IMG/VR virus record: IMGVR_UViG_3300043438_001628
Source: an uncultured virus (IMG/VR IMGVR_UViG_3300043438_001628)
Taxonomy: Duplodnaviria > Heunggongvirae > Uroviricota > Caudoviricetes
Length of the DNA: 64,000 nt
Strand: one strand, 5' to 3'
This document shows positions 1 through 64,000 of this stretch, in pieces. Numbering within the stretch: position 1 is the stretch's first letter; each line of letters begins with the position of its first letter. A program made the translations under genes and the position numbers. The notes beneath the pieces were generated by a model. The model had not been told where the DNA came from. It ran no database searches and worked only from the letters and a program-made list of their open reading frames with translations.

Positions 1-2
1 AT

Positions 3-527
3 CATAGAATAGTTTGCGAAATTGTCTCTGAAGATTTTGAAATGATATGGGGCTATTTTGATAATTTTTCTAAATGGTCTATTAGTAAAAGAAAAAGAAG
101 AGATAATTGGAAAGAAACAACCACAGGGACTATTAATAATAAATATTTCTATGAGTTTTTAGAGTCATTGGGATTTAAAGATAAAAATCTAGGATTTGAT
201 AAAGTCTTTTTATACTTAAATCAACACCGATTAACAGATTATTTTATATGTGGACTTTTTGATGGTGATGGGCATACAGACTTTAAAAGATTAATCGAAC
301 TATCTTCTAGAATATCCCAAAATTGGGAGTCGCTAGAAAATATTTTCAAGACCAATTGCATATCATATGGAATATACACTTATGAGCATCCGACAAAAAA
401 ACATTCAGCATCGATCATAAAAATTCAAAATAAAAAAGGATTCGATTGGTTTTGTGGAAAATTTTTAAAGAACGACATTGGGCTTATGAGAAAACGTCCA
501 CTTCAGTTTAAAGTACCATGTGTCTAA
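3..527 (+). CDS. LAGLIDADG-type homing endonuclease, 5'-truncated by window edge
   Basis: Motif YFICGLFDGDGH; frame is open back to base 3; opposite strand to neighbours. Confidence 0.75.
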   Translation, partial: HRIVCEIVSEDFEMIWGYFDNFSKWSISKRKRRDNWKETTTGTINNKYFYEFLESLGFKDKNLGFDKVFLYLNQHRLTDYFICGLFDGDGHTDFKRLIELSSRISQNWESLENIFKTNCISYGIYTYEHPTKKHSASIIKIQNKKGFDWFCGKFLKNDIGLMRKRPLQFKVPCV

Positions 528-532
528 TGTAT

Positions 533-563
533 TCTAACGTTTTATTAATTTTATCAGAGTTCC
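533..563 (-). promoter_or_regulatory. Motif A (GGAACTCTGA-TAAAAT) followed directly by motif B (TAATAAAACGTTAGA)
   Basis: Minus strand reads GGAACTCTGATAAAATTAATAAAACGTTAGA; both motifs recur elsewhere in the early region. Confidence 0.7.
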
Positions 564-887
564 TTACTTTTTAATCTTGAGCTTGGAGACATCAATTCCA
601 AGCTTATCAGCAATCTCATCAAGAGTCAAGACAATTTCTTTAGCAGTCCGCTTCTTGAATTCTTCTTCGGTGTATTCCAAGCCATTCAAATACCAAGCTT
701 TAGCGCCAGATTTCCATTCAACAGCAGGTCCATCATCACGGTGAAGTTTTCCATTCAACCACCAAGCTTTAGTACCACTATCATATTCAATGGCAGGCCC
801 ATCTTCACGATGAAGAATAGTCATCGCTTTATCTTTGAAATAATACTTAGTTCCAAATTTGTTGGTTAGAATGTGTTGAGGAGTCAT
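564..887 (-). CDS. LHREDGPA-repeat protein, 2 repeats (paralog 1)
   Basis: 23-aa LHRxDGPA repeats; shares N- and C-termini with 1966-2358 and 8415-8669. Confidence 0.85.
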   Translation of the reverse strand: MTPQHILTNKFGTKYYFKDKAMTILHREDGPAIEYDSGTKAWWLNGKLHRDDGPAVEWKSGAKAWYLNGLEYTEEEFKKRTAKEIVLTLDEIADKLGIDVSKLKIKK

Positions 888-915
888 GGTTGTAGTTTAG
901 TCTAACGTTTTATTA
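888..915 (-). promoter_or_regulatory. Motif B early promoter, -10 TAAACT 6 nt before ATG
   Basis: TAATAAAACGTTAGACTAAACTACAACC-ATG; identical at 8670-8697, near-identical at 2359-2384. Confidence 0.75.
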
Positions 916-1392
916 GTAAGAAAGCACATAAGCTCTCATTTCTCGTGGCAAAGGCTCAGTTGCTCCTTTAGGCAAATCACCAATATTAGTATACTTGTAG
1001 TTAAGTTTAGACATCGCTGCATTATACTCAGCCGCCAAACTATTATAACTAGCTACAACACCAGCTACCTCTTGTTCCCAAATATTGAATTGTTCCTTGT
1101 CTGGACGATCCCAATCAATACGAGCTACACCTTCATAATCCCGCTTAATCATAACCAAGCGAGACTTGTAAACTTCAATATCAGCAAGCTTCTTATCACA
1201 CTGTGCTGCTACATTCTTAAACCATTCATACCTCTTCAGAAGTAGAGCGGGATCAACTTGCTGTTCTGCTACAGCAGAGACCTTTCCGAGATAGGAGCAT
1301 CCCTTAGAAACAATAGAGAAGAAGAGAAGTCCAATAATAAAAGCAAGGATACAAGCGATGTATTTAATAATATTCATTTTAGTTTTGTTCAA
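913..1392 (-). CDS. Membrane-anchored hypothetical phage protein
   Basis: N-terminal hydrophobic helix then coiled region; overlaps the upstream lipoprotein gene. Confidence 0.75.
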   Translation of the reverse strand: MNKTKMNIIKYIACILAFIIGLLFFSIVSKGCSYLGKVSAVAEQQVDPALLLKRYEWFKNVAAQCDKKLADIEVYKSRLVMIKRDYEGVARIDWDRPDKEQFNIWEQEVAGVVASYNSLAAEYNAAMSKLNYKYTNIGDLPKGATEPLPREMRAYVLSY

Positions 1393-1930
1393 GGTTAATG
1401 GTGATATTCTTTACAGGCATTGGTTGATCTGCTACATGGATGATTTGACCACCTGTGAAGAAGTGACTGTGGTAAATTCCCTTGCTGTCAAACCAGTAGA
1501 TATATTCACATGAAGAACCATAAGTGCCATCGTCTTGTAGGACTTCGGAGGTCTTCTTTGTATAACCACCAATATCAACGCTCATACCAGTATGCATTGA
1601 TCCAATATGCTGACCCTCAATTGCCGCTACAGTTGTAGGAGTAAGACGCTTACCAGATGATGTAACCTTGCCACGAACGGTGGAATACATAATCACCTGA
1701 CCGCTGTATGGACTGATTACATATAGATGCTTGATAGCACCAACAATATTATCTCGTTCCAAACGCTCAGCGATATTTTTTTGTTCAACAGTCCAACCAT
1801 TGGCATCAGTAGCAACTTCAACGGTTTGCTTTGTTACTGTTCCACCAGCGGAAACAGGAGCGACATTTTCTTCAAGGCACGATGTCATCAATAGAGCTGA
1901 CACTACAGTCATTAGCATTTTTGTTTTCAT
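1379..1930 (-). CDS. Putative lipoprotein
   Basis: Signal peptide with lipobox LMTSC. Confidence 0.75.
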   Translation of the reverse strand: MKTKMLMTVVSALLMTSCLEENVAPVSAGGTVTKQTVEVATDANGWTVEQKNIAERLERDNIVGAIKHLYVISPYSGQVIMYSTVRGKVTSSGKRLTPTTVAAIEGQHIGSMHTGMSVDIGGYTKKTSEVLQDDGTYGSSCEYIYWFDSKGIYHSHFFTGGQIIHVADQPMPVKNITINLEQN

Positions 1931-1949
1931 TGTATTATTTTGTTTAGTA

Positions 1950-1965
1950 ATTTTATCAGTGTTCC
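1950..1965 (-). promoter_or_regulatory. Motif A early promoter
   Basis: GGAACACTGA-TAAAAT directly after the stop of 1966-2358. Confidence 0.7.
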
Positions 1966-2358
1966 TTACTTAGCGATCTTGAGCTTGCTCACATCAATTC
2001 CAAACTTATCAGCGATTTCATCCATTGTCAAGACGATTTCTTTAGCCGTCTCCTTCTTGAATTCTTCTTCGGTGTATTCTCTACCTTCAAGCCGCCATTC
2101 TTTATCACCGTCAGCGTATTCGACGGCAGGACCATCTTCACGATGAAGCTTATCGTTGAAATACCAAGCTTTATAACCCCACTTATCTTCGACAGCAGGA
2201 CCATCTTCACGATGAAGCTCATTGTTCAAATACCAACCTTTATAACCATTTGGATATTCAACAGCAGGTCCATCTTCACGATGAAGAATCGTCATTTCTT
2301 TGTCTTTGTAGTAATACTTGCTTCCGTTTTTGTTAATTAGAATGTATTGTGGAGTCAT
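1966..2358 (-). CDS. LHREDGPA-repeat protein, 3 repeats (paralog 2)
   Basis: Three 69-nt/23-aa repeats. Confidence 0.85.
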   Translation of the reverse strand: MTPQYILINKNGSKYYYKDKEMTILHREDGPAVEYPNGYKGWYLNNELHREDGPAVEDKWGYKAWYFNDKLHREDGPAVEYADGDKEWRLEGREYTEEEFKKETAKEIVLTMDEIADKFGIDVSKLKIAK

Positions 2359-2384
2359 GGTTGTAGTTTAGTCTAACGTTTTAT
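2359..2384 (-). promoter_or_regulatory. Motif B early promoter
   Basis: ATAAAACGTTAGACTAAACTACAACC-ATG; overlaps last codons of the phosphoesterase gene. Confidence 0.75.
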
Positions 2385-3069
2385 GATTACGATGTTCGAT
2401 GATTTGAAGTTCGTCAATGATTGTAGCTACGGTTCCATTGTGTTCAACTTGAGAATATAGATGGAAGTGTCCGTGATATGATCGCTTTGGCTTGCTCAGT
2501 TTCAGGAGTGTATCATGATCTTTTCGCTCTGTCAAGCATTCATCCCAAAGAGTTGGATCTTTTTCACACCAACTGGAAATGCCTTGCTTGTCAAATGGGC
2601 CAACCCAACTTGGAGCGCTGTGAGTAATCAAAACATCACACTCTTGAATTTTAGATTCGTCAAGAACAAAGGTTTCATCACGCCAGTAAGAAGATCCCTC
2701 TCTACGATAAAGACGATCAATACTAACAGCTCCTCCGACAAACAAAAACTTTTCACCGTTTAGTTCTCGAACGGTGTAATCATCCAGCAATTCAAAGTTT
2801 GAAAATGATGCTGATGAACCCTTTTTAAAATAAGAAGGATCATCGTGGTTGCCTCGAATGCTCATGAAATGAATGTTTCGATCCTGCATAAAAGCATTCA
2901 AATCTTTACATGCTTTGATTTCACCTTCTCTAGAGTAATTAAAGCCAATTCCAAGATCACCTACACAAATCAGGTAACAGTTCTCAATACCTCTTCGAAC
3001 GATATCCGAAAGCAGAGGTCGGAATTTACCGTGAATATCCCCCACGATTAGAATTTGTTTATCGGTCAT
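2368..3069 (-). CDS. Calcineurin-like metallophosphoesterase
   Basis: GDIHG, GDLG, GNHD, THS and GHFH motifs. Confidence 0.9.
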   Translation of the reverse strand: MTDKQILIVGDIHGKFRPLLSDIVRRGIENCYLICVGDLGIGFNYSREGEIKACKDLNAFMQDRNIHFMSIRGNHDDPSYFKKGSSASFSNFELLDDYTVRELNGEKFLFVGGAVSIDRLYRREGSSYWRDETFVLDESKIQECDVLITHSAPSWVGPFDKQGISSWCEKDPTLWDECLTERKDHDTLLKLSKPKRSYHGHFHLYSQVEHNGTVATIIDELQIIEHRNHKTLD

Positions 3070-3077
3070 TTTATAAA

Positions 3078-3671
3078 TTATATTTTAGTTCCTTTAGTTT
3101 TCTGATCACACAAATACTCAGCAAAGCGAATCATGCCATGAACAGCATCGTCCCCTCCATCAATATAAAAACGAAGACTTCCAAACTTACTTTTGACTTG
3201 AGCAATCTTAACTGGATCACATGCTGGAACCGTAACCCAAGCATCATTGGGGTAGATTGTTTTGTATGTAAAACGCTGTAAAACAGATTGAATTTTCGTT
3301 CTTTTTGATTGATTTATTTTCTTTTGAATATCAGGAGGGATAACACCATTCCAGCCACCCTTTGGACGATAGGGTCGATAAGGATCAGCAACGTCCATTA
3401 GAATATGATGAATCGGCTGCCAAATCCTCTTATGAAGAAAGTATTTGAAAAGTACAAAAGGTTTTTTTGTTTTAATACTCTTAGTTCCAGCAGTGTATTC
3501 TACAATTGAGCCACAAAGTGAATCAATAATATCTTCCCATTCTTCTAGACCACCGATTCCACATTCACTTGGAAGTGTGTTTCCTTCTTCGTCTTTATTA
3601 AAAAGAGAAGGATATTTTTCCATTAGGCGTTGTTCAAACCCGGTGTAGTTATTTTCCTGTAATGTTTTCAT
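3078..3671 (-). CDS. Hypothetical phage protein
   Basis: ORF with QVKSKFGSLRFY-type motif often seen in phage hypotheticals. Confidence 0.7.
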   Translation of the reverse strand: MKTLQENNYTGFEQRLMEKYPSLFNKDEEGNTLPSECGIGGLEEWEDIIDSLCGSIVEYTAGTKSIKTKKPFVLFKYFLHKRIWQPIHHILMDVADPYRPYRPKGGWNGVIPPDIQKKINQSKRTKIQSVLQRFTYKTIYPNDAWVTVPACDPVKIAQVKSKFGSLRFYIDGGDDAVHGMIRFAEYLCDQKTKGTKI

Positions 3672-4095
3672 TTAAAATATCGTCAAGTTTTTCTTTAATT
3701 ATATCAATTTTAACTACATATTCGTTACGAAGAGTCCACCATTTACGATGCCATTTTTCACGAAGTTTCAAAGCATCATCACGCTCAATTTGAGCACGAG
3801 CAGCCATATCAACAGCGCACTTCCACTTATTCTCCCAACCTTCGATTTGTCCTTTCAAATCGTCAACGGTGTTTTGGAGGGCAATGTTCTCTTCAGCGAA
3901 AACTTCATTTGCTTTTCTAAGAACTTCAAGATCTTTAGGAAGACATGGAAGCTTACTGAATTCTACTAAGCGATCACAATAATCAGATAGATGTTCATAG
4001 TCTTTATATTCTACATATCTACCGTTCTCACACGCCACGCCAAAAATGGTGTGAGAGATTGAGTCATATTCTACTTTATATCTTTTAATTTTCAT
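3649..4095 (-). CDS. Hypothetical coiled-coil protein (start trimmed to MKIKRY)
   Basis: ATG at 4095 lies just inside the 3' end of the upstream gene. Confidence 0.65.
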   Translation of the reverse strand: MKIKRYKVEYDSISHTIFGVACENGRYVEYKDYEHLSDYCDRLVEFSKLPCLPKDLEVLRKANEVFAEENIALQNTVDDLKGQIEGWENKWKCAVDMAARAQIERDDALKLREKWHRKWWTLRNEYVVKIDIIKEKLDDILNENITGK

Positions 4096-4771
4096 ACTCG
4101 CTTTCAATTTTATTGAGTTCGTTTTCCAACTGCTTTTTAATAAAAAGATGGGAATAGAGAGGTCCGTGACCATCTCCACCAAGAGTGTTGTGAGACACTA
4201 CTTCATTCTTTCCATTGAACCACGGTAGTCCTGAATCTCCCGGTATCATGATTATATCAGAGTTCTTTAAAGAAGCAATAGCAGCACCTTCACGAGTTAC
4301 AAGCCTACCCATGGAAATTAGAAATTCCTGATTTTGAACAGCGATCCATTCTTTTTCAATTGTCTCTGATGCAAGACCATACGCTCTTAAATTAGCGGGT
4401 GCTGGTCGATCCAATACCCCAATTGTAATGTCTCCAGCAAATAGATCATCAGGTTGCATTGGAGTTGGTTTACGATCTTTGATGACTTGGAAAATTGGAT
4501 ATCGTACATCCACAAGTTTAAAATTATGACGAACACCAGACATATCAACCATTGTTATTGGTGATCCAATCACAGGACCAGTGTGTGCTGAAACAACAAC
4601 AATACGACGAGATGGAGAGTTATACAACCATCCTTTTACTTCTCTTTCAGTACAAACACCAGATGTGTCCAAACGATGGAAATCAAGATGATTTGATCCG
4701 TATAGTAGTTTGTCAGACACTACACATGATAGCGTTAGTGCTGAGATGATTAGAATTAGTAGATGTTTCAT
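4085..4771 (-). CDS. Lipoprotein trypsin-like serine protease
   Basis: Lipobox LTLSC; triad motifs VSAH, GDI and GDSG in the correct order. Confidence 0.7.
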   Translation of the reverse strand: MKHLLILIISALTLSCVVSDKLLYGSNHLDFHRLDTSGVCTEREVKGWLYNSPSRRIVVVSAHTGPVIGSPITMVDMSGVRHNFKLVDVRYPIFQVIKDRKPTPMQPDDLFAGDITIGVLDRPAPANLRAYGLASETIEKEWIAVQNQEFLISMGRLVTREGAAIASLKNSDIIMIPGDSGLPWFNGKNEVVSHNTLGGDGHGPLYSHLFIKKQLENELNKIESEYEN

Positions 4772-5061
4772 TATTCAAAAATCCAAGTTTGAGTGTATAC
4801 ACTGTCTCCACATTGATCACATGGTTCGCTGCTGCTTTCCCAACTATCAGGTTGAAAACAACGAATGAGATCGTTCAGATGAACGGTGGATTCCTTCAAG
4901 CTCTTTTTAAATTCTTCACAAAGATAATCAACAATTTCATCAATCTCTTCATCAGGAAATCGAGTTGGTTCGTATTCTCCTCCGACAATCTTATCGTTGA
5001 TTTCTGTAAAGAAAGCCGTGCAGCCTTCGCTGATTGTGATAGTATATTTTGGTTTATTCAT
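4771..5061 (-). CDS. Hypothetical protein with C-terminal CxxC
   Basis: Tightly packed ORF. Confidence 0.65.
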   Translation of the reverse strand: MNKPKYTITISEGCTAFFTEINDKIVGGEYEPTRFPDEEIDEIVDYLCEEFKKSLKESTVHLNDLIRCFQPDSWESSSEPCDQCGDSVYTQTWIFE

Positions 5062-5062
5062 T

Positions 5063-5314
5063 TTAGTCCATCGGGATTAGTAATACAGCAGGTTCACCAT
5101 CAGGCACCAAGTCTTTGTCCGTGTATCCTAGCTCAATTTGGCGATCTGTCAAGCTCAGAAGTCCGATTTTTCCTGTTTTCTGATCGTAGGCACACTTGCC
5201 CCAAATACAACCGAGAGGAGAATGATCATCTTCTTTTTTAAAATATCGTCTACAAACAACAAGTGATTCTGGATCTTCTTTTTGAAGAAGTTCAATTAGA
5301 TTTTTTACTTTCAT
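5063..5314 (-). CDS. Hypothetical protein, tandem paralog of 5318-5572
   Basis: Identical N-terminus MKVKNLIELLQKEDPE. Confidence 0.75.
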   Translation of the reverse strand: MKVKNLIELLQKEDPESLVVCRRYFKKEDDHSPLGCIWGKCAYDQKTGKIGLLSLTDRQIELGYTDKDLVPDGEPAVLLIPMD

Positions 5315-5317
5315 GCC

Positions 5318-5572
5318 TTAGTTTATGGGTACCAGAAACAATGCCTTAACACCGTCTTCGATAACATCTTCTTCGCTGAATCCTAGTTTCCTGTCCTCTT
5401 CCGTTAATTCTTCAAGGCCAGCATAACCATACCATGTAGTTTCAGCTTTATATGATCCACTCCACATATCTGATAATGGTGAATATGAATTTCCTTCTGG
5501 ATCTTTTTGACAAACAATAAGTCGCTCTGGATCTTCTTTTTGAAGAAGTTCAATTAGATTCTTTACTTTCAT
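5318..5572 (-). CDS. Hypothetical protein, tandem paralog of 5063-5314
   Basis: Identical N-terminus, similar C-terminus. Confidence 0.75.
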   Translation of the reverse strand: MKVKNLIELLQKEDPERLIVCQKDPEGNSYSPLSDMWSGSYKAETTWYGYAGLEELTEEDRKLGFSEEDVIEDGVKALFLVPIN

Positions 5573-6113
5573 TTTCGTTGAATCGTTGAGTTAGAAACTT
5601 TTTAACATCTGATTCAAAAAGATCATCTGGATAATCCACACCGTAGTAGTCTCTCACATGTAGGTAGTTAGTATGATAATTATTTGGAATACCAATAAAG
5701 GACACCTTTCTCCAATTCTCTCTTGGAGGAAGATTATCAATCAACACATTATTCTTATGAGCATAGATGTGTGGATCAGTACTTTCATTAGATCCACCAT
5801 AGATTCCTGCCAGTTTAGTTGTGTGATATTCTAGATCTTCACGGGTGAAGATGTCTTCATTTTTAAATCCCCAACCTGCTTGACGATTTACTTCTTGAGC
5901 ATAGTCTCTAGTAGCTGTTGTAAGAATATGAACATTGTCTGCTCCGACCAGTTCACGAGAGAATTCAATCAAACGGTGACTACAAGGGCGGATGATAGTA
6001 TAGTACATTGAGAGATCATCTTCAAGAGCGAATGAAATGTGTTTTTGATCAGGCTCATGAAGACTTGTATGAATCAGAGTTTCGTCGATGTCCCAAAAAA
6101 TTTTATTTATCAT
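5550..6113 (-). CDS. HAD-superfamily (NIF/FCP1-like) phosphatase (start trimmed to MINKIF)
   Basis: WDIDETL DxD motif, RP, LTTAT and LIDN motifs. Confidence 0.75.
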   Translation of the reverse strand: MINKIFWDIDETLIHTSLHEPDQKHISFALEDDLSMYYTIIRPCSHRLIEFSRELVGADNVHILTTATRDYAQEVNRQAGWGFKNEDIFTREDLEYHTTKLAGIYGGSNESTDPHIYAHKNNVLIDNLPPRENWRKVSFIGIPNNYHTNYLHVRDYYGVDYPDDLFESDVKKFLTQRFNENESKESN

Positions 6114-6528
6114 GATCGTACACTGGTTTAAGAACCTTGGCAATTTCAATTTGACCCCAGCGGTTGGCACTGTGAATATAAACTGAAACTTTTGGATGTC
6201 CAGCTTCTTTCCACTTTTCTACAAAGTATTCAGCACAATGCTTTCCTGTTTTGTGCTTTAGTTTTTCGTATTCAATCACACCAGTTTGTGATGTGACATC
6301 GTGATAATGTCTGATGTGCTCGAAGTGTAAATCATGATCGAAACTAACAACAGATGGTACTCCAAACTTGTCAATCCACTCACAGAAATCTTCATAATTT
6401 CTCACGACATCCCAAGAGCTATTAGCAGTATTACTAGCATCTAGTAGATAGCGACCATCGTTATAAAGAAAACCATCTTTTGGTTTTCGGATGTCGTCAA
6501 GGAATAGTTTAAAATCGTTAGTTTTCAT
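6103..6528 (-). CDS. Cyclic-phosphate processing receiver-domain protein
   Basis: LFLDDIR, SFDHDL, TG and HSAN motifs. Confidence 0.75.
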   Translation of the reverse strand: MKTNDFKLFLDDIRKPKDGFLYNDGRYLLDASNTANSSWDVVRNYEDFCEWIDKFGVPSVVSFDHDLHFEHIRHYHDVTSQTGVIEYEKLKHKTGKHCAEYFVEKWKEAGHPKVSVYIHSANRWGQIEIAKVLKPVYDHDK

Positions 6529-6787
6529 GATTTGTAGGAAACGGAAGCATCACAGTCGATTGATTAAAACGGTTAAAAAAATCTGATCGTGAAATTGGAG
6601 TATCCATGGTTACATCATCATATCTCCAACCATCAGGATCAATGATTGTGTTTTCATTATATCCGAGTTCCTTCAACCAATCCCAAGCGCTTTGCTTTTT
6701 GAAAATATTATCCCAATTAGCTCTACCCTTTTCGGATAGAGCTTTTGATTTAATGTCATCACCAGTAATGTCGTTTTTAGCTGCCAT
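6518..6787 (-). CDS. Hypothetical phage protein
   Basis: KNDITGD...NWDNIF N-terminus common in phage hypotheticals. Confidence 0.7.
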   Translation of the reverse strand: MAAKNDITGDDIKSKALSEKGRANWDNIFKKQSAWDWLKELGYNENTIIDPDGWRYDDVTMDTPISRSDFFNRFNQSTVMLPFPTNHEN

Positions 6788-6795
6788 GTTATAAT

Positions 6796-7557
6796 TTATG
6801 CTCTGCTTTCTAGGATTATATCAGATGCCAGTTCAATGTCAAACTTAAATTTGATTTTGGATTTGTTGATAGCAATTTCAAGCTGTTCATAACGAGTCAT
6901 TACAACTTCAGTCAATTCTTCACAGGTGTACTTTTGTGGATTAGTTTTGACATCCATCAAATAATCATGTAATTTCCGATCATTGTTTACATTCACCATA
7001 TAAACTCCAGTGTCAAAGAAACGAATGCCAACTGAACACAGTCTAAAAATCTGAACGAAGTTTTTGGGACTGTATCCATATTTCAACACAGACTCCTTTC
7101 GTTTGCTTCCTAGCTGTCCAGATCTTTCTCCAGTGGCAAGTCTCATTTCACTGAAAACATAGCCCTTTAAACTAGCTTTCAATTTCTCACTGTCGATGAA
7201 ACTTTCACGATGTCCACGAATCTTATCAAACAGATCACTCTTATAAATAAAGCTTTCTTCAGGAGCGAACAGCATCTCCATCACCTGAGTATTGGTCTTA
7301 CGAAGCAGTTTCATGTAATGACCAATCTCATAAAAGGTAGCATCGATTTCATGTTCTTTATCAGGACACAGTACAACACTGTCCATGGTTTCGAAACCAG
7401 CAATGTACTTTTTATTCTGAGCGGTATAAATACCACGATAATCAACATCGCTTTCTGGAGTATTAAGACCGTACAGAGTGGAACCACCAATCATGTATGC
7501 TTCAAATTTTCCAGAGCAAGGCTTGAGATAAGTTTTTTCTATTTCTTTCAGGTCCAT
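6796..7557 (-). CDS. Pol-beta-superfamily nucleotidyltransferase (YcgL/RlaP-like)
   Basis: GGSTLYGLNTPESDVDYRG motif. Confidence 0.8.
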   Translation of the reverse strand: MDLKEIEKTYLKPCSGKFEAYMIGGSTLYGLNTPESDVDYRGIYTAQNKKYIAGFETMDSVVLCPDKEHEIDATFYEIGHYMKLLRKTNTQVMEMLFAPEESFIYKSDLFDKIRGHRESFIDSEKLKASLKGYVFSEMRLATGERSGQLGSKRKESVLKYGYSPKNFVQIFRLCSVGIRFFDTGVYMVNVNNDRKLHDYLMDVKTNPQKYTCEELTEVVMTRYEQLEIAINKSKIKFKFDIELASDIILESRA

Positions 7558-8003
7558 AGGTAGGGAGAATATTTAGCAATAGTAGTCATGGCCCACACAT
7601 CCTTATCATTTATTACAGATTCTTTGGTAAACCAATCTCCAAGATCGTCACCATTCAAAGCTTCACCAGCTACTTTTTCAAGAATAGATCTTTCGTGTTT
7701 AATGTAATTATAAACCTCTTGAAGTTCTGTGTTTGTAGTCACGACACTATCATAATATTCTTGACTGATATAACCAGCTTTGAGATCCTCGTCATATACA
7801 GTATGATCTTGGATGCCATTCTCTTCTTCAACATAATGAACCAAAGAAGCAAACAAGATGTCTTTGATTAGCTCAGGTTTATCCTGCCATGTGTTTTTAA
7901 TGTGTTTAGTCAACCACTTTTGACGAGGATTAAACCAAGCACAAAGTGAATACCAAACATCGTATTTCCAGAAAAATGGACTGAAGAGTCGTTTAAATTT
8001 CAT
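7548..8003 (-). CDS. Hypothetical protein
   Basis: ATGA overlap with upstream gene. Confidence 0.7.
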   Translation of the reverse strand: MKFKRLFSPFFWKYDVWYSLCAWFNPRQKWLTKHIKNTWQDKPELIKDILFASLVHYVEEENGIQDHTVYDEDLKAGYISQEYYDSVVTTNTELQEVYNYIKHERSILEKVAGEALNGDDLGDWFTKESVINDKDVWAMTTIAKYSPYLWT

Positions 8004-8392
8004 TGTTCTTTAACTAGTTGTGATGCTTGTTCGAGAATGTAAACTTTTGGAGCAATAGCGATTTGGATCATGTCCATGATGTGTTGAATTGGAAACATAC
8101 CAATTGTAACAGCAGCCAAAATAACAGTTAAACCAATAGGCACAAGACGAGACACCCCATCCGTATAATCAGCTTGTTCACAGCTCCAATTCCAAAGCTT
8201 TTTAATATGGAAAACGTAGAGTATCAATGCTGAAATCACAGGAATCAAACGGCAGCCTGTATACACCGCTGCTTCCCAAAACTTCCATGTTAGATATTCT
8301 TGAATGAATGGTGGGATATGCTCAACAGCAAAATCCGAGATTTTACTGGCTGCTTGCTCAATCCATTGAATTACTTTTTCGTTATTAGTCAT
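8000..8392 (-). CDS. Hypothetical membrane protein (2 TM)
   Basis: Two hydrophobic helices; follows motif A. Confidence 0.7.
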   Translation of the reverse strand: MTNNEKVIQWIEQAASKISDFAVEHIPPFIQEYLTWKFWEAAVYTGCRLIPVISALILYVFHIKKLWNWSCEQADYTDGVSRLVPIGLTVILAAVTIGMFPIQHIMDMIQIAIAPKVYILEQASQLVKEQ

Positions 8393-8397
8393 GTGTT

Positions 8398-8413
8398 ATT
8401 ATATTAGAGTTCC
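8398..8413 (-). promoter_or_regulatory. Motif A early promoter with perfect TATAAT
   Basis: GGAACTCTAA-TATAAT-AACAC-ATG. Confidence 0.75.
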
Positions 8414-8414
8414 T

Positions 8415-8669
8415 TTACTTCTTGATCTTGAGCTTAGAGACATCAACGCCAAGACGCTCAGCAATCTCATCCATGGTGAGAACAGTTTCCTTAGCAGTTC
8501 GCTTCTTGAATTCTTCTTCAGTGTATTCTACACCATTCAAATACCATTCATTATAACCATCAACATATTCATAAGCAGGACCATCTTCACGATGGCGAAT
8601 AGTCATCGCTTTGTCTTTATAGTAATGCTTAATTCCGTCTTCGTCGATTTTAATGTATTGTGGAGTCAT
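8415..8669 (-). CDS. LHREDGPA-repeat protein, 1 repeat (paralog 3)
   Basis: Same termini as paralogs 1 and 2. Confidence 0.85.
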   Translation of the reverse strand: MTPQYIKIDEDGIKHYYKDKAMTIRHREDGPAYEYVDGYNEWYLNGVEYTEEEFKKRTAKETVLTMDEIAERLGVDVSKLKIKK

Positions 8670-8697
8670 GGTTGTAGTTTAGTCTAACGTTTTATTA
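8670..8697 (-). promoter_or_regulatory. Motif B early promoter
   Basis: Identical to 888-915. Confidence 0.75.
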
Positions 8698-8699
8698 AT

Positions 8700-9185
8700 T
8701 CAATCGTGATTTTGGTAATCTTCTGTTTCAATTCCTTCCTTAGTAATACGAACGATTACATGATTTCCAATGAGGTCTTCCCAAACATCATCATCAAATG
8801 ATTTGAGGAATTCTCTTACATCTTTAACCATAGCATCAAGCTCAGCATCACCATCAACCCACACTCTGTTATTATATCCATTGCTGTAATCCCAATCGCC
8901 AATTTTATCCCAAATATTGGAATCACCTTCTCTTGGTTCGAAATGTTTTTCCATCGAACCTTCATATTGATCATACCCATTGATATAAGGATCATCAATA
9001 TAAGCGGAGAATGTACACTCTTCACCATCATTGAAATATGGAGAATATGCTGTAAATCCAAATGAATCTAGCTTTGGATGAATTTCAAAAAGTTCTTTAA
9101 CTCCTTCATGAAACATTGATTCAGCGGTCTTCTTGTAATCTTCCTTTAGGGCTGCTAGTTTTTGTTTAATGTCGTCTGTGTTCAT
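8700..9185 (-). CDS. Acidic hypothetical protein
   Basis: YSPYFNDGEEC motif; adjacent to DUF6915-like gene. Confidence 0.7.
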   Translation of the reverse strand: MNTDDIKQKLAALKEDYKKTAESMFHEGVKELFEIHPKLDSFGFTAYSPYFNDGEECTFSAYIDDPYINGYDQYEGSMEKHFEPREGDSNIWDKIGDWDYSNGYNNRVWVDGDAELDAMVKDVREFLKSFDDDVWEDLIGNHVIVRITKEGIETEDYQNHD

Positions 9186-9194
9186 AATGTTATT

Positions 9195-9689
9195 TTAATC
9201 TCTAATTTGGTTTGGAAAAGACATTGGATTTTGTGGAATTTTAATATCTCCGTTATCAGTTTGATTTTCTGAATTTAGAGACCCACGGGTTGAAGGCATT
9301 TTTGTGTTTTGAAATGATGAAGGAGTTCCTTTACCATTACCCATCCAATCCTGATACTTCAGATGTTCAAGATAGTCTTGAGCGGATGGAATAAAACGGT
9401 TGCTAAAATCATCTAGAATGTGTTGTTCTCCAACATCACGAACACTGACAATCTTTCCATCGCTGGTAATGATGTTTGGGAAACGATTTCCGATAGGATC
9501 ACAACTGTTTGTGAACTTGACTCGTTCTAAAACTTCTTTAATGAACCAAGCGTTGTGTGTTAGTGCTCTGTGAGCATTGGATGGGAATGCTCCTTTTGAA
9601 CTATCCATAAAGTCGTGAATCTCAAAATAGTCTTCTGGATTTCCTCCAAACTTTTTAGCAGATATTTTAGCGTGTATCCAAGGTTTCAT
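9195..9689 (-). CDS. DUF6915-like protein
   Basis: PWIHAKISAKKFGG...IHDFMDSSK...HRALTHN...EQHILDD. Confidence 0.7.
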   Translation of the reverse strand: MKPWIHAKISAKKFGGNPEDYFEIHDFMDSSKGAFPSNAHRALTHNAWFIKEVLERVKFTNSCDPIGNRFPNIITSDGKIVSVRDVGEQHILDDFSNRFIPSAQDYLEHLKYQDWMGNGKGTPSSFQNTKMPSTRGSLNSENQTDNGDIKIPQNPMSFPNQIRD

Positions 9690-9694
9690 AATTT

Positions 9695-9736
9695 ATTTTA
9701 TCGGTGTTCCTTTGATTTTACTCTAACGTTTTATTA
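9695..9736 (-). promoter_or_regulatory. Tandem motif B + motif A with no gene between
   Basis: TAATAAAACGTTAGAG-TAAAAT-CAAA-GGAACACCGA-TAAAAT, then AAATT-ATG. Confidence 0.75.
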
Positions 9737-10078
9737 GTATGCTCCCTTTGTTGGAAAGAGTCCGTCTTGATTTGGGCAGCAAAGTTTAATATATTCTGGT
9801 TGAGTATCTGATAATGTCCAGATCTGGATTATATCACCAGCACTGGCAGAGTCAAGAACTTTTACTAATTCTTGGATCTCAAATGTGGTTGTGTCATAGG
9901 GAGAGCAAGAAGCACAATACAACCAGTGACGAATGAACAATTCTTCGACTGTGATTTTTCCTTCAAATAGAGCTTCGAGTTTTTTCAAACCCTTATCGAT
10001 GCTGGTATTATCTACCCAATTTCGCTTAGAGAGATCAGCTTCATTGAATCTGTGATTGAATCTGTTTTTTAATTTCAC
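9734..10078 (-). CDS. Hypothetical protein
   Basis: Stop codon is the TAA of motif B. Confidence 0.65.
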   Translation of the reverse strand: MKLKNRFNHRFNEADLSKRNWVDNTSIDKGLKKLEALFEGKITVEELFIRHWLYCASCSPYDTTTFEIQELVKVLDSASAGDIIQIWTLSDTQPEYIKLCCPNQDGLFPTKGAY

Positions 10079-10292
10079 GCTTACGAATGTTTACTTTTTC
10101 CCACCAATCTACTACCAAAAGAGCAGCAATGAATGTCGCTGCTTGAATCAGTACCAGACAACATCCCTCAAAAAAATTTAAACGAAGTGTAGTAGCAAAA
10201 ACAAGAGTTCCAAACGGACTTACAGCTACGAGTAGTGACCACATCAACAGCCATTTCCACCATCCTTTATATTTGTTAGTTTCCTTGTCCAT
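10041..10292 (-). CDS. Small membrane protein
   Basis: Two hydrophobic segments. Confidence 0.6.
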   Translation of the reverse strand: MDKETNKYKGWWKWLLMWSLLVAVSPFGTLVFATTLRLNFFEGCCLVLIQAATFIAALLVVDWWEKVNIRKREIKKQIQSQIQ

Positions 10293-10440
10293 CGCTGTCT
10301 TTAAATAGATTATCGATGAGTTCCAATTGTCGGATCACATCATCATTACTCAATGAGATGTTTCGAGCAATGTAGATCTTGTTACACAGCTCTTTGAGAA
10401 TTAGAAGCTGCTTCAGTGAATCGTGTTCGTTAATTTTCAT
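10276..10440 (-). CDS. Small hypothetical protein (54 aa, not in ORF track)
   Basis: MKINEHDSLKQLLILKELCNK...; fills the gap and overlaps both neighbours. Confidence 0.6.
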   Translation of the reverse strand: MKINEHDSLKQLLILKELCNKIYIARNISLSNDDVIRQLELIDNLFKDSDGQGN

Positions 10441-10672
10441 TTAAAATTTCAAAGCTGTGATAGTTAAAAAACGGAAGATCTCTTTCTTCGTCATAGATTG
10501 GAATTTCTTGTAGCCAGAGATATGTTCCTGAACTAGCAATTTCGACCTTTTCAACCGTATATTCTTTTCCAATCTCCAGAAGTTTTTGGTCTTCTACAAG
10601 ATTGTTGAACCAATGGTGGGTGATTGGTTTTACGAATTTTGCTTTAGTTCCTCTCAATGCTGCTGTTTTCAT
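10430..10672 (-). CDS. Hypothetical protein
   Basis: ATGA overlap with YopX stop. Confidence 0.7.
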   Translation of the reverse strand: MKTAALRGTKAKFVKPITHHWFNNLVEDQKLLEIGKEYTVEKVEIASSGTYLWLQEIPIYDEERDLPFFNYHSFEILNEN

Positions 10673-11091
10673 TGTTTTAAGAGTTCAGGAGTTTCGAAGA
10701 TATTTCCGATGACTTCACAATAACCTCTTATTACAAGCCAGAAATAAGCATCACTGATATCATCATCGTGTTCCCTAAACACAAACCATGCATGGTTCTG
10801 ATCCCATTCACAAATGAAAACTTTATCAACAGCTTCTTCTGGATAAGAGTCTCCATCGAATGTGTATTTTAGAATATCCCCTTCGTAGATTTCCTTTCCG
10901 TTCTTGTCTGTCAGACCAGTGAATTGTTGAACCGAGAGATTATTATGATAATTAGATCTGCCACCGTGTATAGGTAAAATCCCACCTTCGATTTTTAAAC
11001 TTATATTTTCAGCATCTGATTTTCTGCTGGTGCTAGACATTAGAAATTTCTCACCATCCCATACTCTAAATTTAATCTTCCGCGAGTCCAT
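10669..11091 (-). CDS. YopX-family protein (copy 6)
   Basis: KFRVWD / QQFTGLTDKNGKEIYEGDI / EVIGNIFETPELL. Confidence 0.85.
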   Translation of the reverse strand: MDSRKIKFRVWDGEKFLMSSTSRKSDAENISLKIEGGILPIHGGRSNYHNNLSVQQFTGLTDKNGKEIYEGDILKYTFDGDSYPEEAVDKVFICEWDQNHAWFVFREHDDDISDAYFWLVIRGYCEVIGNIFETPELLKQ

Positions 11092-11296
11092 ATTCTATAC
11101 TTGATTTAATAATACAATAATGATTCAATTCATCTGCTACAATCTTCCATTGTGGACTCCAACGACACGATAGATAAACACTGCCATCCTCGTTTGGTGG
11201 AGGACTGTGACCTATTGATTGTTCTGGATCTAATTTCATCAAGCGGCAATATTCATACGCTGCTTTCTTTAGTTGCTCTGGTGTTAGTTTCATCAC
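11072..11296 (-). CDS. Hypothetical protein between YopX copies
   Basis: Overlaps both YopX neighbours. Confidence 0.65.
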   Translation of the reverse strand: MMKLTPEQLKKAAYEYCRLMKLDPEQSIGHSPPPNEDGSVYLSCRWSPQWKIVADELNHYCIIKSSIEYGLAED

Positions 11297-11649
11297 TTTA
11301 CGAGTTCAGGGTTTTCAAACACATTACCAGCAATTTCATAAAAGTCAAACCAATTTCCAGTGTTTCCTCCGTGCTCTTTAGTTGTTTTCCAAGCACCAGC
11401 TTCTTCATCCCATATAACCTCCCAATACAGCGGTCCTAATCCAATATCATGTTTGACGATATCCCCCTCGTAGATTTCCTTACCGTTTTTGTCTTTCAGA
11501 CCAGTAAATTGTTGAATCACTAAATTCTCCGCTTGATATTTAGAGGGGAAAAATTCAAAGATTTTACCATGAGCAGAACTAAAGACGGGAGCATAGGAAG
11601 TCCATTCTCGATCAGCTTTATCCCAAATTCTAAATTTTAGTTCTCTCAT
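11293..11649 (-). CDS. YopX-family protein (copy 5; start trimmed to MRELKF)
   Basis: Three YopX anchor motifs. Confidence 0.85.
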   Translation of the reverse strand: MRELKFRIWDKADREWTSYAPVFSSAHGKIFEFFPSKYQAENLVIQQFTGLKDKNGKEIYEGDIVKHDIGLGPLYWEVIWDEEAGAWKTTKEHGGNTGNWFDFYEIAGNVFENPELVK

Positions 11650-11911
11650 TGTATTCCTTTTCTTTTTGGTTATAGAGTTTTTTAAATTCCCTATCGTAAA
11701 CCTCTTCAAACTTATTTCTTAAATTATCAACATTACTCAATGGAGTATCATCATAACCAACTAATTGAAATTGAAGAACTGCCATTCGTTTTTTGTCAAA
11801 ATCTGCCAGTACACAATCCTTCATATATGACATCAAGCTCAGGATTCCCATAGAATCCATGTGTTTTGTTGCTTTGTCAAAAGCTTTTTGATTTTCAGAT
11901 TTTCGCTTCAT
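11630..11911 (-). CDS. Hypothetical protein between YopX copies
   Basis: ATGA overlap with YopX stop. Confidence 0.65.
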   Translation of the reverse strand: MKRKSENQKAFDKATKHMDSMGILSLMSYMKDCVLADFDKKRMAVLQFQLVGYDDTPLSNVDNLRNKFEEVYDREFKKLYNQKEKEYNERTKI

Positions 11912-12285
11912 TGCTTTAATAGTTCAGGGTTCTCAAAGATATTTCCAACAACTTCAAAATCTTTTATTAAATCTTTTAGTAGATTCAGCCAGCCGTCTTC
12001 GGTAGAAACGGAAGCAGCGAAACAACAACGAGCTTGATTCCATTTCACGGACATGATCAATCCATCTGAATTTTTTATATAATCCCCTTCGTAGATTTCC
12101 TTTCCGTTTTTGTCTTTCAGACCAGTGAATTGTTGGACAATAATGCATTCATCTGGTAAATCAGCAGATAAAGTAGACCACGGTGCTGGATGAATTTTTT
12201 TACCATCCATTTGAAGGTATTGAGAATCTTCACACCACCAACGTTTTATACCCTTATCCCAAATTCTAAACTTCAGTTCTCTCAT
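11908..12285 (-). CDS. YopX-family protein (copy 4)
   Basis: Three YopX anchor motifs. Confidence 0.85.
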   Translation of the reverse strand: MRELKFRIWDKGIKRWWCEDSQYLQMDGKKIHPAPWSTLSADLPDECIIVQQFTGLKDKNGKEIYEGDYIKNSDGLIMSVKWNQARCCFAASVSTEDGWLNLLKDLIKDFEVVGNIFENPELLKQ

Positions 12286-12641
12286 TGCTTTAATAGTTCG
12301 TTATTCTCAAAGATATTTCCAATGACCTCGACGCCAAAAGAAGAAAATAAATAGCCGGAACTATTTGTTTCATTATCTTCAATGTGAAATTTAACAGTGT
12401 GTAATTTACCGTTAAATAGCCTGAGAATATCACCCTCGTAAATTTCTTTACCATTCTTATCCTTTAATCCAGTATATTGTTGGATTTTTCCATCAGCAGA
12501 CCACAATTTTTCATGTGATGAAAATGTACCACCGTAATCTTGTTCATAATCCCATAAACTCCCATCAGAAGTTTTGATATATGTATCAGGAATTGTGACA
12601 AAACAGCATCCATTCCAAATTCTAAATTTCAGTTCTCTCAT
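12282..12641 (-). CDS. YopX-family protein (copy 3)
   Basis: Three YopX anchor motifs. Confidence 0.85.
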   Translation of the reverse strand: MRELKFRIWNGCCFVTIPDTYIKTSDGSLWDYEQDYGGTFSSHEKLWSADGKIQQYTGLKDKNGKEIYEGDILRLFNGKLHTVKFHIEDNETNSSGYLFSSFGVEVIGNIFENNELLKQ

Positions 12642-13000
12642 TGCTTTAATAGTTCGGAGTTCTTAAAGATATTTCCAACAACTGCATTCTCAAAAATCCA
12701 CCCTTTAAAACTTGTAGTGACATTTCCAGATTTTTCTCTCAATCTCCAAGCAGAATCATTTTCATACCAAATAACTTCTCTAATAAACCCCTCTGGAGAT
12801 CTTAAAATATCACCTTCATAGATTTCTTCTCCGTTTTTGTCTTTTAGACCAGTGAATTGTTGAAGAATAAATGATTTCTCTTCTTCAGCCGATAAAGGAT
12901 CATCGCTGCCGTGAATTGCAGAAAGTATATTACCAGCAACAATTTCATAGTCAAACTCTTCTTCATCTACACACCACACTCTAAATTTTATTTCTCTCAT
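12638..13000 (-). CDS. YopX-family protein (copy 2)
   Basis: Three YopX anchor motifs. Confidence 0.85.
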   Translation of the reverse strand: MREIKFRVWCVDEEEFDYEIVAGNILSAIHGSDDPLSAEEEKSFILQQFTGLKDKNGEEIYEGDILRSPEGFIREVIWYENDSAWRLREKSGNVTTSFKGWIFENAVVGNIFKNSELLKQ

Positions 13001-13416
13001 TGCTTTGATAGTTCAGGGGTTTCAAAAACATTTCCAATTACTTCACAGTACCCTCTTATTACAATCCAGAAATAAGCATCACTGATATCATCATCGTGTT
13101 CCCTAAACACAAACCATGCATTGTCCTGATCCCATTCACAAATGAAAATTTTATCAACAGCTTCTTCGAGATAAGAGTCTCCATCGAATGTATATTTTAC
13201 AATATCACCCTCATAAATTTCCTTACCGTTTTTGTCTTTTAGACCAGTGTATTGTTGAGCGACGATGAATGACTTTTCAATATCAAATGGATCATCCCAT
13301 GCCATCATGTCATAATCATAACCTATACACTGACCATCCCCTTGAATAGCATACTTACTCGCTGGTTGAAATTTGTGTGCTAGTGTATTCCAAAATCTAA
13401 ATTTAAGAGGTCTCAT
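12997..13416 (-). CDS. YopX-family protein (copy 1)
   Basis: Three YopX anchor motifs; first gene after motif B. Confidence 0.85.
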   Translation of the reverse strand: MRPLKFRFWNTLAHKFQPASKYAIQGDGQCIGYDYDMMAWDDPFDIEKSFIVAQQYTGLKDKNGKEIYEGDIVKYTFDGDSYLEEAVDKIFICEWDQDNAWFVFREHDDDISDAYFWIVIRGYCEVIGNVFETPELSKQ

Positions 13417-13445
13417 GGTTTGTATTCTAGTCTAACGTTTTATTA
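13417..13445 (-). promoter_or_regulatory. Motif B early promoter
   Basis: TAATAAAACGTTAGAC-TAGAAT-ACAAACC-ATG. Confidence 0.75.
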
Positions 13446-13661
13446 ATTAATCTTTACTGTTTGCTTACCTAATGATTCTACCACTGTTCCATTACAAATC
13501 AAGCGATATTCAAAACGCTGATTGTAATGAGATTTTAACATGGCCCATGCTCCTTCAGCAAATGATTTCCTCATACAACAAAACCCAATCAGCCGTTGCC
13601 ATTTATCGATTGGAGGTGGTATGTAGAACTCAATGTCGTATAGTTTTGGAGCGCTCATCAA
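13443..13661 (-). CDS. Hypothetical protein
   Basis: Packed ORF; stop lies within motif B. Confidence 0.65.
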   Translation of the reverse strand: MMSAPKLYDIEFYIPPPIDKWQRLIGFCCMRKSFAEGAWAMLKSHYNQRFEYRLICNGTVVESLGKQTVKIN

Positions 13662-14026
13662 TAATCCCGTTCATCAAAAGATTTTTTTGCTTCAAAAGCT
13701 CGCTTACACTTTTTGATAATGTCAGGCCAATAGAGTCCACACTCGGAGTCATTATCCTTCAGAACTTCTTCTACAGCACCACTCAATTGCTCAATAACAA
13801 CATCTTTACTAAGCTCAACATCTGTTTGAAGTTCTACTGCTCTATCACAGAAGTCTCTGCACAATACATGATCTAGCTCATTCCTCATAATATAATGTAA
13901 TTCGATGGGATTGTATTTTGAGGTATTGTTATTCTCCATCCATTCCTCTATAGCTTTACGAAATGAATCGGAAAGATCATTTCCATCTTCAGTGAACGCT
14001 AATTGTTTTGTGTATAGTGCTTTCAT
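13658..14026 (-). CDS. Hypothetical protein
   Basis: Packed ORF. Confidence 0.65.
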   Translation of the reverse strand: MKALYTKQLAFTEDGNDLSDSFRKAIEEWMENNNTSKYNPIELHYIMRNELDHVLCRDFCDRAVELQTDVELSKDVVIEQLSGAVEEVLKDNDSECGLYWPDIIKKCKRAFEAKKSFDERDY

Positions 14027-14030
14027 ATTA

Positions 14031-14168
14031 TTAAATGTGTGTGATTATGTGATAAACTGTCCAGCCTATTATGCTCATTATCCCTCCCCCAAACACAAGA
14101 ATGTATAAGACAGCGAAAAGAATGTTTAATCGTTTTTCTGTCTTTTCTGAAAGATCAGGACCGTACAT
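14031..14168 (-). CDS. Small membrane protein (45 aa, not in ORF track)
   Basis: MYGPDLSEKTEKRLNILFAVLYILVFGGG... Confidence 0.55.
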   Translation of the reverse strand: MYGPDLSEKTEKRLNILFAVLYILVFGGGIMSIIGWTVYHIITHI

Positions 14169-14170
14169 AA

Positions 14171-14326
14171 TTAAAAAAAGTTAAGATACAGTTGAGCGAG
14201 AAAAGCAACAGCGTTTAGCGTAGCAAGCCCCAAATCAAGCTTCAGTCTATCTCGTCCATAAAAGTAGAAAAACATGAAGGCAAAAAGCAGGTTGATAAAA
14301 GGTAGCGTTAGTAAAAATAGGTTCAT
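14171..14326 (-). CDS. Small membrane protein (start trimmed to MNLFLL)
   Basis: Hydrophobic 51-aa ORF. Confidence 0.55.
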   Translation of the reverse strand: MNLFLLTLPFINLLFAFMFFYFYGRDRLKLDLGLATLNAVAFLAQLYLNFF

Positions 14327-14336
14327 ATTATTATTA

Positions 14337-14723
14337 TTATTCGTTGTCGTTGATTCCACAGCTCTTGCATTGATCCCATAATAGATGAGTTCCTTGCCAA
14401 TCTCCAACTTTTAGGTAGTGACAGTATCCGTTGTTTTGTTTAGGAAAGTCAAGGATCTTATCCCAAAATGGACAAGTTTTAGTTCTTAAGAATCCGTCAT
14501 ATTTGCTATGTTCATCAGCGATTCTAGTGTAGCAGTAACCACCTTCAGGAATCAAGGCGGCACACTGTTCTTGTGTGAGTTCCGCTTGATTCAAGCCTTG
14601 GGTGCCTTCTTCCATTTCGTCGAATTGAGAGATCCTTTCGAAGATTGTATTCTCTTCCACTCCAATGTCAAGGAGTTCTTTTTTTGTAGCGTATGTATAG
14701 TAAATGTCAGTTTCCATATCCAA
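14337..14723 (-). CDS. Cys-rich hypothetical protein
   Basis: IPEGGYCY...CPFW...GYCHYL...LLWDQCKSCG. Confidence 0.7.
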   Translation of the reverse strand: MDMETDIYYTYATKKELLDIGVEENTIFERISQFDEMEEGTQGLNQAELTQEQCAALIPEGGYCYTRIADEHSKYDGFLRTKTCPFWDKILDFPKQNNGYCHYLKVGDWQGTHLLWDQCKSCGINDNE

Positions 14724-15042
14724 GTTCTTTTATAAAGTCAATTAGTTGTTTTTGACCTTCGTGAGAGTCTAATAGGTCCTGTGGTTTTGCTCCATCGAAG
14801 TTTGGGTTTGGAATTTCCATCCACATGTCATCATCGATGAATATAGCGAGTATAGCTAAGATTACCTCTTTGTCAATCTGTAAATGTGCTGATTCTGTGA
14901 GCATTTGCTCTCCAAAATTATCATACACATCAACCATGATCGTTTTGATGAATACAGCATCCAATGCTTTTCCAGTTTGGGGACAAGCTTTTTTTGCTGG
15001 TAGGTATACATCAAAGGGGGCTTTGTAGATTTTTCTTTTCAT
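14707..15042 (-). CDS. Protein with C-terminal Xre/MbcA/ParS (DUF2384)-like antitoxin domain
   Basis: WMEIPNPNFDGAKPQDLLDSHEG resembles the W..PN...G..P..LL....G pattern. Confidence 0.55.
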   Translation of the reverse strand: MKRKIYKAPFDVYLPAKKACPQTGKALDAVFIKTIMVDVYDNFGEQMLTESAHLQIDKEVILAILAIFIDDDMWMEIPNPNFDGAKPQDLLDSHEGQKQLIDFIKELGYGN

Positions 15043-15208
15043 TTAAATATAAAATTTTAAAGCTTTTCCAATTTAAATATTCAATAAAACGCAAACGCCC
15101 CTCTTCATCTGTTACAATTCTTCTATCCCATCCCCCACTTATAAAGTATATTTTATTTCTATAAGAAATAAGACTTCCATTCGGTGGCCAAATAATATTA
15201 GCTTTCAT
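15011..15208 (-). CDS. Hypothetical protein
   Basis: Packed ORF. Confidence 0.5.
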   Translation of the reverse strand: MKANIIWPPNGSLISYRNKIYFISGGWDRRIVTDEEGRLRFIEYLNWKSFKILYLNEKKNLQSPL

Positions 15209-15593
15209 ACTTTTCTTTCAGTTTTGCTAAAAGAGCAAGCTCAGAGTCAATTTCTTCTTGAGCTTTTTTACGCTTCTTTTTTTCCTGTTTTTGCTTTTCG
15301 AGAATATCCTTCTCAAGCTGTTTTTGATGTTGAGCTAGTCGTTCGTAGTAAACACTATCAGTTTCAAGTCGCTCACCGTAAATACTGATTTTGTATGGAG
15401 CATCCCAACCACCCCAACCAAACTTTAGTTGAATGTTACTAAACCCTTCTTTGGTGAATTTTTCTTCTTGCTTTTGTAAGAAAGAAATAACTTCGGAAAG
15501 CTTGGTAGCGTCAAAGCATGTTCCAATATGAAGTAATTCTTCCTCAATTAATTGTCGTTCTGTGAAGTCGGCTTGTTTAGTCTTTTTTTTCAT
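15198..15593 (-). CDS. Hypothetical protein (start trimmed to MKKKTK)
   Basis: C-terminal LAKLKEKYE; similar ending to 16038-16382. Confidence 0.65.
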   Translation of the reverse strand: MKKKTKQADFTERQLIEEELLHIGTCFDATKLSEVISFLQKQEEKFTKEGFSNIQLKFGWGGWDAPYKISIYGERLETDSVYYERLAQHQKQLEKDILEKQKQEKKKRKKAQEEIDSELALLAKLKEKYES

Positions 15594-15819
15594 CGTGGTT
15601 TTGATTGAATCGAGGATGTAGAGGCATCTTAAGTTTAGCAAATCCCAATTTATTGATTATACTCTCAACTGTCTGTTCTGGATAGGAGTTTAACTCTTTT
15701 ATAACATCAATGGCTTGTGGTGTTGAGATATCACCGTTTTCTAATCTCAAAGAGATTTCATTCGCTAAGTTTAGTGAAAGCGACACCTCTTCAATATACT
15801 GTTTCAGTTTACTGTTCAT
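15577..15819 (-). CDS. Hypothetical protein
   Basis: Packed ORF. Confidence 0.55.
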   Translation of the reverse strand: MNSKLKQYIEEVSLSLNLANEISLRLENGDISTPQAIDVIKELNSYPEQTVESIINKLGFAKLKMPLHPRFNQNHDEKKD

Positions 15820-16060
15820 CACAATCTTTAATCTCAAATCCCCATGGGGAAAAATTACTCTTTGTATCTTCTTCCAACTTAATCAATCGAAACATACCAT
15901 CATGCTTGGCAAAGCCGTGAAGCTCTACCCAAGCCTTAAATGATACTCCCCAACCTGTGGTTCCAAGAGTAATACTTTTACAATATTCAGCAATCAAACA
16001 CCGAACTTGATATTCAGTGAAATCACCGTAATCGACTTTACGTTCTGGTTTGTCCGTCAT
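15809..16060 (-). CDS. Hypothetical protein
   Basis: Packed ORF. Confidence 0.6.
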   Translation of the reverse strand: MTDKPERKVDYGDFTEYQVRCLIAEYCKSITLGTTGWGVSFKAWVELHGFAKHDGMFRLIKLEEDTKSNFSPWGFEIKDCDEQ

Positions 16061-16382
16061 ATTTTTCCTTTAATCTAGCAAGTTCTTTTAGTTCACGCTC
16101 TCGTAGGGTATTATCAATTCTTTCGTTAGCGATACGATCCAGTTCAAGTTCCTCTGGAGTCTTTGGAATCCAACCACTAATGTCAATATCACCATCTCCA
16201 GTATAAACATCAACCATAGTTTTAACTACCCCTGCTTTCTTGGCAGCTTCATTGAGTTTAGTGAAATATTCAATCAATTCATCAAGAGTTTCCCCACGCC
16301 CCCAACAGCCATATTCCTGTTGAAAATCTGGAAGATATTCTAGTCTTACTCGTTTGTGTGTTCTGTAGTCGATTGAATCCAT
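16038..16382 (-). CDS. Hypothetical protein
   Basis: Follows motif A; ELARLKEKYD ending. Confidence 0.7.
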   Translation of the reverse strand: MDSIDYRTHKRVRLEYLPDFQQEYGCWGRGETLDELIEYFTKLNEAAKKAGVVKTMVDVYTGDGDIDISGWIPKTPEELELDRIANERIDNTLRERELKELARLKEKYDGQTRT

Positions 16383-16387
16383 AGTTT

Positions 16388-16403
16388 ATTTTATCAGAGT
16401 TCC
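16388..16403 (-). promoter_or_regulatory. Motif A early promoter
   Basis: GGAACTCTGA-TAAAAT-AAACT-ATG. Confidence 0.75.
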
Positions 16404-16735
16404 TAGAGAAGTGGAAGTTCTTTAAGGATCGCATGTAGTTTTGGACTGATGTGTTCACAACGTCTGATCTTAGGAGTACCTTCACCGCGACCAGTGTAAC
16501 GTGCTTCAATTTCGATTCCCCAGTAATAGCAGCGCTTATGAGCCCAAATATGAAAATTGCATTCTCCTTCAGGATTATAGTAACTGCGCAGCGGATGAAC
16601 GATGTCCTTGCTGTTTAGTATGTATCCAGTCGGAAGCGTATCAATGATGCGTGGAGAGATGAAGTCCTTAGGTTCATATTCTTTTAGATGTTCGGCAATA
16701 ATTTTGTTAACCTCATCGGCATCTTCTTCATTCAT
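16403..16735 (-). CDS. Hypothetical protein
   Basis: ATGA overlap with pth2 stop. Confidence 0.65.
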   Translation of the reverse strand: MNEEDADEVNKIIAEHLKEYEPKDFISPRIIDTLPTGYILNSKDIVHPLRSYYNPEGECNFHIWAHKRCYYWGIEIEARYTGRGEGTPKIRRCEHISPKLHAILKELPLL

Positions 16736-17151
16736 AGTAATGGTAGATGGTCAGTAATTCCTTCAAACTTTTCTTCTGAGTGTGGTCCGATGGCACAGCA
16801 GGTCTTGGTTTTCACACCGTTGAATTCAGTTGCTCCGTTGTCTTCGATCATATGAGAAATCAGTCCAGAGTCAAGAGCTTTTTGATGAACTGCTTCAAGT
16901 TCCTCTTCGCTGTTGACATATACACAGATCTTACGAAATGAATTACGAAGCCAGTGATTAATTTCTTCAGTAAATGCAAGACAGGCAAAAAAACAAGGAT
17001 CTCCTTGTGAATCTATTGTCTGTGATATTGAAAAATTTTTAGTTATAAATGCCATGCTGGCGTGTGCGACTTGACTACAATATTTTCCAGTCCTAAGACT
17101 TGGGAATTTTCTTACTACAATTACCATCTTTGTATTTTTTTCTTCCTGCAT
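16732..17151 (-). CDS. pth2: Peptidyl-tRNA hydrolase, Pth2 family
   Basis: KMVIVVRK...GKYCSQVAHAS...KICVYV...IEDNGATEF...TCCAIGP. Confidence 0.85.
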   Translation of the reverse strand: MQEEKNTKMVIVVRKFPSLRTGKYCSQVAHASMAFITKNFSISQTIDSQGDPCFFACLAFTEEINHWLRNSFRKICVYVNSEEELEAVHQKALDSGLISHMIEDNGATEFNGVKTKTCCAIGPHSEEKFEGITDHLPLL

Positions 17152-17977
17152 ATATTTTTATATCCTTTAAAAATCTTTTAATTACGTGTTTACTATACCC
17201 AGATTCTTGTAAAATTTCTGGAACTATTTTTCCATATGTTTTATATAAACGAATTATTAATTCCTGCGATTCGATATCAACCTCAACATAATTATTATTT
17301 TTTGATCCAAGTTTAGCATCTCGCATTCTTTGTAGACCAGCTTCACTAATGTTCACACGTTTTCCGTTTACTAATTTATTTTTATGCGTTGTGGACATTT
17401 TAGATTTAATTTGTTCTGCTTTTTCGTTATATTTCTCATCATATGACATTTTCAACCATTCTTTATGATTCTGATCATTATGTAATTCTTTAGCGCATCT
17501 AGATAAACCCGCCTTTAATTCTATTGCCTTTTCCACGCCATACAATTCTTCGTATGTTTTTCCACATCTAGATTTATTAATTTCGGAAATTTTATTGTAA
17601 TGATCTTCTGATAATGGACCTTTTGCAATTCCTTTAGTTGCGTTGGATATTTTAGTTTTAGTCTCTTCTGTATGTTTGTAACCAACTGTGCCATCACCTC
17701 CAATCGTCATATTATAACCATTAGTGAAGGCATTGTATTTTTCAATATACTCTATCTCTTTAGAATTCAAAATTGCAAAGTCACACACGCTGTCTTCTAT
17801 AATTTCCCATGTAAAATTATCCCATCCATATTTTCTAATAGATCTGTAAAAATAATTCGGAAGATTTTTTGTAAGAGCGTTGTGCTTATGAACACTCTTT
17901 CTTTTTTGAAGAGTTTGAGATGTTATTCCAATGTAATGTTTTTTTGTAATGATATTAGTGCATAAGTAAACAATCAT
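17093..17977 (-). mobile_element. Free-standing GIY-YIG homing endonuclease with NUMOD3-like segments
   Basis: IVYLCTN...YIGIT...R...E...GYNMTIGGDG and HTEETKTKIS. Confidence 0.85.
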
Positions 17978-17981
17978 ATGA

Positions 17982-18023
17982 TTATTTATCCTTTCGCATT
18001 ACAATTACTTGCTTCGTGTTCAT
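17982..18023 (-). pseudogene. Orphaned original 5' end of pth2 (MNTKQVIVMRKDK*)
   Basis: Homologous to NTKMVIVVRK of 16732-17151; sits directly behind a motif B promoter. Confidence 0.75.
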
Positions 18024-18031
18024 CTGCGTCT

Positions 18032-18053
18032 ATTCTAGTTTAACGTTTTATTA
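18032..18053 (-). promoter_or_regulatory. Motif B early promoter
   Basis: TAATAAAACGTTAAAC-TAGAAT-8 nt-ATG. Confidence 0.7.
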
Positions 18054-18252
18054 CTGAAACATCATTTCGACCTATTGAAAGATTTTTCTGTATTCTTATT
18101 TCCGAATTTTTAAAAGTCCAACACTCCCCATTTTCATTCAAGAAAACAACCCACAGTAAATCATGCTCTTGAGAGTAATCAATTAGAAAATGAGCGAATC
18201 CTTTCCCTTTCGGAGTTTCGAGAGGGAGTGTTGGATTTAATTGGTGAATCAT
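18040..18252 (-). CDS. Conserved phage hypothetical protein
   Basis: QLNPTLPLETPKGKG...IDYSQEHDLLWVVF...GECWT. Confidence 0.75.
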   Translation of the reverse strand: MIHQLNPTLPLETPKGKGFAHFLIDYSQEHDLLWVVFLNENGECWTFKNSEIRIQKNLSIGRNDVSVIKR

Positions 18253-18608
18253 TTCTGATTCAATCTATAAATTAGATGATTGAATTCTCCCTCAATCTCA
18301 TCGCAGATATTTTTAAGATCTCCAGAATCATTAGAGATTGCTTGGAGGTAATCTACAAATTCACTTTTAAATTTTGAATATTGCGGGATTAGATCCCCTG
18401 AATACGATGAAAGTGTGATCTTGTAAGATGTCAAAGTATCTGGATATCCACCGTGTCCGTAAAAGTGTTCTATGTATTTGTCAAAAAGATCATCCAATGC
18501 ATCGTATGCAATTCCTAGAGCGGTATGTTCCGCATGCCTTCTTGTTTGTAGGTGATCAATTTTTAATTTATTTAAAATTCCGAAAAATGCAGTTAGATTT
18601 AAGTTCAT
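18249..18608 (-). CDS. Ferritin/Dps-like four-helix protein (DUF5856-like)
   Basis: HLQT..HAEHTALG..YD.L..LFD..IE pattern. Confidence 0.65.
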   Translation of the reverse strand: MNLNLTAFFGILNKLKIDHLQTRRHAEHTALGIAYDALDDLFDKYIEHFYGHGGYPDTLTSYKITLSSYSGDLIPQYSKFKSEFVDYLQAISNDSGDLKNICDEIEGEFNHLIYRLNQK

Positions 18609-18626
18609 TGTGATAGTTGTTTGGTT

Positions 18627-18830
18627 TTAGTTTAGTGAGTGTTTATTCAAACGATCAATGTCAGACTTTAGCTTGTTATTTTGAACTTGCAAGTGTAAAT
18701 TATCACCCGCTAGTTCAACTAATCGATGAGAAGCTTCTAGGATTGCAGCATTTGCAATTCCGTCATCGCTTTCAATGGATTCTGATAAGATCCTCATTGC
18801 TTCTGCTAATATATATGTGTCAGTTTTCAT
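18627..18830 (-). CDS. Hypothetical protein (start trimmed to MKTDTY)
   Basis: ATG lies at the end of the 39-bp repeat. Confidence 0.6.
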   Translation of the reverse strand: MKTDTYILAEAMRILSESIESDDGIANAAILEASHRLVELAGDNLHLQVQNNKLKSDIDRLNKHSLN

Positions 18831-19183
18831 ACCAAGGGTCATTGTCTTCTCGCCATTCAGCGATTTGTTCAGAAGAATCACTTTTGCGGATATGCCCATT
18901 CGAGCATGATCCGCCATGCGGTGATTCTTCGGGCTTTCTGTCCTGTTGCGTCAGTAATGACAGTGTATGCCAACAAAATGGTGTTTCGGTATCCTTTAGC
19001 GTCCGTGATCCACCATCCTTCGCGGTCGTAATTCACACGGACAAGCCAGCCGAATATCCAACGCATCCACTGAAATGAAGACGCTGCGGAAGTTGGTTGT
19101 AGATTCAGAGCTTTCATTTCTGTGTGGATGTATTTTGATCACTCTCATACCAAGGGTCATTGTCTTCTCGCCATTCAGCGATT
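18827..19183. repeat. Perfect 39-bp direct repeat (18827-18865, 19145-19183) flanking a GC-richer 279-bp insert
   Basis: tcataccaagggtcattgtcttctcgccattcagcgatt occurs twice. Confidence 0.9.
18878..19117 (-). CDS. Hypothetical Trp-rich protein within the insert
   Basis: ATGA overlap with 19114-19788 stop. Confidence 0.45.
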   Translation of the reverse strand: MKALNLQPTSAASSFQWMRWIFGWLVRVNYDREGWWITDAKGYRNTILLAYTVITDATGQKARRITAWRIMLEWAYPQK

Positions 19184-19788
19184 GTTGAAGAGATGTTGTT
19201 CAGGATACTGATCAAATCGCTTCTGTCAAAGATTGCAGGCTTATTATGAATCAGATTGTCGATAGTGTCAATCATTTTCTGAGTCTTAGACGGATGCTTC
19301 TTTCGAAGCTCCACCATTCGCTTTTTGTTTTCTTCCCAAGCTTTTATACGAGCTTCTTCACGATCATCAATTTCTTCTTGACTAAGTTTTCGAGGCAGCT
19401 TGATTTCAATAGGAATAATTTTTAAAACTTTACCATTCTCAACAATCGCCTTATAGAGAAATAACCCTGTTTCATAATGATTATTATATCCGTATCCGTA
19501 GTCATATTCAGGATGACGACGATAATCGTAGAACTCAAAGCTTCCGCTGTAATTAGACTGGAATACCCACTCTTCGCCCAGCTCATTCTCGATAAATCCA
19601 GTTGGACTATCTGAGCATTCTTTCCATTCAGAGACAATCCGCTCCAACAGGAGATGTCCATCCACTGTGATTTTATACCTCGCCATGCCTTGACATGGTG
19701 TTTCCTTGCTTTGAAAGCTCTGGACTTTGTATCCTTCAGGATAAGCAGGCAGAGGCATATCACAAATTACTGTATCGAACATTCCCAT
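19114..19788 (-). CDS. Conserved phage hypothetical protein
   Basis: MGMFDTV.C...FQSK N-terminus. Confidence 0.75.
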   Translation of the reverse strand: MGMFDTVICDMPLPAYPEGYKVQSFQSKETPCQGMARYKITVDGHLLLERIVSEWKECSDSPTGFIENELGEEWVFQSNYSGSFEFYDYRRHPEYDYGYGYNNHYETGLFLYKAIVENGKVLKIIPIEIKLPRKLSQEEIDDREEARIKAWEENKKRMVELRKKHPSKTQKMIDTIDNLIHNKPAIFDRSDLISILNNISSTIAEWREDNDPWYESDQNTSTQK

Positions 19789-19800
19789 TTTTTTAATTTT

Positions 19801-19902
19801 TTATTTAACTCCTTTGATCAAAACACTAATAATGCAACCAGCAGAGTATGCAAGGGCAAACCACATCAGCAAATCAATAAACTCAAATTTGATTATATCC
19901 AT
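19801..19902 (-). CDS. Small membrane peptide (33 aa)
   Basis: MDIIKFEFIDLLMWFALAYSAGCIISVLIKGVK. Confidence 0.45.
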   Translation of the reverse strand: MDIIKFEFIDLLMWFALAYSAGCIISVLIKGVK

Positions 19903-19906
19903 ATTT

Positions 19907-20059
19907 TTATTTTGATTGTGCTATAATAAGTCCAATATTGGCTAGTGAATAGCCACCCCATACAAATGCCCAAGCATACTCACCTTTTAAAAGGTAGCTG
20001 ATTGCTACAATTGCATACAGTATAAACACTGAAAATATAACTATACTTTCAAAGTTCAT
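19907..20059 (-). CDS. Small membrane protein (50 aa)
   Basis: ...AFVWGGYSLANIGLII; overlaps rmlB stop. Confidence 0.6.
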   Translation of the reverse strand: MNFESIVIFSVFILYAIVAISYLLKGEYAWAFVWGGYSLANIGLIIAQSK

Positions 20060-21077
20060 CAGTTGATTGAAGATTTCCATATTTTCGTTTATAAAAATTA
20101 ACAGTTCTCGTTAGAGCGTCATCAAAATCTTCCAATGGTGTAGAAAATTGAAAAGATTTAGATTCGATAGCGTACCTGAAATCGTGACCCTTGCGGTCTT
20201 GGACGAACTCAATCGCATCGGACAATTTCAGTGTGCCACAATCATCAAATTTGTCAATCACTTTTTGAATCAATTGAAGATTTGTCAGCTCCACACCGGT
20301 TCCTATGTTGTAAATACCTCCCGAAACCCCACGATCAGCAACCTCTAGAACATACTTATTGTGATCTTTTACATAAATCCATTCTCTGATATTTGAGCCT
20401 TCTCCATAAACTGGAATTTTTTCTTTATTAACGAGTTTTCTAAGAATGGTTGGTATGAATTTTTCATCATACTGATTCTCCCCATAATTATTACAACATC
20501 TAGTCACCATAACATCAAGTCCAAATGTGTGATGGTATGATAATGAAATCAAATCAGAAGCTGCTTTAGAAGCAGCATATGGACTTCTTGGATTTAAAAT
20601 TGATTCTTCCGTGAATGGTTCATCTGAAAGATTCAAATGACCATAAACTTCATCGGTGGATATGTTGATAATTCTAGGGTTATGCTTTTGATTCTCTAAA
20701 ATAGACTGCATAAGATTCGCAGTTCCAATTGCATTATTAGTAATAAAATGCGTTGGATTATTAATACTTCTATCTACATGAGACTCTGCTGCAAAATGGA
20801 ATATATAATCAAACTTATACTTATTTGTAATATAATCTATTTCTTCTTTATCAATTAAATCAATTTTATTAAATTGATATTTACAATTATCAATATCTAT
20901 AAATTCAATAGGTATTGTATCTTCATCTGGATATATTTCTCTAGATCCGATTCCTAATTTATCAACATTTATTATTGATACATTATTATAATTATCAATA
21001 ATATATTCTACAAAATTACTTCCAATAAATCCTCTACCCCCAGTTACTAACAATGTTTTTCCATTTAAATCTATCAT
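20049..21077 (-). CDS. rmlB: dTDP-glucose 4,6-dehydratase
   Basis: VTGGRGFIGSNF, HFAAESHVDRSI, STDEVYG, PYAASKAA, DRKGHDFRYA. Confidence 0.93.
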   Translation of the reverse strand: MIDLNGKTLLVTGGRGFIGSNFVEYIIDNYNNVSIINVDKLGIGSREIYPDEDTIPIEFIDIDNCKYQFNKIDLIDKEEIDYITNKYKFDYIFHFAAESHVDRSINNPTHFITNNAIGTANLMQSILENQKHNPRIINISTDEVYGHLNLSDEPFTEESILNPRSPYAASKAASDLISLSYHHTFGLDVMVTRCCNNYGENQYDEKFIPTILRKLVNKEKIPVYGEGSNIREWIYVKDHNKYVLEVADRGVSGGIYNIGTGVELTNLQLIQKVIDKFDDCGTLKLSDAIEFVQDRKGHDFRYAIESKSFQFSTPLEDFDDALTRTVNFYKRKYGNLQSTDEL

Positions 21078-21084
21078 AATAATG

Positions 21085-21112
21085 ATATTATCCTATCAAT
21101 GGGGATTGTCAA
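21085..21112 (-). promoter_or_regulatory. Sigma70-type promoter heading the leftward early region
   Basis: TTGACA-N16-TAATAT-N7-ATG of rmlB. Confidence 0.65.
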
Positions 21113-21138
21113 GCCTGAATTTTCAACTAAATACAATA

Positions 21139-21627
21139 ATGGATGATTATTATGATAATGACGAGCTTGATGAGGTTGCATCAAATATCCTAGATCAGAT
21201 AAAAAATCAAGGAAAGAGCTTGAAAACAATTGAAAAAGAATATCCAGAATTGACGACAGATCAGGTTGATAGCTTCGTTCTCAAGTATGGCTCAATGGCT
21301 GTTATTGACCTCTCAGAAGCCTTGAAAGATCAAGCTGAGATAGTCAGGCAGACAGGAGACGCAAATCAAGTATTAGCGCTCTCAGAGCTTGCTAAATCGT
21401 TTCAGGGGAATTTAGAGGTATTGCAAAAGCGCAGTATCGCTGACAAGAAAAATGAAACCGCTGTGAAGATAAAAACAATGGACATCGAAAGCAAGAAAGA
21501 GATTCAAGAAAAAGATGAATCTCATCGCTTGATGATGAGCAGAGAAGAATTGTTCAAGATGTTGGTGATCCAACAAACAGAAGATCAGAAAAAAATCAAA
21601 AACAGCAAAAAGGTAATTGACATTTAA
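21139..21627 (+). CDS. Late protein, possibly terminase small subunit (gp16-like)
   Basis: TAAATA box 5 nt before ATG 21139; helical core (LSELAKS) and C-terminal SREELFKML resemble T4-like gp16. Confidence 0.45.
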   Translation: MDDYYDNDELDEVASNILDQIKNQGKSLKTIEKEYPELTTDQVDSFVLKYGSMAVIDLSEALKDQAEIVRQTGDANQVLALSELAKSFQGNLEVLQKRSIADKKNETAVKIKTMDIESKKEIQEKDESHRLMMSREELFKMLVIQQTEDQKKIKNSKKVIDI

Positions 21628-22560
21628 TCATTGTATACCAAGCTGTCCTTGGTTCGTGCTTAAGTCATACTCTGTGTTTTTATCGGCGTTTTCTATTTTT
21701 AGAGTACTTTCTCTACGAGAGAAAGAATCATTGATGTCTCCCAAAATATCAACTTCAACTTCTTGGAATATTTCATCCCCTTCACGGAGTAATTTATTAA
21801 TAGTGTAATTTTTACTGGTTGAATCATTCAATTCTGGATCAAACGGATTGTATGATTTTTTATCTTCGAATATTCTAAAATCCGATTCCCCGACATACTC
21901 CTTGACTTTTTCAAAAATAGGTTTACTAACTTCTTCGAGAATTTTACCAAATTGAACATCTTTAACGCAATAAGATCCATGCGCTTTAGATTGCCATTCT
22001 CCAGAAGGTTCTGTGTCGTATCTCAGCTGTGGATTTTTGTCAGCTAATTGCAAAGTATTATCCATGAATATGGATGATTTCATACCAGATCGAAATATGT
22101 CTTCTGCTTTAGAAGTAGCTGATGTGGTTTGATTTTGTAGAAATTTAGGAATTTTATTATAGATATCGACATTAACACCGAGAGGGTATGTGGTGTTTTC
22201 GATTATAGCTGTATTGAGAGATGTTTTTTCAACATTTCCACAGGTTCCTAAAATATTAGGAGTTGATTTGAAATATTTCTTACCTTCTGATAATGTTTTA
22301 GTGTATTGACCCAAAGGCCCAGTCAACAATTGAGATACATAGTATTGTATACTGTATTCATCCAGTTCATCACCTTCTTCATCTAATTTGTTAATGAATA
22401 ACTCAAGTTGATTTAAACCAAGTTCATATATTTTTTTAAATTCCTCCATGAACTCTTCATCTTTCAAAGAGAACGAATCAATTTCAGAAAGATTTAATAT
22501 ATTGTTTAAATCTACACTAGTAAATTCGATAGATCTTAGTATTTCTACTTTATTTCTCAT
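21628..22560 (-). CDS. Hypothetical protein in baseplate operon
   Basis: 310-aa ORF, overlap-coupled. Confidence 0.7.
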   Translation of the reverse strand: MRNKVEILRSIEFTSVDLNNILNLSEIDSFSLKDEEFMEEFKKIYELGLNQLELFINKLDEEGDELDEYSIQYYVSQLLTGPLGQYTKTLSEGKKYFKSTPNILGTCGNVEKTSLNTAIIENTTYPLGVNVDIYNKIPKFLQNQTTSATSKAEDIFRSGMKSSIFMDNTLQLADKNPQLRYDTEPSGEWQSKAHGSYCVKDVQFGKILEEVSKPIFEKVKEYVGESDFRIFEDKKSYNPFDPELNDSTSKNYTINKLLREGDEIFQEVEVDILGDINDSFSRRESTLKIENADKNTEYDLSTNQGQLGIQ

Positions 22561-23399
22561 AGAGTCCTACCTTTTTTAAATTTCGAAGATTCATCTGCTA
22601 TTATTTTAGAATTTCGATTCATGCGTTTCACAACACCATCTTCTCCACCTTCGCTTATTCTTTTCTTGTATTCTTTATGTATCAAATATGTTTTTGATGC
22701 ATTTTCAAATTCTCCTCGCTTTATTTGTTTAACGAAATTAAAATCATCTTTGCTGTTTGGTTTGAAAAGATCTCCTCTGAAACTTATATCAACCAGCGCC
22801 TTTTTCAGTTCTGGACTAAATGAATCCCATTGATTTCCAAATTTACGCTTCGCCAAATTCATATGCTTGATTACATCCTTATCAAACATTTTGACAACAT
22901 CAGACATTGATATACTTGGACCATTTCTCTTTACGAAATTTTCCATATCTGAATACGATCCCCTTCCTATCAAATGCCCTATACCTATTGTCCATAGTCC
23001 GGCATCATCTTGATACGGCTTTAAAAACTTTTTATTTTTTGGATTCTGTAAAGAGTTTCCATATATTTCACTTGGCATGATGAAATTTCTAAAATCATCA
23101 ATTTCAAGATCTGGTTGAATATCATATCTTTTTAAAGGTTTTACCAAAATAGCTTTCGGTTTGATCGGTTCGTTCGGTGAATATTTCTGCAATATCGCAT
23201 TCATAGTATTATCAAATTCACTATCATTTGATAACTCCTTAGCCTGTTCAACCGCTTTTATTTTATTTTTTAAAGGTTCATCACTGGCATTGAACTTATC
23301 CATAGCATACTTTATTCCACCACCCGCCATAGTGGTAGCTAACAATGCCATTACTAGATTTTTTACGCTTTCGTCGATTTGTTCTTGTGTTAATTTCAT
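22557..23399 (-). CDS. T4-lysozyme-like (GH24) muramidase with N-terminal leader
   Basis: E...PYQDDAGLWTIGIGHLI; ALVDISF; R..RN. Confidence 0.8.
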   Translation of the reverse strand: MKLTQEQIDESVKNLVMALLATTMAGGGIKYAMDKFNASDEPLKNKIKAVEQAKELSNDSEFDNTMNAILQKYSPNEPIKPKAILVKPLKRYDIQPDLEIDDFRNFIMPSEIYGNSLQNPKNKKFLKPYQDDAGLWTIGIGHLIGRGSYSDMENFVKRNGPSISMSDVVKMFDKDVIKHMNLAKRKFGNQWDSFSPELKKALVDISFRGDLFKPNSKDDFNFVKQIKRGEFENASKTYLIHKEYKKRISEGGEDGVVKRMNRNSKIIADESSKFKKGRTL

Positions 23400-23400
23400 A

Positions 23401-24717
23401 TCAATCTACTTCATTATCGATTTTACTAGTTGTTCCAACATAAGTCTTTGTACAGTATAATTCATTGAAATATGTGTCATTTATAAATACATGTCTGATT
23501 TCAGTTATAAACCATCTACCTAAAAGCTTTTCATCGCTTTTTAATTTTTGTTTTTTGGTTTTGTATATATCTACAAACTTACCAGCTTTTCTAGAGCTAT
23601 CCCCTATATTTGAAAAATACACTTGTAAATTGTAGAATATCAAACTCATATTTAATTCAGATTCTACCATTCCAATATTATTTTCAAGCGGGTATGGTAG
23701 TTTAAAGTGTTTGAATTTTTTAGGGGCTGTATTGTTTAATACAATGAAAGGTTTCGGTTTACCTCCTATTGAACTGAATACATCGACAAACTTTTTTGTC
23801 CACTTATCTTTAATATCCTTGATATCAATTTTTTTGATAAGCATTTCTCCCAATATATTATCATATCCGTGAACTAGTCTGCTTATAAAGAAATTATTAT
23901 TGATATCATGAGCTGGTGTAGAGCATGCGAAATTTCTATTGCCGCTTATGTATTCACCAGTTTCTGCGTCAGGTGGTGGATTGTTTTCGTTTTCCGTTTC
24001 GAATTTGTTTGTTAAATCTCCAAGAGCAAACGCTTCCAATAGATGTTTCTTGTTGTCCTTGAATATATTTGAAATGAGGGGGAATTCAAATTTTTTAATT
24101 TCAGGATTGTAATTTAAAAATGCCTTTACATGTAAATCTCCATCCTTAGCATAGAAATAATTCAACATTTCGTTTATAAAATCTATGTATCTCCAAGAAA
24201 CATTTGGTGAGTATACTATATCAAAATCACCGGATTCCCATTCATCTTCGTTTACTAAATCGTCTCCTAATAATTCTTTGAAAATATCTTTTATGATATC
24301 TCCAATCTTTCCAGAAAATACTTTCCCATACGGTATTTGTTCTAAAAATGGTAGTATGTTTTTATCTACTATATTATAGATTTTTATATTTTCAGCTCTC
24401 GTGTTTGGGTTGCCAGCGTTTTGATCTTCGGTTATAACAAATGTATTTTCGTATTTTTTAATCTCCGGTTGATCTTTGGCACGAAACATTATTTTGATTT
24501 CATCTCTACCATCACCGCGAAGAAGAAATTCGTTTTCTATGAAATCGTATGGATTTGCAATTGATATAGTTCCACTTTCAAATGGTTCAAATATATTACA
24601 TCTAATTGTCATTCCTAGAATAGCAGACTTTGTGAATTCAATTTCCTGCTTGTCAGCATTGGTAAGTTTGAATTCACATTCGTATTCTACATCATTTATT
24701 TTATATACTTGAGCCAT
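23401..24717 (-). CDS. Baseplate hub protein (gp27-like, inferred)
   Basis: NIFEPF..G.I.I N-terminus, G.W.ITEIRHVF C-terminus, position next to gp53. Confidence 0.55.
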   Translation of the reverse strand: MAQVYKINDVEYECEFKLTNADKQEIEFTKSAILGMTIRCNIFEPFESGTISIANPYDFIENEFLLRGDGRDEIKIMFRAKDQPEIKKYENTFVITEDQNAGNPNTRAENIKIYNIVDKNILPFLEQIPYGKVFSGKIGDIIKDIFKELLGDDLVNEDEWESGDFDIVYSPNVSWRYIDFINEMLNYFYAKDGDLHVKAFLNYNPEIKKFEFPLISNIFKDNKKHLLEAFALGDLTNKFETENENNPPPDAETGEYISGNRNFACSTPAHDINNNFFISRLVHGYDNILGEMLIKKIDIKDIKDKWTKKFVDVFSSIGGKPKPFIVLNNTAPKKFKHFKLPYPLENNIGMVESELNMSLIFYNLQVYFSNIGDSSRKAGKFVDIYKTKKQKLKSDEKLLGRWFITEIRHVFINDTYFNELYCTKTYVGTTSKIDNEVD

Positions 24718-25115
24718 TAAAAATGTCTTCCTCCGAAAATTGTCGCGTTTGTTATGTCTAGATAAAGTAATCCACGAATGGATGGCTTTATGTATGCTAA
24801 TTGTGTACCGCCCTCAACATAAAATGGCGCTCCACTGAATTTATCTTTGTTTAATAAATATAATATCCACCAACTTTTAATATCTTCGTATATTCTATAT
24901 GAAACTGTTGTCAAGGCTGTTCTTGATAAGACATCATAGTATTCTATATATTGGTTATCTAGAGTTGGGAACTCTATTTTCTTGAGAGTATTATATGTAT
25001 AAAACTCCTTGTCGTCCAATGATAGTTTAAAAACTTTAAATATACGCTCGTAATCCGTGATATCAAGAGCGCTCAAAGATGGTATTTGATTTCTATATTC
25101 TCCTACATCAGTCAT
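24717..25115 (-). CDS. gp53: Baseplate wedge gp53-like (LysM-like)
   Basis: TTVSYRIYEDIKSWWILYLLN. Confidence 0.7.
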   Translation of the reverse strand: MTDVGEYRNQIPSLSALDITDYERIFKVFKLSLDDKEFYTYNTLKKIEFPTLDNQYIEYYDVLSRTALTTVSYRIYEDIKSWWILYLLNKDKFSGAPFYVEGGTQLAYIKPSIRGLLYLDITNATIFGGRHF

Positions 25116-25118
25116 ATA

Positions 25119-25976
25119 TTATTTTACCTCGTCTAAGAAGTTTGAAACTTCAATTGTTAGTGGTTTGAATGATATACTTATGCTATAAGCTTCTGGTATA
25201 ATAACACCGTCTATCATACGAGTGGTTCCTTCAGTGTTGATTGCTAATGTTTCAACATATGCCCATGGCATATATCTATACCCAAGAAGTTTGACTCTGT
25301 ATATTCTAGGAGGATCTAAAGAAATAGCATCATTTCGCTTTGGCTTATTTATTTCAACTAGTTTTTTAACCAATTCGTAATTTTTCATAAAATCAGAATT
25401 GATCGTGTTTGCCAGTTTAAAATTAACTGTTAATGGCCCTTCACTAGCACTTGAATAATCATAGAATTTTGGTTTTTCTATATATGTACCAGCAGCGCCT
25501 CCAGCATCTTTGAGACCAGTCAATAATGAACTCGCAGCTCCTTTAATATTAAAATTCATAAGATTTGACGCAATATTAGATCCTTGTCCTGCAACATCTC
25601 CAATAACATCTCTAGCGAAACGAAAAGCCCCAGCTGCTTGGTCAGCTTTGCCTTCAAGCTCACCCATTATAGAGTTTATCTTATCACTGCCCCTGAATGT
25701 ATCGTCGAATGTGTTACTGACATTTCTCAATGCACTGTCAAAGTATGGAAAGTTGAATGCATCTTCTTGTTCAGTGGCCTCGCCATACATCTTTTCATAG
25801 AATTCTTTAGATGAAGCTCCTGATCCGACTTGTATATAATTTTTTATTCTGTTTAAAAGAGCGTTTGATTTCAATTTATACGATTTTACAAATAATCTAG
25901 GAGCTTTACTGCGCAACGCGGCACCTCTAGGTATTGTAGTCCAATCGTAGTCCTTTATTATATTATAGTTAGCCAC
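25119..25976 (-). CDS. Baseplate-tail tube junction protein (gp48-like)
   Basis: Tube-fold C-terminus (PPRIYRV...IPEAYSISISF); GTG start behind TAAATA. Confidence 0.5.
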   Translation of the reverse strand: MANYNIIKDYDWTTIPRGAALRSKAPRLFVKSYKLKSNALLNRIKNYIQVGSGASSKEFYEKMYGEATEQEDAFNFPYFDSALRNVSNTFDDTFRGSDKINSIMGELEGKADQAAGAFRFARDVIGDVAGQGSNIASNLMNFNIKGAASSLLTGLKDAGGAAGTYIEKPKFYDYSSASEGPLTVNFKLANTINSDFMKNYELVKKLVEINKPKRNDAISLDPPRIYRVKLLGYRYMPWAYVETLAINTEGTTRMIDGVIIPEAYSISISFKPLTIEVSNFLDEVK

Positions 25977-25990
25977 ACTATTATTTAATG

Positions 25991-27775
25991 TCAGAACGAA
26001 TATACACTATCAGCATATCCCATTCTATTATTTCCAAATGCCGATGGTGTTGGTGAATCTTGTTCTGGTAGGGGTGCCGTGACGCTTATATTATTGGAGG
26101 TGACTTGTTGTGAAGGAGATGATGGCGTTGGATTTGAAAAATTTCTGGTGTTTCTCTCAATTTGTCTCAGATACTTATTAGAACTTTTCATTATTTGCCC
26201 CAATTTAAACATCCCATTATCTTTAGATGATGATCCTAAAAATTTCGCAATAGCCCCGCCACTCTTCATACCCATTACCTCATCCTTACTACTGAATGGA
26301 TATACATTCTTACCTCTTATGATGAAATCTTGCATTTCTTCTTTTGGAGGTGTTGTGTTTGTAAAGAATGCACCAATTGATTTAGTATATTTTTCTGGGA
26401 GTACATTATCTGCAATAATTCCACCCAAGATCCTGCCCCCAATATCCCCAACAGTACTACCAAGAATACCACCTATTAAGGTACCAACGACAGGCACAGG
26501 AATCGCTGATCCCAATGCTGCCCCCAATGCTCCCCCAGCAGTTGTTCCTATCAAAGCAGTCATACCTTGTATTCCGCGCTTTCCAGCTCGTTGTTGTAAT
26601 TCATCTATTGATATTTTACCAGCATCATATTCAGCTTTTAAATTTTGTATATCATTATATGATAACACACTTTCGATTATCCCTCCCAATAGAGGAACAC
26701 CTTTTAAAACTTTTAAAAACTTAGCAGCACCCCCTGCTGATTTAACTGCGCTTGATACTGCTCCAGATAATGCTTTCTTAGCAGGTCCAATTGCAAATGA
26801 TGCAACTGCTTTAGCGCCTGATGCAACTGCTCTACCAGCAGTTTTAACTCCAGACGCTGCCGCTTTCCCCACATTCGAAATTCCTGTTGCAACCACACCA
26901 GCTGCGCTTTTCACAGTAGACACTGCGCTGGATGCTTTAGACTTTATAAAATTAAAAAGTCCTCCAGATTTAGGTGCTGTGTTCGGTGTTGTTGGTGCGG
27001 TGACTTTCGGTGGGGTCTTTGGAGTTGTTGGGGTTTTTGGATTTGCCAATGATGGAAAAAGCATTGAAATACCGGGAATTTTAGACAATATATTTTTAAA
27101 GAATTTACCAACTGATTGTAAAACTTTTAAAATCATGTTCTTCGCAGATGTTAAAAGCTTTTTAACTATATCTTTGCCTTTACTCAATGCATTCTTGAAA
27201 GAAGTCCAGAGTTTTGAATTCTTTAATTTTGAAAATGCATTTTTGAAAAAATTACCAATCGATGATATAACCCTTTTCAAACCTCCCCAAACTCTACTAA
27301 CAACATTTTTTATAACATTTGTTACTTTACCTATTACTTTTTTAATAGACTTTAAAATATCACTAAGTTTTAATTTTTTAAATAACCCCGATAAGCCAAG
27401 CATTCCAAGTAAAGTATCAAGCAATCCACTCGGTGCTTTTTCTGGGGTTATCTGTGCTTGAATTTTTTCAGCTCTTCCCTTTTCAGATGCTGGTTTTTTC
27501 TCCAAAGAAGTTGTTTTTTCAAATGTATCTTTTTTTCTGCGATCTTGTTCTTCGAAGAATTTAGATATAAAAATAGATGCTACTTTGTTTACCTTCTTGG
27601 TTTCATTTTGACTTAAATCGCCGCTTTCCTTTTTACCAAAAGTTGAGCTTTCCCCAGCATTTGATATGTTTTTATTAGCCAACGAAGATGTTGGATCTTT
27701 TTGGAGTGACATATTCTCCAAAAGATCCGTGCTTTTCTTCATCAAGATAACCAATTCTGCTACGATACCATCCAT
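25991..27775 (-). CDS. Tape-measure-like / hub protein
   Basis: Ala/Gly/Lys-rich amphipathic stretches, glycine-zipper GAALG...GGILG; position in tail operon. Confidence 0.55.
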   Translation of the reverse strand: MDGIVAELVILMKKSTDLLENMSLQKDPTSSLANKNISNAGESSTFGKKESGDLSQNETKKVNKVASIFISKFFEEQDRRKKDTFEKTTSLEKKPASEKGRAEKIQAQITPEKAPSGLLDTLLGMLGLSGLFKKLKLSDILKSIKKVIGKVTNVIKNVVSRVWGGLKRVISSIGNFFKNAFSKLKNSKLWTSFKNALSKGKDIVKKLLTSAKNMILKVLQSVGKFFKNILSKIPGISMLFPSLANPKTPTTPKTPPKVTAPTTPNTAPKSGGLFNFIKSKASSAVSTVKSAAGVVATGISNVGKAAASGVKTAGRAVASGAKAVASFAIGPAKKALSGAVSSAVKSAGGAAKFLKVLKGVPLLGGIIESVLSYNDIQNLKAEYDAGKISIDELQQRAGKRGIQGMTALIGTTAGGALGAALGSAIPVPVVGTLIGGILGSTVGDIGGRILGGIIADNVLPEKYTKSIGAFFTNTTPPKEEMQDFIIRGKNVYPFSSKDEVMGMKSGGAIAKFLGSSSKDNGMFKLGQIMKSSNKYLRQIERNTRNFSNPTPSSPSQQVTSNNISVTAPLPEQDSPTPSAFGNNRMGYADSVYSF

Positions 27776-27796
27776 TATATATATTTAATGCGATGA

Positions 27797-28516
27797 TCAT
27801 TCAAAGAACGATGAATCAATATCCACGGTAATCCCATCAACCGTCATGATGTCTTCTTCGTATTGTCTAACTATTGATATAAAGTTAGAAATATTTGCAG
27901 TTACATCGGCAGGTAAATTATCGATTATTTTAGATCTTTCACTCATTGAAAGCTCCTTGAATATTAAAGTTTCAGTTCCGAATGTGATACTTTCAATAAA
28001 TTTAGGCAATTCATAAGACATGATTAAAGATACATTTTTACTAATATCATCCACAGTTGTCTTTCGGATTTCTTCTATACAAGCTGAAATTATCTTGTTC
28101 TCATCTTTAAGGGTGGGAATTTTCAAATTAATCGAAAAACCATTCCCTTCAACGACAGCTGTATCTTTTTGATTAAAAGGTTTTATATTTTTGATAATAT
28201 CATCCATTTTAATAACAGTATCATTTCGAACCAAATCAGCATTGCTTATAGCATTTTTTAAATGTAGAACGAGAGGTATCTTGTGATACACTTTTAAATC
28301 TTCATTGCCTGTGTTTTCAATTAAAATATCATTTAAAATCTTCAAGAACGATAAAACACCAGCGACACCGTTTAACCCGGATGTTATCAATAGTTTTTGC
28401 TGCTTGAATGATAATGGTCTCAGTTCAACCTCGGCGTCGAACAGATCTATTTTTTTGAATTGTTGACTTTGGGTTTCTAAAATAGAAAGAAAACTTTTAA
28501 TGGATGTATTAGTCAT
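27797..28516 (-). CDS. Baseplate hub assembly protein (gp26-like)
   Basis: ELRPLSFKQQKLL...LKIPTL pattern. Confidence 0.55.
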   Translation of the reverse strand: MTNTSIKSFLSILETQSQQFKKIDLFDAEVELRPLSFKQQKLLITSGLNGVAGVLSFLKILNDILIENTGNEDLKVYHKIPLVLHLKNAISNADLVRNDTVIKMDDIIKNIKPFNQKDTAVVEGNGFSINLKIPTLKDENKIISACIEEIRKTTVDDISKNVSLIMSYELPKFIESITFGTETLIFKELSMSERSKIIDNLPADVTANISNFISIVRQYEEDIMTVDGITVDIDSSFFE

Positions 28517-29318
28517 GTGATGATTTATCTTCAGAGTTCATTTTTTCAACTTCTTCGCTGTATAATTTTATCAGAAATGCAATGTCTTTCGGATTCCTAG
28601 ACATTAAAAAACCAATATCGGATATTCTACTGCTTATAGTGAATATGGTTTCCATTATTTCATCATATCTGTAATAATTATACAGCATTTTAATAAAATT
28701 AAACGCTGAGTTATCAAATACTGAAATTGTTATATCAGGAATTCCCAACCTTTCTTTGAAAATTGTTATGTTATAACTATATTTGTTGATGTAATCATAC
28801 ACCTCCCGAATCACATTATATGGTAATTTTTGGATAATTTCAATCTTCTGGTCATTTGAAAGTTGTTTAAAATTTACAAAATTTCCATTCATGTCAATGC
28901 GTTGAATCATGTCGATTAGAATATCATCATATTTATGATGCATCAATGATGATGGGTAATCGATATGTATTTCAAAGTTATCGATTGTTACAACTCCCTT
29001 AATATCAATTAAATTTTTTATAAATTCACTGAACCAATATGATAATTGGATGTCGATGTTACTGCTGCCATTGCTCAGCGTGATAGTATCCCCAATGAAT
29101 TGTTCTCTCGCTTTAAAAAGTGCAATAAATTTAGATATACAATTTCCATCGCCTGATATCTTAGACAATAGAAAATTATGTAAAATTTCATCTGAATCAT
29201 TATCTATCATGAACGACACGCTACGCATATCTTCGATAGTGAATTCAGAAACATCCATGTTCTCTGAATTTAAAGGATTTGAAACTGAAAACTTCATAGC
29301 TGCTCGTAATTTTGACAC
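28509..29318 (-). CDS. Baseplate hub assembly protein (gp26/gp51-like)
   Basis: Position and weak similarity to the adjacent gene. Confidence 0.45.
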   Translation of the reverse strand: MSKLRAAMKFSVSNPLNSENMDVSEFTIEDMRSVSFMIDNDSDEILHNFLLSKISGDGNCISKFIALFKAREQFIGDTITLSNGSSNIDIQLSYWFSEFIKNLIDIKGVVTIDNFEIHIDYPSSLMHHKYDDILIDMIQRIDMNGNFVNFKQLSNDQKIEIIQKLPYNVIREVYDYINKYSYNITIFKERLGIPDITISVFDNSAFNFIKMLYNYYRYDEIMETIFTISSRISDIGFLMSRNPKDIAFLIKLYSEEVEKMNSEDKSSHD

Positions 29319-29893
29319 ATAAAAGTAACAGACTTTACTTTGAATGTTGTGTCATCGTAATCCAAATCTAAAGATTCCATCTTTGCGGGGGTCACTTTTG
29401 TGAATTTGAAGCCTTTTCGTAAATTCCCCTTATTGTCATATTGTTTAACCACCATCGTCGCTTTCAAAGATGGTCCAGACTCGATGAATCCATTTATACC
29501 AACCGCTATTGACCAAGGTCTGAAGAATGTATGTTCCAAATCTACATTGGTTTCCAAGAAATTAACAGAGACGGTGCGGTTTCCAAAATTATCGCGTGCT
29601 TGCATGATATTAGGTGGTAAAAAACCACCATAATCAGATCCGATAGGGGAGACAGTACTTGAGTATCCTTCTCCCGGCAATGATACACGCTGTGCGACTA
29701 ATATATTACCGTTTCTGGTCATCTCTTCAGGACTTGTAGTGGCTCTCCATTTTTCTTGAGCAGATTGCAGTACAGAATTTATAGATCCTGTACTTACACC
29801 GTCGATACTAACAGACCAAAAGACAGGGAGGCTAAGACAAAACTTAGCCTCCTTGCTGAATGCGTTTAAAAAATCGTTAATCTGAATGCCCAT
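29294..29893 (-). CDS. Tail tube-fold protein (gp54-like)
   Basis: VSLPG, FFRPW, KQYD...F..V.P...LDY. Confidence 0.6.
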   Translation of the reverse strand: MGIQINDFLNAFSKEAKFCLSLPVFWSVSIDGVSTGSINSVLQSAQEKWRATTSPEEMTRNGNILVAQRVSLPGEGYSSTVSPIGSDYGGFLPPNIMQARDNFGNRTVSVNFLETNVDLEHTFFRPWSIAVGINGFIESGPSLKATMVVKQYDNKGNLRKGFKFTKVTPAKMESLDLDYDDTTFKVKSVTFMCQNYEQL

Positions 29894-29923
29894 ATAAAAT
29901 ATTTAATGAGCGATTCGATTATA

Positions 29924-30496
29924 TCACTTAGAAAAATCTTCGTAGAAGTGATATGAGAATGTAGATGTGAATGTCTTAATTTCACCACTACCATCCGCGA
30001 TTGCATAATCAATATTTCCGATATCTCTGATACCAACGCCGATAAGTTTAATGGTTTTGATAACTTCCAGTGGATTGCCGCTGGTTGCGTTGATATCTCT
30101 TGTGCATGGGATAGCAAGCAGATCTAAGGTGATTGTGCTTTCTGGACCCGGCATACACATATTAGCAGTTGTGTCTTCATTGTTGAAAGCGACACGGGAT
30201 GCTTTTTCTAATTTTGTTCTAAGATCAAGAGCTTGATCGCAGTAGAATTCAATACCATATGCGTCGGCGCTGCCGTATGTAGCTCTGCCTCCTAAGTTGA
30301 AAACTTGACCAGCGTAATTGACTGTTTTATTTTCAATAGAGCGGGTTGGTAAGCTACCAGTTCTAGCGTAAACTAGATCAGTCTCTCCGTTTAGATTTAA
30401 ACCGGGAAATGAAATTTGCTTAACTCTAAATAAGAAATCTCTAGCGAATTGCTTTTGAGCTGCTTGAGTGAAGAATGTTTGAATGTTTGCTGGCAT
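29924..30496 (-). CDS. gp19: Tail tube protein
   Basis: ARDFLFRV, SLPTRS, GGRATY, LEK, FSYHFY; downstream of sheath gene. Confidence 0.8.
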   Translation of the reverse strand: MPANIQTFFTQAAQKQFARDFLFRVKQISFPGLNLNGETDLVYARTGSLPTRSIENKTVNYAGQVFNLGGRATYGSADAYGIEFYCDQALDLRTKLEKASRVAFNNEDTTANMCMPGPESTITLDLLAIPCTRDINATSGNPLEVIKTIKLIGVGIRDIGNIDYAIADGSGEIKTFTSTFSYHFYEDFSK

Positions 30497-30541
30497 ATAT
30501 TTATTTAGTTAAATTTGTGATAATATAATCAGAGTAATTTT

Positions 30542-30573
30542 AAAACTGGGGCAGTTTTACCCACCCCAGTTTT
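30542..30573 (-). terminator. Intrinsic terminator after tail sheath gene
   Basis: Inverted repeat aaaactgggg / ccccagtttt. Confidence 0.6.
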
Positions 30574-30581
30574 AAATGTGA

Positions 30582-33311
30582 TTAGATCAGTTCTTGGAAG
30601 CTCGCATCTGTTCTTGTTGCGGTGAACTGGACGAGAATGAACTCTGCCGCTCTCACTGGTTTGATAAAGATGTCTGCTCTAAGTTCGTTATTATCAATAA
30701 CTTCAGGAGTGTTATTTCTCTCATCACATACGATGAGGTAATCGTACAATCCTTGGTTTTGTTTAGCAAACTCAAACAGTGGTGTTAGAGTATTGATGTA
30801 TCGTGTTCTGGTGAACTCGGTGTTCGGCTCGAATAGGAAGTACTTAGAAACTTTCTTAGTCGGTCTTTCAAGAGCTAAGAACAATCTACGAACATTAATT
30901 CTATCAAATGCGCTTGGCTTGCGGCTAAGAGTCTTCTGACCAATGATAACCATACCATCGCTTGCGCTGAATGATACTGGGTTGATGTTGGTTTTATAGA
31001 ACTCATCGCGTTGCTTCTGATTAGGATTGATTGCGATATCAAGAGCTGATGTTGTCAACAATCCACGATTGAATCCTGCTGGAGCAATCCAAGGGAAGTC
31101 ATTGGCATCGGTTCTTGCATAGGTAGCTGCTGCATATCCAGAGAACGGAACCCAAATCTTCTCACCTGAGAATTCTTCATAAATTTGAACCCAGTTTCCA
31201 TACACAGATGCATATGAAGTATTTTCAAGTCCGAATTGATGTCTGATTGGCCAATAAACATCTAATTGGAAGTTTTTGGTTTTATCAGAAAGGATCTTAG
31301 TGTTTCTACCAGTCACCACGATGTGGCGAAGGATATCGGCAATAAACATACAATCTCCGCGACCACCAGTGTTGCTAGGAAGATTACAGAAGTTTTCAAA
31401 CTGGTTGAAAATCGCGCTGTAGTTTCCTCTGATTTCAGTAGCTTCAGGTATATTGAAGATATCGTTTGATGTTCTCAGGGTTGATAGCTTGCTGTTTAGT
31501 GTGCTGGAGTATAGGGTGTCATCGTAGTATGCTGTACCAGCTGCGCATGCCATTGCGAAGATTGTACCAAGACCACCTTCGACAACTACATCAATATCAT
31601 AAACTTCGTCGTTCTTGATAGTTTCAAGTGCGCGATTGATCTTGGTTGGGATGTTACCAACGATCTTTTGTTTAATAACAGTGTCGCTGAATGCGCCCAA
31701 TGGATACAAGTTATCAGCAAATCCAATAATACCTGATAGAGATTGCAGAGTGGCCAACGGAACACCAATACTCGCTGAGATATTGCTGTAGTTGCTGATT
31801 GCTCCATTGGTAAGAACTCTGATTTTCTTCTGTGGAATACCTTCAGCGTTCAAGCTGCTTTCGCGATACTTGTTTGAGATATATGGGTTCACCAAGATTT
31901 CAATGTTTCTGCTGTTGTTGTCAACAGATTCCAAGAAGAATGGAATTGCTGGGCCGCCTCTTGGGTTGAGTTGAGTTCTGAATGTGTCGATAGATCCAAC
32001 GATTGCGTCGTCGAGAACGAAATCAAGTTTGAATGACTCATTTGCATACAAGCTCTTACGAATCTTGAAAACACCAACATTCAGTAAATCATCATCTTGA
32101 GCATCATCGATATTGTAATCGGTGAGGTTCTCCATAATTTCAGAAATACTATTAGAGCCATCTGATGGTGCTGAGGATAGGCTGAACTGAAGAGTTCCGC
32201 TTGGGATGTTTGTATAACCCGCTCCGACAACTCTATTAGAATTTGTTGATACGGTTTTCAGACCCAACACAGCGTCATAATCTGTTGCTGGGTTGATATT
32301 AGTATTGTCTGCAATACCAAGGTAGTAACCTTCAAATTGTCCATTGATTGTGGTTTGGGCTTTATTAAGAACAATAACACCAGAACGTCCAAGTTCATTC
32401 AGTGCAGATAATCCTGATACATCAGCACTTGTGGTGGACCAATCGAACAAGCTACCTTCAAGAGCTTGTCTATATTCAGTTTCATTTAAATTGAAGTGGA
32501 TTGGTTCGCCTAAGAAATAGGAACCTTGTGTTGTATCTAAATTAGTAGTTAAACCAACTCCGAGATCTATAGTTGAAGTGCTGGCAGATATGCCGAATAC
32601 ATCATCGGGATCATCAAGCCCCGGAAGAACTGATGCGCTGGTGGCTGCTGTGAATGTGTAGGGAACATATGCACTTAAATCAATTGTGAATGATGTTGCG
32701 GTTGATGATGTGGATGTAATTTGACCAACAGCAGATGCGGCTATGGCAGCTGTAGTTTTCGAAATTATATTAGTGAAATTATCGTTGCTATTTACAGCTA
32801 CTACAATATCACCGCTTCTAACTGGGCCAGCTCCATTTATATTATAAACTACAGTTCGTTGAATGTTGTCACTTGTTTGGAAGCTAAATGCAGCTCCTGA
32901 TAATGGATTCGCACTCAGAGTTTGGGAGTAATTCAATGAAATTTGGAATGAACTCACAGATGCAACTGATGAGCCTGCATAATTTCTAACAGGATAAACC
33001 AACGCTGAATACTGACTTCCGAATCCATCACCGGAGTTTTCTCCATATGGAAGTCTGAAAGTGTAAATGTTCGCTGGGGAATTTAAAAGTTCTCTAACTG
33101 TGTAGTAGAAATAACGCTCGGAGCTGTTTGTTGGAACACCGTAGATTTGTTCCAGTTCATCGCGAGTTGTTACTTTTAAAACTTCATCAGACGGTCCTTG
33201 ATTTGTGAATCCTGTTACGAAAACGTTTGTCCCAATATTTTGAGGAATTCTGAGAGATAAATCTCTTTCGAAAATTTCTACACCGGGGCTATTTATTGTT
33301 CTTGTTGCCAT
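30582..33311 (-). CDS. gp18: Tail sheath protein
   Basis: SPGVEIFERDLS, PWIAPAGFNRG, GQKTL..KPSAFDRINVRRLF, CDERNNTPEVID. Confidence 0.95.
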   Translation of the reverse strand: MATRTINSPGVEIFERDLSLRIPQNIGTNVFVTGFTNQGPSDEVLKVTTRDELEQIYGVPTNSSERYFYYTVRELLNSPANIYTFRLPYGENSGDGFGSQYSALVYPVRNYAGSSVASVSSFQISLNYSQTLSANPLSGAAFSFQTSDNIQRTVVYNINGAGPVRSGDIVVAVNSNDNFTNIISKTTAAIAASAVGQITSTSSTATSFTIDLSAYVPYTFTAATSASVLPGLDDPDDVFGISASTSTIDLGVGLTTNLDTTQGSYFLGEPIHFNLNETEYRQALEGSLFDWSTTSADVSGLSALNELGRSGVIVLNKAQTTINGQFEGYYLGIADNTNINPATDYDAVLGLKTVSTNSNRVVGAGYTNIPSGTLQFSLSSAPSDGSNSISEIMENLTDYNIDDAQDDDLLNVGVFKIRKSLYANESFKLDFVLDDAIVGSIDTFRTQLNPRGGPAIPFFLESVDNNSRNIEILVNPYISNKYRESSLNAEGIPQKKIRVLTNGAISNYSNISASIGVPLATLQSLSGIIGFADNLYPLGAFSDTVIKQKIVGNIPTKINRALETIKNDEVYDIDVVVEGGLGTIFAMACAAGTAYYDDTLYSSTLNSKLSTLRTSNDIFNIPEATEIRGNYSAIFNQFENFCNLPSNTGGRGDCMFIADILRHIVVTGRNTKILSDKTKNFQLDVYWPIRHQFGLENTSYASVYGNWVQIYEEFSGEKIWVPFSGYAAATYARTDANDFPWIAPAGFNRGLLTTSALDIAINPNQKQRDEFYKTNINPVSFSASDGMVIIGQKTLSRKPSAFDRINVRRLFLALERPTKKVSKYFLFEPNTEFTRTRYINTLTPLFEFAKQNQGLYDYLIVCDERNNTPEVIDNNELRADIFIKPVRAAEFILVQFTATRTDASFQELI

Positions 33312-33371
33312 AAATCTATTTAATCTTTATCAGCAAGAAAATTTAAATTTGGCGTTTTTTAAAGATTGAAA

Positions 33372-34538
33372 TTAAATTTGACTATCTCTCCAAGAATAAT
33401 CAACCTTTTTAGGAGGAACTTCTTTTAAGTTGGTAGGTAATATTGTTGTTTTAATTTTCTCAATTTTATCACCCATCACATCAACAGCTTGATTGAAAAT
33501 ATTTTCAATCCCCGATTTATCAGATTTTCTATAATTATATGCCAATTTTTCAAATGAACTTGGTATATCTTTAAAAAATCCTCTAGATAAATCAAAAAAT
33601 AAGTCAAAATCGTAGTCTTTTCCAGATTCCATATCGCTTATAATTTGTTTAAGTCTAGTTTTTAAATATATAGCATCGTTTTCATATCTATTGATATAAT
33701 TATATTGTTCCACTCTTAATTTTATTAAATCATCTATGCTTTTAATTTTTAATTTTTTCAACAGGTTAGCTATTAATTTTTTTACATAAATGGCTTTTTT
33801 ACTGTGTTTTCTCTTGAATTCATTATGATATATGTTTCCTAGAACAATACCGCTATCGTAATATCTATAAAGACCCTTTGGATCTTTCAAAAGTAATATA
33901 AAATTTAAAAAGTCTTTAATTTCGGAATTTGAATATCTTCTAGGTTTGTATTTTTCAGGAAGTTCTATTTTTGATGTATCTACTATATCATCAATTGATG
34001 GCTTCGGATCTTTGTTCTTTATAAAATTTTCATAACCGTCGAAAAATTTAATAGGGATATTTTTAGAATTAGCTATATCTTTTAATTTTTTAAGATCGAT
34101 TAGAAAAAATGGAGATATGTTGTCTTTTTTTTGACTTTCAGATATCCAACATTGTATTTCTAATATATAGGAATCCGCATTTTCAATTACTGGATCGTCC
34201 GAATATAAACGATCCTCCATTTCACTCTTCCCTTCTTCTCTGGTTTTAAATCCAGCTCCGCTCCAATAATCATGTGGTCTTCCTTTATATCTTTGATTTA
34301 ATTTTCGGCCATCTAATTTAAAAATCACACCTGATGGAGACTCTGAATATGAGCCAAGTTTACTTCGAGCAGTTGACATGAAAAATGCCTTTCCACCTTT
34401 GGTTACATCAGCGCCTGATTCAGTGCTTAATGAAAATTTATTAGATTTAAGAATCGACAATGGATGCTCTGTGTAATGCCATACTATATCTGATAAATTT
34501 TCAGTTATAAGGTCTACTAATTCTTGAAATGTCTTCAT
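33372..34538 (-). CDS. Putative internal head protein with ADP-ribosyltransferase-like N-domain
   Basis: MKTFQELVDLITE leader; WHYT...FMSTARS...EMEDR motif order. Confidence 0.45.
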   Translation of the reverse strand: MKTFQELVDLITENLSDIVWHYTEHPLSILKSNKFSLSTESGADVTKGGKAFFMSTARSKLGSYSESPSGVIFKLDGRKLNQRYKGRPHDYWSGAGFKTREEGKSEMEDRLYSDDPVIENADSYILEIQCWISESQKKDNISPFFLIDLKKLKDIANSKNIPIKFFDGYENFIKNKDPKPSIDDIVDTSKIELPEKYKPRRYSNSEIKDFLNFILLLKDPKGLYRYYDSGIVLGNIYHNEFKRKHSKKAIYVKKLIANLLKKLKIKSIDDLIKLRVEQYNYINRYENDAIYLKTRLKQIISDMESGKDYDFDLFFDLSRGFFKDIPSSFEKLAYNYRKSDKSGIENIFNQAVDVMGDKIEKIKTTILPTNLKEVPPKKVDYSWRDSQI

Positions 34539-34541
34539 ATT

Positions 34542-35120
34542 TTATGAATTTAAAAGCTCAATGTGCATTTGACTGTATATAAACACAAATCCAGAAACCA
34601 GTCGCATATCGCCAGATGGCTGATAATCATAGTTGAGCCCCTTTAGAGTTGTTGGGAATGCTTTTTTATAAGTGAATTTGACACGCTTGTTTCCATATTC
34701 ATCCAGCCCATAAATTGTCAGATCTGTCTGATAATCATTGAAGTTTGCATCCACAAATTCTTTTCTGGAGTTATATTGCCCTGTCTTTTCATCGTGTAGT
34801 AAGTTCAACCACTGGTACACAGTCCAGTAGTTATTATACATACTGTCCACCGCAAAATTCACTTCAACTGGTGGATAACTCGCTTTGTTGTGGGATGACA
34901 CATACAAAGTAGATCCAGCATAGCGAACTTCTGTTCCGGGAACTGTTATATCAGGAACTGCGGTTCCCCATATCGTAAACTGAACTGTGTCTGGTATGAT
35001 TGTGTCATTATTACGCACTGATTTAGAAGAAAACTCCTTTAAAATGGGAGGAACATCAAAAACAAGTAAAAACTTGTCCTTCGCTGCTTGGTTTAACGGG
35101 CTTTGTCGAATTTCTTCCAT
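34542..35120 (-). CDS. gp3: Tail completion / tube terminator (gp3-like)
   Basis: VPDITVP, F.VDS..NNY..VYQWL, FTYKKAFPTTL. Confidence 0.7.
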   Translation of the reverse strand: MEEIRQSPLNQAAKDKFLLVFDVPPILKEFSSKSVRNNDTIIPDTVQFTIWGTAVPDITVPGTEVRYAGSTLYVSSHNKASYPPVEVNFAVDSMYNNYWTVYQWLNLLHDEKTGQYNSRKEFVDANFNDYQTDLTIYGLDEYGNKRVKFTYKKAFPTTLKGLNYDYQPSGDMRLVSGFVFIYSQMHIELLNS

Positions 35121-35122
35121 AC

Positions 35123-36895
35123 TTAGAAGTATTTATCAAAAAACGCACTTTCGTTGTCGGTTAGCTCTCTGTAACCACCACCATGCATTGATCCTCCTAA
35201 TGATACCCATCCATCAGCTTCCAATTCAGCGAAGTCACTCGCTTGTTGTGTGGAGGTTCCGAAATAGATAGGAGAAATTTGGCTATTTTCAATACCGTCT
35301 ACCAATTCGTTTGTATATATGGAAGTCGCTGGCTCGAATGATCTGAACAAATGTTCATTAGGTGTTAATTTTGAAGGTTTACCGCAATCATCATATTCAT
35401 CCACAGTGAAGTATTGCTCGACGATATCATCATGCAACACCATCAATGCCCAAACCAATGCCATCGTTCTATCATCATGCTTTCCAGAGATCGCGCCCCA
35501 GCTATCGTTTGGAAGCTTGACGAAATCCTTGAAAACTTCATTTAGAGAGTCTTCATTTTTAAATTGCACCACCATCTTGTCATTGTAGAAGTAACGAGCA
35601 TTTGCAACAGCGTTGTATTTGGTGTTTCGTGATGCGATCATACCCAACAACTGTGTATTTTTTCTTCCTGCTAATTTACTGCCCCAACACACAATTTTAT
35701 CCATGTATCCCATATCAAGTCCAAGTCTGTCAACAACCTGACCACCTTGATTGTTTCTCTCAATACAAGCCAATGGTTTGCCCCAGTGACATAGAATCTC
35801 ATACACCTTATTGGCAAATTCAGAAACCGAAATAGTGTTATCATAATACTCAGCAACTTCAGTGATTTCTTTAAGATCAGTTATATCTAGTATCTTTATG
35901 CAACTGAAGTCGCCTCCGATACCTTCAGCAGTGTCAACACCTGCGACATAAATTCGTCCTTCTTGATAATGCTCGAATATCTTATACTTACCATCCATCA
36001 AAACTTCAACAGGATCAGATATGAAAGATTTCATATAATTGTATGACTCTTCACTCATGGAACCCGTTCCCGAATTTAAGAACTGACATTCAAACTCCTG
36101 TGACCATTTCTCTTCCGATGCTAGTCCGCCTTTGATTTCTTTTACCCATTTCTCATCTCTTCCGGGAATTTCATTCCATAGAATTTTATCATTAGACCAT
36201 CCATTTTTCCCTTCGATAGAACCTGTGTAAATATCGTAGAATAAATTACCAGTGCCATTTGGAGTGGAGCACATGAAAACCTTCGCTTTTTTAGAAGATG
36301 ATACAATTGGGAAAACAGATGCCCAAAACGGGTCCATGAGATGGGGTTCTATGAAAGCACACTCATCAATCAACAAACAGCTAACAGACTGACCACGAGC
36401 CGCTGTACCAGTCGTGGTGGTGATACCTATACGACTGTTGTTTTCAAGTTCCATGCTGGTCTTGGCATATTCAATAACCGGAGACTTTAACCAATTTGGC
36501 AACATTTCATATGCCATTCTAACTCTGCTGAAAATTTCAATAGCTGTTGATTCTTTGTTCGCAACCAAGATGATCCGTTGATCTGGAAAGAAGTTTGCAA
36601 GCCATAGGATATAAATTGTCATAAGCGTACTCTTACCCACCTGACGACTTGCCAGTAAGCAAAAGAATCTATTTTCCATCATCTTTTTCAAAACTCGTTT
36701 CTGAGCTTTGTATAGCTTAATTGGAATTTTACCCTCGTCAACATTTAATATGTAGAAGTATTTCTCACCGAAATGTAATATGTTCTTAGCACACTTTTCC
36801 ATTTCTTTGATTTGTTCCGGGGTATATGAAATGATAGTTCCTTTAGATGGGAGATTTTGATTTCCCATATAAAACTTCTCTTGTTTCTTTGACAT
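35123..36895 (-). CDS. gp17: Terminase large subunit
   Basis: ASRQVGKST, LLIDECAFI, STPNG, QEFEC, GVDTAEG, HDDRTMAL. Confidence 0.95.
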   Translation of the reverse strand: MSKKQEKFYMGNQNLPSKGTIISYTPEQIKEMEKCAKNILHFGEKYFYILNVDEGKIPIKLYKAQKRVLKKMMENRFFCLLASRQVGKSTLMTIYILWLANFFPDQRIILVANKESTAIEIFSRVRMAYEMLPNWLKSPVIEYAKTSMELENNSRIGITTTTGTAARGQSVSCLLIDECAFIEPHLMDPFWASVFPIVSSSKKAKVFMCSTPNGTGNLFYDIYTGSIEGKNGWSNDKILWNEIPGRDEKWVKEIKGGLASEEKWSQEFECQFLNSGTGSMSEESYNYMKSFISDPVEVLMDGKYKIFEHYQEGRIYVAGVDTAEGIGGDFSCIKILDITDLKEITEVAEYYDNTISVSEFANKVYEILCHWGKPLACIERNNQGGQVVDRLGLDMGYMDKIVCWGSKLAGRKNTQLLGMIASRNTKYNAVANARYFYNDKMVVQFKNEDSLNEVFKDFVKLPNDSWGAISGKHDDRTMALVWALMVLHDDIVEQYFTVDEYDDCGKPSKLTPNEHLFRSFEPATSIYTNELVDGIENSQISPIYFGTSTQQASDFAELEADGWVSLGGSMHGGGYRELTDNESAFFDKYF

Positions 36896-36931
36896 ATTAA
36901 GATATTTAGATTTATTCTGTTAAATACAAAC

Positions 36932-37891
36932 ATGATCAAAAGAGATCTTCAAAACATCGGGGACGCATATGGAGACATGTTGAATGCGTTGAAGTACACC
37001 ATCGTTAAAGAATCCAAGAATTTACCAGCAAATGCGTTTGACGGTAATTTTCCTAAACAAGATGGAGGAATTGATGAAAAAGGAGGTGCTACAAAAGCAT
37101 TAAACGATGAGCATCCATCAGATTGCAAATGCGGTTGTAAAGAAGAAGATAACGAAGAGGAAGATGGGGAATATAAAAAGACCAGCAAAAATGAAAAACG
37201 AGAGATGACTCTTCGTGCAGCTCTCAAAAAACCAAACCTTTCAGATAAAGAAAGAAAAAACATCCAAGATAAATTAAACTCGATGGAAGCATGCGAATCT
37301 GAAGAAGAAAAAGAATTGCAAGAAAGTAGAAAAATTGCAAATCAAACACTAAATAAAGTTATGACTAGAAAAACACTTAGTTTTGATAAATTGTTTAAAT
37401 CCGTCGTAAATGAAAATTTCAATGGCATGGAAGATGCAGAAGATGATATCGATGCATTCGGACTCGAAGATGAAATGACAGATGACGAAATGGATTCTGA
37501 TTTAGGTGGTGGAGAAGGCGAAGTTACTTTCACTCTCGACAGAGCAACCGCACAAAAACTTCACGATGTTCTTATGAGCGCATTAGGTGATGAAGGTGAA
37601 GGCGATGACGAAGGTGATTTAGACTTCGACATGGGCGATGAAGGCGAAGACGATATGGGCGTTGAAGAAGACGAAGAAACCCAAGCAATCGGAAAGCTCA
37701 CAGGCAAGCCAAACACCGTTGGTAGTAAAGTCAAGCCGAAGGGTGGTAAGGCTTCATCAGATGTTACCGATGATGTAGGTGACGATGGCGATTACGGCCA
37801 CGCTCTTTACAATGCTAAGCAACCAAACATTGGCGCAGGTTCCAACAACAAAGTCGGAAACTACAAGAAGGGTGCTGAATACATCAAGTAA
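36932..37891 (+). CDS. Acidic prohead core/internal-type protein
   Basis: D/E-rich; late box upstream; internal in-frame box+ATG at 37350/37361. Confidence 0.65.
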   Translation: MIKRDLQNIGDAYGDMLNALKYTIVKESKNLPANAFDGNFPKQDGGIDEKGGATKALNDEHPSDCKCGCKEEDNEEEDGEYKKTSKNEKREMTLRAALKKPNLSDKERKNIQDKLNSMEACESEEEKELQESRKIANQTLNKVMTRKTLSFDKLFKSVVNENFNGMEDAEDDIDAFGLEDEMTDDEMDSDLGGGEGEVTFTLDRATAQKLHDVLMSALGDEGEGDDEGDLDFDMGDEGEDDMGVEEDEETQAIGKLTGKPNTVGSKVKPKGGKASSDVTDDVGDDGDYGHALYNAKQPNIGAGSNNKVGNYKKGAEYIK

Positions 37892-37916
37892 TTCTTAAAA
37901 AATTCATAGAAACGAG

Positions 37917-37945
37917 GGGGGAGTCTTAAATGACTCCCCCTTTTT
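37917..37945 (+). terminator. Intrinsic terminator
   Basis: gggggagtc-ttaaat-gactccccc-ttttt. Confidence 0.8.
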
Positions 37946-37959
37946 GTTAAATAGATATA

Positions 37960-38298
37960 GTGAAATCCTTTGAAACATTTTTTCTAGAATATGCTCATAA
38001 TATGGCAGATGGTACTCCTAAAATATCACCATTTCGTAATATAAAGGGAGGCAATCCAACGAGAGATATTGGAACTAGAAAGCACATGACGACCAAGGGG
38101 CCATACAAACAACTTAATCCTAAGATAAATGTATTAAATTATATCTTTCAAGGACCGGAGCTTACTGATGTATTACTCACATACAATTTAGAGTTTAAAG
38201 ATAATAAAGTATCCAAAATAAAGAACAGTCCATTCGGATTGCAAATGTATATGACACCGGAAAATAAACCAGTTGCGAGAGTGGTGAAGGTTAAATAA
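37960..38298 (+). CDS. Hypothetical late protein (MKSFETFFLE leader)
   Basis: TAAATA 6 nt before GTG. Confidence 0.7.
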   Translation: MKSFETFFLEYAHNMADGTPKISPFRNIKGGNPTRDIGTRKHMTTKGPYKQLNPKINVLNYIFQGPELTDVLLTYNLEFKDNKVSKIKNSPFGLQMYMTPENKPVARVVKVK

Positions 38299-38302
38299 TA
38301 TT

Positions 38303-39103
38303 ATGGGATGTCCTGTAACACCATTATCTTGCCTAACGCCTGCTAATATATTTGCTGGTGTTTTTAAACCAGCGTGTGGAGGATTTGCTGATCCTTCTAA
38401 ATTTCAAGCTGAAAGAACTCTGTATAACAGTGGGTTTTCAGAACTGATAAACAATTTCGGAGTTGATATAGACTATTATGTCAATACATATAATTTATCA
38501 GCTGCTAATAATTTTTATGGTGAGCACACTGTAGCTCCTTACTATGGTCCAACTACAATACGAGCATATGTTGAATATCAACACAACGGTGTTCCTCTAC
38601 AAGTGTATGGATGGGAACCAGACGACAGCATCACGCTGTATTTCCATATACAGTCTTTCACAACAGCATTTGATAATATCAATGTGCATATGAATAATGG
38701 TCAACGAGTTGAACCAAAAGCTGATGATGGATTTGTATTAACGCCTTTTGGATGTGATAGACCAGCGAATAGAAACGCTAAAACATTCGTAGTTACTGAA
38801 GTTATTGATGAAGATGGATCTACAATAAATCCACTAGCAGGGCATTATATATGGAAAGTTACAGCCAAGAGATACGATTACAGTTTTGAAGCTGGATTCC
38901 CCGATGAAGATAATAATGTTCAGGTGTATGATAACTCATTCAGCGGTGTATTGAGTTCAAGCATTACGCTGTTGGATCAATTATCGACAACTCAATTGAG
39001 CAGCAATCCAAAATCATATCCAATGGATGTTGATGAGATTGTCAAAACTCAAATATTTGACAATAGCGTTAATAATACTTCTATATACGGACAGTATTTT
39101 TAA
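38303..39103 (+). CDS. gp14: Neck / head-completion protein (gp14-like)
   Basis: ELINNFGVDIDYY...FYGE...EPK..D...YDYSFE. Confidence 0.6.
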   Translation: MGCPVTPLSCLTPANIFAGVFKPACGGFADPSKFQAERTLYNSGFSELINNFGVDIDYYVNTYNLSAANNFYGEHTVAPYYGPTTIRAYVEYQHNGVPLQVYGWEPDDSITLYFHIQSFTTAFDNINVHMNNGQRVEPKADDGFVLTPFGCDRPANRNAKTFVVTEVIDEDGSTINPLAGHYIWKVTAKRYDYSFEAGFPDEDNNVQVYDNSFSGVLSSSITLLDQLSTTQLSSNPKSYPMDVDEIVKTQIFDNSVNNTSIYGQYF

Positions 39104-39175
39104 TTGATCAATCCAGATAGTCGATGAGGTTCAAATATTTTATATTTGTAGGAAGTAGACAGTATGCGGCGATTA

Positions 39176-39481
39176 TTACTGATCGGCATTCTGCTGTTGA
39201 GCCCACACTCTTAGAGGTTCGACAGCGTTAAATATTGCGTTCATAGCTATCGCTACCTCTGGTACTTCGGCAACAGCTTTCCATAAATCACCTGTAATAC
39301 TATCAGCATATTCACTTGATGCTAACTCTTGTGTATCTTTATTATAAGGTAAAGTAATGATGGTTACTTCTCCTTTATCAATAGCGTGAGCATTTACGAA
39401 TATATTATAAAGCCAAAGATGCGGAAATGTCTTTTCAACAGTTTGAGGTATTACAATCGGATTTGGATTATTTAGTGCCAT
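39176..39481 (-). CDS. Small protein downstream of fibre gene (possible assembly chaperone)
   Basis: Own TAAATA box; position. Confidence 0.6.
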   Translation of the reverse strand: MALNNPNPIVIPQTVEKTFPHLWLYNIFVNAHAIDKGEVTIITLPYNKDTQELASSEYADSITGDLWKAVAEVPEVAIAMNAIFNAVEPLRVWAQQQNADQ

Positions 39482-39497
39482 AATTTTATTTAGTTAA

Positions 39498-41147
39498 TCA
39501 ACCTACTCTCCATACATTACCTGTCGAGAAAATAGGTATGAAGTTTGAACCACCACCAGTCACGATAGCATTAAATGTTGTTGTTGTAGAATCACTTACA
39601 AAGGTACGTTGACCCGGAACGGTAGCAGGTAAAGGTAATGTCGCGACAGTATAAATTGGTAGCTTAAGTGTACCACCTAATTGAGTTGTTTTGATAGAAG
39701 TATTACCTATAACAGCTGTGTCACTACCGAGACCTTGTGCTTGATAACCAATAACAATTTGATTTGTTTGGGTACTACTTAATGCACTTGCTTCTGTTCC
39801 AATGAAAACGCTATTGGATGGATTATTATTTGGTAAGAAACCTATAAGATTAGTAAATGTACCTGCTCTATCACCTAATGCAATGTTATTTGAACCAGTT
39901 AGATTATAATATAAAGAGCTTGTACCTACACCTACGTTACTAACGCCTGTAGTATTTAGATATAGTCCAAATCCGCCAACTGTTACATTACGCGAGCCGG
40001 TTCGATTAGCACTTAATGCCTGATGCCCTATAGCTGTATTTAAAGTGCCGCTCGTGTTACTAGCTAACGCTCTACCACCAACTGCTGTATTTTCATCTCC
40101 TGTTGTATTAAGTCTCAACGCAGCAACACCTACACCTGTATTAAAGTCACCTGTTGTAACATCTAAAGCTTCGAACCCTACAGCTGTGTTATTATTACCT
40201 GTTGTATTAGTAGATATAGCGCCTGATCCTATTGCTGTATTGTTAGCACCTGTTGTATTAGCTCTAAGCGCTTCAGAACCTATTGCTGTGTTATTACTAC
40301 CTAGTGTTGTGAATGTTAATGTATTGTAACCAGCGCCTGTGTTATTATTACCTGTTGTATTATATAGTAGAGTTTGTGATCCAATTGCTGTATTATTAAA
40401 TCCTGTTGTATTTGTTTTAAGAGTTTCATTACCTACAGCTGTATTGTGATTAACAGTAGATGTGTTATTCTGTAAAGCATTTAAACCTATAGCGACGTTT
40501 CTTGAACTATAACCATTACCTGTGTTATTTAAACCACCTAACCCCACTCTCAACCCATCTACCTGAATATTACCCTTGACACCTGTACCTTGTCTTATCA
40601 TTTCTATAACACCCGTACCACCGGTAGGTAGAACCTTCATATTCATACGAGTGAAATTCGAAAAATCGGTATATGATCCGGTAGAGATGCTACCAGTCAT
40701 ATCTTTCGAACCAGATAAGGTTATGTTACTGTTTAACCCTAAATTTGTTAAAGATTCAGTTATATTTTCAACATCGCTTAAATTTCTACTATTAACTAAT
40801 AGTGTACCAGAATATGGAGGTAAAACCCAGTATGCTGTTGATGATAATAATGGTGAGATGCTAAAATAGTATATGTAATCAGATCCCATTCCATGTAAAA
40901 GGCTATATGTAGGTAAACCTACTGCGTCACCACCCATTGCTACATAGTTAGCACCATCCTGCGCAGGTGTATTTAAACCTGCTACTATAGCTCCCGAAAG
41001 AGGTGAACTCTGATAGCGAACTATATCACTGGTTATAAATGAACTAAGATTTCCGACTTTTGTCGTTCCGCTCTGCACCAATGCAATTTGTTCAGATCCA
41101 CTGTAAGGAAGTGAAACAACTGGAAGACTTGTAATTTTAATACCCAT
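39498..41147 (-). CDS. Fibre/adhesin with ~14-aa NTAxGxxALxxNTTG beta-helix repeats (start trimmed to MGIKIT)
   Basis: About 14 repeats; KITSLP...VQSGTT anchor; TAAATA 5 nt before ATG 41147. Confidence 0.75.
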   Translation of the reverse strand: MGIKITSLPVVSLPYSGSEQIALVQSGTTKVGNLSSFITSDIVRYQSSPLSGAIVAGLNTPAQDGANYVAMGGDAVGLPTYSLLHGMGSDYIYYFSISPLLSSTAYWVLPPYSGTLLVNSRNLSDVENITESLTNLGLNSNITLSGSKDMTGSISTGSYTDFSNFTRMNMKVLPTGGTGVIEMIRQGTGVKGNIQVDGLRVGLGGLNNTGNGYSSRNVAIGLNALQNNTSTVNHNTAVGNETLKTNTTGFNNTAIGSQTLLYNTTGNNNTGAGYNTLTFTTLGSNNTAIGSEALRANTTGANNTAIGSGAISTNTTGNNNTAVGFEALDVTTGDFNTGVGVAALRLNTTGDENTAVGGRALASNTSGTLNTAIGHQALSANRTGSRNVTVGGFGLYLNTTGVSNVGVGTSSLYYNLTGSNNIALGDRAGTFTNLIGFLPNNNPSNSVFIGTEASALSSTQTNQIVIGYQAQGLGSDTAVIGNTSIKTTQLGGTLKLPIYTVATLPLPATVPGQRTFVSDSTTTTFNAIVTGGGSNFIPIFSTGNVWRVG

Positions 41148-41185
41148 GACTATATTTAATACCGACCAAAATAAATAATTCAAAC

Positions 41186-41407
41186 ATGAACAAAATAAAA
41201 CTATTAAAAGGATTAGCTCAGCGTGAAGATAAAATATTAGATGCTATTGAAGAATTACAGATTTTCTTAGATTCAACCGAAGACGAAGAACTTTCCAGTA
41301 TGGGAAATGAATTGACATCATCGCTTATTGACTTTTTGGAAGGAAATGATAATGTCAATGTACATGACATCAAAACTTTCATCGAAGACGAATACACACA
41401 GTCGTAA
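41186..41407 (+). CDS. Small acidic hypothetical protein
   Basis: TAAATA 8 nt upstream. Confidence 0.65.
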   Translation: MNKIKLLKGLAQREDKILDAIEELQIFLDSTEDEELSSMGNELTSSLIDFLEGNDNVNVHDIKTFIEDEYTQS

Positions 41408-42248
41408 AGTCCTAATTTTAGGCAGCGGCTACATAGCGAGCCATCTCAATACAACATTATTGAGTGTGGGTCACAGTGTTAAAATGCTGGACTCAAAAAG
41501 TACAAACTATCATGATGAGCGGGTCTTTTGGAGAGAGTTAAACTTCGAATTTGAACCCGACATCGTGATAAATTGCAGTGGATTCACAGGAAGACCAAAT
41601 ATAGACGAAGCAGAGTCTAAAAAAGAGGAATGTTGGAGATTAAATGTCACATCACCACTGAGATGTGCTGAATTAACAGCCCAATTGGGAAAAAGATACA
41701 TTCATATAGGAAGTGGATGCATATACACCGGATACGATGCTTCTTACACAGAAGAAGATGCTCCAAATTTCGGATTATTCGACAATGATAGTTCGTTTTA
41801 CAGCAAAACCAAGCATGCATTTGAGGTGATGACCCGACATTTACCCATCACAATAGTGAGAATTCGTATGCCTATCAGCAGCATACACGATGATCGGAGC
41901 TATTTGTCTAAAATCCGAAAATACAACGATTTGATCGATTACAAGAACAGCAAGACATACATTCCAGATCTATGCAACTTCGTCATCGAACTAATCAACA
42001 AGCAAAACACACTAGAATACAAATACGATATCTACAATGTCGTTAATCCAAACCCATTATCAACATCGGATGTTGTAAAAATCATGAAAAAGCACGGAAA
42101 GGACAATCCGAATTGGAAATTTGTGGATATTGCTGATATTCCAATCATAGCAGGGCGAAGCAACTGCATTTTAGACGATTCTAAAGTTAAAAAAATAATC
42201 GAAATGAGAGACGAACGCGATATTCTAGAGGAGGTGTTGAATGATTAA
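41364..42248 (+). CDS. NDP-4-keto-6-deoxyglucose 3,5-epimerase/4-reductase (NRS/ER, UER1-like; RmlD-family SDR)
   Basis: GSGYIA, GFTGRPNID, GCIY, SFYSKTK, RIRMPIS; start approximate. Confidence 0.8.
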   Translation: MTSKLSSKTNTHSRKVLILGSGYIASHLNTTLLSVGHSVKMLDSKSTNYHDERVFWRELNFEFEPDIVINCSGFTGRPNIDEAESKKEECWRLNVTSPLRCAELTAQLGKRYIHIGSGCIYTGYDASYTEEDAPNFGLFDNDSSFYSKTKHAFEVMTRHLPITIVRIRMPISSIHDDRSYLSKIRKYNDLIDYKNSKTYIPDLCNFVIELINKQNTLEYKYDIYNVVNPNPLSTSDVVKIMKKHGKDNPNWKFVDIADIPIIAGRSNCILDDSKVKKIIEMRDERDILEEVLND

Positions 42249-42990
42249 GAAAGCCATATGTTTAGCTGGTGGAAAAGCCACCAGATTGTATCCATTGACC
42301 CAGTTTGGTATATCCAAACAATTGTTGCCTATCTACAACAAACCGGTTATATCCTACAGCTTAGGAACTCTTCAGCGAATGGGGTATAATGAGGTTATGA
42401 TTATATGCGCTGATAAAGAGCAATTAGAGATGTATTATAACTATCTAGGCATGGGTGAAAGATTTGGTATGAAATTTGTATATAAAATACAAAACAAACC
42501 AACCGGATTGCCTGAAGCATTCACAATAGCCGGTGAATGGGGCGCAAATGCTGATAGTTTAGCTCTAATTCTAGGAGACAACATCTTTATCGGCGATCAA
42601 TGCTTGGATAAATCCCCAAACACCATTTTCACATATAAGGTTAAAAATCCAAACGATTATGGAGTTGCTGTGTTTGATTCGTCTGACACTTTGGTTGATA
42701 TTATAGAAAAGCCCACCGAATTCGTGGGAAATGATGCTGTTGTTGGGTTGTATGTATTCACACCATCCGCTATCGAAGCAGCTAAAACACTCAAACCCTC
42801 AAAAAGAGGTGAACTTGAAATTGTAGACCTGATCAAACAATTAAACGAGAAAGAAGGAGTTGACGTCTGCGATCTGCATGATATTCTCTGGTTCGATGTT
42901 GGATCTTTCGACAGTCTGTTGGATTGCGCTAATCTAGTGCGAACGATTGAAAATAGATCCAATAAAAAGCTAGGATTACAAGAATTATGA
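42241..42990 (+). CDS. rmlA: Glucose-1-phosphate thymidylyltransferase
   Basis: LAGGKATRLYPLT..SKQLLPIYNKP, LILGDNIF, EKP, SKRGELEI, WFDVGS. Confidence 0.9.
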   Translation: MIKKAICLAGGKATRLYPLTQFGISKQLLPIYNKPVISYSLGTLQRMGYNEVMIICADKEQLEMYYNYLGMGERFGMKFVYKIQNKPTGLPEAFTIAGEWGANADSLALILGDNIFIGDQCLDKSPNTIFTYKVKNPNDYGVAVFDSSDTLVDIIEKPTEFVGNDAVVGLYVFTPSAIEAAKTLKPSKRGELEIVDLIKQLNEKEGVDVCDLHDILWFDVGSFDSLLDCANLVRTIENRSNKKLGLQEL

Positions 42991-43901
42991 ATTTATGGAT
43001 TGAACGATACAGACCGCAGACACTGGACGATATGTGCTTGTCTGATGAAACTAGAGCATTTTTTGAAAGCTTTACAGATGAAATCCCACATTTCCTATTC
43101 ACAGGAGCTGCTGGAACTGGTAAAACTACAATTTCCAGAATTCTGGTTCAAGATGTATTGAAATGTGATTATCTATACATAAACGCATCAGACGAAACTG
43201 GAATCGACAACATCAGAACTAAAGTATCAGGGTTTATTCAAACCAAGAGCTTTGATGGTGGTATTAAAGTTGTCGTGCTTGATGAGGCTGATGGACTTTC
43301 AAAAGAGAGTCAGAAATGTTTGCGTAATTTGATTGAGGAGTATTCGGCAGTTGCTAGATTCATTTTAACTGCGAATTATAGACATAAGATCATGGATGCT
43401 CTACAATCTCGCTGTCAGAGTGTTGATGTTAGACCAACCTTGAAAGGGGCGGTGAAAAGATGCATGCATATCCTAAACAATGAGGGAATTGAAGTTCCAC
43501 CAGAACAAAATAAGGAAATAGTCAGATTGGTGAAGGGTTTTTTCCCGGATCTTAGAAAGTGCATCAACGAACTTCAAAAGCATTCAGTTTCCGGTGTCTT
43601 AAACATTGGTGTTAAGACAAATTCAGATGAATTGTATGCATATGTATATGCTGGCATTCAAAATAAATCATCTCTTCAAACCAGAAAATATCTGATTGAA
43701 AATGATGCGCTTTTCGATAATGATTATGAACAATTACTCAGTGGATTATTGAATTATGTATACAATCTGGAATTTGATGAAGCTCAAAAGAAACAGGCTA
43801 TCTTGCAAATAGCAGATAGCCTGTTTAAGAGTTCGATTGTCATGGACAAGGAGATCAACGCATTTGCATGTCTTCTCGCCCTTGAGAATGTTGTGAATTA
43901 A
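42987..43901 (+). CDS. gp44: Clamp loader AAA+ subunit
   Basis: WIERYRPQTL, GAAGTGKTT, INASDE, LDEAD, LQSRC, PDLRK. Confidence 0.92.
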   Translation: MNLWIERYRPQTLDDMCLSDETRAFFESFTDEIPHFLFTGAAGTGKTTISRILVQDVLKCDYLYINASDETGIDNIRTKVSGFIQTKSFDGGIKVVVLDEADGLSKESQKCLRNLIEEYSAVARFILTANYRHKIMDALQSRCQSVDVRPTLKGAVKRCMHILNNEGIEVPPEQNKEIVRLVKGFFPDLRKCINELQKHSVSGVLNIGVKTNSDELYAYVYAGIQNKSSLQTRKYLIENDALFDNDYEQLLSGLLNYVYNLEFDEAQKKQAILQIADSLFKSSIVMDKEINAFACLLALENVVN

Positions 43902-44557
43902 GGGGTTTGAGCGGCCCCTGCTGGTGCAGGGCCTTGTTGACCACCACCTTGGAACCCCTTTTTGAATGCTGCACCTGCGCCACCAGTAAATCCAGTTTTG
44001 TTGGCGGCAGCTTGGAAAGTTTCTGCTGATTCTTTAGCAGTTACGAGTTCCTGCATAATTTCAGCCATTGTCATATCCCTCACAGCCTTTTGAGCTTTGA
44101 TGAGGCCATTTTGTTGTGCTTGTGTGACTAAATCCATCAATTCTTGAGTAGCTGTTCTTGCATTTTCAATAGCATCCGCTGATTGTTTAGAATCAGCACC
44201 GGTCTGGTACATATTTTGCACATTTTTACCAACTTGTCCAGCGGCTGAAGCGATACCAGATCCAACTTGTCTTGCTGTCTGACCAGCGTTTCCGATAGCC
44301 TTTCCAACGGCTTGTCCTGCTGATTTAAGACCTCTTCCAGCGGCTCCTGCAACATTTCCGATACCAGAGGCTACTTGGCCAATTGCTTGGCCCATTTTAC
44401 CGAATAATTCTTCGATGATTTGAGCTTCTGCAATTGTCATGTATGGCAATCTGCTTTGAATTTCAGCGATTGTCATGTATGGAGCAGACTCCATTAATAG
44501 CTGGGCGGAATATGCTTCTGAGATAAGCATTGTATCAAGTTTGGTAAATTTACTCAT
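43898..44557 (-). CDS. Gly/Ala/Gln-rich late protein (start trimmed to MSKFTK)
   Basis: TAAATA 8 nt before ATG 44557; PYMTIAE repeated. Confidence 0.7.
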   Translation of the reverse strand: MSKFTKLDTMLISEAYSAQLLMESAPYMTIAEIQSRLPYMTIAEAQIIEELFGKMGQAIGQVASGIGNVAGAAGRGLKSAGQAVGKAIGNAGQTARQVGSGIASAAGQVGKNVQNMYQTGADSKQSADAIENARTATQELMDLVTQAQQNGLIKAQKAVRDMTMAEIMQELVTAKESAETFQAAANKTGFTGGAGAAFKKGFQGGGQQGPAPAGAAQTP

Positions 44558-44597
44558 GGTATTATTATTTAGAATATTGTTATATTTTTTAAAAAAA

Positions 44598-45158
44598 TTA
44601 ATGAATATTAGATTCGTAAAGTTCAGCAAGATTATGCATATCCTTTTTAAGTAAGGTGCTTTCTCCCGCTAATTTAAGATCAGTTGGGGTGTTCTTACCA
44701 TTTCCTTTATCAGTCTTACGATTGTCAGCATCACTGAAATCTTCAACCGGCTTTGGCTTGATATTAACATTATCTTTTCGTTTCCATTCATCAGGAACCG
44801 CTGGTAAATTTGTACCATCTGAATAAACTCTATCGATCATGTCAGGAGATACAGTGACTCTACCGTAATTTCTTCCACCACCTTGATCAGCAGCGATTGT
44901 TATAACAGCGGTATCAGCAGTCTTGAATTGATTCCCAGCGCTTGCGCCAGAAAGCTTGTTACCAACTTGAATAACCATTATATTCAGCTTGCAATTAGCT
45001 AAATCGTCAACTTCTCGTTGCATATCAGTTGGCATTGCTTTGTAAGCAGCGCAGGTCTTGTAGTTGGATCTGAATTTAACAACATCACCGGGAATATATC
45101 CACCGGCTTCGAAACGACCAACAACAGATTCAAAAATTTCATCAAATAGCTTTCCCAT
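44598..45158 (-). CDS. Hypothetical late protein
   Basis: TAAATA 6 nt before ATG. Confidence 0.75.
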   Translation of the reverse strand: MGKLFDEIFESVVGRFEAGGYIPGDVVKFRSNYKTCAAYKAMPTDMQREVDDLANCKLNIMVIQVGNKLSGASAGNQFKTADTAVITIAADQGGGRNYGRVTVSPDMIDRVYSDGTNLPAVPDEWKRKDNVNIKPKPVEDFSDADNRKTDKGNGKNTPTDLKLAGESTLLKKDMHNLAELYESNIH

Positions 45159-45191
45159 GCAAATTATTTAGCCTAAATGGTAAATAAAGTT

Positions 45192-45524
45192 ATGAATTTT
45201 GATAAAGTAGCATCATCAATTTTGGAATCATTACAATTTGATCAAGACGATTTTGAAATCGACATGATTGAGATCATGGAAAAGAAATCCAGTAAATGCA
45301 CTGGACCAACCAAAAAAGCCAGCAGCGACAGAAAAGGTAAAAAGTGGACCAAATGTGCTCGTCAGCCTGATGGTTCTTACAAAAGAATACACTGGGGTCA
45401 AGCGGGTGTTCGTGTAACTGGCAAGAGCGGTAATACCAAGAGAAAGAAATCATTCCGCGCAAGGCATAAATGTTCAAGTGCTAAGGCTGGTAGCCCTCAA
45501 GCAGCTGCTTGTGCTGATTGGTAA
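45192..45524 (+). CDS. Small basic Cys-containing late protein (start trimmed to MNFDKV)
   Basis: RKKSFRARHKC motif; TAAATA 5 nt before ATG. Confidence 0.75.
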   Translation: MNFDKVASSILESLQFDQDDFEIDMIEIMEKKSSKCTGPTKKASSDRKGKKWTKCARQPDGSYKRIHWGQAGVRVTGKSGNTKRKKSFRARHKCSSAKAGSPQAAACADW

Positions 45525-45547
45525 TCAAAAAAGACATATGACTATAT

Positions 45548-48331
45548 ATGGAAGCATTTAACAAAAACTTCAATAAGCTGTTGTCTCAATTTGTAGATGG
45601 GGATGTTTATAAAAAATCTCCAATATCAGAACGTTACATCCCAGTGTTTGATGCTTTGGAGAAATATAAAGATGATGACAATGCTTTCTTATCTTTTACA
45701 AGAGATGTAATACCAACAAGTGAAAGAATAGCCGATGTCGATAAAAGATCCAGTAAAATCGGGATCAATCCGGGATCAACTTATGATACTCCAATTGGAG
45801 TTTATTGTTATCCGATAAAAGCATATTGGAAAAATATAGAATCGAATAGAATACATTTTGCCGGGGAAAACCCGCACTTATATGTTTTTAAAGCCAAAAA
45901 TCCAGAAAAAATATTAGTGGCAAGCGAGTATACAATAGATGACTACACTGAAGATTTTGAAAAATTAGATGAAATATTTTCAAACCTCTATGACATAGGA
46001 CAAATAGAAGATGACCTGTCCATATTCAATTCTAGTTATTTCGATAGTGATAAACCCGCGCAGTTATTTTGGACACTGACCAGAGAAATTGCAAAGAAGA
46101 TATTTGAAAGTGGATCTGTTAAAAGTAACACTCCAGTTATCTGGACTCAAATAATGCGGAGATTCTATGATGGCGTCGTTGATGATAAGGGGTGGGGGTT
46201 TATACATAGCAACGAACCAATTCAAGCAGTTTTATGGACAAAGGCTCAATTTGATGTTGTGGACTATATCAATAGAAAAGATTCTGACCAAAACTCATAT
46301 AAATTAAAGCCTTGGCGAGAGGAAGACAAAACCATATCAGACGATAAATTGGAAGGTTATGTAAAGTCATTGAAAGCTCCCATCAGAGATGAAAAGATGT
46401 TATCATATATAACAAAATCATCTAAAGCTTCGTATTTGTATGTGGCGAGTATATTAAAATTTGAAAACGTACCGAATGAAATGTTGAAGAGCATAGCATC
46501 TAAACCGAGTTATGCATATCAATATATATTTAGATCAAGGAGAATGAGAGAGGACATACCGGATATTATATTAAAAAGCGTATTGTCCGATTCAGATGCA
46601 TCTATAAACTATGCAGCTTTATTGAGACTGAAAAATAACCCAATACCAGAAGAAGTGTTGGAAAGCATAGCATCCGATCCAAAAAATGCCTATAAATATG
46701 CAGAGTTACTTAACGGGAATGTGCCTGATGTGATATTAAAAAGTATAGCATTAGATCATATGACATCCTTTAAATATGCGACTAATATACTGAATGGTAA
46801 AGATGTGCCTGATGAAATTTTGAACGGCATAGCACATAATTCCGATACATCATATAACTATGCATCTTCAATATTAGAATGGGAAAATGTACCCGATGTG
46901 ATATTCAAAGGTATAGCAAAGTCTTCTACTTGGTCACGTATATATGCATCTAAAATATTAAAAGGAAATAATGTACCCGATGCGATATTGGAAGGTATAT
47001 CGAAAAATTCCGAAGAATCTTTTACATATGCATCTGAAACATTAAAAGGAAAGAATGTACCTGATGTGATATTAAGAGGCATATCAAGCTCTGGCATACA
47101 TTCATACGAATATGCCACTGAAATATTAAAAGGGATAAATGTTCCAGCTGTGATATTGAGAGGTATACCTTCGTCATGGTCTGAATCATATATTGACAGT
47201 TTAGAAACGCCAAGAAATTTAACGGGGCTGCTGGATTACGCAAAATCTTTTGAAAATCCTCTGCATATGAGTCATTATCTCGTAAAAATTATTTCAAAAA
47301 CCCCAGCTGGGGCTTTCAGATTTATAGATGATGTGTTGATTCCAAAAGGATTCGCTGCGGATAACTTATTCAATTCACACGACCGATATGATAATTTTAC
47401 ATATCCAAAGTTTACTCCAGCAACAGTTGCCATGGTAAACAATTCCGAGTATGCAAAATACATAGCCAAAAAATACTTCAATTGGACGAATGTTCCTAAA
47501 GTATTTGAAAGAATATTAAAACACTATGATCTCAACATGGTTATTACGGGTGTTCCAGAAACCATCACATTCAAAGAATCATTCGAATTTGTAGAAAATT
47601 ATAACTTATTACTTGATTCATTCACCCCGGAGTCTTATGATATGGATAGAATTTATGAATTATTCAATCAAGAATACATTCAATCGACTGGTAAGAGTTG
47701 GACCAAAGATAAATTTCTAAATAGAGCGAAAGATTGGGAATTTTGGGGAGATGAAAATGGATTTGTGGCTACTCGAAAACAGCAAAGCGGATTTATTAAA
47801 TTGGTTGGCGCTGCTGGTAGTAATAAATCGAAATATCAAGGATTTAAAGAATTGATAAATTCAAATCTTCCGGTTTGGGGTCTTGTTGACATAACAATTT
47901 CCAATTTATTGAAAAAGTTGAATTACAGAGGTCCAAATATGATTGAGCGTGTGGTGTTGAATCAATTGTTAAAATCTGGAAAAATGCAATCCGTGTTAGG
48001 GGATGCTAAAATAGAAAAACTGGAAGGTGATAAACTGACATTGACATATCCTGATATTGGAACTGTTGAAAAATATTTCATGGGTTCTCCAGAATATTGG
48101 AAACATATAAAAACATCTTTAGTAAATAAAGGTATGATGTCGGAGTCTTTTCAATTTGACGATACCTATTCGAAAATTCTAGAAAAATTTTCAAAGAAAA
48201 AGAAGAAAAAGGTATCTCCTTTAAGAGCTAAGTGTCAATCCAAGGCAAAAGCTAAATACGATGTCTGGCCTAGCGCTTATGCTAGTGGATATGTTCAGAA
48301 GTGCGTTAAAAGAAAAGGTAAAATGAACTAA
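45548..48331 (+). CDS. Multi-module putative internal head protein with ~10 helical 26-28-aa repeats
   Basis: VPDVILKxIA..S..YA repeats; C-terminal WPSAYASG module. Confidence 0.75.
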   Translation: MEAFNKNFNKLLSQFVDGDVYKKSPISERYIPVFDALEKYKDDDNAFLSFTRDVIPTSERIADVDKRSSKIGINPGSTYDTPIGVYCYPIKAYWKNIESNRIHFAGENPHLYVFKAKNPEKILVASEYTIDDYTEDFEKLDEIFSNLYDIGQIEDDLSIFNSSYFDSDKPAQLFWTLTREIAKKIFESGSVKSNTPVIWTQIMRRFYDGVVDDKGWGFIHSNEPIQAVLWTKAQFDVVDYINRKDSDQNSYKLKPWREEDKTISDDKLEGYVKSLKAPIRDEKMLSYITKSSKASYLYVASILKFENVPNEMLKSIASKPSYAYQYIFRSRRMREDIPDIILKSVLSDSDASINYAALLRLKNNPIPEEVLESIASDPKNAYKYAELLNGNVPDVILKSIALDHMTSFKYATNILNGKDVPDEILNGIAHNSDTSYNYASSILEWENVPDVIFKGIAKSSTWSRIYASKILKGNNVPDAILEGISKNSEESFTYASETLKGKNVPDVILRGISSSGIHSYEYATEILKGINVPAVILRGIPSSWSESYIDSLETPRNLTGLLDYAKSFENPLHMSHYLVKIISKTPAGAFRFIDDVLIPKGFAADNLFNSHDRYDNFTYPKFTPATVAMVNNSEYAKYIAKKYFNWTNVPKVFERILKHYDLNMVITGVPETITFKESFEFVENYNLLLDSFTPESYDMDRIYELFNQEYIQSTGKSWTKDKFLNRAKDWEFWGDENGFVATRKQQSGFIKLVGAAGSNKSKYQGFKELINSNLPVWGLVDITISNLLKKLNYRGPNMIERVVLNQLLKSGKMQSVLGDAKIEKLEGDKLTLTYPDIGTVEKYFMGSPEYWKHIKTSLVNKGMMSESFQFDDTYSKILEKFSKKKKKKVSPLRAKCQSKAKAKYDVWPSAYASGYVQKCVKRKGKMN

Positions 48332-48609
48332 TGAATATAATCGACGATACTACATATTATACTCAACGAGAACTTCTCGAAAATCTCCGTGATTGGTTCG
48401 CTCCTCAAACGGACAAAAAAGGTCGCAAATTCAGAGGCTGGATCAATTGTAAAACAGGCGGACCTTGTGGACGAAATGATACCTCAAAGGGTAGTTATCC
48501 AGCTTGCAGAGCTACTAAAGCTGAATGCAATAAAATTAAAGGTAAAATGTATAAAAAGAAAAGCGCTAAACGAGTTTCTTGGAAAAAACCTAAAAAGAAA
48601 TCCGAGTAG
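48331..48609 (+). CDS. Small basic Cys-rich late protein
   Basis: LRDWF...WINCKTGGPCGR...YPACR. Confidence 0.75.
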   Translation: MNIIDDTTYYTQRELLENLRDWFAPQTDKKGRKFRGWINCKTGGPCGRNDTSKGSYPACRATKAECNKIKGKMYKKKSAKRVSWKKPKKKSE

Positions 48610-48632
48610 TTCCCATGTATTAAATATTATAC

Positions 48633-49118
48633 ATGGCTATCAAGATAAAATCACTGGAAGCTCCTCCAGTATCCAAAAACGCGCTTGAAAATGGATTCTT
48701 ATACAAAGATCTATCATTGGATCTATCTCCTTCATACAGCTACAACAGTCAATTAAACAGAAATGAAGTATTAAAAGATGTCCAAGCGATTTTCGATGTG
48801 GAATCAGTTAAAAACAGCGTTGTAAATGCTTTATTGACATCCCCCGGTGAAAAAATATTAAATCCGACATATGGAGTGGATTTAAGGCAATATTTATTTG
48901 AGCCAATCGACGACTTTACAACAGATTTAATCAAAGACGACATTGAAATAAAGCTTCCCCTTATGGAACCACGCATTGTGCTGAAAAGTGTGAATGTTGT
49001 GGCGGATGAAGATAACAATCAGTACAACATTGAACTTCAAATTGATGTTCCTTCGCTTGATGTGTATGGATTGAGTATAAAATCAGAGCTTGCATCCACT
49101 GGTTACGTCATTGCTTGA
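48633..49118 (+). CDS. gp25: Baseplate wedge protein
   Basis: YKDLSLD, VKNSV.N.LLTSPGEK..NP.YG, EPRI. Confidence 0.88.
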   Translation: MAIKIKSLEAPPVSKNALENGFLYKDLSLDLSPSYSYNSQLNRNEVLKDVQAIFDVESVKNSVVNALLTSPGEKILNPTYGVDLRQYLFEPIDDFTTDLIKDDIEIKLPLMEPRIVLKSVNVVADEDNNQYNIELQIDVPSLDVYGLSIKSELASTGYVIA

Positions 49119-49132
49119 TTAAATATTTGACA

Positions 49133-50947
49133 ATGAGCAATAAAGATACATTGGAGTATAATCTTCCACAAACAGCGTATGTTAATTTCGATGCTGTTTC
49201 TTTAAAAAATTTCATAATACAAAGATTAAACGAAAATTCAACATTCACTGATCAAAATTACGAAGGAAGTAATATATCATTCCTTATTGAAATTTTAGCG
49301 TATTACACGCATGTTTTAATGTTTTATTTGAATCAAAACAGTTCAGAATCTTTATTTGATCAATCTTCGATTTATGAAAACATGAATCGCATAGTTAAGC
49401 TTATTGGATATAAACCAACAGGTCAGCAAACATCAATAGTTCCAGTAAATTGTGTAGCGGCGGCTGATTTAGCTATCGGAAGCTATATGATTAGAAAATA
49501 TAGTTATATTTTGGTTGATAGTATCCAATACACTGTATTAAATGATACAATTTTCGAAAAAACCACAAATTCTGAAGAAATAATACAATCCATCAATGAT
49601 AATTTGATATTGTATCAAGGAACTGTTGAAGAATACCCATCTTACATCGCTGAAGGTATCGGATTTGAAACTTTACCAGTGGTGGTGGATAATTTAGTGG
49701 ATGCATCTACTTCTAAATTCATATCTGATGGTACATTGAGTGTCTATGTAAAGGAAACCAACAATAATACTTGGTATGAGTATAAGGAGATCGACACATT
49801 ATACCTATCCAAGCCAACTGATAGATTTTACGAAGTTCGCTTGAATGAAAGCGGAAATTATGAAATTAAATTTGGAAATGATACATTCGGAAAACAATTA
49901 GCCATCGGTGATGAGGTTAAAGTAATGTATATCCTGAGCGATGGAAATAAAGGAATCATAAGCAAAAATGCTATAAATGGGAATAAGCTGTTTACTTATT
50001 TTACAAACACATTCAATCAAATATATGAAGATACAACAGCTTCAAATTCTCAAATCATAACAACCACACTGAGTTCTCTGTTGACATTTTCAAATCCTTT
50101 AAACTCTACCACTATAAGTGAAGCTGAAAGTGTGGAATCTATAAAAAACAATGCTCCTTATCTGATAGCAGCTCAATATAGATTAGTCACTGAAGAAGAT
50201 TACGAAAAATTCATTCTAAAAAGCCTCCCCAACATTCTAAACTCAGTTAAGGTGGTTGATAATGATAGATTTTTAGGAGAATATATCGACTATTACTATA
50301 GAATATGTGTAGATCCCAATAAAGTCAACCGAGTTTTAATTAACCAAGTAAATTTTGCAGATTCTTGCGATTTTAACAATGTTAATATTTTCTGCGTTCC
50401 TAAATTTGATGTTCTTAGAGATGCAAGTTATCCCAATTATCTAAGTGAGTCATTTAAAAATCTTATAATAGATCTGACCAGAGGTAAAAAGATGATATCA
50501 AGTGAGATAGTCGCCAGAGATCCAATATATACAGCATTCGATGTCGGATTTAGTACATCATCAACAGCATTTTCGATTGTTTCAAACTCTAGAATAGTCG
50601 TTGTTCGAGATAAAAACAATAAAATTAATAAATCAACACTTAAAACTAAAGTGAATGATTTTATATTAGATTTTTTCAAGCCATCTAATAACACACTTGG
50701 ACAAACTCTCAATTTATCAGATTTAACTGCTAATATCTTAGGAATTGATGGAATTTCATCAATTAGAACCGAAAACACATTAGAAAATACATTCTTCAAT
50801 GGATTATCATTCTTATCGTGGAATCCTGTATATGCAGACAGTGATAATGATCTTGTCAATCAGACAACTACATTACCATTTTATAAATTTCCATATTTTT
50901 ATTCTCCTCAGTCTCTTATAAATAAAATAGAAATAATCGATGCCTGA
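49133..50947 (+). CDS. gp6: Baseplate wedge protein (start trimmed to MSNKDT)
   Basis: FTDQNYEGSNIS.LIEILAY, IKFGN, ESVESIKNNAP, RLVTEEDY. Confidence 0.88.
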   Translation: MSNKDTLEYNLPQTAYVNFDAVSLKNFIIQRLNENSTFTDQNYEGSNISFLIEILAYYTHVLMFYLNQNSSESLFDQSSIYENMNRIVKLIGYKPTGQQTSIVPVNCVAAADLAIGSYMIRKYSYILVDSIQYTVLNDTIFEKTTNSEEIIQSINDNLILYQGTVEEYPSYIAEGIGFETLPVVVDNLVDASTSKFISDGTLSVYVKETNNNTWYEYKEIDTLYLSKPTDRFYEVRLNESGNYEIKFGNDTFGKQLAIGDEVKVMYILSDGNKGIISKNAINGNKLFTYFTNTFNQIYEDTTASNSQIITTTLSSLLTFSNPLNSTTISEAESVESIKNNAPYLIAAQYRLVTEEDYEKFILKSLPNILNSVKVVDNDRFLGEYIDYYYRICVDPNKVNRVLINQVNFADSCDFNNVNIFCVPKFDVLRDASYPNYLSESFKNLIIDLTRGKKMISSEIVARDPIYTAFDVGFSTSSTAFSIVSNSRIVVVRDKNNKINKSTLKTKVNDFILDFFKPSNNTLGQTLNLSDLTANILGIDGISSIRTENTLENTFFNGLSFLSWNPVYADSDNDLVNQTTTLPFYKFPYFYSPQSLINKIEIIDA

Positions 50948-53066
50948 TTTAAAAACAACATACACAACATTCAATGTTTTAGATTATAAGAACGAACAAG
51001 TATTAAGTTCTTATAGTTTAGAACAAACACCATTTAAATTTGTTCCAGATTTGGATCTGTTTGCAAATAAGGATGTTGTGTGGTCATTTGGCGATGGAAC
51101 CATATCAAAATCGATAACTGCTACGAAATATTACACATTTCCGGGTGTGTATACTGTTAATTTATTAGTATATGATTGTCAAAACAATGCTTTGATATCT
51201 TCATACTCACAAAATGTTGAAATTAAAGATTATATCCCATACACTTTAAAGTTTACAAACCTATCTTCGAATAAAGGTTATGTAGAATTAAAAGAATCCG
51301 TTATACATGGACCTTGGGTTTTAAACGCCACTTATCCATGGCATCAGCCAATTACAGATATAGTATATGATGTATCTGGATCATCGAGTCTTAATTATTT
51401 CAGTGTGAATTCTAATAAGTTCACACATCTACAAAAGACATATTCCATATTTGATAGTACATATAATTACGCTATTGCGAATACTCAGTATTATGAAGTT
51501 CCTAAAATCACAATAAGTAATCCTGTTAAACTATATGCTAAAATATCTGGCAATTCTATAGTTTTATGCTCTGAAAACGATAACGGTTCCTTTTTTGTTG
51601 GAACATCAGCTGAGAAAGCGGTATATTATAAAGATGATTCAGTTGGAAATACAGCTATTTCTTTTAAATTCAACAGCGATTTCACCAACATAGATGGGAA
51701 AACTGTGAATTATGTGAATAATTTAGGAGTTATGTTGAGCGCTAACATAATCCAAAACAATGATGCATCAAGACTTACAATAACATCAAACGGGTTAGAT
51801 GGTGAGAAAACAGCAATCACTTCATTTGATATATATCACACTAAATTCACATCAAGCGAAATTCCATTCGTAGTTAAAATTAAAGATAGTCAATTTCACT
51901 CTCTGAAAAATTTTAATCCAATTGAATTAAACAATCTCACAATATCAGTATTATCAGCAGAATATCTAACCACCGAATCTGGTGACATTCTATTAACAGA
52001 ATCTAATATTCCAATCATAGCAGGTGCAACACCTATAAATTCAAGCTACTTCACAGTATCATCATTGAATTATACTATAGATGACATTGATCATAATGGA
52101 TCTTTTAGAGGTTATGTCAAATTTAATTCATTAAGTACAACACTAACTGATGTATTTTTATCATGTGGCGCTGTGTTGCAGAACAATTATCTATCATCAT
52201 TCAACTTAGCAACAGAATCCACTCTGTTTAATGTGTTGCCTAGAAATTTATATGACATATATAAAGTAAACGAAAACTTCAATGCGGCTGAGACACTTAA
52301 TAATCTAGCGTTTCAAGAGAGAATTAAAGATAATCCAGTATTGTTTAATGATTTCTTAGCTGCTATTTTTGGATCTGATGAATATGATCATGACTCTATA
52401 GGGGTTAAAACATACGAAAAAATAGCAAACTTTATTCAAAACAATACAGACATAGACACTAAAAATATAAGAGCTTTAATTTCTGATATTAATTTAGTGG
52501 ATAATGAAGAATTGGTTTTCAATAGAACACCGATAAAATATCCTGAAAATATCGAACGCATTGCTAACTTAGCATCTATAAGTTTAAACAAACTTGTAGG
52601 GACGACTAATAAATTTAAACAAAATTTCAACAGCCGTGGAGATACTCAAAAAGATAAGTACGGTAAAAATATAGGTAATCAAATTGATACATTGAATTAT
52701 GTCATAACCGCTGGAGCCCCCATAGCGGCTCTTGAAAAATTCAGCAACACATACACTCTACTGAACACATATCAGCCGCTGTGTGCCGGTTCTGGGTCTC
52801 AATTTACCCTGTCTGGATATAATAGTAATTGGGGTTGGCCATTGGTTCTTCCAACGCAATTCACTCCTCTCGATTTCGAAAAGTATTATATCTTTTTCGA
52901 ATATATCGATGTGAATGATGGAACTATAATCGACAATGTTATTGATTTCACAAATCCGAACACAACAATATCGTCAGATTCTCCAACATCTGAATATTTC
53001 TTTGGAAATTCTGGAATATTTAATACTATGTTCTTGGATTCGCTCTATCAATCCTTGTCAATATGA
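50940..53066 (+). CDS. Baseplate/tail structural protein with PKD-like domain
   Basis: WSFGDGT...YTFPGVYTV.L; LTTESGDILLTES. Confidence 0.7.
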   Translation: MPDLKTTYTTFNVLDYKNEQVLSSYSLEQTPFKFVPDLDLFANKDVVWSFGDGTISKSITATKYYTFPGVYTVNLLVYDCQNNALISSYSQNVEIKDYIPYTLKFTNLSSNKGYVELKESVIHGPWVLNATYPWHQPITDIVYDVSGSSSLNYFSVNSNKFTHLQKTYSIFDSTYNYAIANTQYYEVPKITISNPVKLYAKISGNSIVLCSENDNGSFFVGTSAEKAVYYKDDSVGNTAISFKFNSDFTNIDGKTVNYVNNLGVMLSANIIQNNDASRLTITSNGLDGEKTAITSFDIYHTKFTSSEIPFVVKIKDSQFHSLKNFNPIELNNLTISVLSAEYLTTESGDILLTESNIPIIAGATPINSSYFTVSSLNYTIDDIDHNGSFRGYVKFNSLSTTLTDVFLSCGAVLQNNYLSSFNLATESTLFNVLPRNLYDIYKVNENFNAAETLNNLAFQERIKDNPVLFNDFLAAIFGSDEYDHDSIGVKTYEKIANFIQNNTDIDTKNIRALISDINLVDNEELVFNRTPIKYPENIERIANLASISLNKLVGTTNKFKQNFNSRGDTQKDKYGKNIGNQIDTLNYVITAGAPIAALEKFSNTYTLLNTYQPLCAGSGSQFTLSGYNSNWGWPLVLPTQFTPLDFEKYYIFFEYIDVNDGTIIDNVIDFTNPNTTISSDSPTSEYFFGNSGIFNTMFLDSLYQSLSI

Positions 53067-53098
53067 AGTAAGTAACGTTCGATAATTAAATATTATCA

Positions 53099-55810
53099 AT
53101 GTCATCAATTCTGCAATACGGGTACCCTGAAATACCGAAGAGCGTAACAAATCCAAATGTATTAGAAGTAAATGCGTTGGATGTCGGTTCTCCGATGTCA
53201 TTTTTACTTTTCATTAAAACTATATCGGTAAGTTTCGAACCTGAAATATTACAAGCGTATTATAATGAATATATAAAGCGTTGGAATACTAAAAAGAAAA
53301 ATAGCGACTCTGTAAATTCCAACATGATAATTGAGAAATATCGTGATTTTATACGCGATATCAATATTAAATACACAACTCTCGAAGAACGAGACTTCTT
53401 ACAGAAGTTAAACTTCAATGATCGATACGATTTGGATACTGTATTGGGTTTCTATAGTAAGAAATTGCTGGAAATATCGCAATATTACAATACAAAAAGA
53501 GATGATGTAAAGTATGAGATAACTAGAAAGAAATTAAAAGGCAGCAATCTAGGTTTAGAGAAAACTGTTTTAGAAAAAACAATTGAATTTTTAGAAAATC
53601 AAGAATATGGATTGATCGAATATGATATTGATGACATCAAATCCAAAATAAAAATCGATATTCAAGAACTATACAATTCATACGGATTATACTTCGATCA
53701 GAAACCAGATATCAAAATATATGACTACAAGGATTTAGATTTCGGGCAGGATATATTTTTAAGAAATGATGATGATCTAATCGCCAGTGTTTTCAGTGGA
53801 GTGTCTGATGAAATTAAAACTTTAAAAGAAGCAGATCAGTTATTTGAAAATAAGAGAAAATTAACTCGCAAGAGTGTGAGTAGTAATTTTTATTACATAT
53901 CAACTGGATCTACATCAACCGACTTCGTTTCCGGTAAATTATTCGATGCTACAAATTCATCTAAGAATATATTAAACAGAAACAATCCAACAACAGCGTC
54001 CACCATAAAGGGAGGTTTGTTAACAAAGGAAAATGTAGGTTTCTTCAAACCAAGTAAAACAGGGATTGTATTTATCGATGGTAAAAATGAATCATTTTCC
54101 ATTAATATAGATGCATTACAGCCGAATTCATTGTATTATTTCCCAGATCCTAATATATTCGGAAGCAATGGTGAAATTTTAACATTTTTCGTCGATGGCG
54201 AGTATTTAAAACGAAATGCATCATCATCAGAAGCTGTAAATCAACCAATCTCAAATAAAAATGATACCAAGTATTATGGATATGCAACACTGAAAACGGA
54301 TGAATTTGATCAAAGCTTTGAATCAATATTCGATTCAGGATATATAGCGGATCAAAAGAGTGATGTATTTGGAAATAGATTTGGATTATTTAAACTTGAC
54401 GATTCTTTCAAATCCACAATTCAAGTCAAAACTCCAAACAATATAAAGAGTTTGCTGCTGAATGGTTATAAATTCTTTGATGATTTATATGGTGAGGGGT
54501 ATAATTTTAATTATACTATAGCTGATAGTACATCATACACTGAAACATTAAGATCTGGTATATCTTCAAATACGAATTCATTTTCATCAACTGCCGGGGC
54601 TTGGAACTTGTTTTTTAGAAACTTCACGCCTTATCAAGAGTTGATAAGCCCAACTGAAAGTTCAATAACACCTTCATTTAAAATACGAGATGGTGCAATC
54701 TTCATGAAGAATGATGTTGAGTTTTTAAGCGATCCAAGCAGTTCAGATCTCAACGCCTTTCCGGGAGCGAGTGTGTACTATTACAACACACTGTTTGATG
54801 CTGGTATATACACCGCTTCTCCAATTCAGAGAGCGCTGAAAGACACATCATTTCCAGCAAATACTGCCAATTTCCTACAATCAGTTAGACCATTATCTGG
54901 CAACGATGTTTTGAATGTTGATGGAGGTAAATTCACCACAGAATTTGTATATAATTACACATTCGATGAAGTTGATTATGCTTATATCAACGATTCATCA
55001 AATGCGACATCATTTGTAATTGATGATATAACAGATAGCAATTATAATGATAGGTTAGATTTAAATGGTCAGATATTTGTAAAAAATATAAACTATAATT
55101 CAACGAGGCCGCTCTTAACAGAATTTTCATACTTGAGTTCAAAGTATAATGGCAGCGTAGTTGCTCAATTATCAAGTATTTCAAAATTTGAAATAGCATA
55201 TAACACGATATCTATCGAAACCGATAATTATTTGATATTTGAAAAAATAAGATATGAAAATTCAAAATTTATAAATCCAAAAACAGCAGCTTATGTTATT
55301 GAGCATGACACAACTGATGTAAATAAACTATCAAACAGATTTAAAATAGGAACCGATATATATTATTGTGTATTAAACAGCACAACTCCTTTCATATCAT
55401 CAAATAATTACATAGTATATCCCGAAATATACAAATATGATACATTAACTGATGTAAATTTGAAAATTTTCCCTATAAATGAGACTGACTACACATCAAA
55501 CGAAGATTTTTTCAATGTATCTGGAAATAATGTAAGATTTGATAAAATTGAATCTCCAGTGTTGGTATATACTGACACCAACAAAATATTCAGCATTTCA
55601 TTCTTGGCAAAAGACCAAAATGAAATGATAGCACTTCACGAATATGATTTTATCATCAACCCCGATGTAACATTCTTAAAACATCATGTCTACATGGGCA
55701 GTTTCGATAGTTATTCGAACATAATGTCTTCATCATACAGTTCGTTATCAAACGTTTACTTACAATCAACACCAGCTGCGAATGTAATAAATCAAGAATT
55801 TATCTTATGA
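53099..55810 (+). CDS. Large structural protein (baseplate region)
   Basis: 903 aa, TAAATA box, operon context. Confidence 0.7.
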   Translation: MSSILQYGYPEIPKSVTNPNVLEVNALDVGSPMSFLLFIKTISVSFEPEILQAYYNEYIKRWNTKKKNSDSVNSNMIIEKYRDFIRDINIKYTTLEERDFLQKLNFNDRYDLDTVLGFYSKKLLEISQYYNTKRDDVKYEITRKKLKGSNLGLEKTVLEKTIEFLENQEYGLIEYDIDDIKSKIKIDIQELYNSYGLYFDQKPDIKIYDYKDLDFGQDIFLRNDDDLIASVFSGVSDEIKTLKEADQLFENKRKLTRKSVSSNFYYISTGSTSTDFVSGKLFDATNSSKNILNRNNPTTASTIKGGLLTKENVGFFKPSKTGIVFIDGKNESFSINIDALQPNSLYYFPDPNIFGSNGEILTFFVDGEYLKRNASSSEAVNQPISNKNDTKYYGYATLKTDEFDQSFESIFDSGYIADQKSDVFGNRFGLFKLDDSFKSTIQVKTPNNIKSLLLNGYKFFDDLYGEGYNFNYTIADSTSYTETLRSGISSNTNSFSSTAGAWNLFFRNFTPYQELISPTESSITPSFKIRDGAIFMKNDVEFLSDPSSSDLNAFPGASVYYYNTLFDAGIYTASPIQRALKDTSFPANTANFLQSVRPLSGNDVLNVDGGKFTTEFVYNYTFDEVDYAYINDSSNATSFVIDDITDSNYNDRLDLNGQIFVKNINYNSTRPLLTEFSYLSSKYNGSVVAQLSSISKFEIAYNTISIETDNYLIFEKIRYENSKFINPKTAAYVIEHDTTDVNKLSNRFKIGTDIYYCVLNSTTPFISSNNYIVYPEIYKYDTLTDVNLKIFPINETDYTSNEDFFNVSGNNVRFDKIESPVLVYTDTNKIFSISFLAKDQNEMIALHEYDFIINPDVTFLKHHVYMGSFDSYSNIMSSSYSSLSNVYLQSTPAANVINQEFIL

Positions 55811-56316
55811 ATACTAAAACACTGTATTTTTCAACATCTGCGACAGCACTGTCTTCTACTTTACCAGAAGTTAAATTAACTGACTTAACTTCTGTGACGG
55901 TAACGCTGAGTGGTATATCTGAAACCCAAGCTCCATTATTTTTAACTATTAATTGGGGAGATGGCGAAATTGTAAGATATCAAAGCTCATTTACAAAGGA
56001 TTATAGAGTCGATAGCATAATTCCAGAAATATTATACAATAAATTCAGTTCATTATTGGCAAATGACCAAGTTCACATATATTACCCATCGATTTCGGCA
56101 AGATACAAAAAACTATCAGCTGAAATCAATATCGAGTATATAAATGGCGATATATGTTCACTTATACAACCCATAAATATAATAACATCTGATTATTTTG
56201 AAAGTATAGGCGACATGAAACACATTTATACAAATATATTGCAACTATCTGGGAATAACAAACAATTCTTGTTTTCCGTTGACAAAGGTGGCTTCTTAAT
56301 TGAGTCTGAATCTTAA
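55807..56316 (+). CDS. Structural protein with PKD-like motif
   Basis: INWGDG; ATGA overlap. Confidence 0.7.
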   Translation: MNTKTLYFSTSATALSSTLPEVKLTDLTSVTVTLSGISETQAPLFLTINWGDGEIVRYQSSFTKDYRVDSIIPEILYNKFSSLLANDQVHIYYPSISARYKKLSAEINIEYINGDICSLIQPINIITSDYFESIGDMKHIYTNILQLSGNNKQFLFSVDKGGFLIESES

Positions 56317-56325
56317 ATATTTTAA

Positions 56326-58542
56326 ATGGAAACTGTTATTAAATCATTATCATCGTTGACTTCTAAAATATGGAAGTCAAACATGGATAACACATCGTAT
56401 AAACAGGTTAAGCGAACTTACCAAGACGGGTTCTCTTTTAATTTTCCATTCGCTTTATCGGGATTCAACGATTTTAAAACGAAAGAATACTCCAACTTAT
56501 ATCTAACCACAAATATGCAGGCGTCTTGGTTCATGGATTTAGATGATTCAACTATATCTGCTCCAAAATTGATGACATACTTACAAAGTGGGTCGTTGTA
56601 TTTATCTAGACCAAATCCTTCAAGCACAACATTCGACAGCTTTGCCATCAAATTCGACGAAGAACTAAGTGACAACACATATTTTGATATTGAATTTCAC
56701 ATACCTAATTTATGCACAGTTTCATTCGTGGATTCTGGCAAGAAATACTTTTTAGCAAATGATGCAGGCTCTTTGAAATTTATTTGGGATGTTCATTTAC
56801 CAACAGCGATAAACGCAGCCAATCCGCAGTATTTTAAGTGTGTTTATAACGACAAAAAAGAGTTATATCTGATTAAAGACATAAATGGGAATAATAACTT
56901 AGTTAAAAAGACTGATGATACATTAACTTTCGTCGAACTGAGTGCAGGTAATAAAACTCTAATACTGAACAACTACTTCAAAGTATCTAGAAATAATGAG
57001 TATATCTTAAACAGAACACCCAACAGCTCTTTTATAACATATTTAAATAATTCAAATGATATAGATTATTCTAAAAGTGTTTTTGATCTTAATAATAACT
57101 TTTTAATACATTCTCCATATTCATCTGAATACAAAGATGTAATAGTTCTCAAAAATCAACTGAGCGTGAATGAAACATTCACAAACGCTCAGAATTTACT
57201 ATCATCCGGTTATGATATCGCAGTTGATAATTTCAGAAACTATACCAGTATAACATCCCCAATAGATTCTGAAAATTCTTCTGAAATCAATTTAAATTAT
57301 GTGTTTTATAACAAACCTTATGTTATAAGACAGGGAATTACAGAATTTGATGCTCCATCCAGCATGTATCCATTTTCAAATTTGAATATTAATGATAGTA
57401 GGTTCATCGACGCTGGAGCATACGCATTCGATACTCCTCTATATGCAGACAAAGTGTTTCAATTAAACACAAATAACTATGCAAATGACGGAAAAACATA
57501 CTTATGCACTTGGTTATCTGGATCAAACTCCAATAAAGTATGGGTTGATAGATATTATTACCCGGATTTAATATCAAAACGAGCAGCACTTTCACAAAAA
57601 TGCGTATTCGATATAACTTACGAGCAAGCTATTGAAAAACTAATAGCCACTAACAGTTCATTGAGTTCAACAATCGCAAAAACTGCAATTTTTGATAAAA
57701 GAAGCGATTTAAGCTTTAAACCTAATCAAAAATACACATATCACAGATTTGACAACAGTGCAATATTCGAAACTATATCAGCAACTAATACAGTAGCGTG
57801 TGGTGTGAATATAGTGCCTTACAATTATCAATCACTGATCAACGATTCTGGTAAAGTAACCATATCGTTTTATTTCAAAGGAGACGATCCTGAATGGACA
57901 ATCCAAAGTCTTCGAAATAACATAGACGCAGGTGTTAAAATCACAAAAACATTCGATCAACTATATTTTGAATATAAATTATTCGACAATTCAAATAATC
58001 AAACCTTGATTTTCTCCACAACTACATCATATAAAAAATATAAAGACAACTTTATATGCTTCAGCTATGATGCATTGACAGGAATTGGATTCTTTTTCTT
58101 AAACAATCAAAAAATTCTGGATATAAACACGGTAATCGGTCAATTTTCAAATAAAACTCTATTATATGGAAAGTTGTATTATAATGACCAAGATATTTTC
58201 ACAGTGAATGCTATAACTTCTGATATTTTCATATCTGATGAAAAAATAGATGAAAATTTAGCATTCATATTGCCTTTTATTCAAAATAGACAGACTGTTG
58301 ATGATATAACAATAACGCTTCCTTGTGGAATGCGTAATTCAATTGATGATATCACATACCTACAAATGATATGCAACAACAACACGAATAAGAGTAATTT
58401 TATAAATATTTCGATTGATAATATAGGAATAAGCAATCCTGATACTTTAAAAGATCTAGAATCTACTATGTTGGATAAACTTAAACGCCATATCCCAGCA
58501 ACTTCCACTATAAATAAAATAAAATTCACAAACTATATATGA
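56326..58542 (+). CDS. Structural protein, C-terminal LamG/ConA-like region
   Basis: TISFYF...ICFSYD..TG...FFLN. Confidence 0.65.
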   Translation: METVIKSLSSLTSKIWKSNMDNTSYKQVKRTYQDGFSFNFPFALSGFNDFKTKEYSNLYLTTNMQASWFMDLDDSTISAPKLMTYLQSGSLYLSRPNPSSTTFDSFAIKFDEELSDNTYFDIEFHIPNLCTVSFVDSGKKYFLANDAGSLKFIWDVHLPTAINAANPQYFKCVYNDKKELYLIKDINGNNNLVKKTDDTLTFVELSAGNKTLILNNYFKVSRNNEYILNRTPNSSFITYLNNSNDIDYSKSVFDLNNNFLIHSPYSSEYKDVIVLKNQLSVNETFTNAQNLLSSGYDIAVDNFRNYTSITSPIDSENSSEINLNYVFYNKPYVIRQGITEFDAPSSMYPFSNLNINDSRFIDAGAYAFDTPLYADKVFQLNTNNYANDGKTYLCTWLSGSNSNKVWVDRYYYPDLISKRAALSQKCVFDITYEQAIEKLIATNSSLSSTIAKTAIFDKRSDLSFKPNQKYTYHRFDNSAIFETISATNTVACGVNIVPYNYQSLINDSGKVTISFYFKGDDPEWTIQSLRNNIDAGVKITKTFDQLYFEYKLFDNSNNQTLIFSTTTSYKKYKDNFICFSYDALTGIGFFFLNNQKILDINTVIGQFSNKTLLYGKLYYNDQDIFTVNAITSDIFISDEKIDENLAFILPFIQNRQTVDDITITLPCGMRNSIDDITYLQMICNNNTNKSNFINISIDNIGISNPDTLKDLESTMLDKLKRHIPATSTINKIKFTNYI

Positions 58543-60248
58543 TTTCTTATTTCAAATACGATAATGGAAATGCATTCACCATCGACGGAGTGCCATATTC
58601 TGGATATTTCCATGTTTTGAATGGATCTGCATTCTCTGGAAAGAAACCGCTGGGCGATTCTCGTCAATTATCAGCTAATGGTAATTTTTTAAGTGATTTA
58701 TTCATAAGTAAAGCGGTTTTTGATGGCGTTACGCCGAGTATCGATTTAGCTATACCGAATGCGCTGGATATTTTAAACGATAACACATTAACTGAATTAT
58801 TAACTAGAGTTGATGATAATAATTTAAAAATATACCAAAATAGTATATTTATAAATCCAAATAACCTACCATACGACTATAAAAATACATATTTTTACAC
58901 ATTAACATCAACGGAAGCTGATATCAGAACTCCTGATGATTTAATGTATGGTAAAAATGTATATACCCACAGTGATCCATTCAGTTATTCCGAAGAATGG
59001 GCATTTTTGGATAGAGTCACCACTGGATCTTTTATAGTTGATAAAGATGATAATTTCATATATTATTGCGTAGCAGATAACATTACATATACTTTAAGCG
59101 GAACTTTCAACGATCCATCTAAAAAATTAGCAGTGATATCACAATCACCTATAACAGATAATCTAAAAATAGAACAAGATTATGACACTAATGAGTTATT
59201 CTTTTATAAAGAAGATTCATTATCAATATACGACTTATCAAAATATGAAGATTGCAATAATCTATTCTTAAAAGATCAAATATCACTTTCAGCGACTTCA
59301 GAAACCATACCATACTATGCAATGGGATATAATAAACGAAGCGAATATGTGAATGATGTCATTTATATAAAAAATAAATATTCCAACGAGATATTTTTAA
59401 CACTGCCGCTGTATCAACTCAACTTGGATCAATTAATAGGGATAGATATAAGAAAAGAGGATGACAATATCATCATCGTCGGTAAAAAAGACGAAAAGAC
59501 TTACTTTATATTTTTTGATAGTGATAATTACACCGAAACTTTCAGATATGAGGAATTATTATATTCTGAAAATACCACTGCTATTAAATTTTCGGATGAA
59601 GATTCGGATTTCTTCTACTTGATAAAGTCTATAGATAAAATAGACGCATCCGCTGAAGAAAGACCGGATACTGAAATTCGATCATTGCTGAATATCAACA
59701 ATCGATTGTCTAAAACTAGATCATCTAACTTTTTCTATATAAGTGACTATCTTTTCAATACAACTGAAGAAAAAATTAACACTATTCAAATAAAATTCAA
59801 TTCAAATCGAATGAAATCGAATAGTTATAACAACTTGACATATACAACACTGCAAAAGAACGGTTATTTGTATTTCATTATGCATAATATAGGGCGTTTA
59901 TATGTTTCAAAAACTAAAACTTCACTATATCAAAATTTTGTACCTCTAAATTTAGATAAAAAATTCGAGAAATTCAATTGTAATTACAGCAGTTTAGGAT
60001 TATCTTTTAATTCCGCAATTCTAAACTTAATCAGAGATACTTTAAACATAGCAACCGCTGTTGAAAAGGTTAAAACATCAATGGGCGATCTAGCTAATCC
60101 TCTAGATTCGCTCATTCCAACTCCCGAATTACAATTTCAGCTAGAAAATCTATTTTTAAACGGAAACGAAACTATTAATGTTGTTTCTTTACAGCGAATA
60201 TTCACTATCATAAATGATCTACAAAAGAAATTAGTGCATTTATCTTGA
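58539..60248 (+). CDS. Structural protein
   Basis: YSGYFHV N-terminus; operon context. Confidence 0.7.
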   Translation: MISYFKYDNGNAFTIDGVPYSGYFHVLNGSAFSGKKPLGDSRQLSANGNFLSDLFISKAVFDGVTPSIDLAIPNALDILNDNTLTELLTRVDDNNLKIYQNSIFINPNNLPYDYKNTYFYTLTSTEADIRTPDDLMYGKNVYTHSDPFSYSEEWAFLDRVTTGSFIVDKDDNFIYYCVADNITYTLSGTFNDPSKKLAVISQSPITDNLKIEQDYDTNELFFYKEDSLSIYDLSKYEDCNNLFLKDQISLSATSETIPYYAMGYNKRSEYVNDVIYIKNKYSNEIFLTLPLYQLNLDQLIGIDIRKEDDNIIIVGKKDEKTYFIFFDSDNYTETFRYEELLYSENTTAIKFSDEDSDFFYLIKSIDKIDASAEERPDTEIRSLLNINNRLSKTRSSNFFYISDYLFNTTEEKINTIQIKFNSNRMKSNSYNNLTYTTLQKNGYLYFIMHNIGRLYVSKTKTSLYQNFVPLNLDKKFEKFNCNYSSLGLSFNSAILNLIRDTLNIATAVEKVKTSMGDLANPLDSLIPTPELQFQLENLFLNGNETINVVSLQRIFTIINDLQKKLVHLS

Positions 60249-60277
60249 AAAGCGTTTTTTAAGCATAAATACAACTA

Positions 60278-60955
60278 ATGAAATCATTTACTGATCAGTT
60301 TATATCTGATTTATATGGATCTATGTTACATGTTGAAACTCCATCATTGACAGGGGTTGATGTAGTGTATGATGGACTCGGCAATGCATCGTCCTTATCA
60401 GTGGGATTATCAGGAGAAGGCGCTAGAATAACAGGAGCGCTGACAAGTGGCAATGTAGTGTATCCTACTTACCCATCTTTGATTAATTTCATTGATTACA
60501 TTTATCCAATCGGCTCTTGTTTGCTATCTCTAGACAACGCAAACCCATCAATTAGATTATTAGGCACAGTTTGGACGCAAGTCGGTCAAGGTCGTGTAAT
60601 CACTGGCGTAGGAACTGGAACAGACAGCAACGGTGTGGCAAGAACTGTGACATCTGGAAACAATAGCGGCGGTCTTTATCAACAAACACTTTCAGCATCC
60701 AATATACCTGACCACTTTCACTATATAGCAAATACCGTTTCAGATCACAGCACCGATAAAGATTTACTGACTCCTGATAATTATATGGCTCTTGGCGGTC
60801 GGGCAGCAGCAAGCAATTATGCATATGAATTAGAGGGAAACTCTCTAATCCCCACAGTAGGCAAAACATCTGGATTAATCGGAGCAAATCAAACATCACC
60901 AGTCACAACAACAAACCCAACATACGGAGTGTATATTTGGACTAGAATTTCATAA
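60278..60955 (+). CDS. Baseplate protein with gp10-C-like domain
   Basis: IYPIGS...NP...WTQVGQGRVITGVG...PTYGVYIWTR. Confidence 0.7.
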   Translation: MKSFTDQFISDLYGSMLHVETPSLTGVDVVYDGLGNASSLSVGLSGEGARITGALTSGNVVYPTYPSLINFIDYIYPIGSCLLSLDNANPSIRLLGTVWTQVGQGRVITGVGTGTDSNGVARTVTSGNNSGGLYQQTLSASNIPDHFHYIANTVSDHSTDKDLLTPDNYMALGGRAAASNYAYELEGNSLIPTVGKTSGLIGANQTSPVTTTNPTYGVYIWTRIS

Positions 60956-60957
60956 TT

Positions 60958-62016
60958 ATGGCAGACATCTCAATTATAAAACTTAAAGTTAGACGAGGAA
61001 CCGATTCCCAGCGTCAAAGAATAATATTAGATCAGGGTGAATTAGGATTCACCACTGATACACAACGACTTTTCATCGGAAATGGCAGTTTATCAGGTGG
61101 AGTGGTCGCTGGTAATATCACACATCCATTTTCAGAAACTTCAGGAAGTCGAATTAATTTAAGCAATGCCGTTCGAGGTGATATTGTAAATGAAAATGGA
61201 TTTTTATATCAGCTATCTGGTGCAAACTACAATCAATTATCAGCGTGGGTATTTATAGGATCTAAACCCGACAATTCATCCATTGAGTATAATGACAATA
61301 GAGAACTCCAGATTAAAAACAACGGAATAGGAGCTACTAAATTTGCAGCAAACGCCGCATACAACATGGGTGGATTGGTAGCCACTCCAACAAATGGATT
61401 GTCTGCGAATGTGGATGGAATTACATTAACTGTAACTTCAACTAATCAGTTATCAGTATTTAGAATCACCCAAAATCAAATACAATCATCAGCACTTGGA
61501 GATGGATTAACTGGTGGAAGTGGATCTCCGTTAAAATTAAATATCGGAACTGGATTAGGATTCAGCAGCGGTGTTCTTACATTAACAGGAGCATCTACGA
61601 ATTCAGTAGGCGCAAGTGCTATAAGCCAAGACGCAATCGGGTCTGGTTTGTCATTGAGTGCTGGTAAATTAATTGCTGATATCAGAACAGTCAACATATC
61701 AGCATTTTCATTGAATTCTGGTCAATTAAACTTGTTAGCTAGAACTGCTGCATCGCCTAAATTTGCAAATATCTCATACAACGATAATGGTATTATCACT
61801 GGATATACATCAACAATAACACAAACATTCACAGGAGCTGAATCTACATCATCCCCGCTGTCGGTGTTCAATGGTCATATATCTCAAACCGTATATACCA
61901 ATCAGAGCATTTTTAATGTTCTTTCGGGGACATCCGCAATATCATTATCATCAGCTGGATTTGCGGTTATAGATACAGCACTTGGCCAATTCGCTATCCC
62001 GATGTTTAAATTCTAA
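60958..62016 (+). CDS. Tail fibre protein with Mtd-N-like N-terminus
   Basis: KVRRGT...LDQGELGFTTDTQRLFIGNG. Confidence 0.7.
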   Translation: MADISIIKLKVRRGTDSQRQRIILDQGELGFTTDTQRLFIGNGSLSGGVVAGNITHPFSETSGSRINLSNAVRGDIVNENGFLYQLSGANYNQLSAWVFIGSKPDNSSIEYNDNRELQIKNNGIGATKFAANAAYNMGGLVATPTNGLSANVDGITLTVTSTNQLSVFRITQNQIQSSALGDGLTGGSGSPLKLNIGTGLGFSSGVLTLTGASTNSVGASAISQDAIGSGLSLSAGKLIADIRTVNISAFSLNSGQLNLLARTAASPKFANISYNDNGIITGYTSTITQTFTGAESTSSPLSVFNGHISQTVYTNQSIFNVLSGTSAISLSSAGFAVIDTALGQFAIPMFKF

Positions 62017-62029
62017 ATATTTATAATAT

Positions 62030-63550
62030 ATGTCAAATTCAATTGAAATTTTCCAAAACACTCTATTAAAGCTTATCGTGAGACAGGGGGAAGACTCTGA
62101 TCGGAAGCTAATTTTATTAGATACCGGCGAATTGGGTTATGCTACTGATACAAAGCGACTTTTTATAGGAGATGGAGAAACCACGGGCGGAAACGCTGTT
62201 GGAAATAAATATCTAGGAGATGGTGTTCCGACTTCAGTTGGTTCAGCTGCTCAAATTGGTGATTTAGTGTTTGATCCAACTGCTAAAATACTGTATAAAT
62301 TCAATGGTGGTGTATATGACAATCCAGCTAATTGGCTAGCTGTGGGAGCGATATACAGCGCGGGAGAATCATTACAATTCCAAAGCTCAAACAACACCAT
62401 ATCATTGAGCAGCAGCATTTCGGTGGATAGAGTAACGCAGCGTAGCAGTGCATATCTAAATTTACCGGAAAAAACATCATTAAATTCCGTAAACTACAAT
62501 TGGCCAATCGGCGGATTGCAAAATAATCTATTCTTAGGAACTGACGCCTTCGGAAATTTAAGCTGGAAGACTCCACTACCACTGAACACCTATTATGTAG
62601 CTAATTCAGCTAGTAGAATTCCAGTGGGTATGATCACGCCATTCGTATCCGGGGGAGATATACCGTATGGATGGTTGTTGTGCAATGGTCAGCCTGTTCT
62701 CGGAGCAACATATCCAGTATTGTCAGCAGCTATAGGAACCAGATACGGTGGCAGCGGTGGATCTTTTAATTTGCCCGACTTCACAAACAGAACACTGTAT
62801 GGTGTTGTTACTGATCCAGCAACATCAACAACTTTCCGTTTAGCGAGTGGTACCACTATTGGATTAAGTGCGGTTGGAACTAATTTTATCATCAAAGCAA
62901 TTCCTGATAATATCGTTACATCAACTATTACAGTACTAAGTTCGTTATCCGCCACTGTTGGCGGAATCAACATAACAGGCACAGCAGTGACTACACTGAC
63001 TGGAAATATTGAAATTGGGTTAGCTCCTATTATATCACCTGTAGAAATCCAAACACCGTTTAATATTGATCAATATGGTCGTGTAAGTTCAGTTCCTGTG
63101 ACAAATGCTGGAATAATTGCTGGGACTGTAATTAATCCTTCAAGTTACATAAAATTTCTAACAACACCAATTAAAGTAATAGATATAACAGACAATTTCA
63201 CATTTAAAGATAATATAACAGTATTCCCGATTATTCCCGGAATACCTGCAAATGCAAAAACTGTAATCTTGGATTCTTATATCTCAAATACCAACAACGA
63301 TCAATATGTTATTGTTTGTGCATCTTATGATAAATCAAATTTACATTCGATTACAGGCGATGATGTTGTAGGAACCGCAGAATACTTAGTGAGCAGAATT
63401 AGATCAGCTGATTATGGAGCTGGCGTTGTCGCAAATCAATGCATGATACCTCTCAGTTCAAATGGTGTGACATCATCTTTCGGACTAAGAGTAGCTGCTG
63501 AAAATGTATGGGATAATGGCTTCGTTCGTGTAATTGGATACACCCTATAA
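62030..63550 (+). CDS. Tail fibre protein with Mtd-N-like and tail-collar domains
   Basis: GELGYATDTKRLFIGDG; PVGMI...PYGWLLCNG...FNLPD. Confidence 0.8.
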   Translation: MSNSIEIFQNTLLKLIVRQGEDSDRKLILLDTGELGYATDTKRLFIGDGETTGGNAVGNKYLGDGVPTSVGSAAQIGDLVFDPTAKILYKFNGGVYDNPANWLAVGAIYSAGESLQFQSSNNTISLSSSISVDRVTQRSSAYLNLPEKTSLNSVNYNWPIGGLQNNLFLGTDAFGNLSWKTPLPLNTYYVANSASRIPVGMITPFVSGGDIPYGWLLCNGQPVLGATYPVLSAAIGTRYGGSGGSFNLPDFTNRTLYGVVTDPATSTTFRLASGTTIGLSAVGTNFIIKAIPDNIVTSTITVLSSLSATVGGINITGTAVTTLTGNIEIGLAPIISPVEIQTPFNIDQYGRVSSVPVTNAGIIAGTVINPSSYIKFLTTPIKVIDITDNFTFKDNITVFPIIPGIPANAKTVILDSYISNTNNDQYVIVCASYDKSNLHSITGDDVVGTAEYLVSRIRSADYGAGVVANQCMIPLSSNGVTSSFGLRVAAENVWDNGFVRVIGYTL

Positions 63551-63556
63551 TGAAAT

Positions 63557-64000
63557 ATGAGCTTCCCATCCGATGTCAGATTACCAAGTAATGCAAAATA
63601 TGTAGCATTCGTCGATGATAAAAAAGAGTTTAATCCAAATTATGATATTATTTGGAGCTTTCAATATGCTATAACGGGAACAGAAGCTGGATTTTCCACC
63701 TTTTTAACCTCGAAAACTCCAGATTTAACGGCTATTCCGGGTCATTACCTTGGATACAGTGGAAATATGCAAACTGGCGGTATATGCATAGCATTTGATA
63801 CAACTGGATTGTTTGCGTTATCTTCCAGTACTAGAAAAGGAGTCGGATTAAATAGCATAAAGAGAAACAGCATCATTATCAGAGATAATAATGACAATAT
63901 CACACTGTATGAATCTTTATCAAATTTAAATTCGACATTTTTTATAACAGCGTCGTCTAAATCATATAAAACTATGAGATTTAGATACACAAACACTAAT
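63557..64000 (+). CDS. L-type-lectin-like structural protein, 3'-truncated (not in ORF track)
   Basis: Open frame from ATG 63557 to window end; GFSTFL...LGYSG...ICIAFDT. Confidence 0.6.
   Translation, partial: MSFPSDVRLPSNAKYVAFVDDKKEFNPNYDIIWSFQYAITGTEAGFSTFLTSKTPDLTAIPGHYLGYSGNMQTGGICIAFDTTGLFALSSSTRKGVGLNSIKRNSIIIRDNNDNITLYESLSNLNSTFFITASSKSYKTMRFRYTNTN

Follow-up and report, generated by a model that had tools for sequence, protein, structure and literature searches.

An uncultured lake phage carries two short repeated motifs, B and A, in its early region. They are probably two classes of early or middle promoters that work without a -35 element and give leaderless starts, with exchange of genes at the repeated copies. 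Transcription would start at the A of the ATG or right beside it and would thereby give leaderless mRNAs, which would fit a genome almost without Shine-Dalgarno sequences and late genes of a like layout. Since the motifs are near-identical, co-oriented and carry the stop codons of upstream genes, their copies would in addition allow in-register crossovers by homologous recombination. Pairs of like motifs (B-B or A-A) would be the places where genes are acquired, lost or given a new promoter, as at the promoter-early stem-loops (PeSLs) of T4-type phages.

The window, by which the whole analysed stretch of 64 kb is meant (W), covers part of a genome that completeness estimates put at perhaps 200 kb. 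The source phage is an uncultured freshwater (lake) myovirus of the T4 superfamily. Judged by the predicted window proteins, the marks of this superfamily are present: T4-type large terminase, sheath, tube, baseplate wedge and clamp loader were all found (PHROGs), together with a gp44 lid domain, and the large terminase (TerL) displays 31–36% identity to T4-like phages of rhizobia, cyanobacteria and pseudomonads. The window was compared with the IMG/VR relatives G1, G2, G5, G14 and G015 and with lake metagenome contigs.

Distribution of motifs B and A

A search for the motif B sequence TAATAAAACGTTARA that tolerates up to two mismatches returns 8 matches over the 64 kb; 100 shuffles give 0.99 on average and never more than 3. 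Of the 8, seven are on the minus strand, in the same orientation as the genes, while the eighth (49315, two mismatches) was rejected as a site. A weight matrix built from relatives only (40 sites) recovers exactly these seven window sites with scores of 26–34 bits, and no other position of the window reaches 12 bits on either strand. All seven places of motif B listed in the initial annotation were therewith found, one of them (2372–2386) with one mismatch. Apart from one that has A and no B, the IMG/VR relatives hold 10–20 co-oriented B sites each (forward/reverse counts 13/0, 1/17, 0/10, 0/20 and 0/11; a reversed control pattern gives 0), and AAAACGTT occurs 110 times on the gene strand vs. 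7 times on the opposite strand of 7 contigs.

For motif A, the pattern GGAACWCYRA has six exact matches in the window. Five are on the minus strand (563, 1965, 8413, 9710 and 16403) and are the five places named beforehand; the plus-strand match at 31759 was discarded, being without a -10 box. When the -10 box is included in the search (GGAAC-N5-TAnnnT, or a matrix), three extra A-like sites appear on the gene strand that were not on the initial list: GGAACTAAAATATAAT at 3077..3092, upstream of a metallophosphoesterase gene (2368–3069); GGAACTCGGATATAAT at 6656..6671, inside the ORF 6518–6787 and kept in G14; and the AGAAC variant AGAACTCTGATATAAT at 4251..4266, inside the ORF 4085–4771. Counts of A in the contigs (forward/reverse) are 5/0, 5/0, 0/12 and 0/4, with 0 for the control.

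All seven B sites and all listed A sites fall within 533–18053, among small, mostly unannotated genes, and neither motif was found in the structural and replication part of the window (20–64 kb). This supports the view that the early region holding the motifs is hyperplastic, as in T4-type phages.

One might take the repeats for mere traces of recent segment duplication, in which a paralogous gene was copied along with its flanks and the motifs have neither a function nor a role in exchange. Three of the seven B sites and three of the five A sites in the window do belong to copies of one gene, and the closeness of indel junctions to motifs is accounted for by the positions of gene starts (see below). 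However, approximately 100 distinct contexts of B were found in 7 contigs, before unrelated genes and with similarity limited to about 25 nt. The B core is invariant between contigs that otherwise share only 65–75% identity or none, B adjoins tRNA genes in relatives, and hybrid motifs stand at indel ends. The spread of contexts already contradicts this explanation, which we regard as very improbable.

Layout of the motifs and of gene starts

B and A each consist of a class-specific block directly 5′ of a sigma-70-type -10 box of the form TAnnnT. The block of B is AATAAAACGTTAGA, at about -27 to -14, and that of A is GGAACwCTGA, at about -22 to -13, with an extended -10 TG in most copies. Among 37 sites chosen by the B core alone, TA..T stands at a fixed offset in 35, and within the B box T, A and T are fixed, the inner bases being free. 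An ORF-opening ATG follows exactly 13 nt past the core in 23 of the 37 sites, and 13–15 nt past it in 27. Counted from the -10 box, the ATG lies at 6 nt for B and at 4–8 nt for A; the mRNAs should therefore be leaderless. Position -1 is C in 33 of 40 B sites, and +1 is A. The combination of class block, TAnnnT box and fixed ATG spacing supports the earlier impression that the motifs are promoters, with -10 boxes as initially described. Promoter activity, start site and temporal class of both motifs are predicted from sequence.

Two further features of the initial annotation are borne out, namely the lack of a canonical -35 and of a visible stem-loop. The match to TTGACA does not exceed 3 of 6 positions in 90 of 100 B sites and in 41 of 45 A sites. 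Over 58 B sites, folding-energy z-scores average -0.69 for the 60 nt preceding the motif and +0.14 for the stretch spanning it, with values below -2 at 7 and 1 of the 58 sites, respectively. Terminator-like sites number 13, vs. 9.9 ± 2.8 in shuffles, and none coincides with a motif. Upstream stop codons were said to fall usually in or next to the motif, which holds in part. All 88 B sites examined in 6 contigs carry stops in at least two frames, and 56 of them in all three; a long upstream frame ends inside B at 31 of the 88 and within 60 nt upstream at 44 of the 88.

The window has hardly any Shine-Dalgarno sequences: words resembling one precede no more than 14 of 86 called genes and are for the most part AAGG or AGGA, and G makes up 5–11% at most positions from -12 to -3 upstream of genes. 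The late-type arrangement TAAATA-N4-8-ATG occurs 24 times, vs. 3–12 times for control hexamers, and late genes display TAAATA-N5-6-ATG, that is, a T4-type late box at the same distance to the ATG.

Several individual sites illustrate the arrangement (all on the minus strand). Motif B at 13431..13445 (-10 box TAGAAT) is followed by an ATG at 13416, 14 nt past the core, where a run of YopX paralogues opens. Motif A at 16388..16403 overlaps the stop codon of the gene 16403–16735, and the ATG of the next gene (16038–16382) stands 5 nt after its -10 box. Motif B at 9722..9736 is fused to motif A at 9695..9710 (GGAAC..TAAAAT), giving a tandem B-A double promoter with an ATG at 9689, 5 nt after the -10 box of A. 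Three of the seven window B sites have no adjoining ATG (18053, 9736 and 547). The first, at 18039..18053, is a GTTAAA variant with the -10 box TAGAAT, and a GIY-YIG homing endonuclease ORF (17093–17977) starts 61 nt downstream of it, behind a TAAATA late-type box. The last, at 533..547, is followed in the window only by a 3-codon ORF and by a LAGLIDADG-like ORF on the opposite strand (42–527); in wild contigs the sequence departs from that of the window exactly at 533 and leads on into a -10 box and an ATG.

The fixed distance between motif and ATG would also be expected if the motifs acted on RNA, as translation-initiation or mRNA-processing signals on polycistronic transcripts that arise at other promoters, in a host that does not use Shine-Dalgarno sequences. 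The region is A-rich and G-poor, Shine-Dalgarno sequences are nearly absent throughout, and a perfect TTGACA-16-TG-TATAAT at 6842–6815 and an 11/12 match at 9855–9828 could drive long transcripts. Against this stand the exact -10 pattern in the variable part of the motif and the preference for C at -1 and A at +1. B and A are wholly different in sequence, yet the spacing from -10 box to ATG is kept and the two are interchangeable. In addition, the T4-type late box takes the same distance in late genes, and most operon-internal genes have neither motif. Action at the RNA level appears unlikely.

The MORN-like module and gene exchange at the motifs

The initial annotation had read the region as a series of B-gene-A cassettes in which every A closes a segment opened by a B. 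One true module of this kind exists: B, a gene for a MORN-like repeat protein and A form a repeated unit, found three times in the window and 21 times in 6 contigs. Similarity among the 21 paralogue units is bounded by the 5′ edge of B on one side and by the -10 box of A on the other. The first window copy opens with B at 8683..8697 (ATG at 8669, 13 nt past the core), contains a paralogue of 84 aa with one repeat unit (8415..8669) and closes with A at 8398..8413, directly 3′ of the stop codon; A is the putative promoter of the next gene (8000–8392), whose ATG follows 5 nt after the -10 box. The second opens with a TCAT variant of B with one mismatch at 2372..2386 (ATG at 2358, 13 nt past the core), contains a paralogue of 130 aa with three repeat units (1966..2358) and closes with A at 1950..1965, again directly 3′ of the stop codon, with a leader of about 20 nt to the downstream gene 1379–1930. 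The third comprises B at 901..915 (ATG at 887, 13 nt past the core), a paralogue of 107 aa with two repeat units (564..887) and, directly 3′ of its stop codon, A at 548..563, which is fused to the next B. This module accounts for three of the five B..A pairs in the window, and the pairing is seen mainly because it occurs three times.

Of the two remaining pairs, the interval 18053..16403 was rejected as a cassette, as it spans the homing endonuclease gene, a PTH2 gene and a gene absent from wild variants; 9736–9710 is the tandem double promoter instead.

These units speak for dedicated two-ended mobile cassettes, in which B as the left end drives the cargo, A as the right end re-supplies a promoter, and a recombinase or activator acts on both ends. 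Three B..A intervals of the window each hold a single gene and are sharply delimited by B and A, this B / MORN-like gene / A unit recurs approximately 8 times in G14 in different contexts, and the next gene does receive a promoter-like element from A. However, the pairing is confined to one gene family, and B and A sites elsewhere stand without a partner. B sites are much more numerous than A sites in G1, G2 and G5 (19 B-type sites vs. 7 A in G1, 20 vs. 4 in G5), and the 82-kb relative G015 has five A and no B, which contradicts the claim that every A closes a B-opened segment. Strict alternation in transcription order is lost as well because of the three extra A-like sites, with which the order contains A, A, A, A (8413, 6671, 4266, 3092). 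At one orthologous site the classes are swapped: B stands at 22223 in G1 where A stands at 2002 in G2, before an orthologous gene, with homologous flanks and equal distance to the ATG. A recombinase was found in the window neither by Pfam nor by PHROGs. As a general rule the two-ended model is largely refuted, and we consider it very unlikely.

Relatives were further expected to differ in gene content exactly at the motifs. Gains and losses do occur right at motif copies; locatable indel crossovers are flanked by B-B, A-A or two paralogue copies, and not by B...A, which also argues against two-ended cassettes. In comparison with the window, G14 has a 304-aa gene and a second B between the B and the A that match 9736 and 9710. 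Between W and G14 an in-register B-B hybrid occurs with a 22-nt overlap and a 930-nt insert. G2 and G5 differ by two B-B hybrids, one with a 27-nt overlap and a 1309-nt insert, the other with a 57-nt overlap and a 421-nt insert. In lake contigs, a deletion of 1297 nt is flanked A-A, and the gene 16403–16735 is lost in wild variants, where the joint coincides with the 5′ edge of A. Several metagenome joints have short sides (20–28 nt) or lie in repeats and may reflect mapping or assembly effects.

Junctions lie near a motif in 14 of 25 cases, vs. 3.4 ± 1.8 at random positions; the other 11 have no motif within 10 nt. Compared with a gene-start null (16.1 ± 2.2) the 14 of 25 are not enriched (P = 0.87), and it may be their location at gene starts alone that brings the motifs to indel ends. 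The support for exchange at the motifs lies in the in-register hybrids.

Comparison with known promoter systems

In T4 middle promoters a MotA box replaces the -35 element and is combined with a sigma-70 -10 box, and both MotA and AsiA are needed. B and A resemble them in having a conserved phage-specific block, and not a -35, ahead of a TAnnnT -10 box, in tandem arrangements with a second promoter class, and in presumed use at non-late genes. The B block differs in adjoining the -10 box (-27 to -14), the T4 MotA box being centred near -30, and AATAAAACGTTAGA is unrelated to the MotA box of the TGCTTtA type (PMC9004378); the AsiA switch is described elsewhere (PMC4124052). The initial annotation had suggested searching the rest of the genome for a recombinase or a MotA-like activator. 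As with the recombinase, no MotA or AsiA family member was found among the 75 (Pfam) or 81 (PHROGs) proteins of the window, which is part of a genome of perhaps 200 kb, and a Pfam scan of the window gave no candidate for a factor able to read the B block.

Based on this dataset, we tentatively propose a joint reading that is possible, if rather doubtful. The B block might be the site of an undescribed phage promoter-specificity factor (a MotA/AsiA analogue or a phage sigma) in lake myoviruses of about 200 kb that appear to start most early, middle and late mRNAs at the AUG without Shine-Dalgarno sequences. The B / MORN-like gene / A unit might then move through the early region by exchange between A copies or between B copies, in the form of a mini-circle flanked by promoters.

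Leaderless genes whose -10 box adjoins the ORF are described for Deinococcus-Thermus (PMC12340547), and -35-less extended -10 promoters for Thermus phage P23-45 (PMC4124052). B and A share with them the -10 box a few nucleotides before the start codon without need of a -35, and most A copies share the extended -10 TG of the P23-45 type. Unlike in those systems, B has in addition a long invariant block upstream and A has GGAAC, and the source is a lake-water phage of the T4 superfamily.

The closest known system is that of PeSLs, regulatory cassettes that are mobile and occupy the hyperplastic regions of T4-type phages (Arbiol et al. 2010, PMC2839356; Comeau et al. 2014, PMC4122927). B and A would constitute a variant of these cassettes without stem-loop, -35 or ribosome-binding site. 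Measured against the PeSL features given there, B and A have a -10 box TAnnnT only in place of -35 plus -10, B (58 sites) displays no stem-loop or terminator, and the 3′ end carries a start codon and no Shine-Dalgarno sequence. The start codon lies at the predicted +1, unlike in PeSLs, the conserved block measures about 25 nt vs. about 100 nt, and there are two unrelated motif classes, sometimes fused in tandem. On the other hand, both systems consist of near-identical promoter repeats in a variable early region, mostly before small unknown genes (here all within 533–18053), with the stop codon of the upstream gene in or beside the repeat. In both, a gene that differs between close relatives stands between two copies of the repeat, and the genome without it has a single chimeric copy in that place, as seen here between W and G14, twice B-B between G2 and G5, and A-A in the lake contigs, with an overall closeness of junctions to motifs not above the gene-start null. 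As in PeSLs, the repeat would carry its own promoter to whatever gene follows.

The phage and its two early-region motifs

The window has a G+C content of about 36% and recurs across many lake-water metagenomes; no RNA dataset is listed among those carrying positions 500–10400. Its 20–64 kb part encodes a T4-type large terminase, a tail sheath, two tube proteins, baseplate wedge proteins, tail fibres and a clamp loader, and the identity of the terminase (TerL) to those of T4-like phages of rhizobia, cyanobacteria and pseudomonads is only 31–36%. A tail-region protein at 60958–62016 (+) carries an Mtd_N domain (the N-terminal domain of major tropism determinant) and could be the target of a diversity-generating retroelement. 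The 1–20 kb part holds about 45 small minus-strand genes, the majority without annotation. Annotated genes of this region include six YopX paralogues, a GIY-YIG homing endonuclease, a metallophosphoesterase, an RlaP-type nucleotidyltransferase lying with a NIF-type phosphatase and a cREC_REC domain protein in an RNA-repair-like cluster (5550–7557, −), and, apart from this cluster, a PTH2-type peptidyl-tRNA hydrolase (16732–17151, −). No tRNA genes were found in the window. Megablast analysis of positions 1–20000 against cultured phages displays a single 54-nt, chance-like match and no cultured relative; the closest relative of the early region is the IMG/VR contig G014, with 82–93% identity. 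A genome size of about 200 kb is implied for the relatives by CheckV completeness.

Motifs B and A are short repeats, each consisting of a conserved block and a −10 box of the form TAnnnT; the core of A is GGAACWCYRA. The seven copies of B described in the initial annotation are all there, all on the minus strand, with 0.99 matches expected. A weight matrix trained only on 40 B sites from two related contigs retrieves exactly these seven sites at 26–34 bits and nothing else of at least 12 bits on either strand. Motif A is present at all five places where it had been reported, and a search that includes the −10 box adds A-like sites at 3092, 6671 and 4266. The strict alternation of B and A described initially is lost once these are counted, because they put A, A, A, A into the order on the transcribed strand (B, A, B, B-A, B, A, A, A, A, B, A, B, A-B).

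Promoter-like anatomy

Among 37 B sites picked by the core alone, the core is followed after one base by TAnnnT in 35, and an ORF-opening ATG stands exactly 13 nt past the core in 23 (13–15 nt in 27). This distance of 13 nt corresponds to six bases past the −10 box, as is usual for a sigma-70 start site. The ATG is preceded by C in 33 of 40 B sites, stop codons in all three frames fall within B in 56 of 88, and no conservation is seen upstream of about −30. As already noted from the sequence, a canonical −35 box is lacking, with at most three of the six bases of TTGACA at the −35 position in 90 of 100 sites, and no stem-loop was found at the motifs. The consensus of A is GGAACwCTGATAwAAT, followed by 4–8 bases and ATG. 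Shine-Dalgarno-like (SD-like) words stand ahead of no more than 14 of the 86 genes called in the window, chiefly as weak AAGG or AGGA, and G is scarce upstream of starts (5–11% at most positions between −12 and −3).

The late-type box TAAATA, followed after 4–8 nt by an ATG or GTG that opens an ORF of ≥60 aa on either strand, occurs 24 times, compared with 3–12 times for control hexamers of the same composition. Of these occurrences, 23 lie in the 20–64 kb part, and the other, at 17977, precedes the gene of the homing endonuclease. The box resembles the T4 late box as quoted in PMC9004378, and its layout makes the late genes look leaderless too. We infer from sequence that B, A and the late box are three putative promoter classes, each of which would start its message at or next to the AUG.

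Two other readings of the motifs were considered. B may be taken as an archaeal TATA box with a BRE, which was dropped because A and the late box are of bacterial or T4 type. GGAAC may be taken as the −35 box of an ECF-sigma promoter, which was likewise dropped because the corresponding −10 box, 16–17 nt further on, would sit inside the ORF. Scans of sigma-70 promoters (76 versus 67 ± 7.8) and of terminators (13 versus 9.9 ± 2.8) remained at chance level. The Bacteroidota-type −7 box, which we take to be TAnnTTTG, shows no enrichment (8 occurrences along the gene strand versus 13 expected). Separately, a 12/12 match to the consensus TTGACA-16-TG-TATAAT at 6815–6842 (−), 27 nt ahead of the gene 6518–6787, and an 11/12 match at 9828–9855 are candidate host-type early promoters with leaders.

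Proposed gene exchange and the MORN-like module

The gene content of relatives had been expected to differ exactly at the motifs, and indels flanked by B-B or A-A pairs agree with this. Where the window has B (9736) and A (9710), G014 displays B, a 304-aa gene, B and then A, and the window sequence consists of the left flank of the first and the right flank of the second of these B copies. Two blocks, each lying between two B copies, distinguish the related contigs G002 and G005 (88–98% identical): one of 1309 nt, whose crossover falls within an 18-nt identical stretch, and one of 421 nt. Lake contigs show a 1297-nt deletion flanked by A on both sides (8395>9693) and loss of the gene 16403–16735 with the joint at the 5′ edge of A; divergence among them also sets in precisely at B edges (533, 9736) and A edges (1947/1948, 1968, 8396), some of these cases being weak (short sides, repeats). 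Lake contigs have also lost units in two arrays. In the array of six YopX-family paralogues (10669–13416, −) one variant lacks one unit, with the joint 12271>12628 and a 29-nt overlap, and other variants carry a 573-nt joint that goes back; in the tandem pair of about 84-aa genes (MKVKNLIE..., 5063–5572, −) one unit is absent from contigs of two runs, with the joint 5266>5525. Other differences among relatives are tandem duplications, fall between two copies of a paralogue, or occur without any repeat. Several metagenome joints with sides of 20–28 nt, or within paralogues or B copies (818>13423, 2145>8567, 2358>9715, 8698>9717), were set aside as cross-mapping.

Breakpoints lie within 10 nt of a motif in 14 of 25 junctions (three pairs), against 3.4 ± 1.8 for random positions. 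However, a null drawn from gene starts gives 16.1 ± 2.2 (P = 0.87), with no enrichment at the motifs. Closeness alone therefore proves nothing, and support for an exchange that may be guided by the motifs comes from the in-register hybrid motifs.

Exact-pattern scans of IMG/VR display co-oriented B sites in the relatives (forward/reverse: G001 13/0, G002 1/17, G004 0/10, G005 0/20, G014 0/11), with zero matches of a reversed control pattern, and B precedes about 100 different contexts. A is strand-specific as well (G015 5/0, G007 5/0, G014 0/12, G005 0/4; control 0). The 82-kb contig G015 has A and no B, B is far commoner than A in G001, G002 and G005, and one orthologous gene is preceded by B in G001 and by A in G002, with homologous flanks and equal distance to the ATG. 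Hence, B and A are independent and interchangeable, and the idea that they are two ends of one element was given up.

Two further observations concern the relatives. Ends of tRNA genes (Ser, Leu and Met) lie a few nt upstream of B (sequences L130, 14792–14865; L133, 4183–4255 and 5551–5641; L174, 2739–4116), and the number of tRNA-Met genes beside B differs between G002 (one) and G005 (two). Repeat number varies among G001, G002 and G3 in a gene that contains tandem repeats of about 63 nt (in G001, L130/L131, at about 21358–22221 in oriented coordinates; in G002, L132/L133).

An asymmetric two-ended cassette holds only for the module of a gene family for which we use "MORN-like" as a presumptive label. 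Its three copies in the window, all on the minus strand, encode 107 aa (B-A interval 915–563), 130 aa (2386–1965) and 84 aa (8697–8413). Between a fixed N-terminal part and a fixed C-terminal tail, each carries 23-residue WYLNG..HREDGPA repeats, one to three in the window and as many as four in relatives. Pfam and PHROGs display only sub-threshold matches (DUF6745, wHTH domain), and a homologue search lists more than 7,800 unnamed metagenomic relatives, with an identical copy of the paralogue placed on a contig of 129.7 kb. Among 21 copies from six contigs, similarity extends from the 5′ edge of B to the −10 box of A; B lies upstream in 17 of 19, and TAA-GGAAC directly follows the gene in 15 of 21. 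The B-gene-A cassette proposed initially is retained for this family, i.e. for three of five B..A pairs, and is abandoned outside the module.

A GIY-YIG/NUMOD3 homing-endonuclease gene (17093–17977, −) follows 61 nt past B (18053), and a TAAATA box precedes its ATG by 5 nt. Immediately behind the last B (533–547), which in the window points into a 3-codon ORF, the opposite strand carries a LAGLIDADG-like ORF (42–527, +; below the Pfam cut-off). Lake contigs diverge at 533 and carry a −10 box and an ATG gene start instead; at the place matching the LAGLIDADG-like ORF, G014 has an opposite-strand gene of 302 aa.

Overall reading and known systems

The motif observation of the initial annotation was confirmed and its interpretation is supported in part. 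B and A are probably leaderless promoter classes that also serve as passive crossover points. If so, an entire lineage of T4-like phages abundant in fresh water would use promoters welded to the start codon, without a ribosome-binding site, and the same 25-nt units would double as gene-swapping joints, B and A representing a compact, portable "stop-promoter-start" module. Some factor reading the B block would then be implied. In practice, gene callers that expect a ribosome-binding site would then put starts of these phages in the wrong place, and B and A would provide a ready key to relatives and to the mapping of their variable regions.

Literature searches for such leaderless cassettes of T4-like phages brought up only the two PeSL papers cited below and unrelated work. 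T4 middle promoters share with B a phage-specific block that replaces the −35 box; that of B has another sequence and another position, and neither MotA nor AsiA was seen within the window. PeSLs (promoter-early stem-loops), the analogue named initially, combine an early sigma-70 promoter with a stem-loop terminator and a Shine-Dalgarno site; they are concentrated in hyperplastic regions, and genes are inserted, deleted and circularised when they recombine with one another (PMC2839356, PMC4122927). B and A share with them location, overlap with stop codons and indels with chimeric repeats, whereas they lack the stem-loop, −35 box and ribosome-binding site and fall into two classes. The analogy thus stands in that the motifs would work like PeSLs and fails in that three PeSL-defining features are absent; should our reading hold, it would extend the PeSL idea to a form without terminator or −35 box.

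Follow-up and report, generated by a model that had tools for sequence, protein, structure and literature searches.

Homing endonucleases are known to enter coding regions safely within introns or inteins or, rarely and in phages, by splitting a gene into pieces that still work. In T4-like phages, the free-standing Seg (GIY-YIG) and Mob (HNH) enzymes, for example, SegG at gene 32 and SegE at uvsW, are encoded between genes, contain expression signals of the downstream gene within their own ORFs, and cut the neighbor gene of endonuclease-free relatives with co-conversion of the flanks, as described in a review (PMC2988022). The same review describes genes split by free-standing endonucleases, namely, Aeh1 nrdA with mobE, T4 gene 39/60 with mobA, and gene 43 of phage 25, in which two polypeptides reassemble. 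Gene hybrids made by mobile ORFs (mORFs) have been reported from fungal mitochondria, in atp6 of Allomyces macrogynus and in atp6, atp9, cox2, and nad3 of Glomus (PMC3630166). In Torulaspora and Lachancea yeasts, WHO elements occupy FBA1, and their allele-specific cleavage was demonstrated by experiment (PMC7282813).

We analyzed a window of 64,000 nucleotides, the whole stretch of DNA under study, from an uncultured T4-like myovirus of a lake. It is highly probable that, in this phage, a free-standing GIY-YIG endonuclease forms one cassette with a replacement 5' end for its target, the peptidyl-tRNA hydrolase gene pth2, and that the cassette spreads by homing. Like the Seg and Mob enzymes, the endonuclease stands outside introns, holds expression signals of the downstream gene in its ORF, and would cut the neighboring gene of endonuclease-free relatives and spread with co-converted flanks; unlike them, it lies inside a coding region and has left a displaced gene start. 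Nowhere does the review of those enzymes (PMC2988022) use a word with the stem "duplicat". The locus resembles the split genes in having a free-standing endonuclease in a coding region without an intron but differs in that one complete polypeptide is restored.

All features of the locus are on the minus strand. The upstream flank (18608-18040) consists of a DUF5856 gene (18608-18249) and a 70-aa ORF (18252-18040). It is followed by a stub ORF of 13 codons, MNTKQVIVMRKDK with its stop (18023-17982; ATG at 18023-18021, TAA at 17984-17982), in which the first 12 codons (18023-17988) are those of the native pth2 and AAA TAA (17987-17982) already belongs to the insert. Three parts make up the mobile block of 923 nt (17987-17065): an A/T-rich box, the endonuclease gene, and a run of 29 foreign pth2 codons. 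The box, GATAAATAA, which is present in the window and in a second phage (L001) and has the version TATAAATAT in a more diverged locus (L004), carries ATAAATA at the left border (17983-17989) and overlaps the TAA of the stub; TAAATA ends 5 bases short of the endonuclease ATG. The endonuclease gene (17977-17093, 294 aa), with a NUMOD3 module and a probable GIY-YIG domain, begins four bases behind the stub TAA. The foreign pth2 5' end, MQEEKNTKMVIVVRKFPSLRTGKYCSQVA (17151-17065), has its first 59 nt inside the 3' end of the endonuclease gene in a different frame, and both the substitute start codon and an upstream AAGGA lie there. A 90-nt block toward the 3' end of the endonuclease gene (17225-17136) is conserved. 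The native pth2 body (17064-16732) begins at codon H30 of the hybrid ORF and includes its stop, and the uninterrupted hybrid pth2, which begins MQEEKNTKMVIVVRKF, encodes 139 aa (17151-16732). The GC content was 29.6% in the cassette and 38.1% in the flanks.

Endonuclease-free relatives with a contiguous pth2, which an earlier sequence-only reading had called for as a check, were found in metagenome contigs of the same phage lineage (L103-L105). In blastn alignments with L103, homology stopped at 17988 and restarted at 17064, with identities of 93.6% for 18865-17988 and 90.7% for 17064-16741 (324 nt); the pth2 body was 90.7% identical to that of L103-L105. The endonuclease is thus a presence/absence polymorphism at one site between flanks that are 91 to 94% identical, and where the empty allele has 39 nt (13 codons), the window has 923 nt. 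The stub is not a chance ORF, because its first 36 bases were identical to the first 12 codons of L103 pth2 (36/36), compared with 21/30 for the inserted copy over the same 30 bases. In addition, the 13 native codons that follow in L103 (LNMRRGKQIAQGS) are absent from the window and are replaced by foreign codons. The cassette therefore lies after native pth2 codon 12, codons 13 to 25 are replaced, and codons 1 to 12 are left as a dead stub; the complete hybrid pth2 results from this insertion.

These results agree with the sequence-only reading in its central proposal that a free-standing endonuclease lies inside the pth2 coding region and that a substitute, overlapping 5' end restores the whole gene. 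The mini-ORF had been placed at the same coordinates, the 59-nt overlap of the endonuclease gene with the intact pth2 in another frame had been noted, the stub stop does overlap a TAAATA box 5 nt from the endonuclease ATG, the old and new codons that it quoted agree at 21 of 30 bases, and its mini-ORF is the displaced native start of pth2. Two claims needed revision. The duplication of about 10 codons exists, but 13 further native codons were also replaced. Likewise, the substitute 5' end is present and keeps the gene whole, but it is a foreign allele travelling with the endonuclease, not as a recoded copy of the resident start.

The same cassette was found in L001, which shares the upstream flank (DUF5856 gene and 70-aa ORF) with the window and the empty allele. 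Between the window and L001, the cassette was 94.6 to 97.7% identical, whereas the flanks and the pth2 body were 66.9 to 73.2% identical. The foreign pth2 5' ends matched at 85 of 87 bases (97.7%) and the pth2 bodies at 71.7%, and third-codon-position identity was 91.6% in the endonuclease compared with 47.5%, 47.9%, and 56.5% in three flanking genes. The two phages have equal borders: on the left, AAGGAT is followed by AAATAAT, and on the right, the cassette ends before CACGCC. Since the block exceeds its flanks in identity, also at third codon positions, and shares both borders, it was transferred horizontally in one piece between phage backbones that had already diverged. In a tree of pth2 bodies, the window paired with the empty L103-L105 (support, 98/96), and the three endonuclease-bearing alleles were not grouped (3 changes, at least 2 of them forced). 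In contigs from two other studies, the left junction was recovered with 0 differences (X2, record 7) and the right junction with 4 (X4, record 19). In X3, record 12, the cassette end was joined to an L009-like pth2 body. The cassettes of the window and L001 differ by about 5%, and their transfer was therefore not recent.

The stub and the preceding spacer followed the backbone, with 70.7% identity between the window and L001, and the L001 stub (MQTKQVIVVRKDK and a stop) differed from that of the window at 7 of 36 bases. This difference bears on the possibility of an ordinary endonuclease with co-converted flanks, whose stub would be a neutral scar, with junctions produced by end joining at one fixed cut. 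In its favor, the stub is short, AAGGAT microhomology could yield an equal junction twice, and the left border is not invariant, because L004/L005, in another gene neighborhood, have a diverged endonuclease (47% amino acid identity for L004) before pth2 with an 8-codon stub and a junction unlike that of the window and L001. However, the window and L001 junctions are letter-identical although their stubs differ and the cassette arrived after the backbones had diverged; this therefore points to homologous pairing, as the homing model predicts, and would be a coincidence under end joining. We consider the scar explanation unlikely.

The cassette was carried by only three viral contigs in addition to the window, and many of the 80 metagenome loci are short of upstream DNA. 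Exact-pattern scans of viral contigs for the cassette pth2 start and for the endonuclease start recovered only the known contigs and L007, and a protein-pattern scan for the endonuclease yielded 65 distant GIY-YIG loci and a single close one, L033, which is the L001 contig. A scan for the DUF5856 neighbor returned one locus, L032. A megablast search with 16300-18700 found no match among 50,697 phage records, and the phage has no close cultured relative. No paralogue was found within the window below an E value of 0.4.

The 294-aa ORF matched Pfam NUMOD3 at residues 99 to 116 (23.8 bits; cutoff, 20.4) and two PHROGs homing-endonuclease families (E values of 5.5e-25 and 8e-19), and tblastn recovered annotated phage GIY-YIG homing endonucleases with E values down to 3e-27. 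By eye, the N terminus shows IVY...YIG and Arg, His, Glu, and Asn residues that we take to be spaced as in I-TevI. The match to Pfam GIY-YIG (PF01541) had an E value of 4e-4 and, at 21 bits, was just below the curated cutoff of 22.6, and a PDB sequence search with the endonuclease gave nothing at E values up to 0.01; for these two reasons, the activity of the window copy is only assumed, from its intact length and motifs. An old, immobile relic, with an inactive or domesticated endonuclease and a layout kept by descent alone, would fit that low GIY-YIG score and the weak constraint suggested by the codon changes that separate the L001 copy from that of the window, 17 nonsynonymous and 19 synonymous (94% amino acid identity), and the gene may now be drifting. 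Against this, the ORF was full length in all four contigs, and its nucleotide identity between backbones was far above that of the flanks. Furthermore, filled and other pth2 alleles occurred together in the same lakes, and one contig was broken exactly at the right border (17063/17064). We therefore regard a relic as quite unlikely.

A self-splicing intron that holds the endonuclease, with the mini-ORF as a first exon spliced to the pth2 body, was also considered. In phage genes, a short first exon can escape notice, and endonucleases can adjoin introns, according to one study (PMC10448857); in addition, the ATG and reading frame of the stub were intact in all three loci. However, Rfam gave no match on either strand of 15500-19500 at E values up to 1. 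From 17988 to the equivalent codon of the new copy, the insert is endonuclease ORF except for 10 nt on the 5' side. The insert also has its own in-frame ATG and a second set of codons 2 to 11, which an intron would not need, and the downstream ORF by itself spans the entire PTH2 profile. Splicing is thus unneeded, because there is no Rfam intron and the new pth2 ORF is complete, and the absence of an intron, as had been proposed from the letters, is upheld. An intron is very unlikely here. An assembly chimera of two pth2 alleles is hardly credible, since the same junctions occurred in the different backbone of L001 and in contigs of other studies (X2, X4), although the source is uncultured and several pth2 alleles co-occur per sample.

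Expression signals were examined around the borders. The heptamer ATAAATA preceded six ORF starts, compared with 0.75 expected, and five tail and baseplate genes have it; TATAAATA was not enriched within the window. The box, which the sequence-only reading linked to late expression of the nuclease, is possibly a T4-type late-promoter element or no more than an A/T-rich leader; at 5 nt from the ATG, it is too close for a leader with a ribosome-binding site. The motif before the stub, ACTAGAATAG, had 10 matches compared with 4.8 expected when one mismatch was allowed. With eight sigma-70-type promoters found and 11.5 expected, the count does not argue for a promoter within the endonuclease gene. 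Neither at the endonuclease start nor at the pth2 start was an RNA hairpin significant (z, -0.37 to -1.84).

The proposed homing cycle would proceed as follows. The endonuclease would cut an endonuclease-free pth2 of the RKDLNMRKGK type in or beside the replaced 39-nt stretch, and in a mixed infection, the break would be repaired from the cassette-bearing genome. On the left side, the broken end would pair with the donor stub, which would serve as the left homology arm, and the letters of the recipient would be kept. On the right side, the end would be chewed back to the first conserved stretch, the codons for H-A-S-M, so that foreign codons of the RKFPSLRTGKY type would be copied in. These codons would destroy the recognition site and make the new allele immune. 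The new allele is plausibly resistant to cleavage, given how far the replaced stretch departs from the conserved type found without the endonuclease. The pth2 gene would be translated from the cassette's own start, rather than as a protein beginning MNTKQVIVMRKD, and splicing would therefore not be required.

A more elaborate reading, in which a full splicing-free homing cycle at a gene 5' end, use of the stub, and deletion by direct repeats act jointly, is offered tentatively and is, as a whole, doubtful. The 12-codon stub is presumably useless as a gene, but as the displaced native start it may provide the homology on the left side, and the endonuclease may use its Lys-Asp codons, AAGGAT, as a ribosome-binding site. 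The border box and the first endonuclease codons may form a hairpin that limits translation from read-through transcripts, by analogy with T4. The diverged copies of codons 2 to 11 may also act as direct repeats for clean deletion of the endonuclease. If true, such deletion would account for alleles of the F type that lack the endonuclease, stay immune, and have a native-type start (L002, L003, L016, and L115).

Next, we compared the hybrid pth2 with other alleles. The 139-aa ORF matched PF01981 (PTH2) with an E value of 9e-26 (90.8 bits; cutoff, 23) over positions 2 to 115 of 115, and it aligned to the archaeal Pth2 structures 2zv3, 1rlk, and 1xty (E values of 1.6e-13 and weaker). Among 54 pattern-fitting loci, 37 distinct D-type and 6 distinct F-type N-terminal sequences were found. 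The uninterrupted D type is the common one and is also that of archaeal Pth2, a polarity that favors the cassette model, and the Asp of RKD is changed to Phe in all cassette-type alleles. The GK, Q..HA, and DNG.TE stretches were invariant in the pth2 alignment (A1). One allele, in L007/L111, combines 46 nt of the cassette's pth2 start with presumed-sensitive D-type codons and has no endonuclease. We weighed whether it is where the MQEEK start originated or what remained after the endonuclease was lost, but each fits incompletely, and the cassette model leaves this allele unexplained.

These findings point to a further route into coding regions in phage, in which the element supplies a spare gene start, as backed by the empty site and the second backbone. 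Through such elements, a conserved and presumably catalytic N terminus acquires foreign codons, and mosaic alleles arise. The locus is also a compact system open to testing: the enzyme has 294 aa, the target spans about 60 bp, and both presumably sensitive and presumably immune alleles occur in nature. Annotators may meet displaced gene starts as tiny ORFs ahead of free-standing endonucleases. Our literature searches found no phage report of a 5'-end-replacing endonuclease cassette.

The closest parallels lie in fungi. As in the mORF hybrids, an endonuclease ORF brings a foreign gene end in frame with the resident gene without splicing, and the native end is kept as a remnant that resembles the sister genome more than the inserted end does (PMC3630166). 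Unlike those hybrids, which swap the 3' end in an organelle, the window locus swaps the 5' end in a phage; its remnant lies upstream with an intact ATG, and the gene start overlaps the endonuclease ORF. A 5'-end swap is harder than a 3'-end swap, because the cassette must bring a start codon and translation signals and a translatable stub is left upstream. The locus also resembles the WHO elements in entering a protein gene without splicing and replacing a gene end with each integration, whereas WHO replaces the 3' end, belongs to an intein-like endonuclease family, and resides in a nuclear eukaryotic genome, and cleavage is only predicted here (PMC7282813). Altogether, the window locus can be regarded, by analogy, as the 5'-end mirror image of the fungal mitochondrial mORF hybrids and the yeast WHO elements.

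The locus is part of a series of short genes on the minus strand in an uncultured lake myovirus that is T4-like, and the runs containing the region derive from lake-water metagenomes. The window contains tail sheath, two tail-tube, baseplate wedge, large terminase, and clamp loader genes. On the minus strand, a DUF5856 gene (Pfam; 18608-18249) and a 70-aa ORF (18252-18040) are followed, after 16 nt, by the 13-codon ORF MNTKQVIVMRKDK with its stop codon (18023-17982), here called the stub, and, after 4 nt, by a 294-aa ORF (17977-17093), whose last 59 nt are overlapped in another frame by a 139-aa ORF (17151-16732). The 139-aa ORF matched the whole Pfam PTH2 profile (E 9e-26) as well as archaeal Pth2 structures. 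The 294-aa ORF, the endonuclease gene, scored over the Pfam cut-off for NUMOD3 and slightly under it for GIY-YIG, and it matched PHROGs homing-endonuclease families (E 5.5e-25) and annotated phage GIY-YIG genes (best E 3e-27). All details quoted in the sequence-only reading, which proposed a splicing-free homing endonuclease invasion of pth2, were present in the sequence. Elsewhere in the window, a near-tandem paralogue array (10672-13416, minus strand) holds six ORFs of 119-140 aa, all phrog_98 (unknown function; E 1e-27 to 1e-31), with a 74-aa ORF without a PHROG match (11075-11296) between the first two. Two phrog_540 nucleotide-sugar epimerase/dehydratase-like genes (20052-21077, minus strand; 41328-42245, plus strand) are located within and beside the structural module.

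A scan of metagenome contigs with alignment A1 (13 pth2 proteins) yielded 80 pth2 loci, three of which (L103-L105) belong to this phage lineage, lack the endonuclease, and carry an uninterrupted pth2 gene at the same place. The left flank (window 18865-17988, L103 1433-2310) and the right flank (window 17064-16741, L103 2350-2673) showed 93.6% and 90.7% identity, respectively. The intervening 39 nt of L103 (13 codons, LNMRRGKQIAQGS) belong to an uninterrupted pth2 starting MNTKQVIVMRKDLNMRRGKQIAQGSHASMAFITKNF. These are replaced in the window by 923 nt (17987-17065), the cassette, comprising AAATAATCAT, the endonuclease ORF, and 29 pth2 codons (MQEEKNTKMVIVVRKFPSLRTGKYCSQVA) that join the native body at H-A-S-M without a change of frame. 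Over its initial 36 nt, the stub matches the first 12 codons of the L103 pth2 exactly. Of 111 pth2-derived loci, 54 fitted the search pattern; in these the uninterrupted RKDLNMRKGK-type start (D type) was the common one, with 37 distinct sequences versus 6 of the RKF type, and it resembles archaeal Pth2. Because this start is common and archaeal-like, and because the 39 nt could not be recreated by deletion, the direction of the event, insertion into an uninterrupted gene, is clear.

It is very improbable that the endonuclease lies inside an intron with the stub as a short first exon. Short first exons beside endonucleases are described as easily overlooked (PMC10448857); however, Rfam returned nothing at E values up to 1 on both strands of 15500-19500, and, apart from 10 nt, everything in the insert that precedes the new pth2 start belongs to the endonuclease ORF. 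In addition, the new pth2 ORF has its own ATG, an AAGGA 11 nt before it, and a complete PTH2, and the second copy of codons 2-11 in the insert is not expected of an intron.

The cassette is well supported as real and mobile. A second cassette-bearing viral contig (L001) matches the window in gene order: DUF5856, the 70-aa ORF, the stub MQTKQVIVVRKDK with its stop, a 294-aa endonuclease, and a pth2 starting MQEEK. Nucleotide identity between the two was 66.9% for the DUF5856 gene, 73.2% for the 70-aa ORF, 70.7% for the spacer and stub, and 71.7% for the pth2 body, versus 94.6% and 95.6% for the two halves of the endonuclease and 97.7% for the 87-nt new pth2 start. Third-codon identities were 47.5% (120 codons), 47.9% (71 codons), and 56.5% (108 codons) for the host genes and 91.6% (275 codons) for the endonuclease. 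In at least one of the two backbones, the cassette must therefore have arrived long after their divergence. The window and L001 share a left border (AAG GAT, then AAATAAT) and a right border immediately before CAC GCC; the stub is part of the backbone and not of the cassette. The G+C content was 29.6% for the cassette and 38.1% for its flanks. A pth2-body tree was built from 35 sequences (25 distinct rows); 34 of 52 loci gave a complete body by pattern, and the others were excluded. In it, the window paired with the empty L103-L105 (support 98/96), and the three endonuclease-bearing alleles required three changes, of which well-supported branches force two or more.

Contigs from other studies support this layout. 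The left junction was spanned with 0 differences (run X2, record 7) and the right junction with four differences (X4, record 19), and two X2 contigs abut precisely at 17063/17064. Record 12 of run X3 covers window 17224-17048 and then continues unlike the window, with 26 letters that, read by eye, are those of an L009-type pth2 body (L009-L011 are without the endonuclease); this single low-depth contig hints weakly at a further cassette-bearing backbone. Window 17810-17845, inside the conserved N-terminal part of the GIY-YIG gene, is a point at which contigs from four lake metagenomes end or fork into several different continuations, and related endonuclease genes probably share this stretch within the same samples. 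The slot adjoining the cassette is variable: a 110-aa ORF just 3' of pth2 (16403-16735, minus strand) is missing in the otherwise collinear L105, which has a shorter spacer, and L001 has three other small ORFs there. A terminator-like hairpin (16993-17008, minus strand; 6-bp stem, then a T run) in the variable middle of the pth2 coding sequence is shared with L103.

A diverged endonuclease (244 aa, 47% aa identity) precedes pth2 in L004/L005 in a different gene neighbourhood, behind an 8-codon stub and TATAAATAT; pth2 again has the MQEEKNTKMVIV start. A 90-nt block over the endonuclease C-terminus and pth2 ATG was 91-98% identical between the window and L004, and the remainder 0-80%. Other GIY-YIG genes that are only distantly related (34-35% aa identity over ~96 residues) also lie at pth2, directly before it in a distant clade (L029, 3326-4000; absent from the relatives L026-L028) and just behind it on the opposite strand (L013/L014, 4949-5221, minus strand). 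Endonucleases seem to be drawn to the vicinity of pth2 repeatedly.

Four endonuclease-free alleles (L002, L003, L016, and L115) have an RKF-type stretch behind a native-type TKQ start. In pairwise comparisons, which are non-independent and cover few sites, third-position identity among seven RKF-type alleles was 0.69 for the 17-codon stretch versus 0.43 for the bodies (21 pairs), and among 13 D-type alleles 0.46 versus 0.48 (78 pairs). This suggests that the RKF-type stretch spread together with the cassette and that the endonuclease was lost from these four alleles, perhaps when the two copies of codons 2-11, which have the exact 9-mer GTAATTGTA in common, recombined. L007 (3990-4036; likewise L111) carries 46 nt of the cassette pth2 start, beginning roughly 10 nt upstream of the ATG and running to the end of MQEEKNTKMVIV, followed by the D-type codons RRDLNMRKGKM. 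The endonuclease is absent, and in L007 a 20-nt gap separates the preceding gene from the pth2 ATG; neither ancestry nor endonuclease loss is a full explanation of this allele.

The overall pattern fits repair of a double-strand break as the most likely mechanism. Alleles lacking the endonuclease would be cut by it within or beside the 39 nt that disappear, a stretch among the most conserved pth2 DNA (31 distinct close D-type alleles). The left broken end would pair with the stub of a co-infecting cassette-bearing genome, which would give the same junction in two backbones with each stub keeping its own letters. The right end, finding no homology in the foreign RKFPSLRTGKY codons, would be resected to the H-A-S-M codons, where both the window and L001 return to their own pth2 bodies. 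All endonuclease-bearing alleles (window, L001, and L004/L005) are of the RKF type with TKM, and, where upstream DNA is available, none of the 37 distinct D-type sequences follows this endonuclease. Immunity of the RKF-type stretch to cleavage is plausible.

The sequence-only reading also tied the endonuclease to late infection. ATAAATA occurs 28 times on both strands of the window, six of them no more than 40 nt ahead of an ORF start (86 starts considered), versus 0.75 expected under an even spread that ignores A/T-rich intergenic DNA. Besides the box at the endonuclease, five (50918, 58510, and 60265, plus strand; 35136 and 30504, minus strand) stand 2-23 nt before tail-tube, tail, or baseplate-module genes starting at 50940, 58539, 60278, 35120, and 30496, respectively, and are candidate T4-type late promoters of this phage. 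Like this excess, a perfect TATAAATA at the L004 junction speaks for a possible late promoter at the endonuclease. Against one, the same motif showed no enrichment in the window (10 versus 8.7 expected), and the box stands just 5 nt from the endonuclease ATG, so that a T4-type start would yield a nearly leaderless RNA. The stub Lys-Asp codons AAGGAT stand 11 nt before this ATG in the window and L001 and not in L004. A 9-bp hairpin can form in the window between the box and the first endonuclease codons, with similar hairpins in L001 and L004, and these were no better than shuffles (z -0.37, -0.76, and -1.84). In T4, a late promoter and a hairpin sequestering the ribosome-binding site are reported to limit endonuclease translation, and promoters of downstream genes are situated within endonuclease ORFs (PMC2988022); the expression scheme of the cassette recalls T4, as a resemblance only.

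The free-standing endonucleases described for T4-like phages either lie between genes or split a gene so that it yields two polypeptides (PMC2988022). A full-text search of open-access papers found neither a gene-end-replacing cassette in a phage nor an endonuclease at pth2, and either may exist in print. In mitochondrial mORF hybrids, such as Allomyces atp6 and Glomus atp6, atp9, cox2, and nad3, a foreign C-terminus and an endonuclease ORF are inserted, and the native C-terminus remains downstream; of the two C-termini, the native one is closer to the sister species (PMC3630166). Yeast WHO elements are reported to replace the FBA1 3' end at each integration, splicing-free and with allele-specific cutting (PMC7282813). 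With its 5' end replaced, the window cassette is a mirror image of both the mORF hybrids and the WHO elements. Gene-end replacement as such is already known; the apparent novelty of the cassette would lie in replacement of a 5' end, and in a phage.
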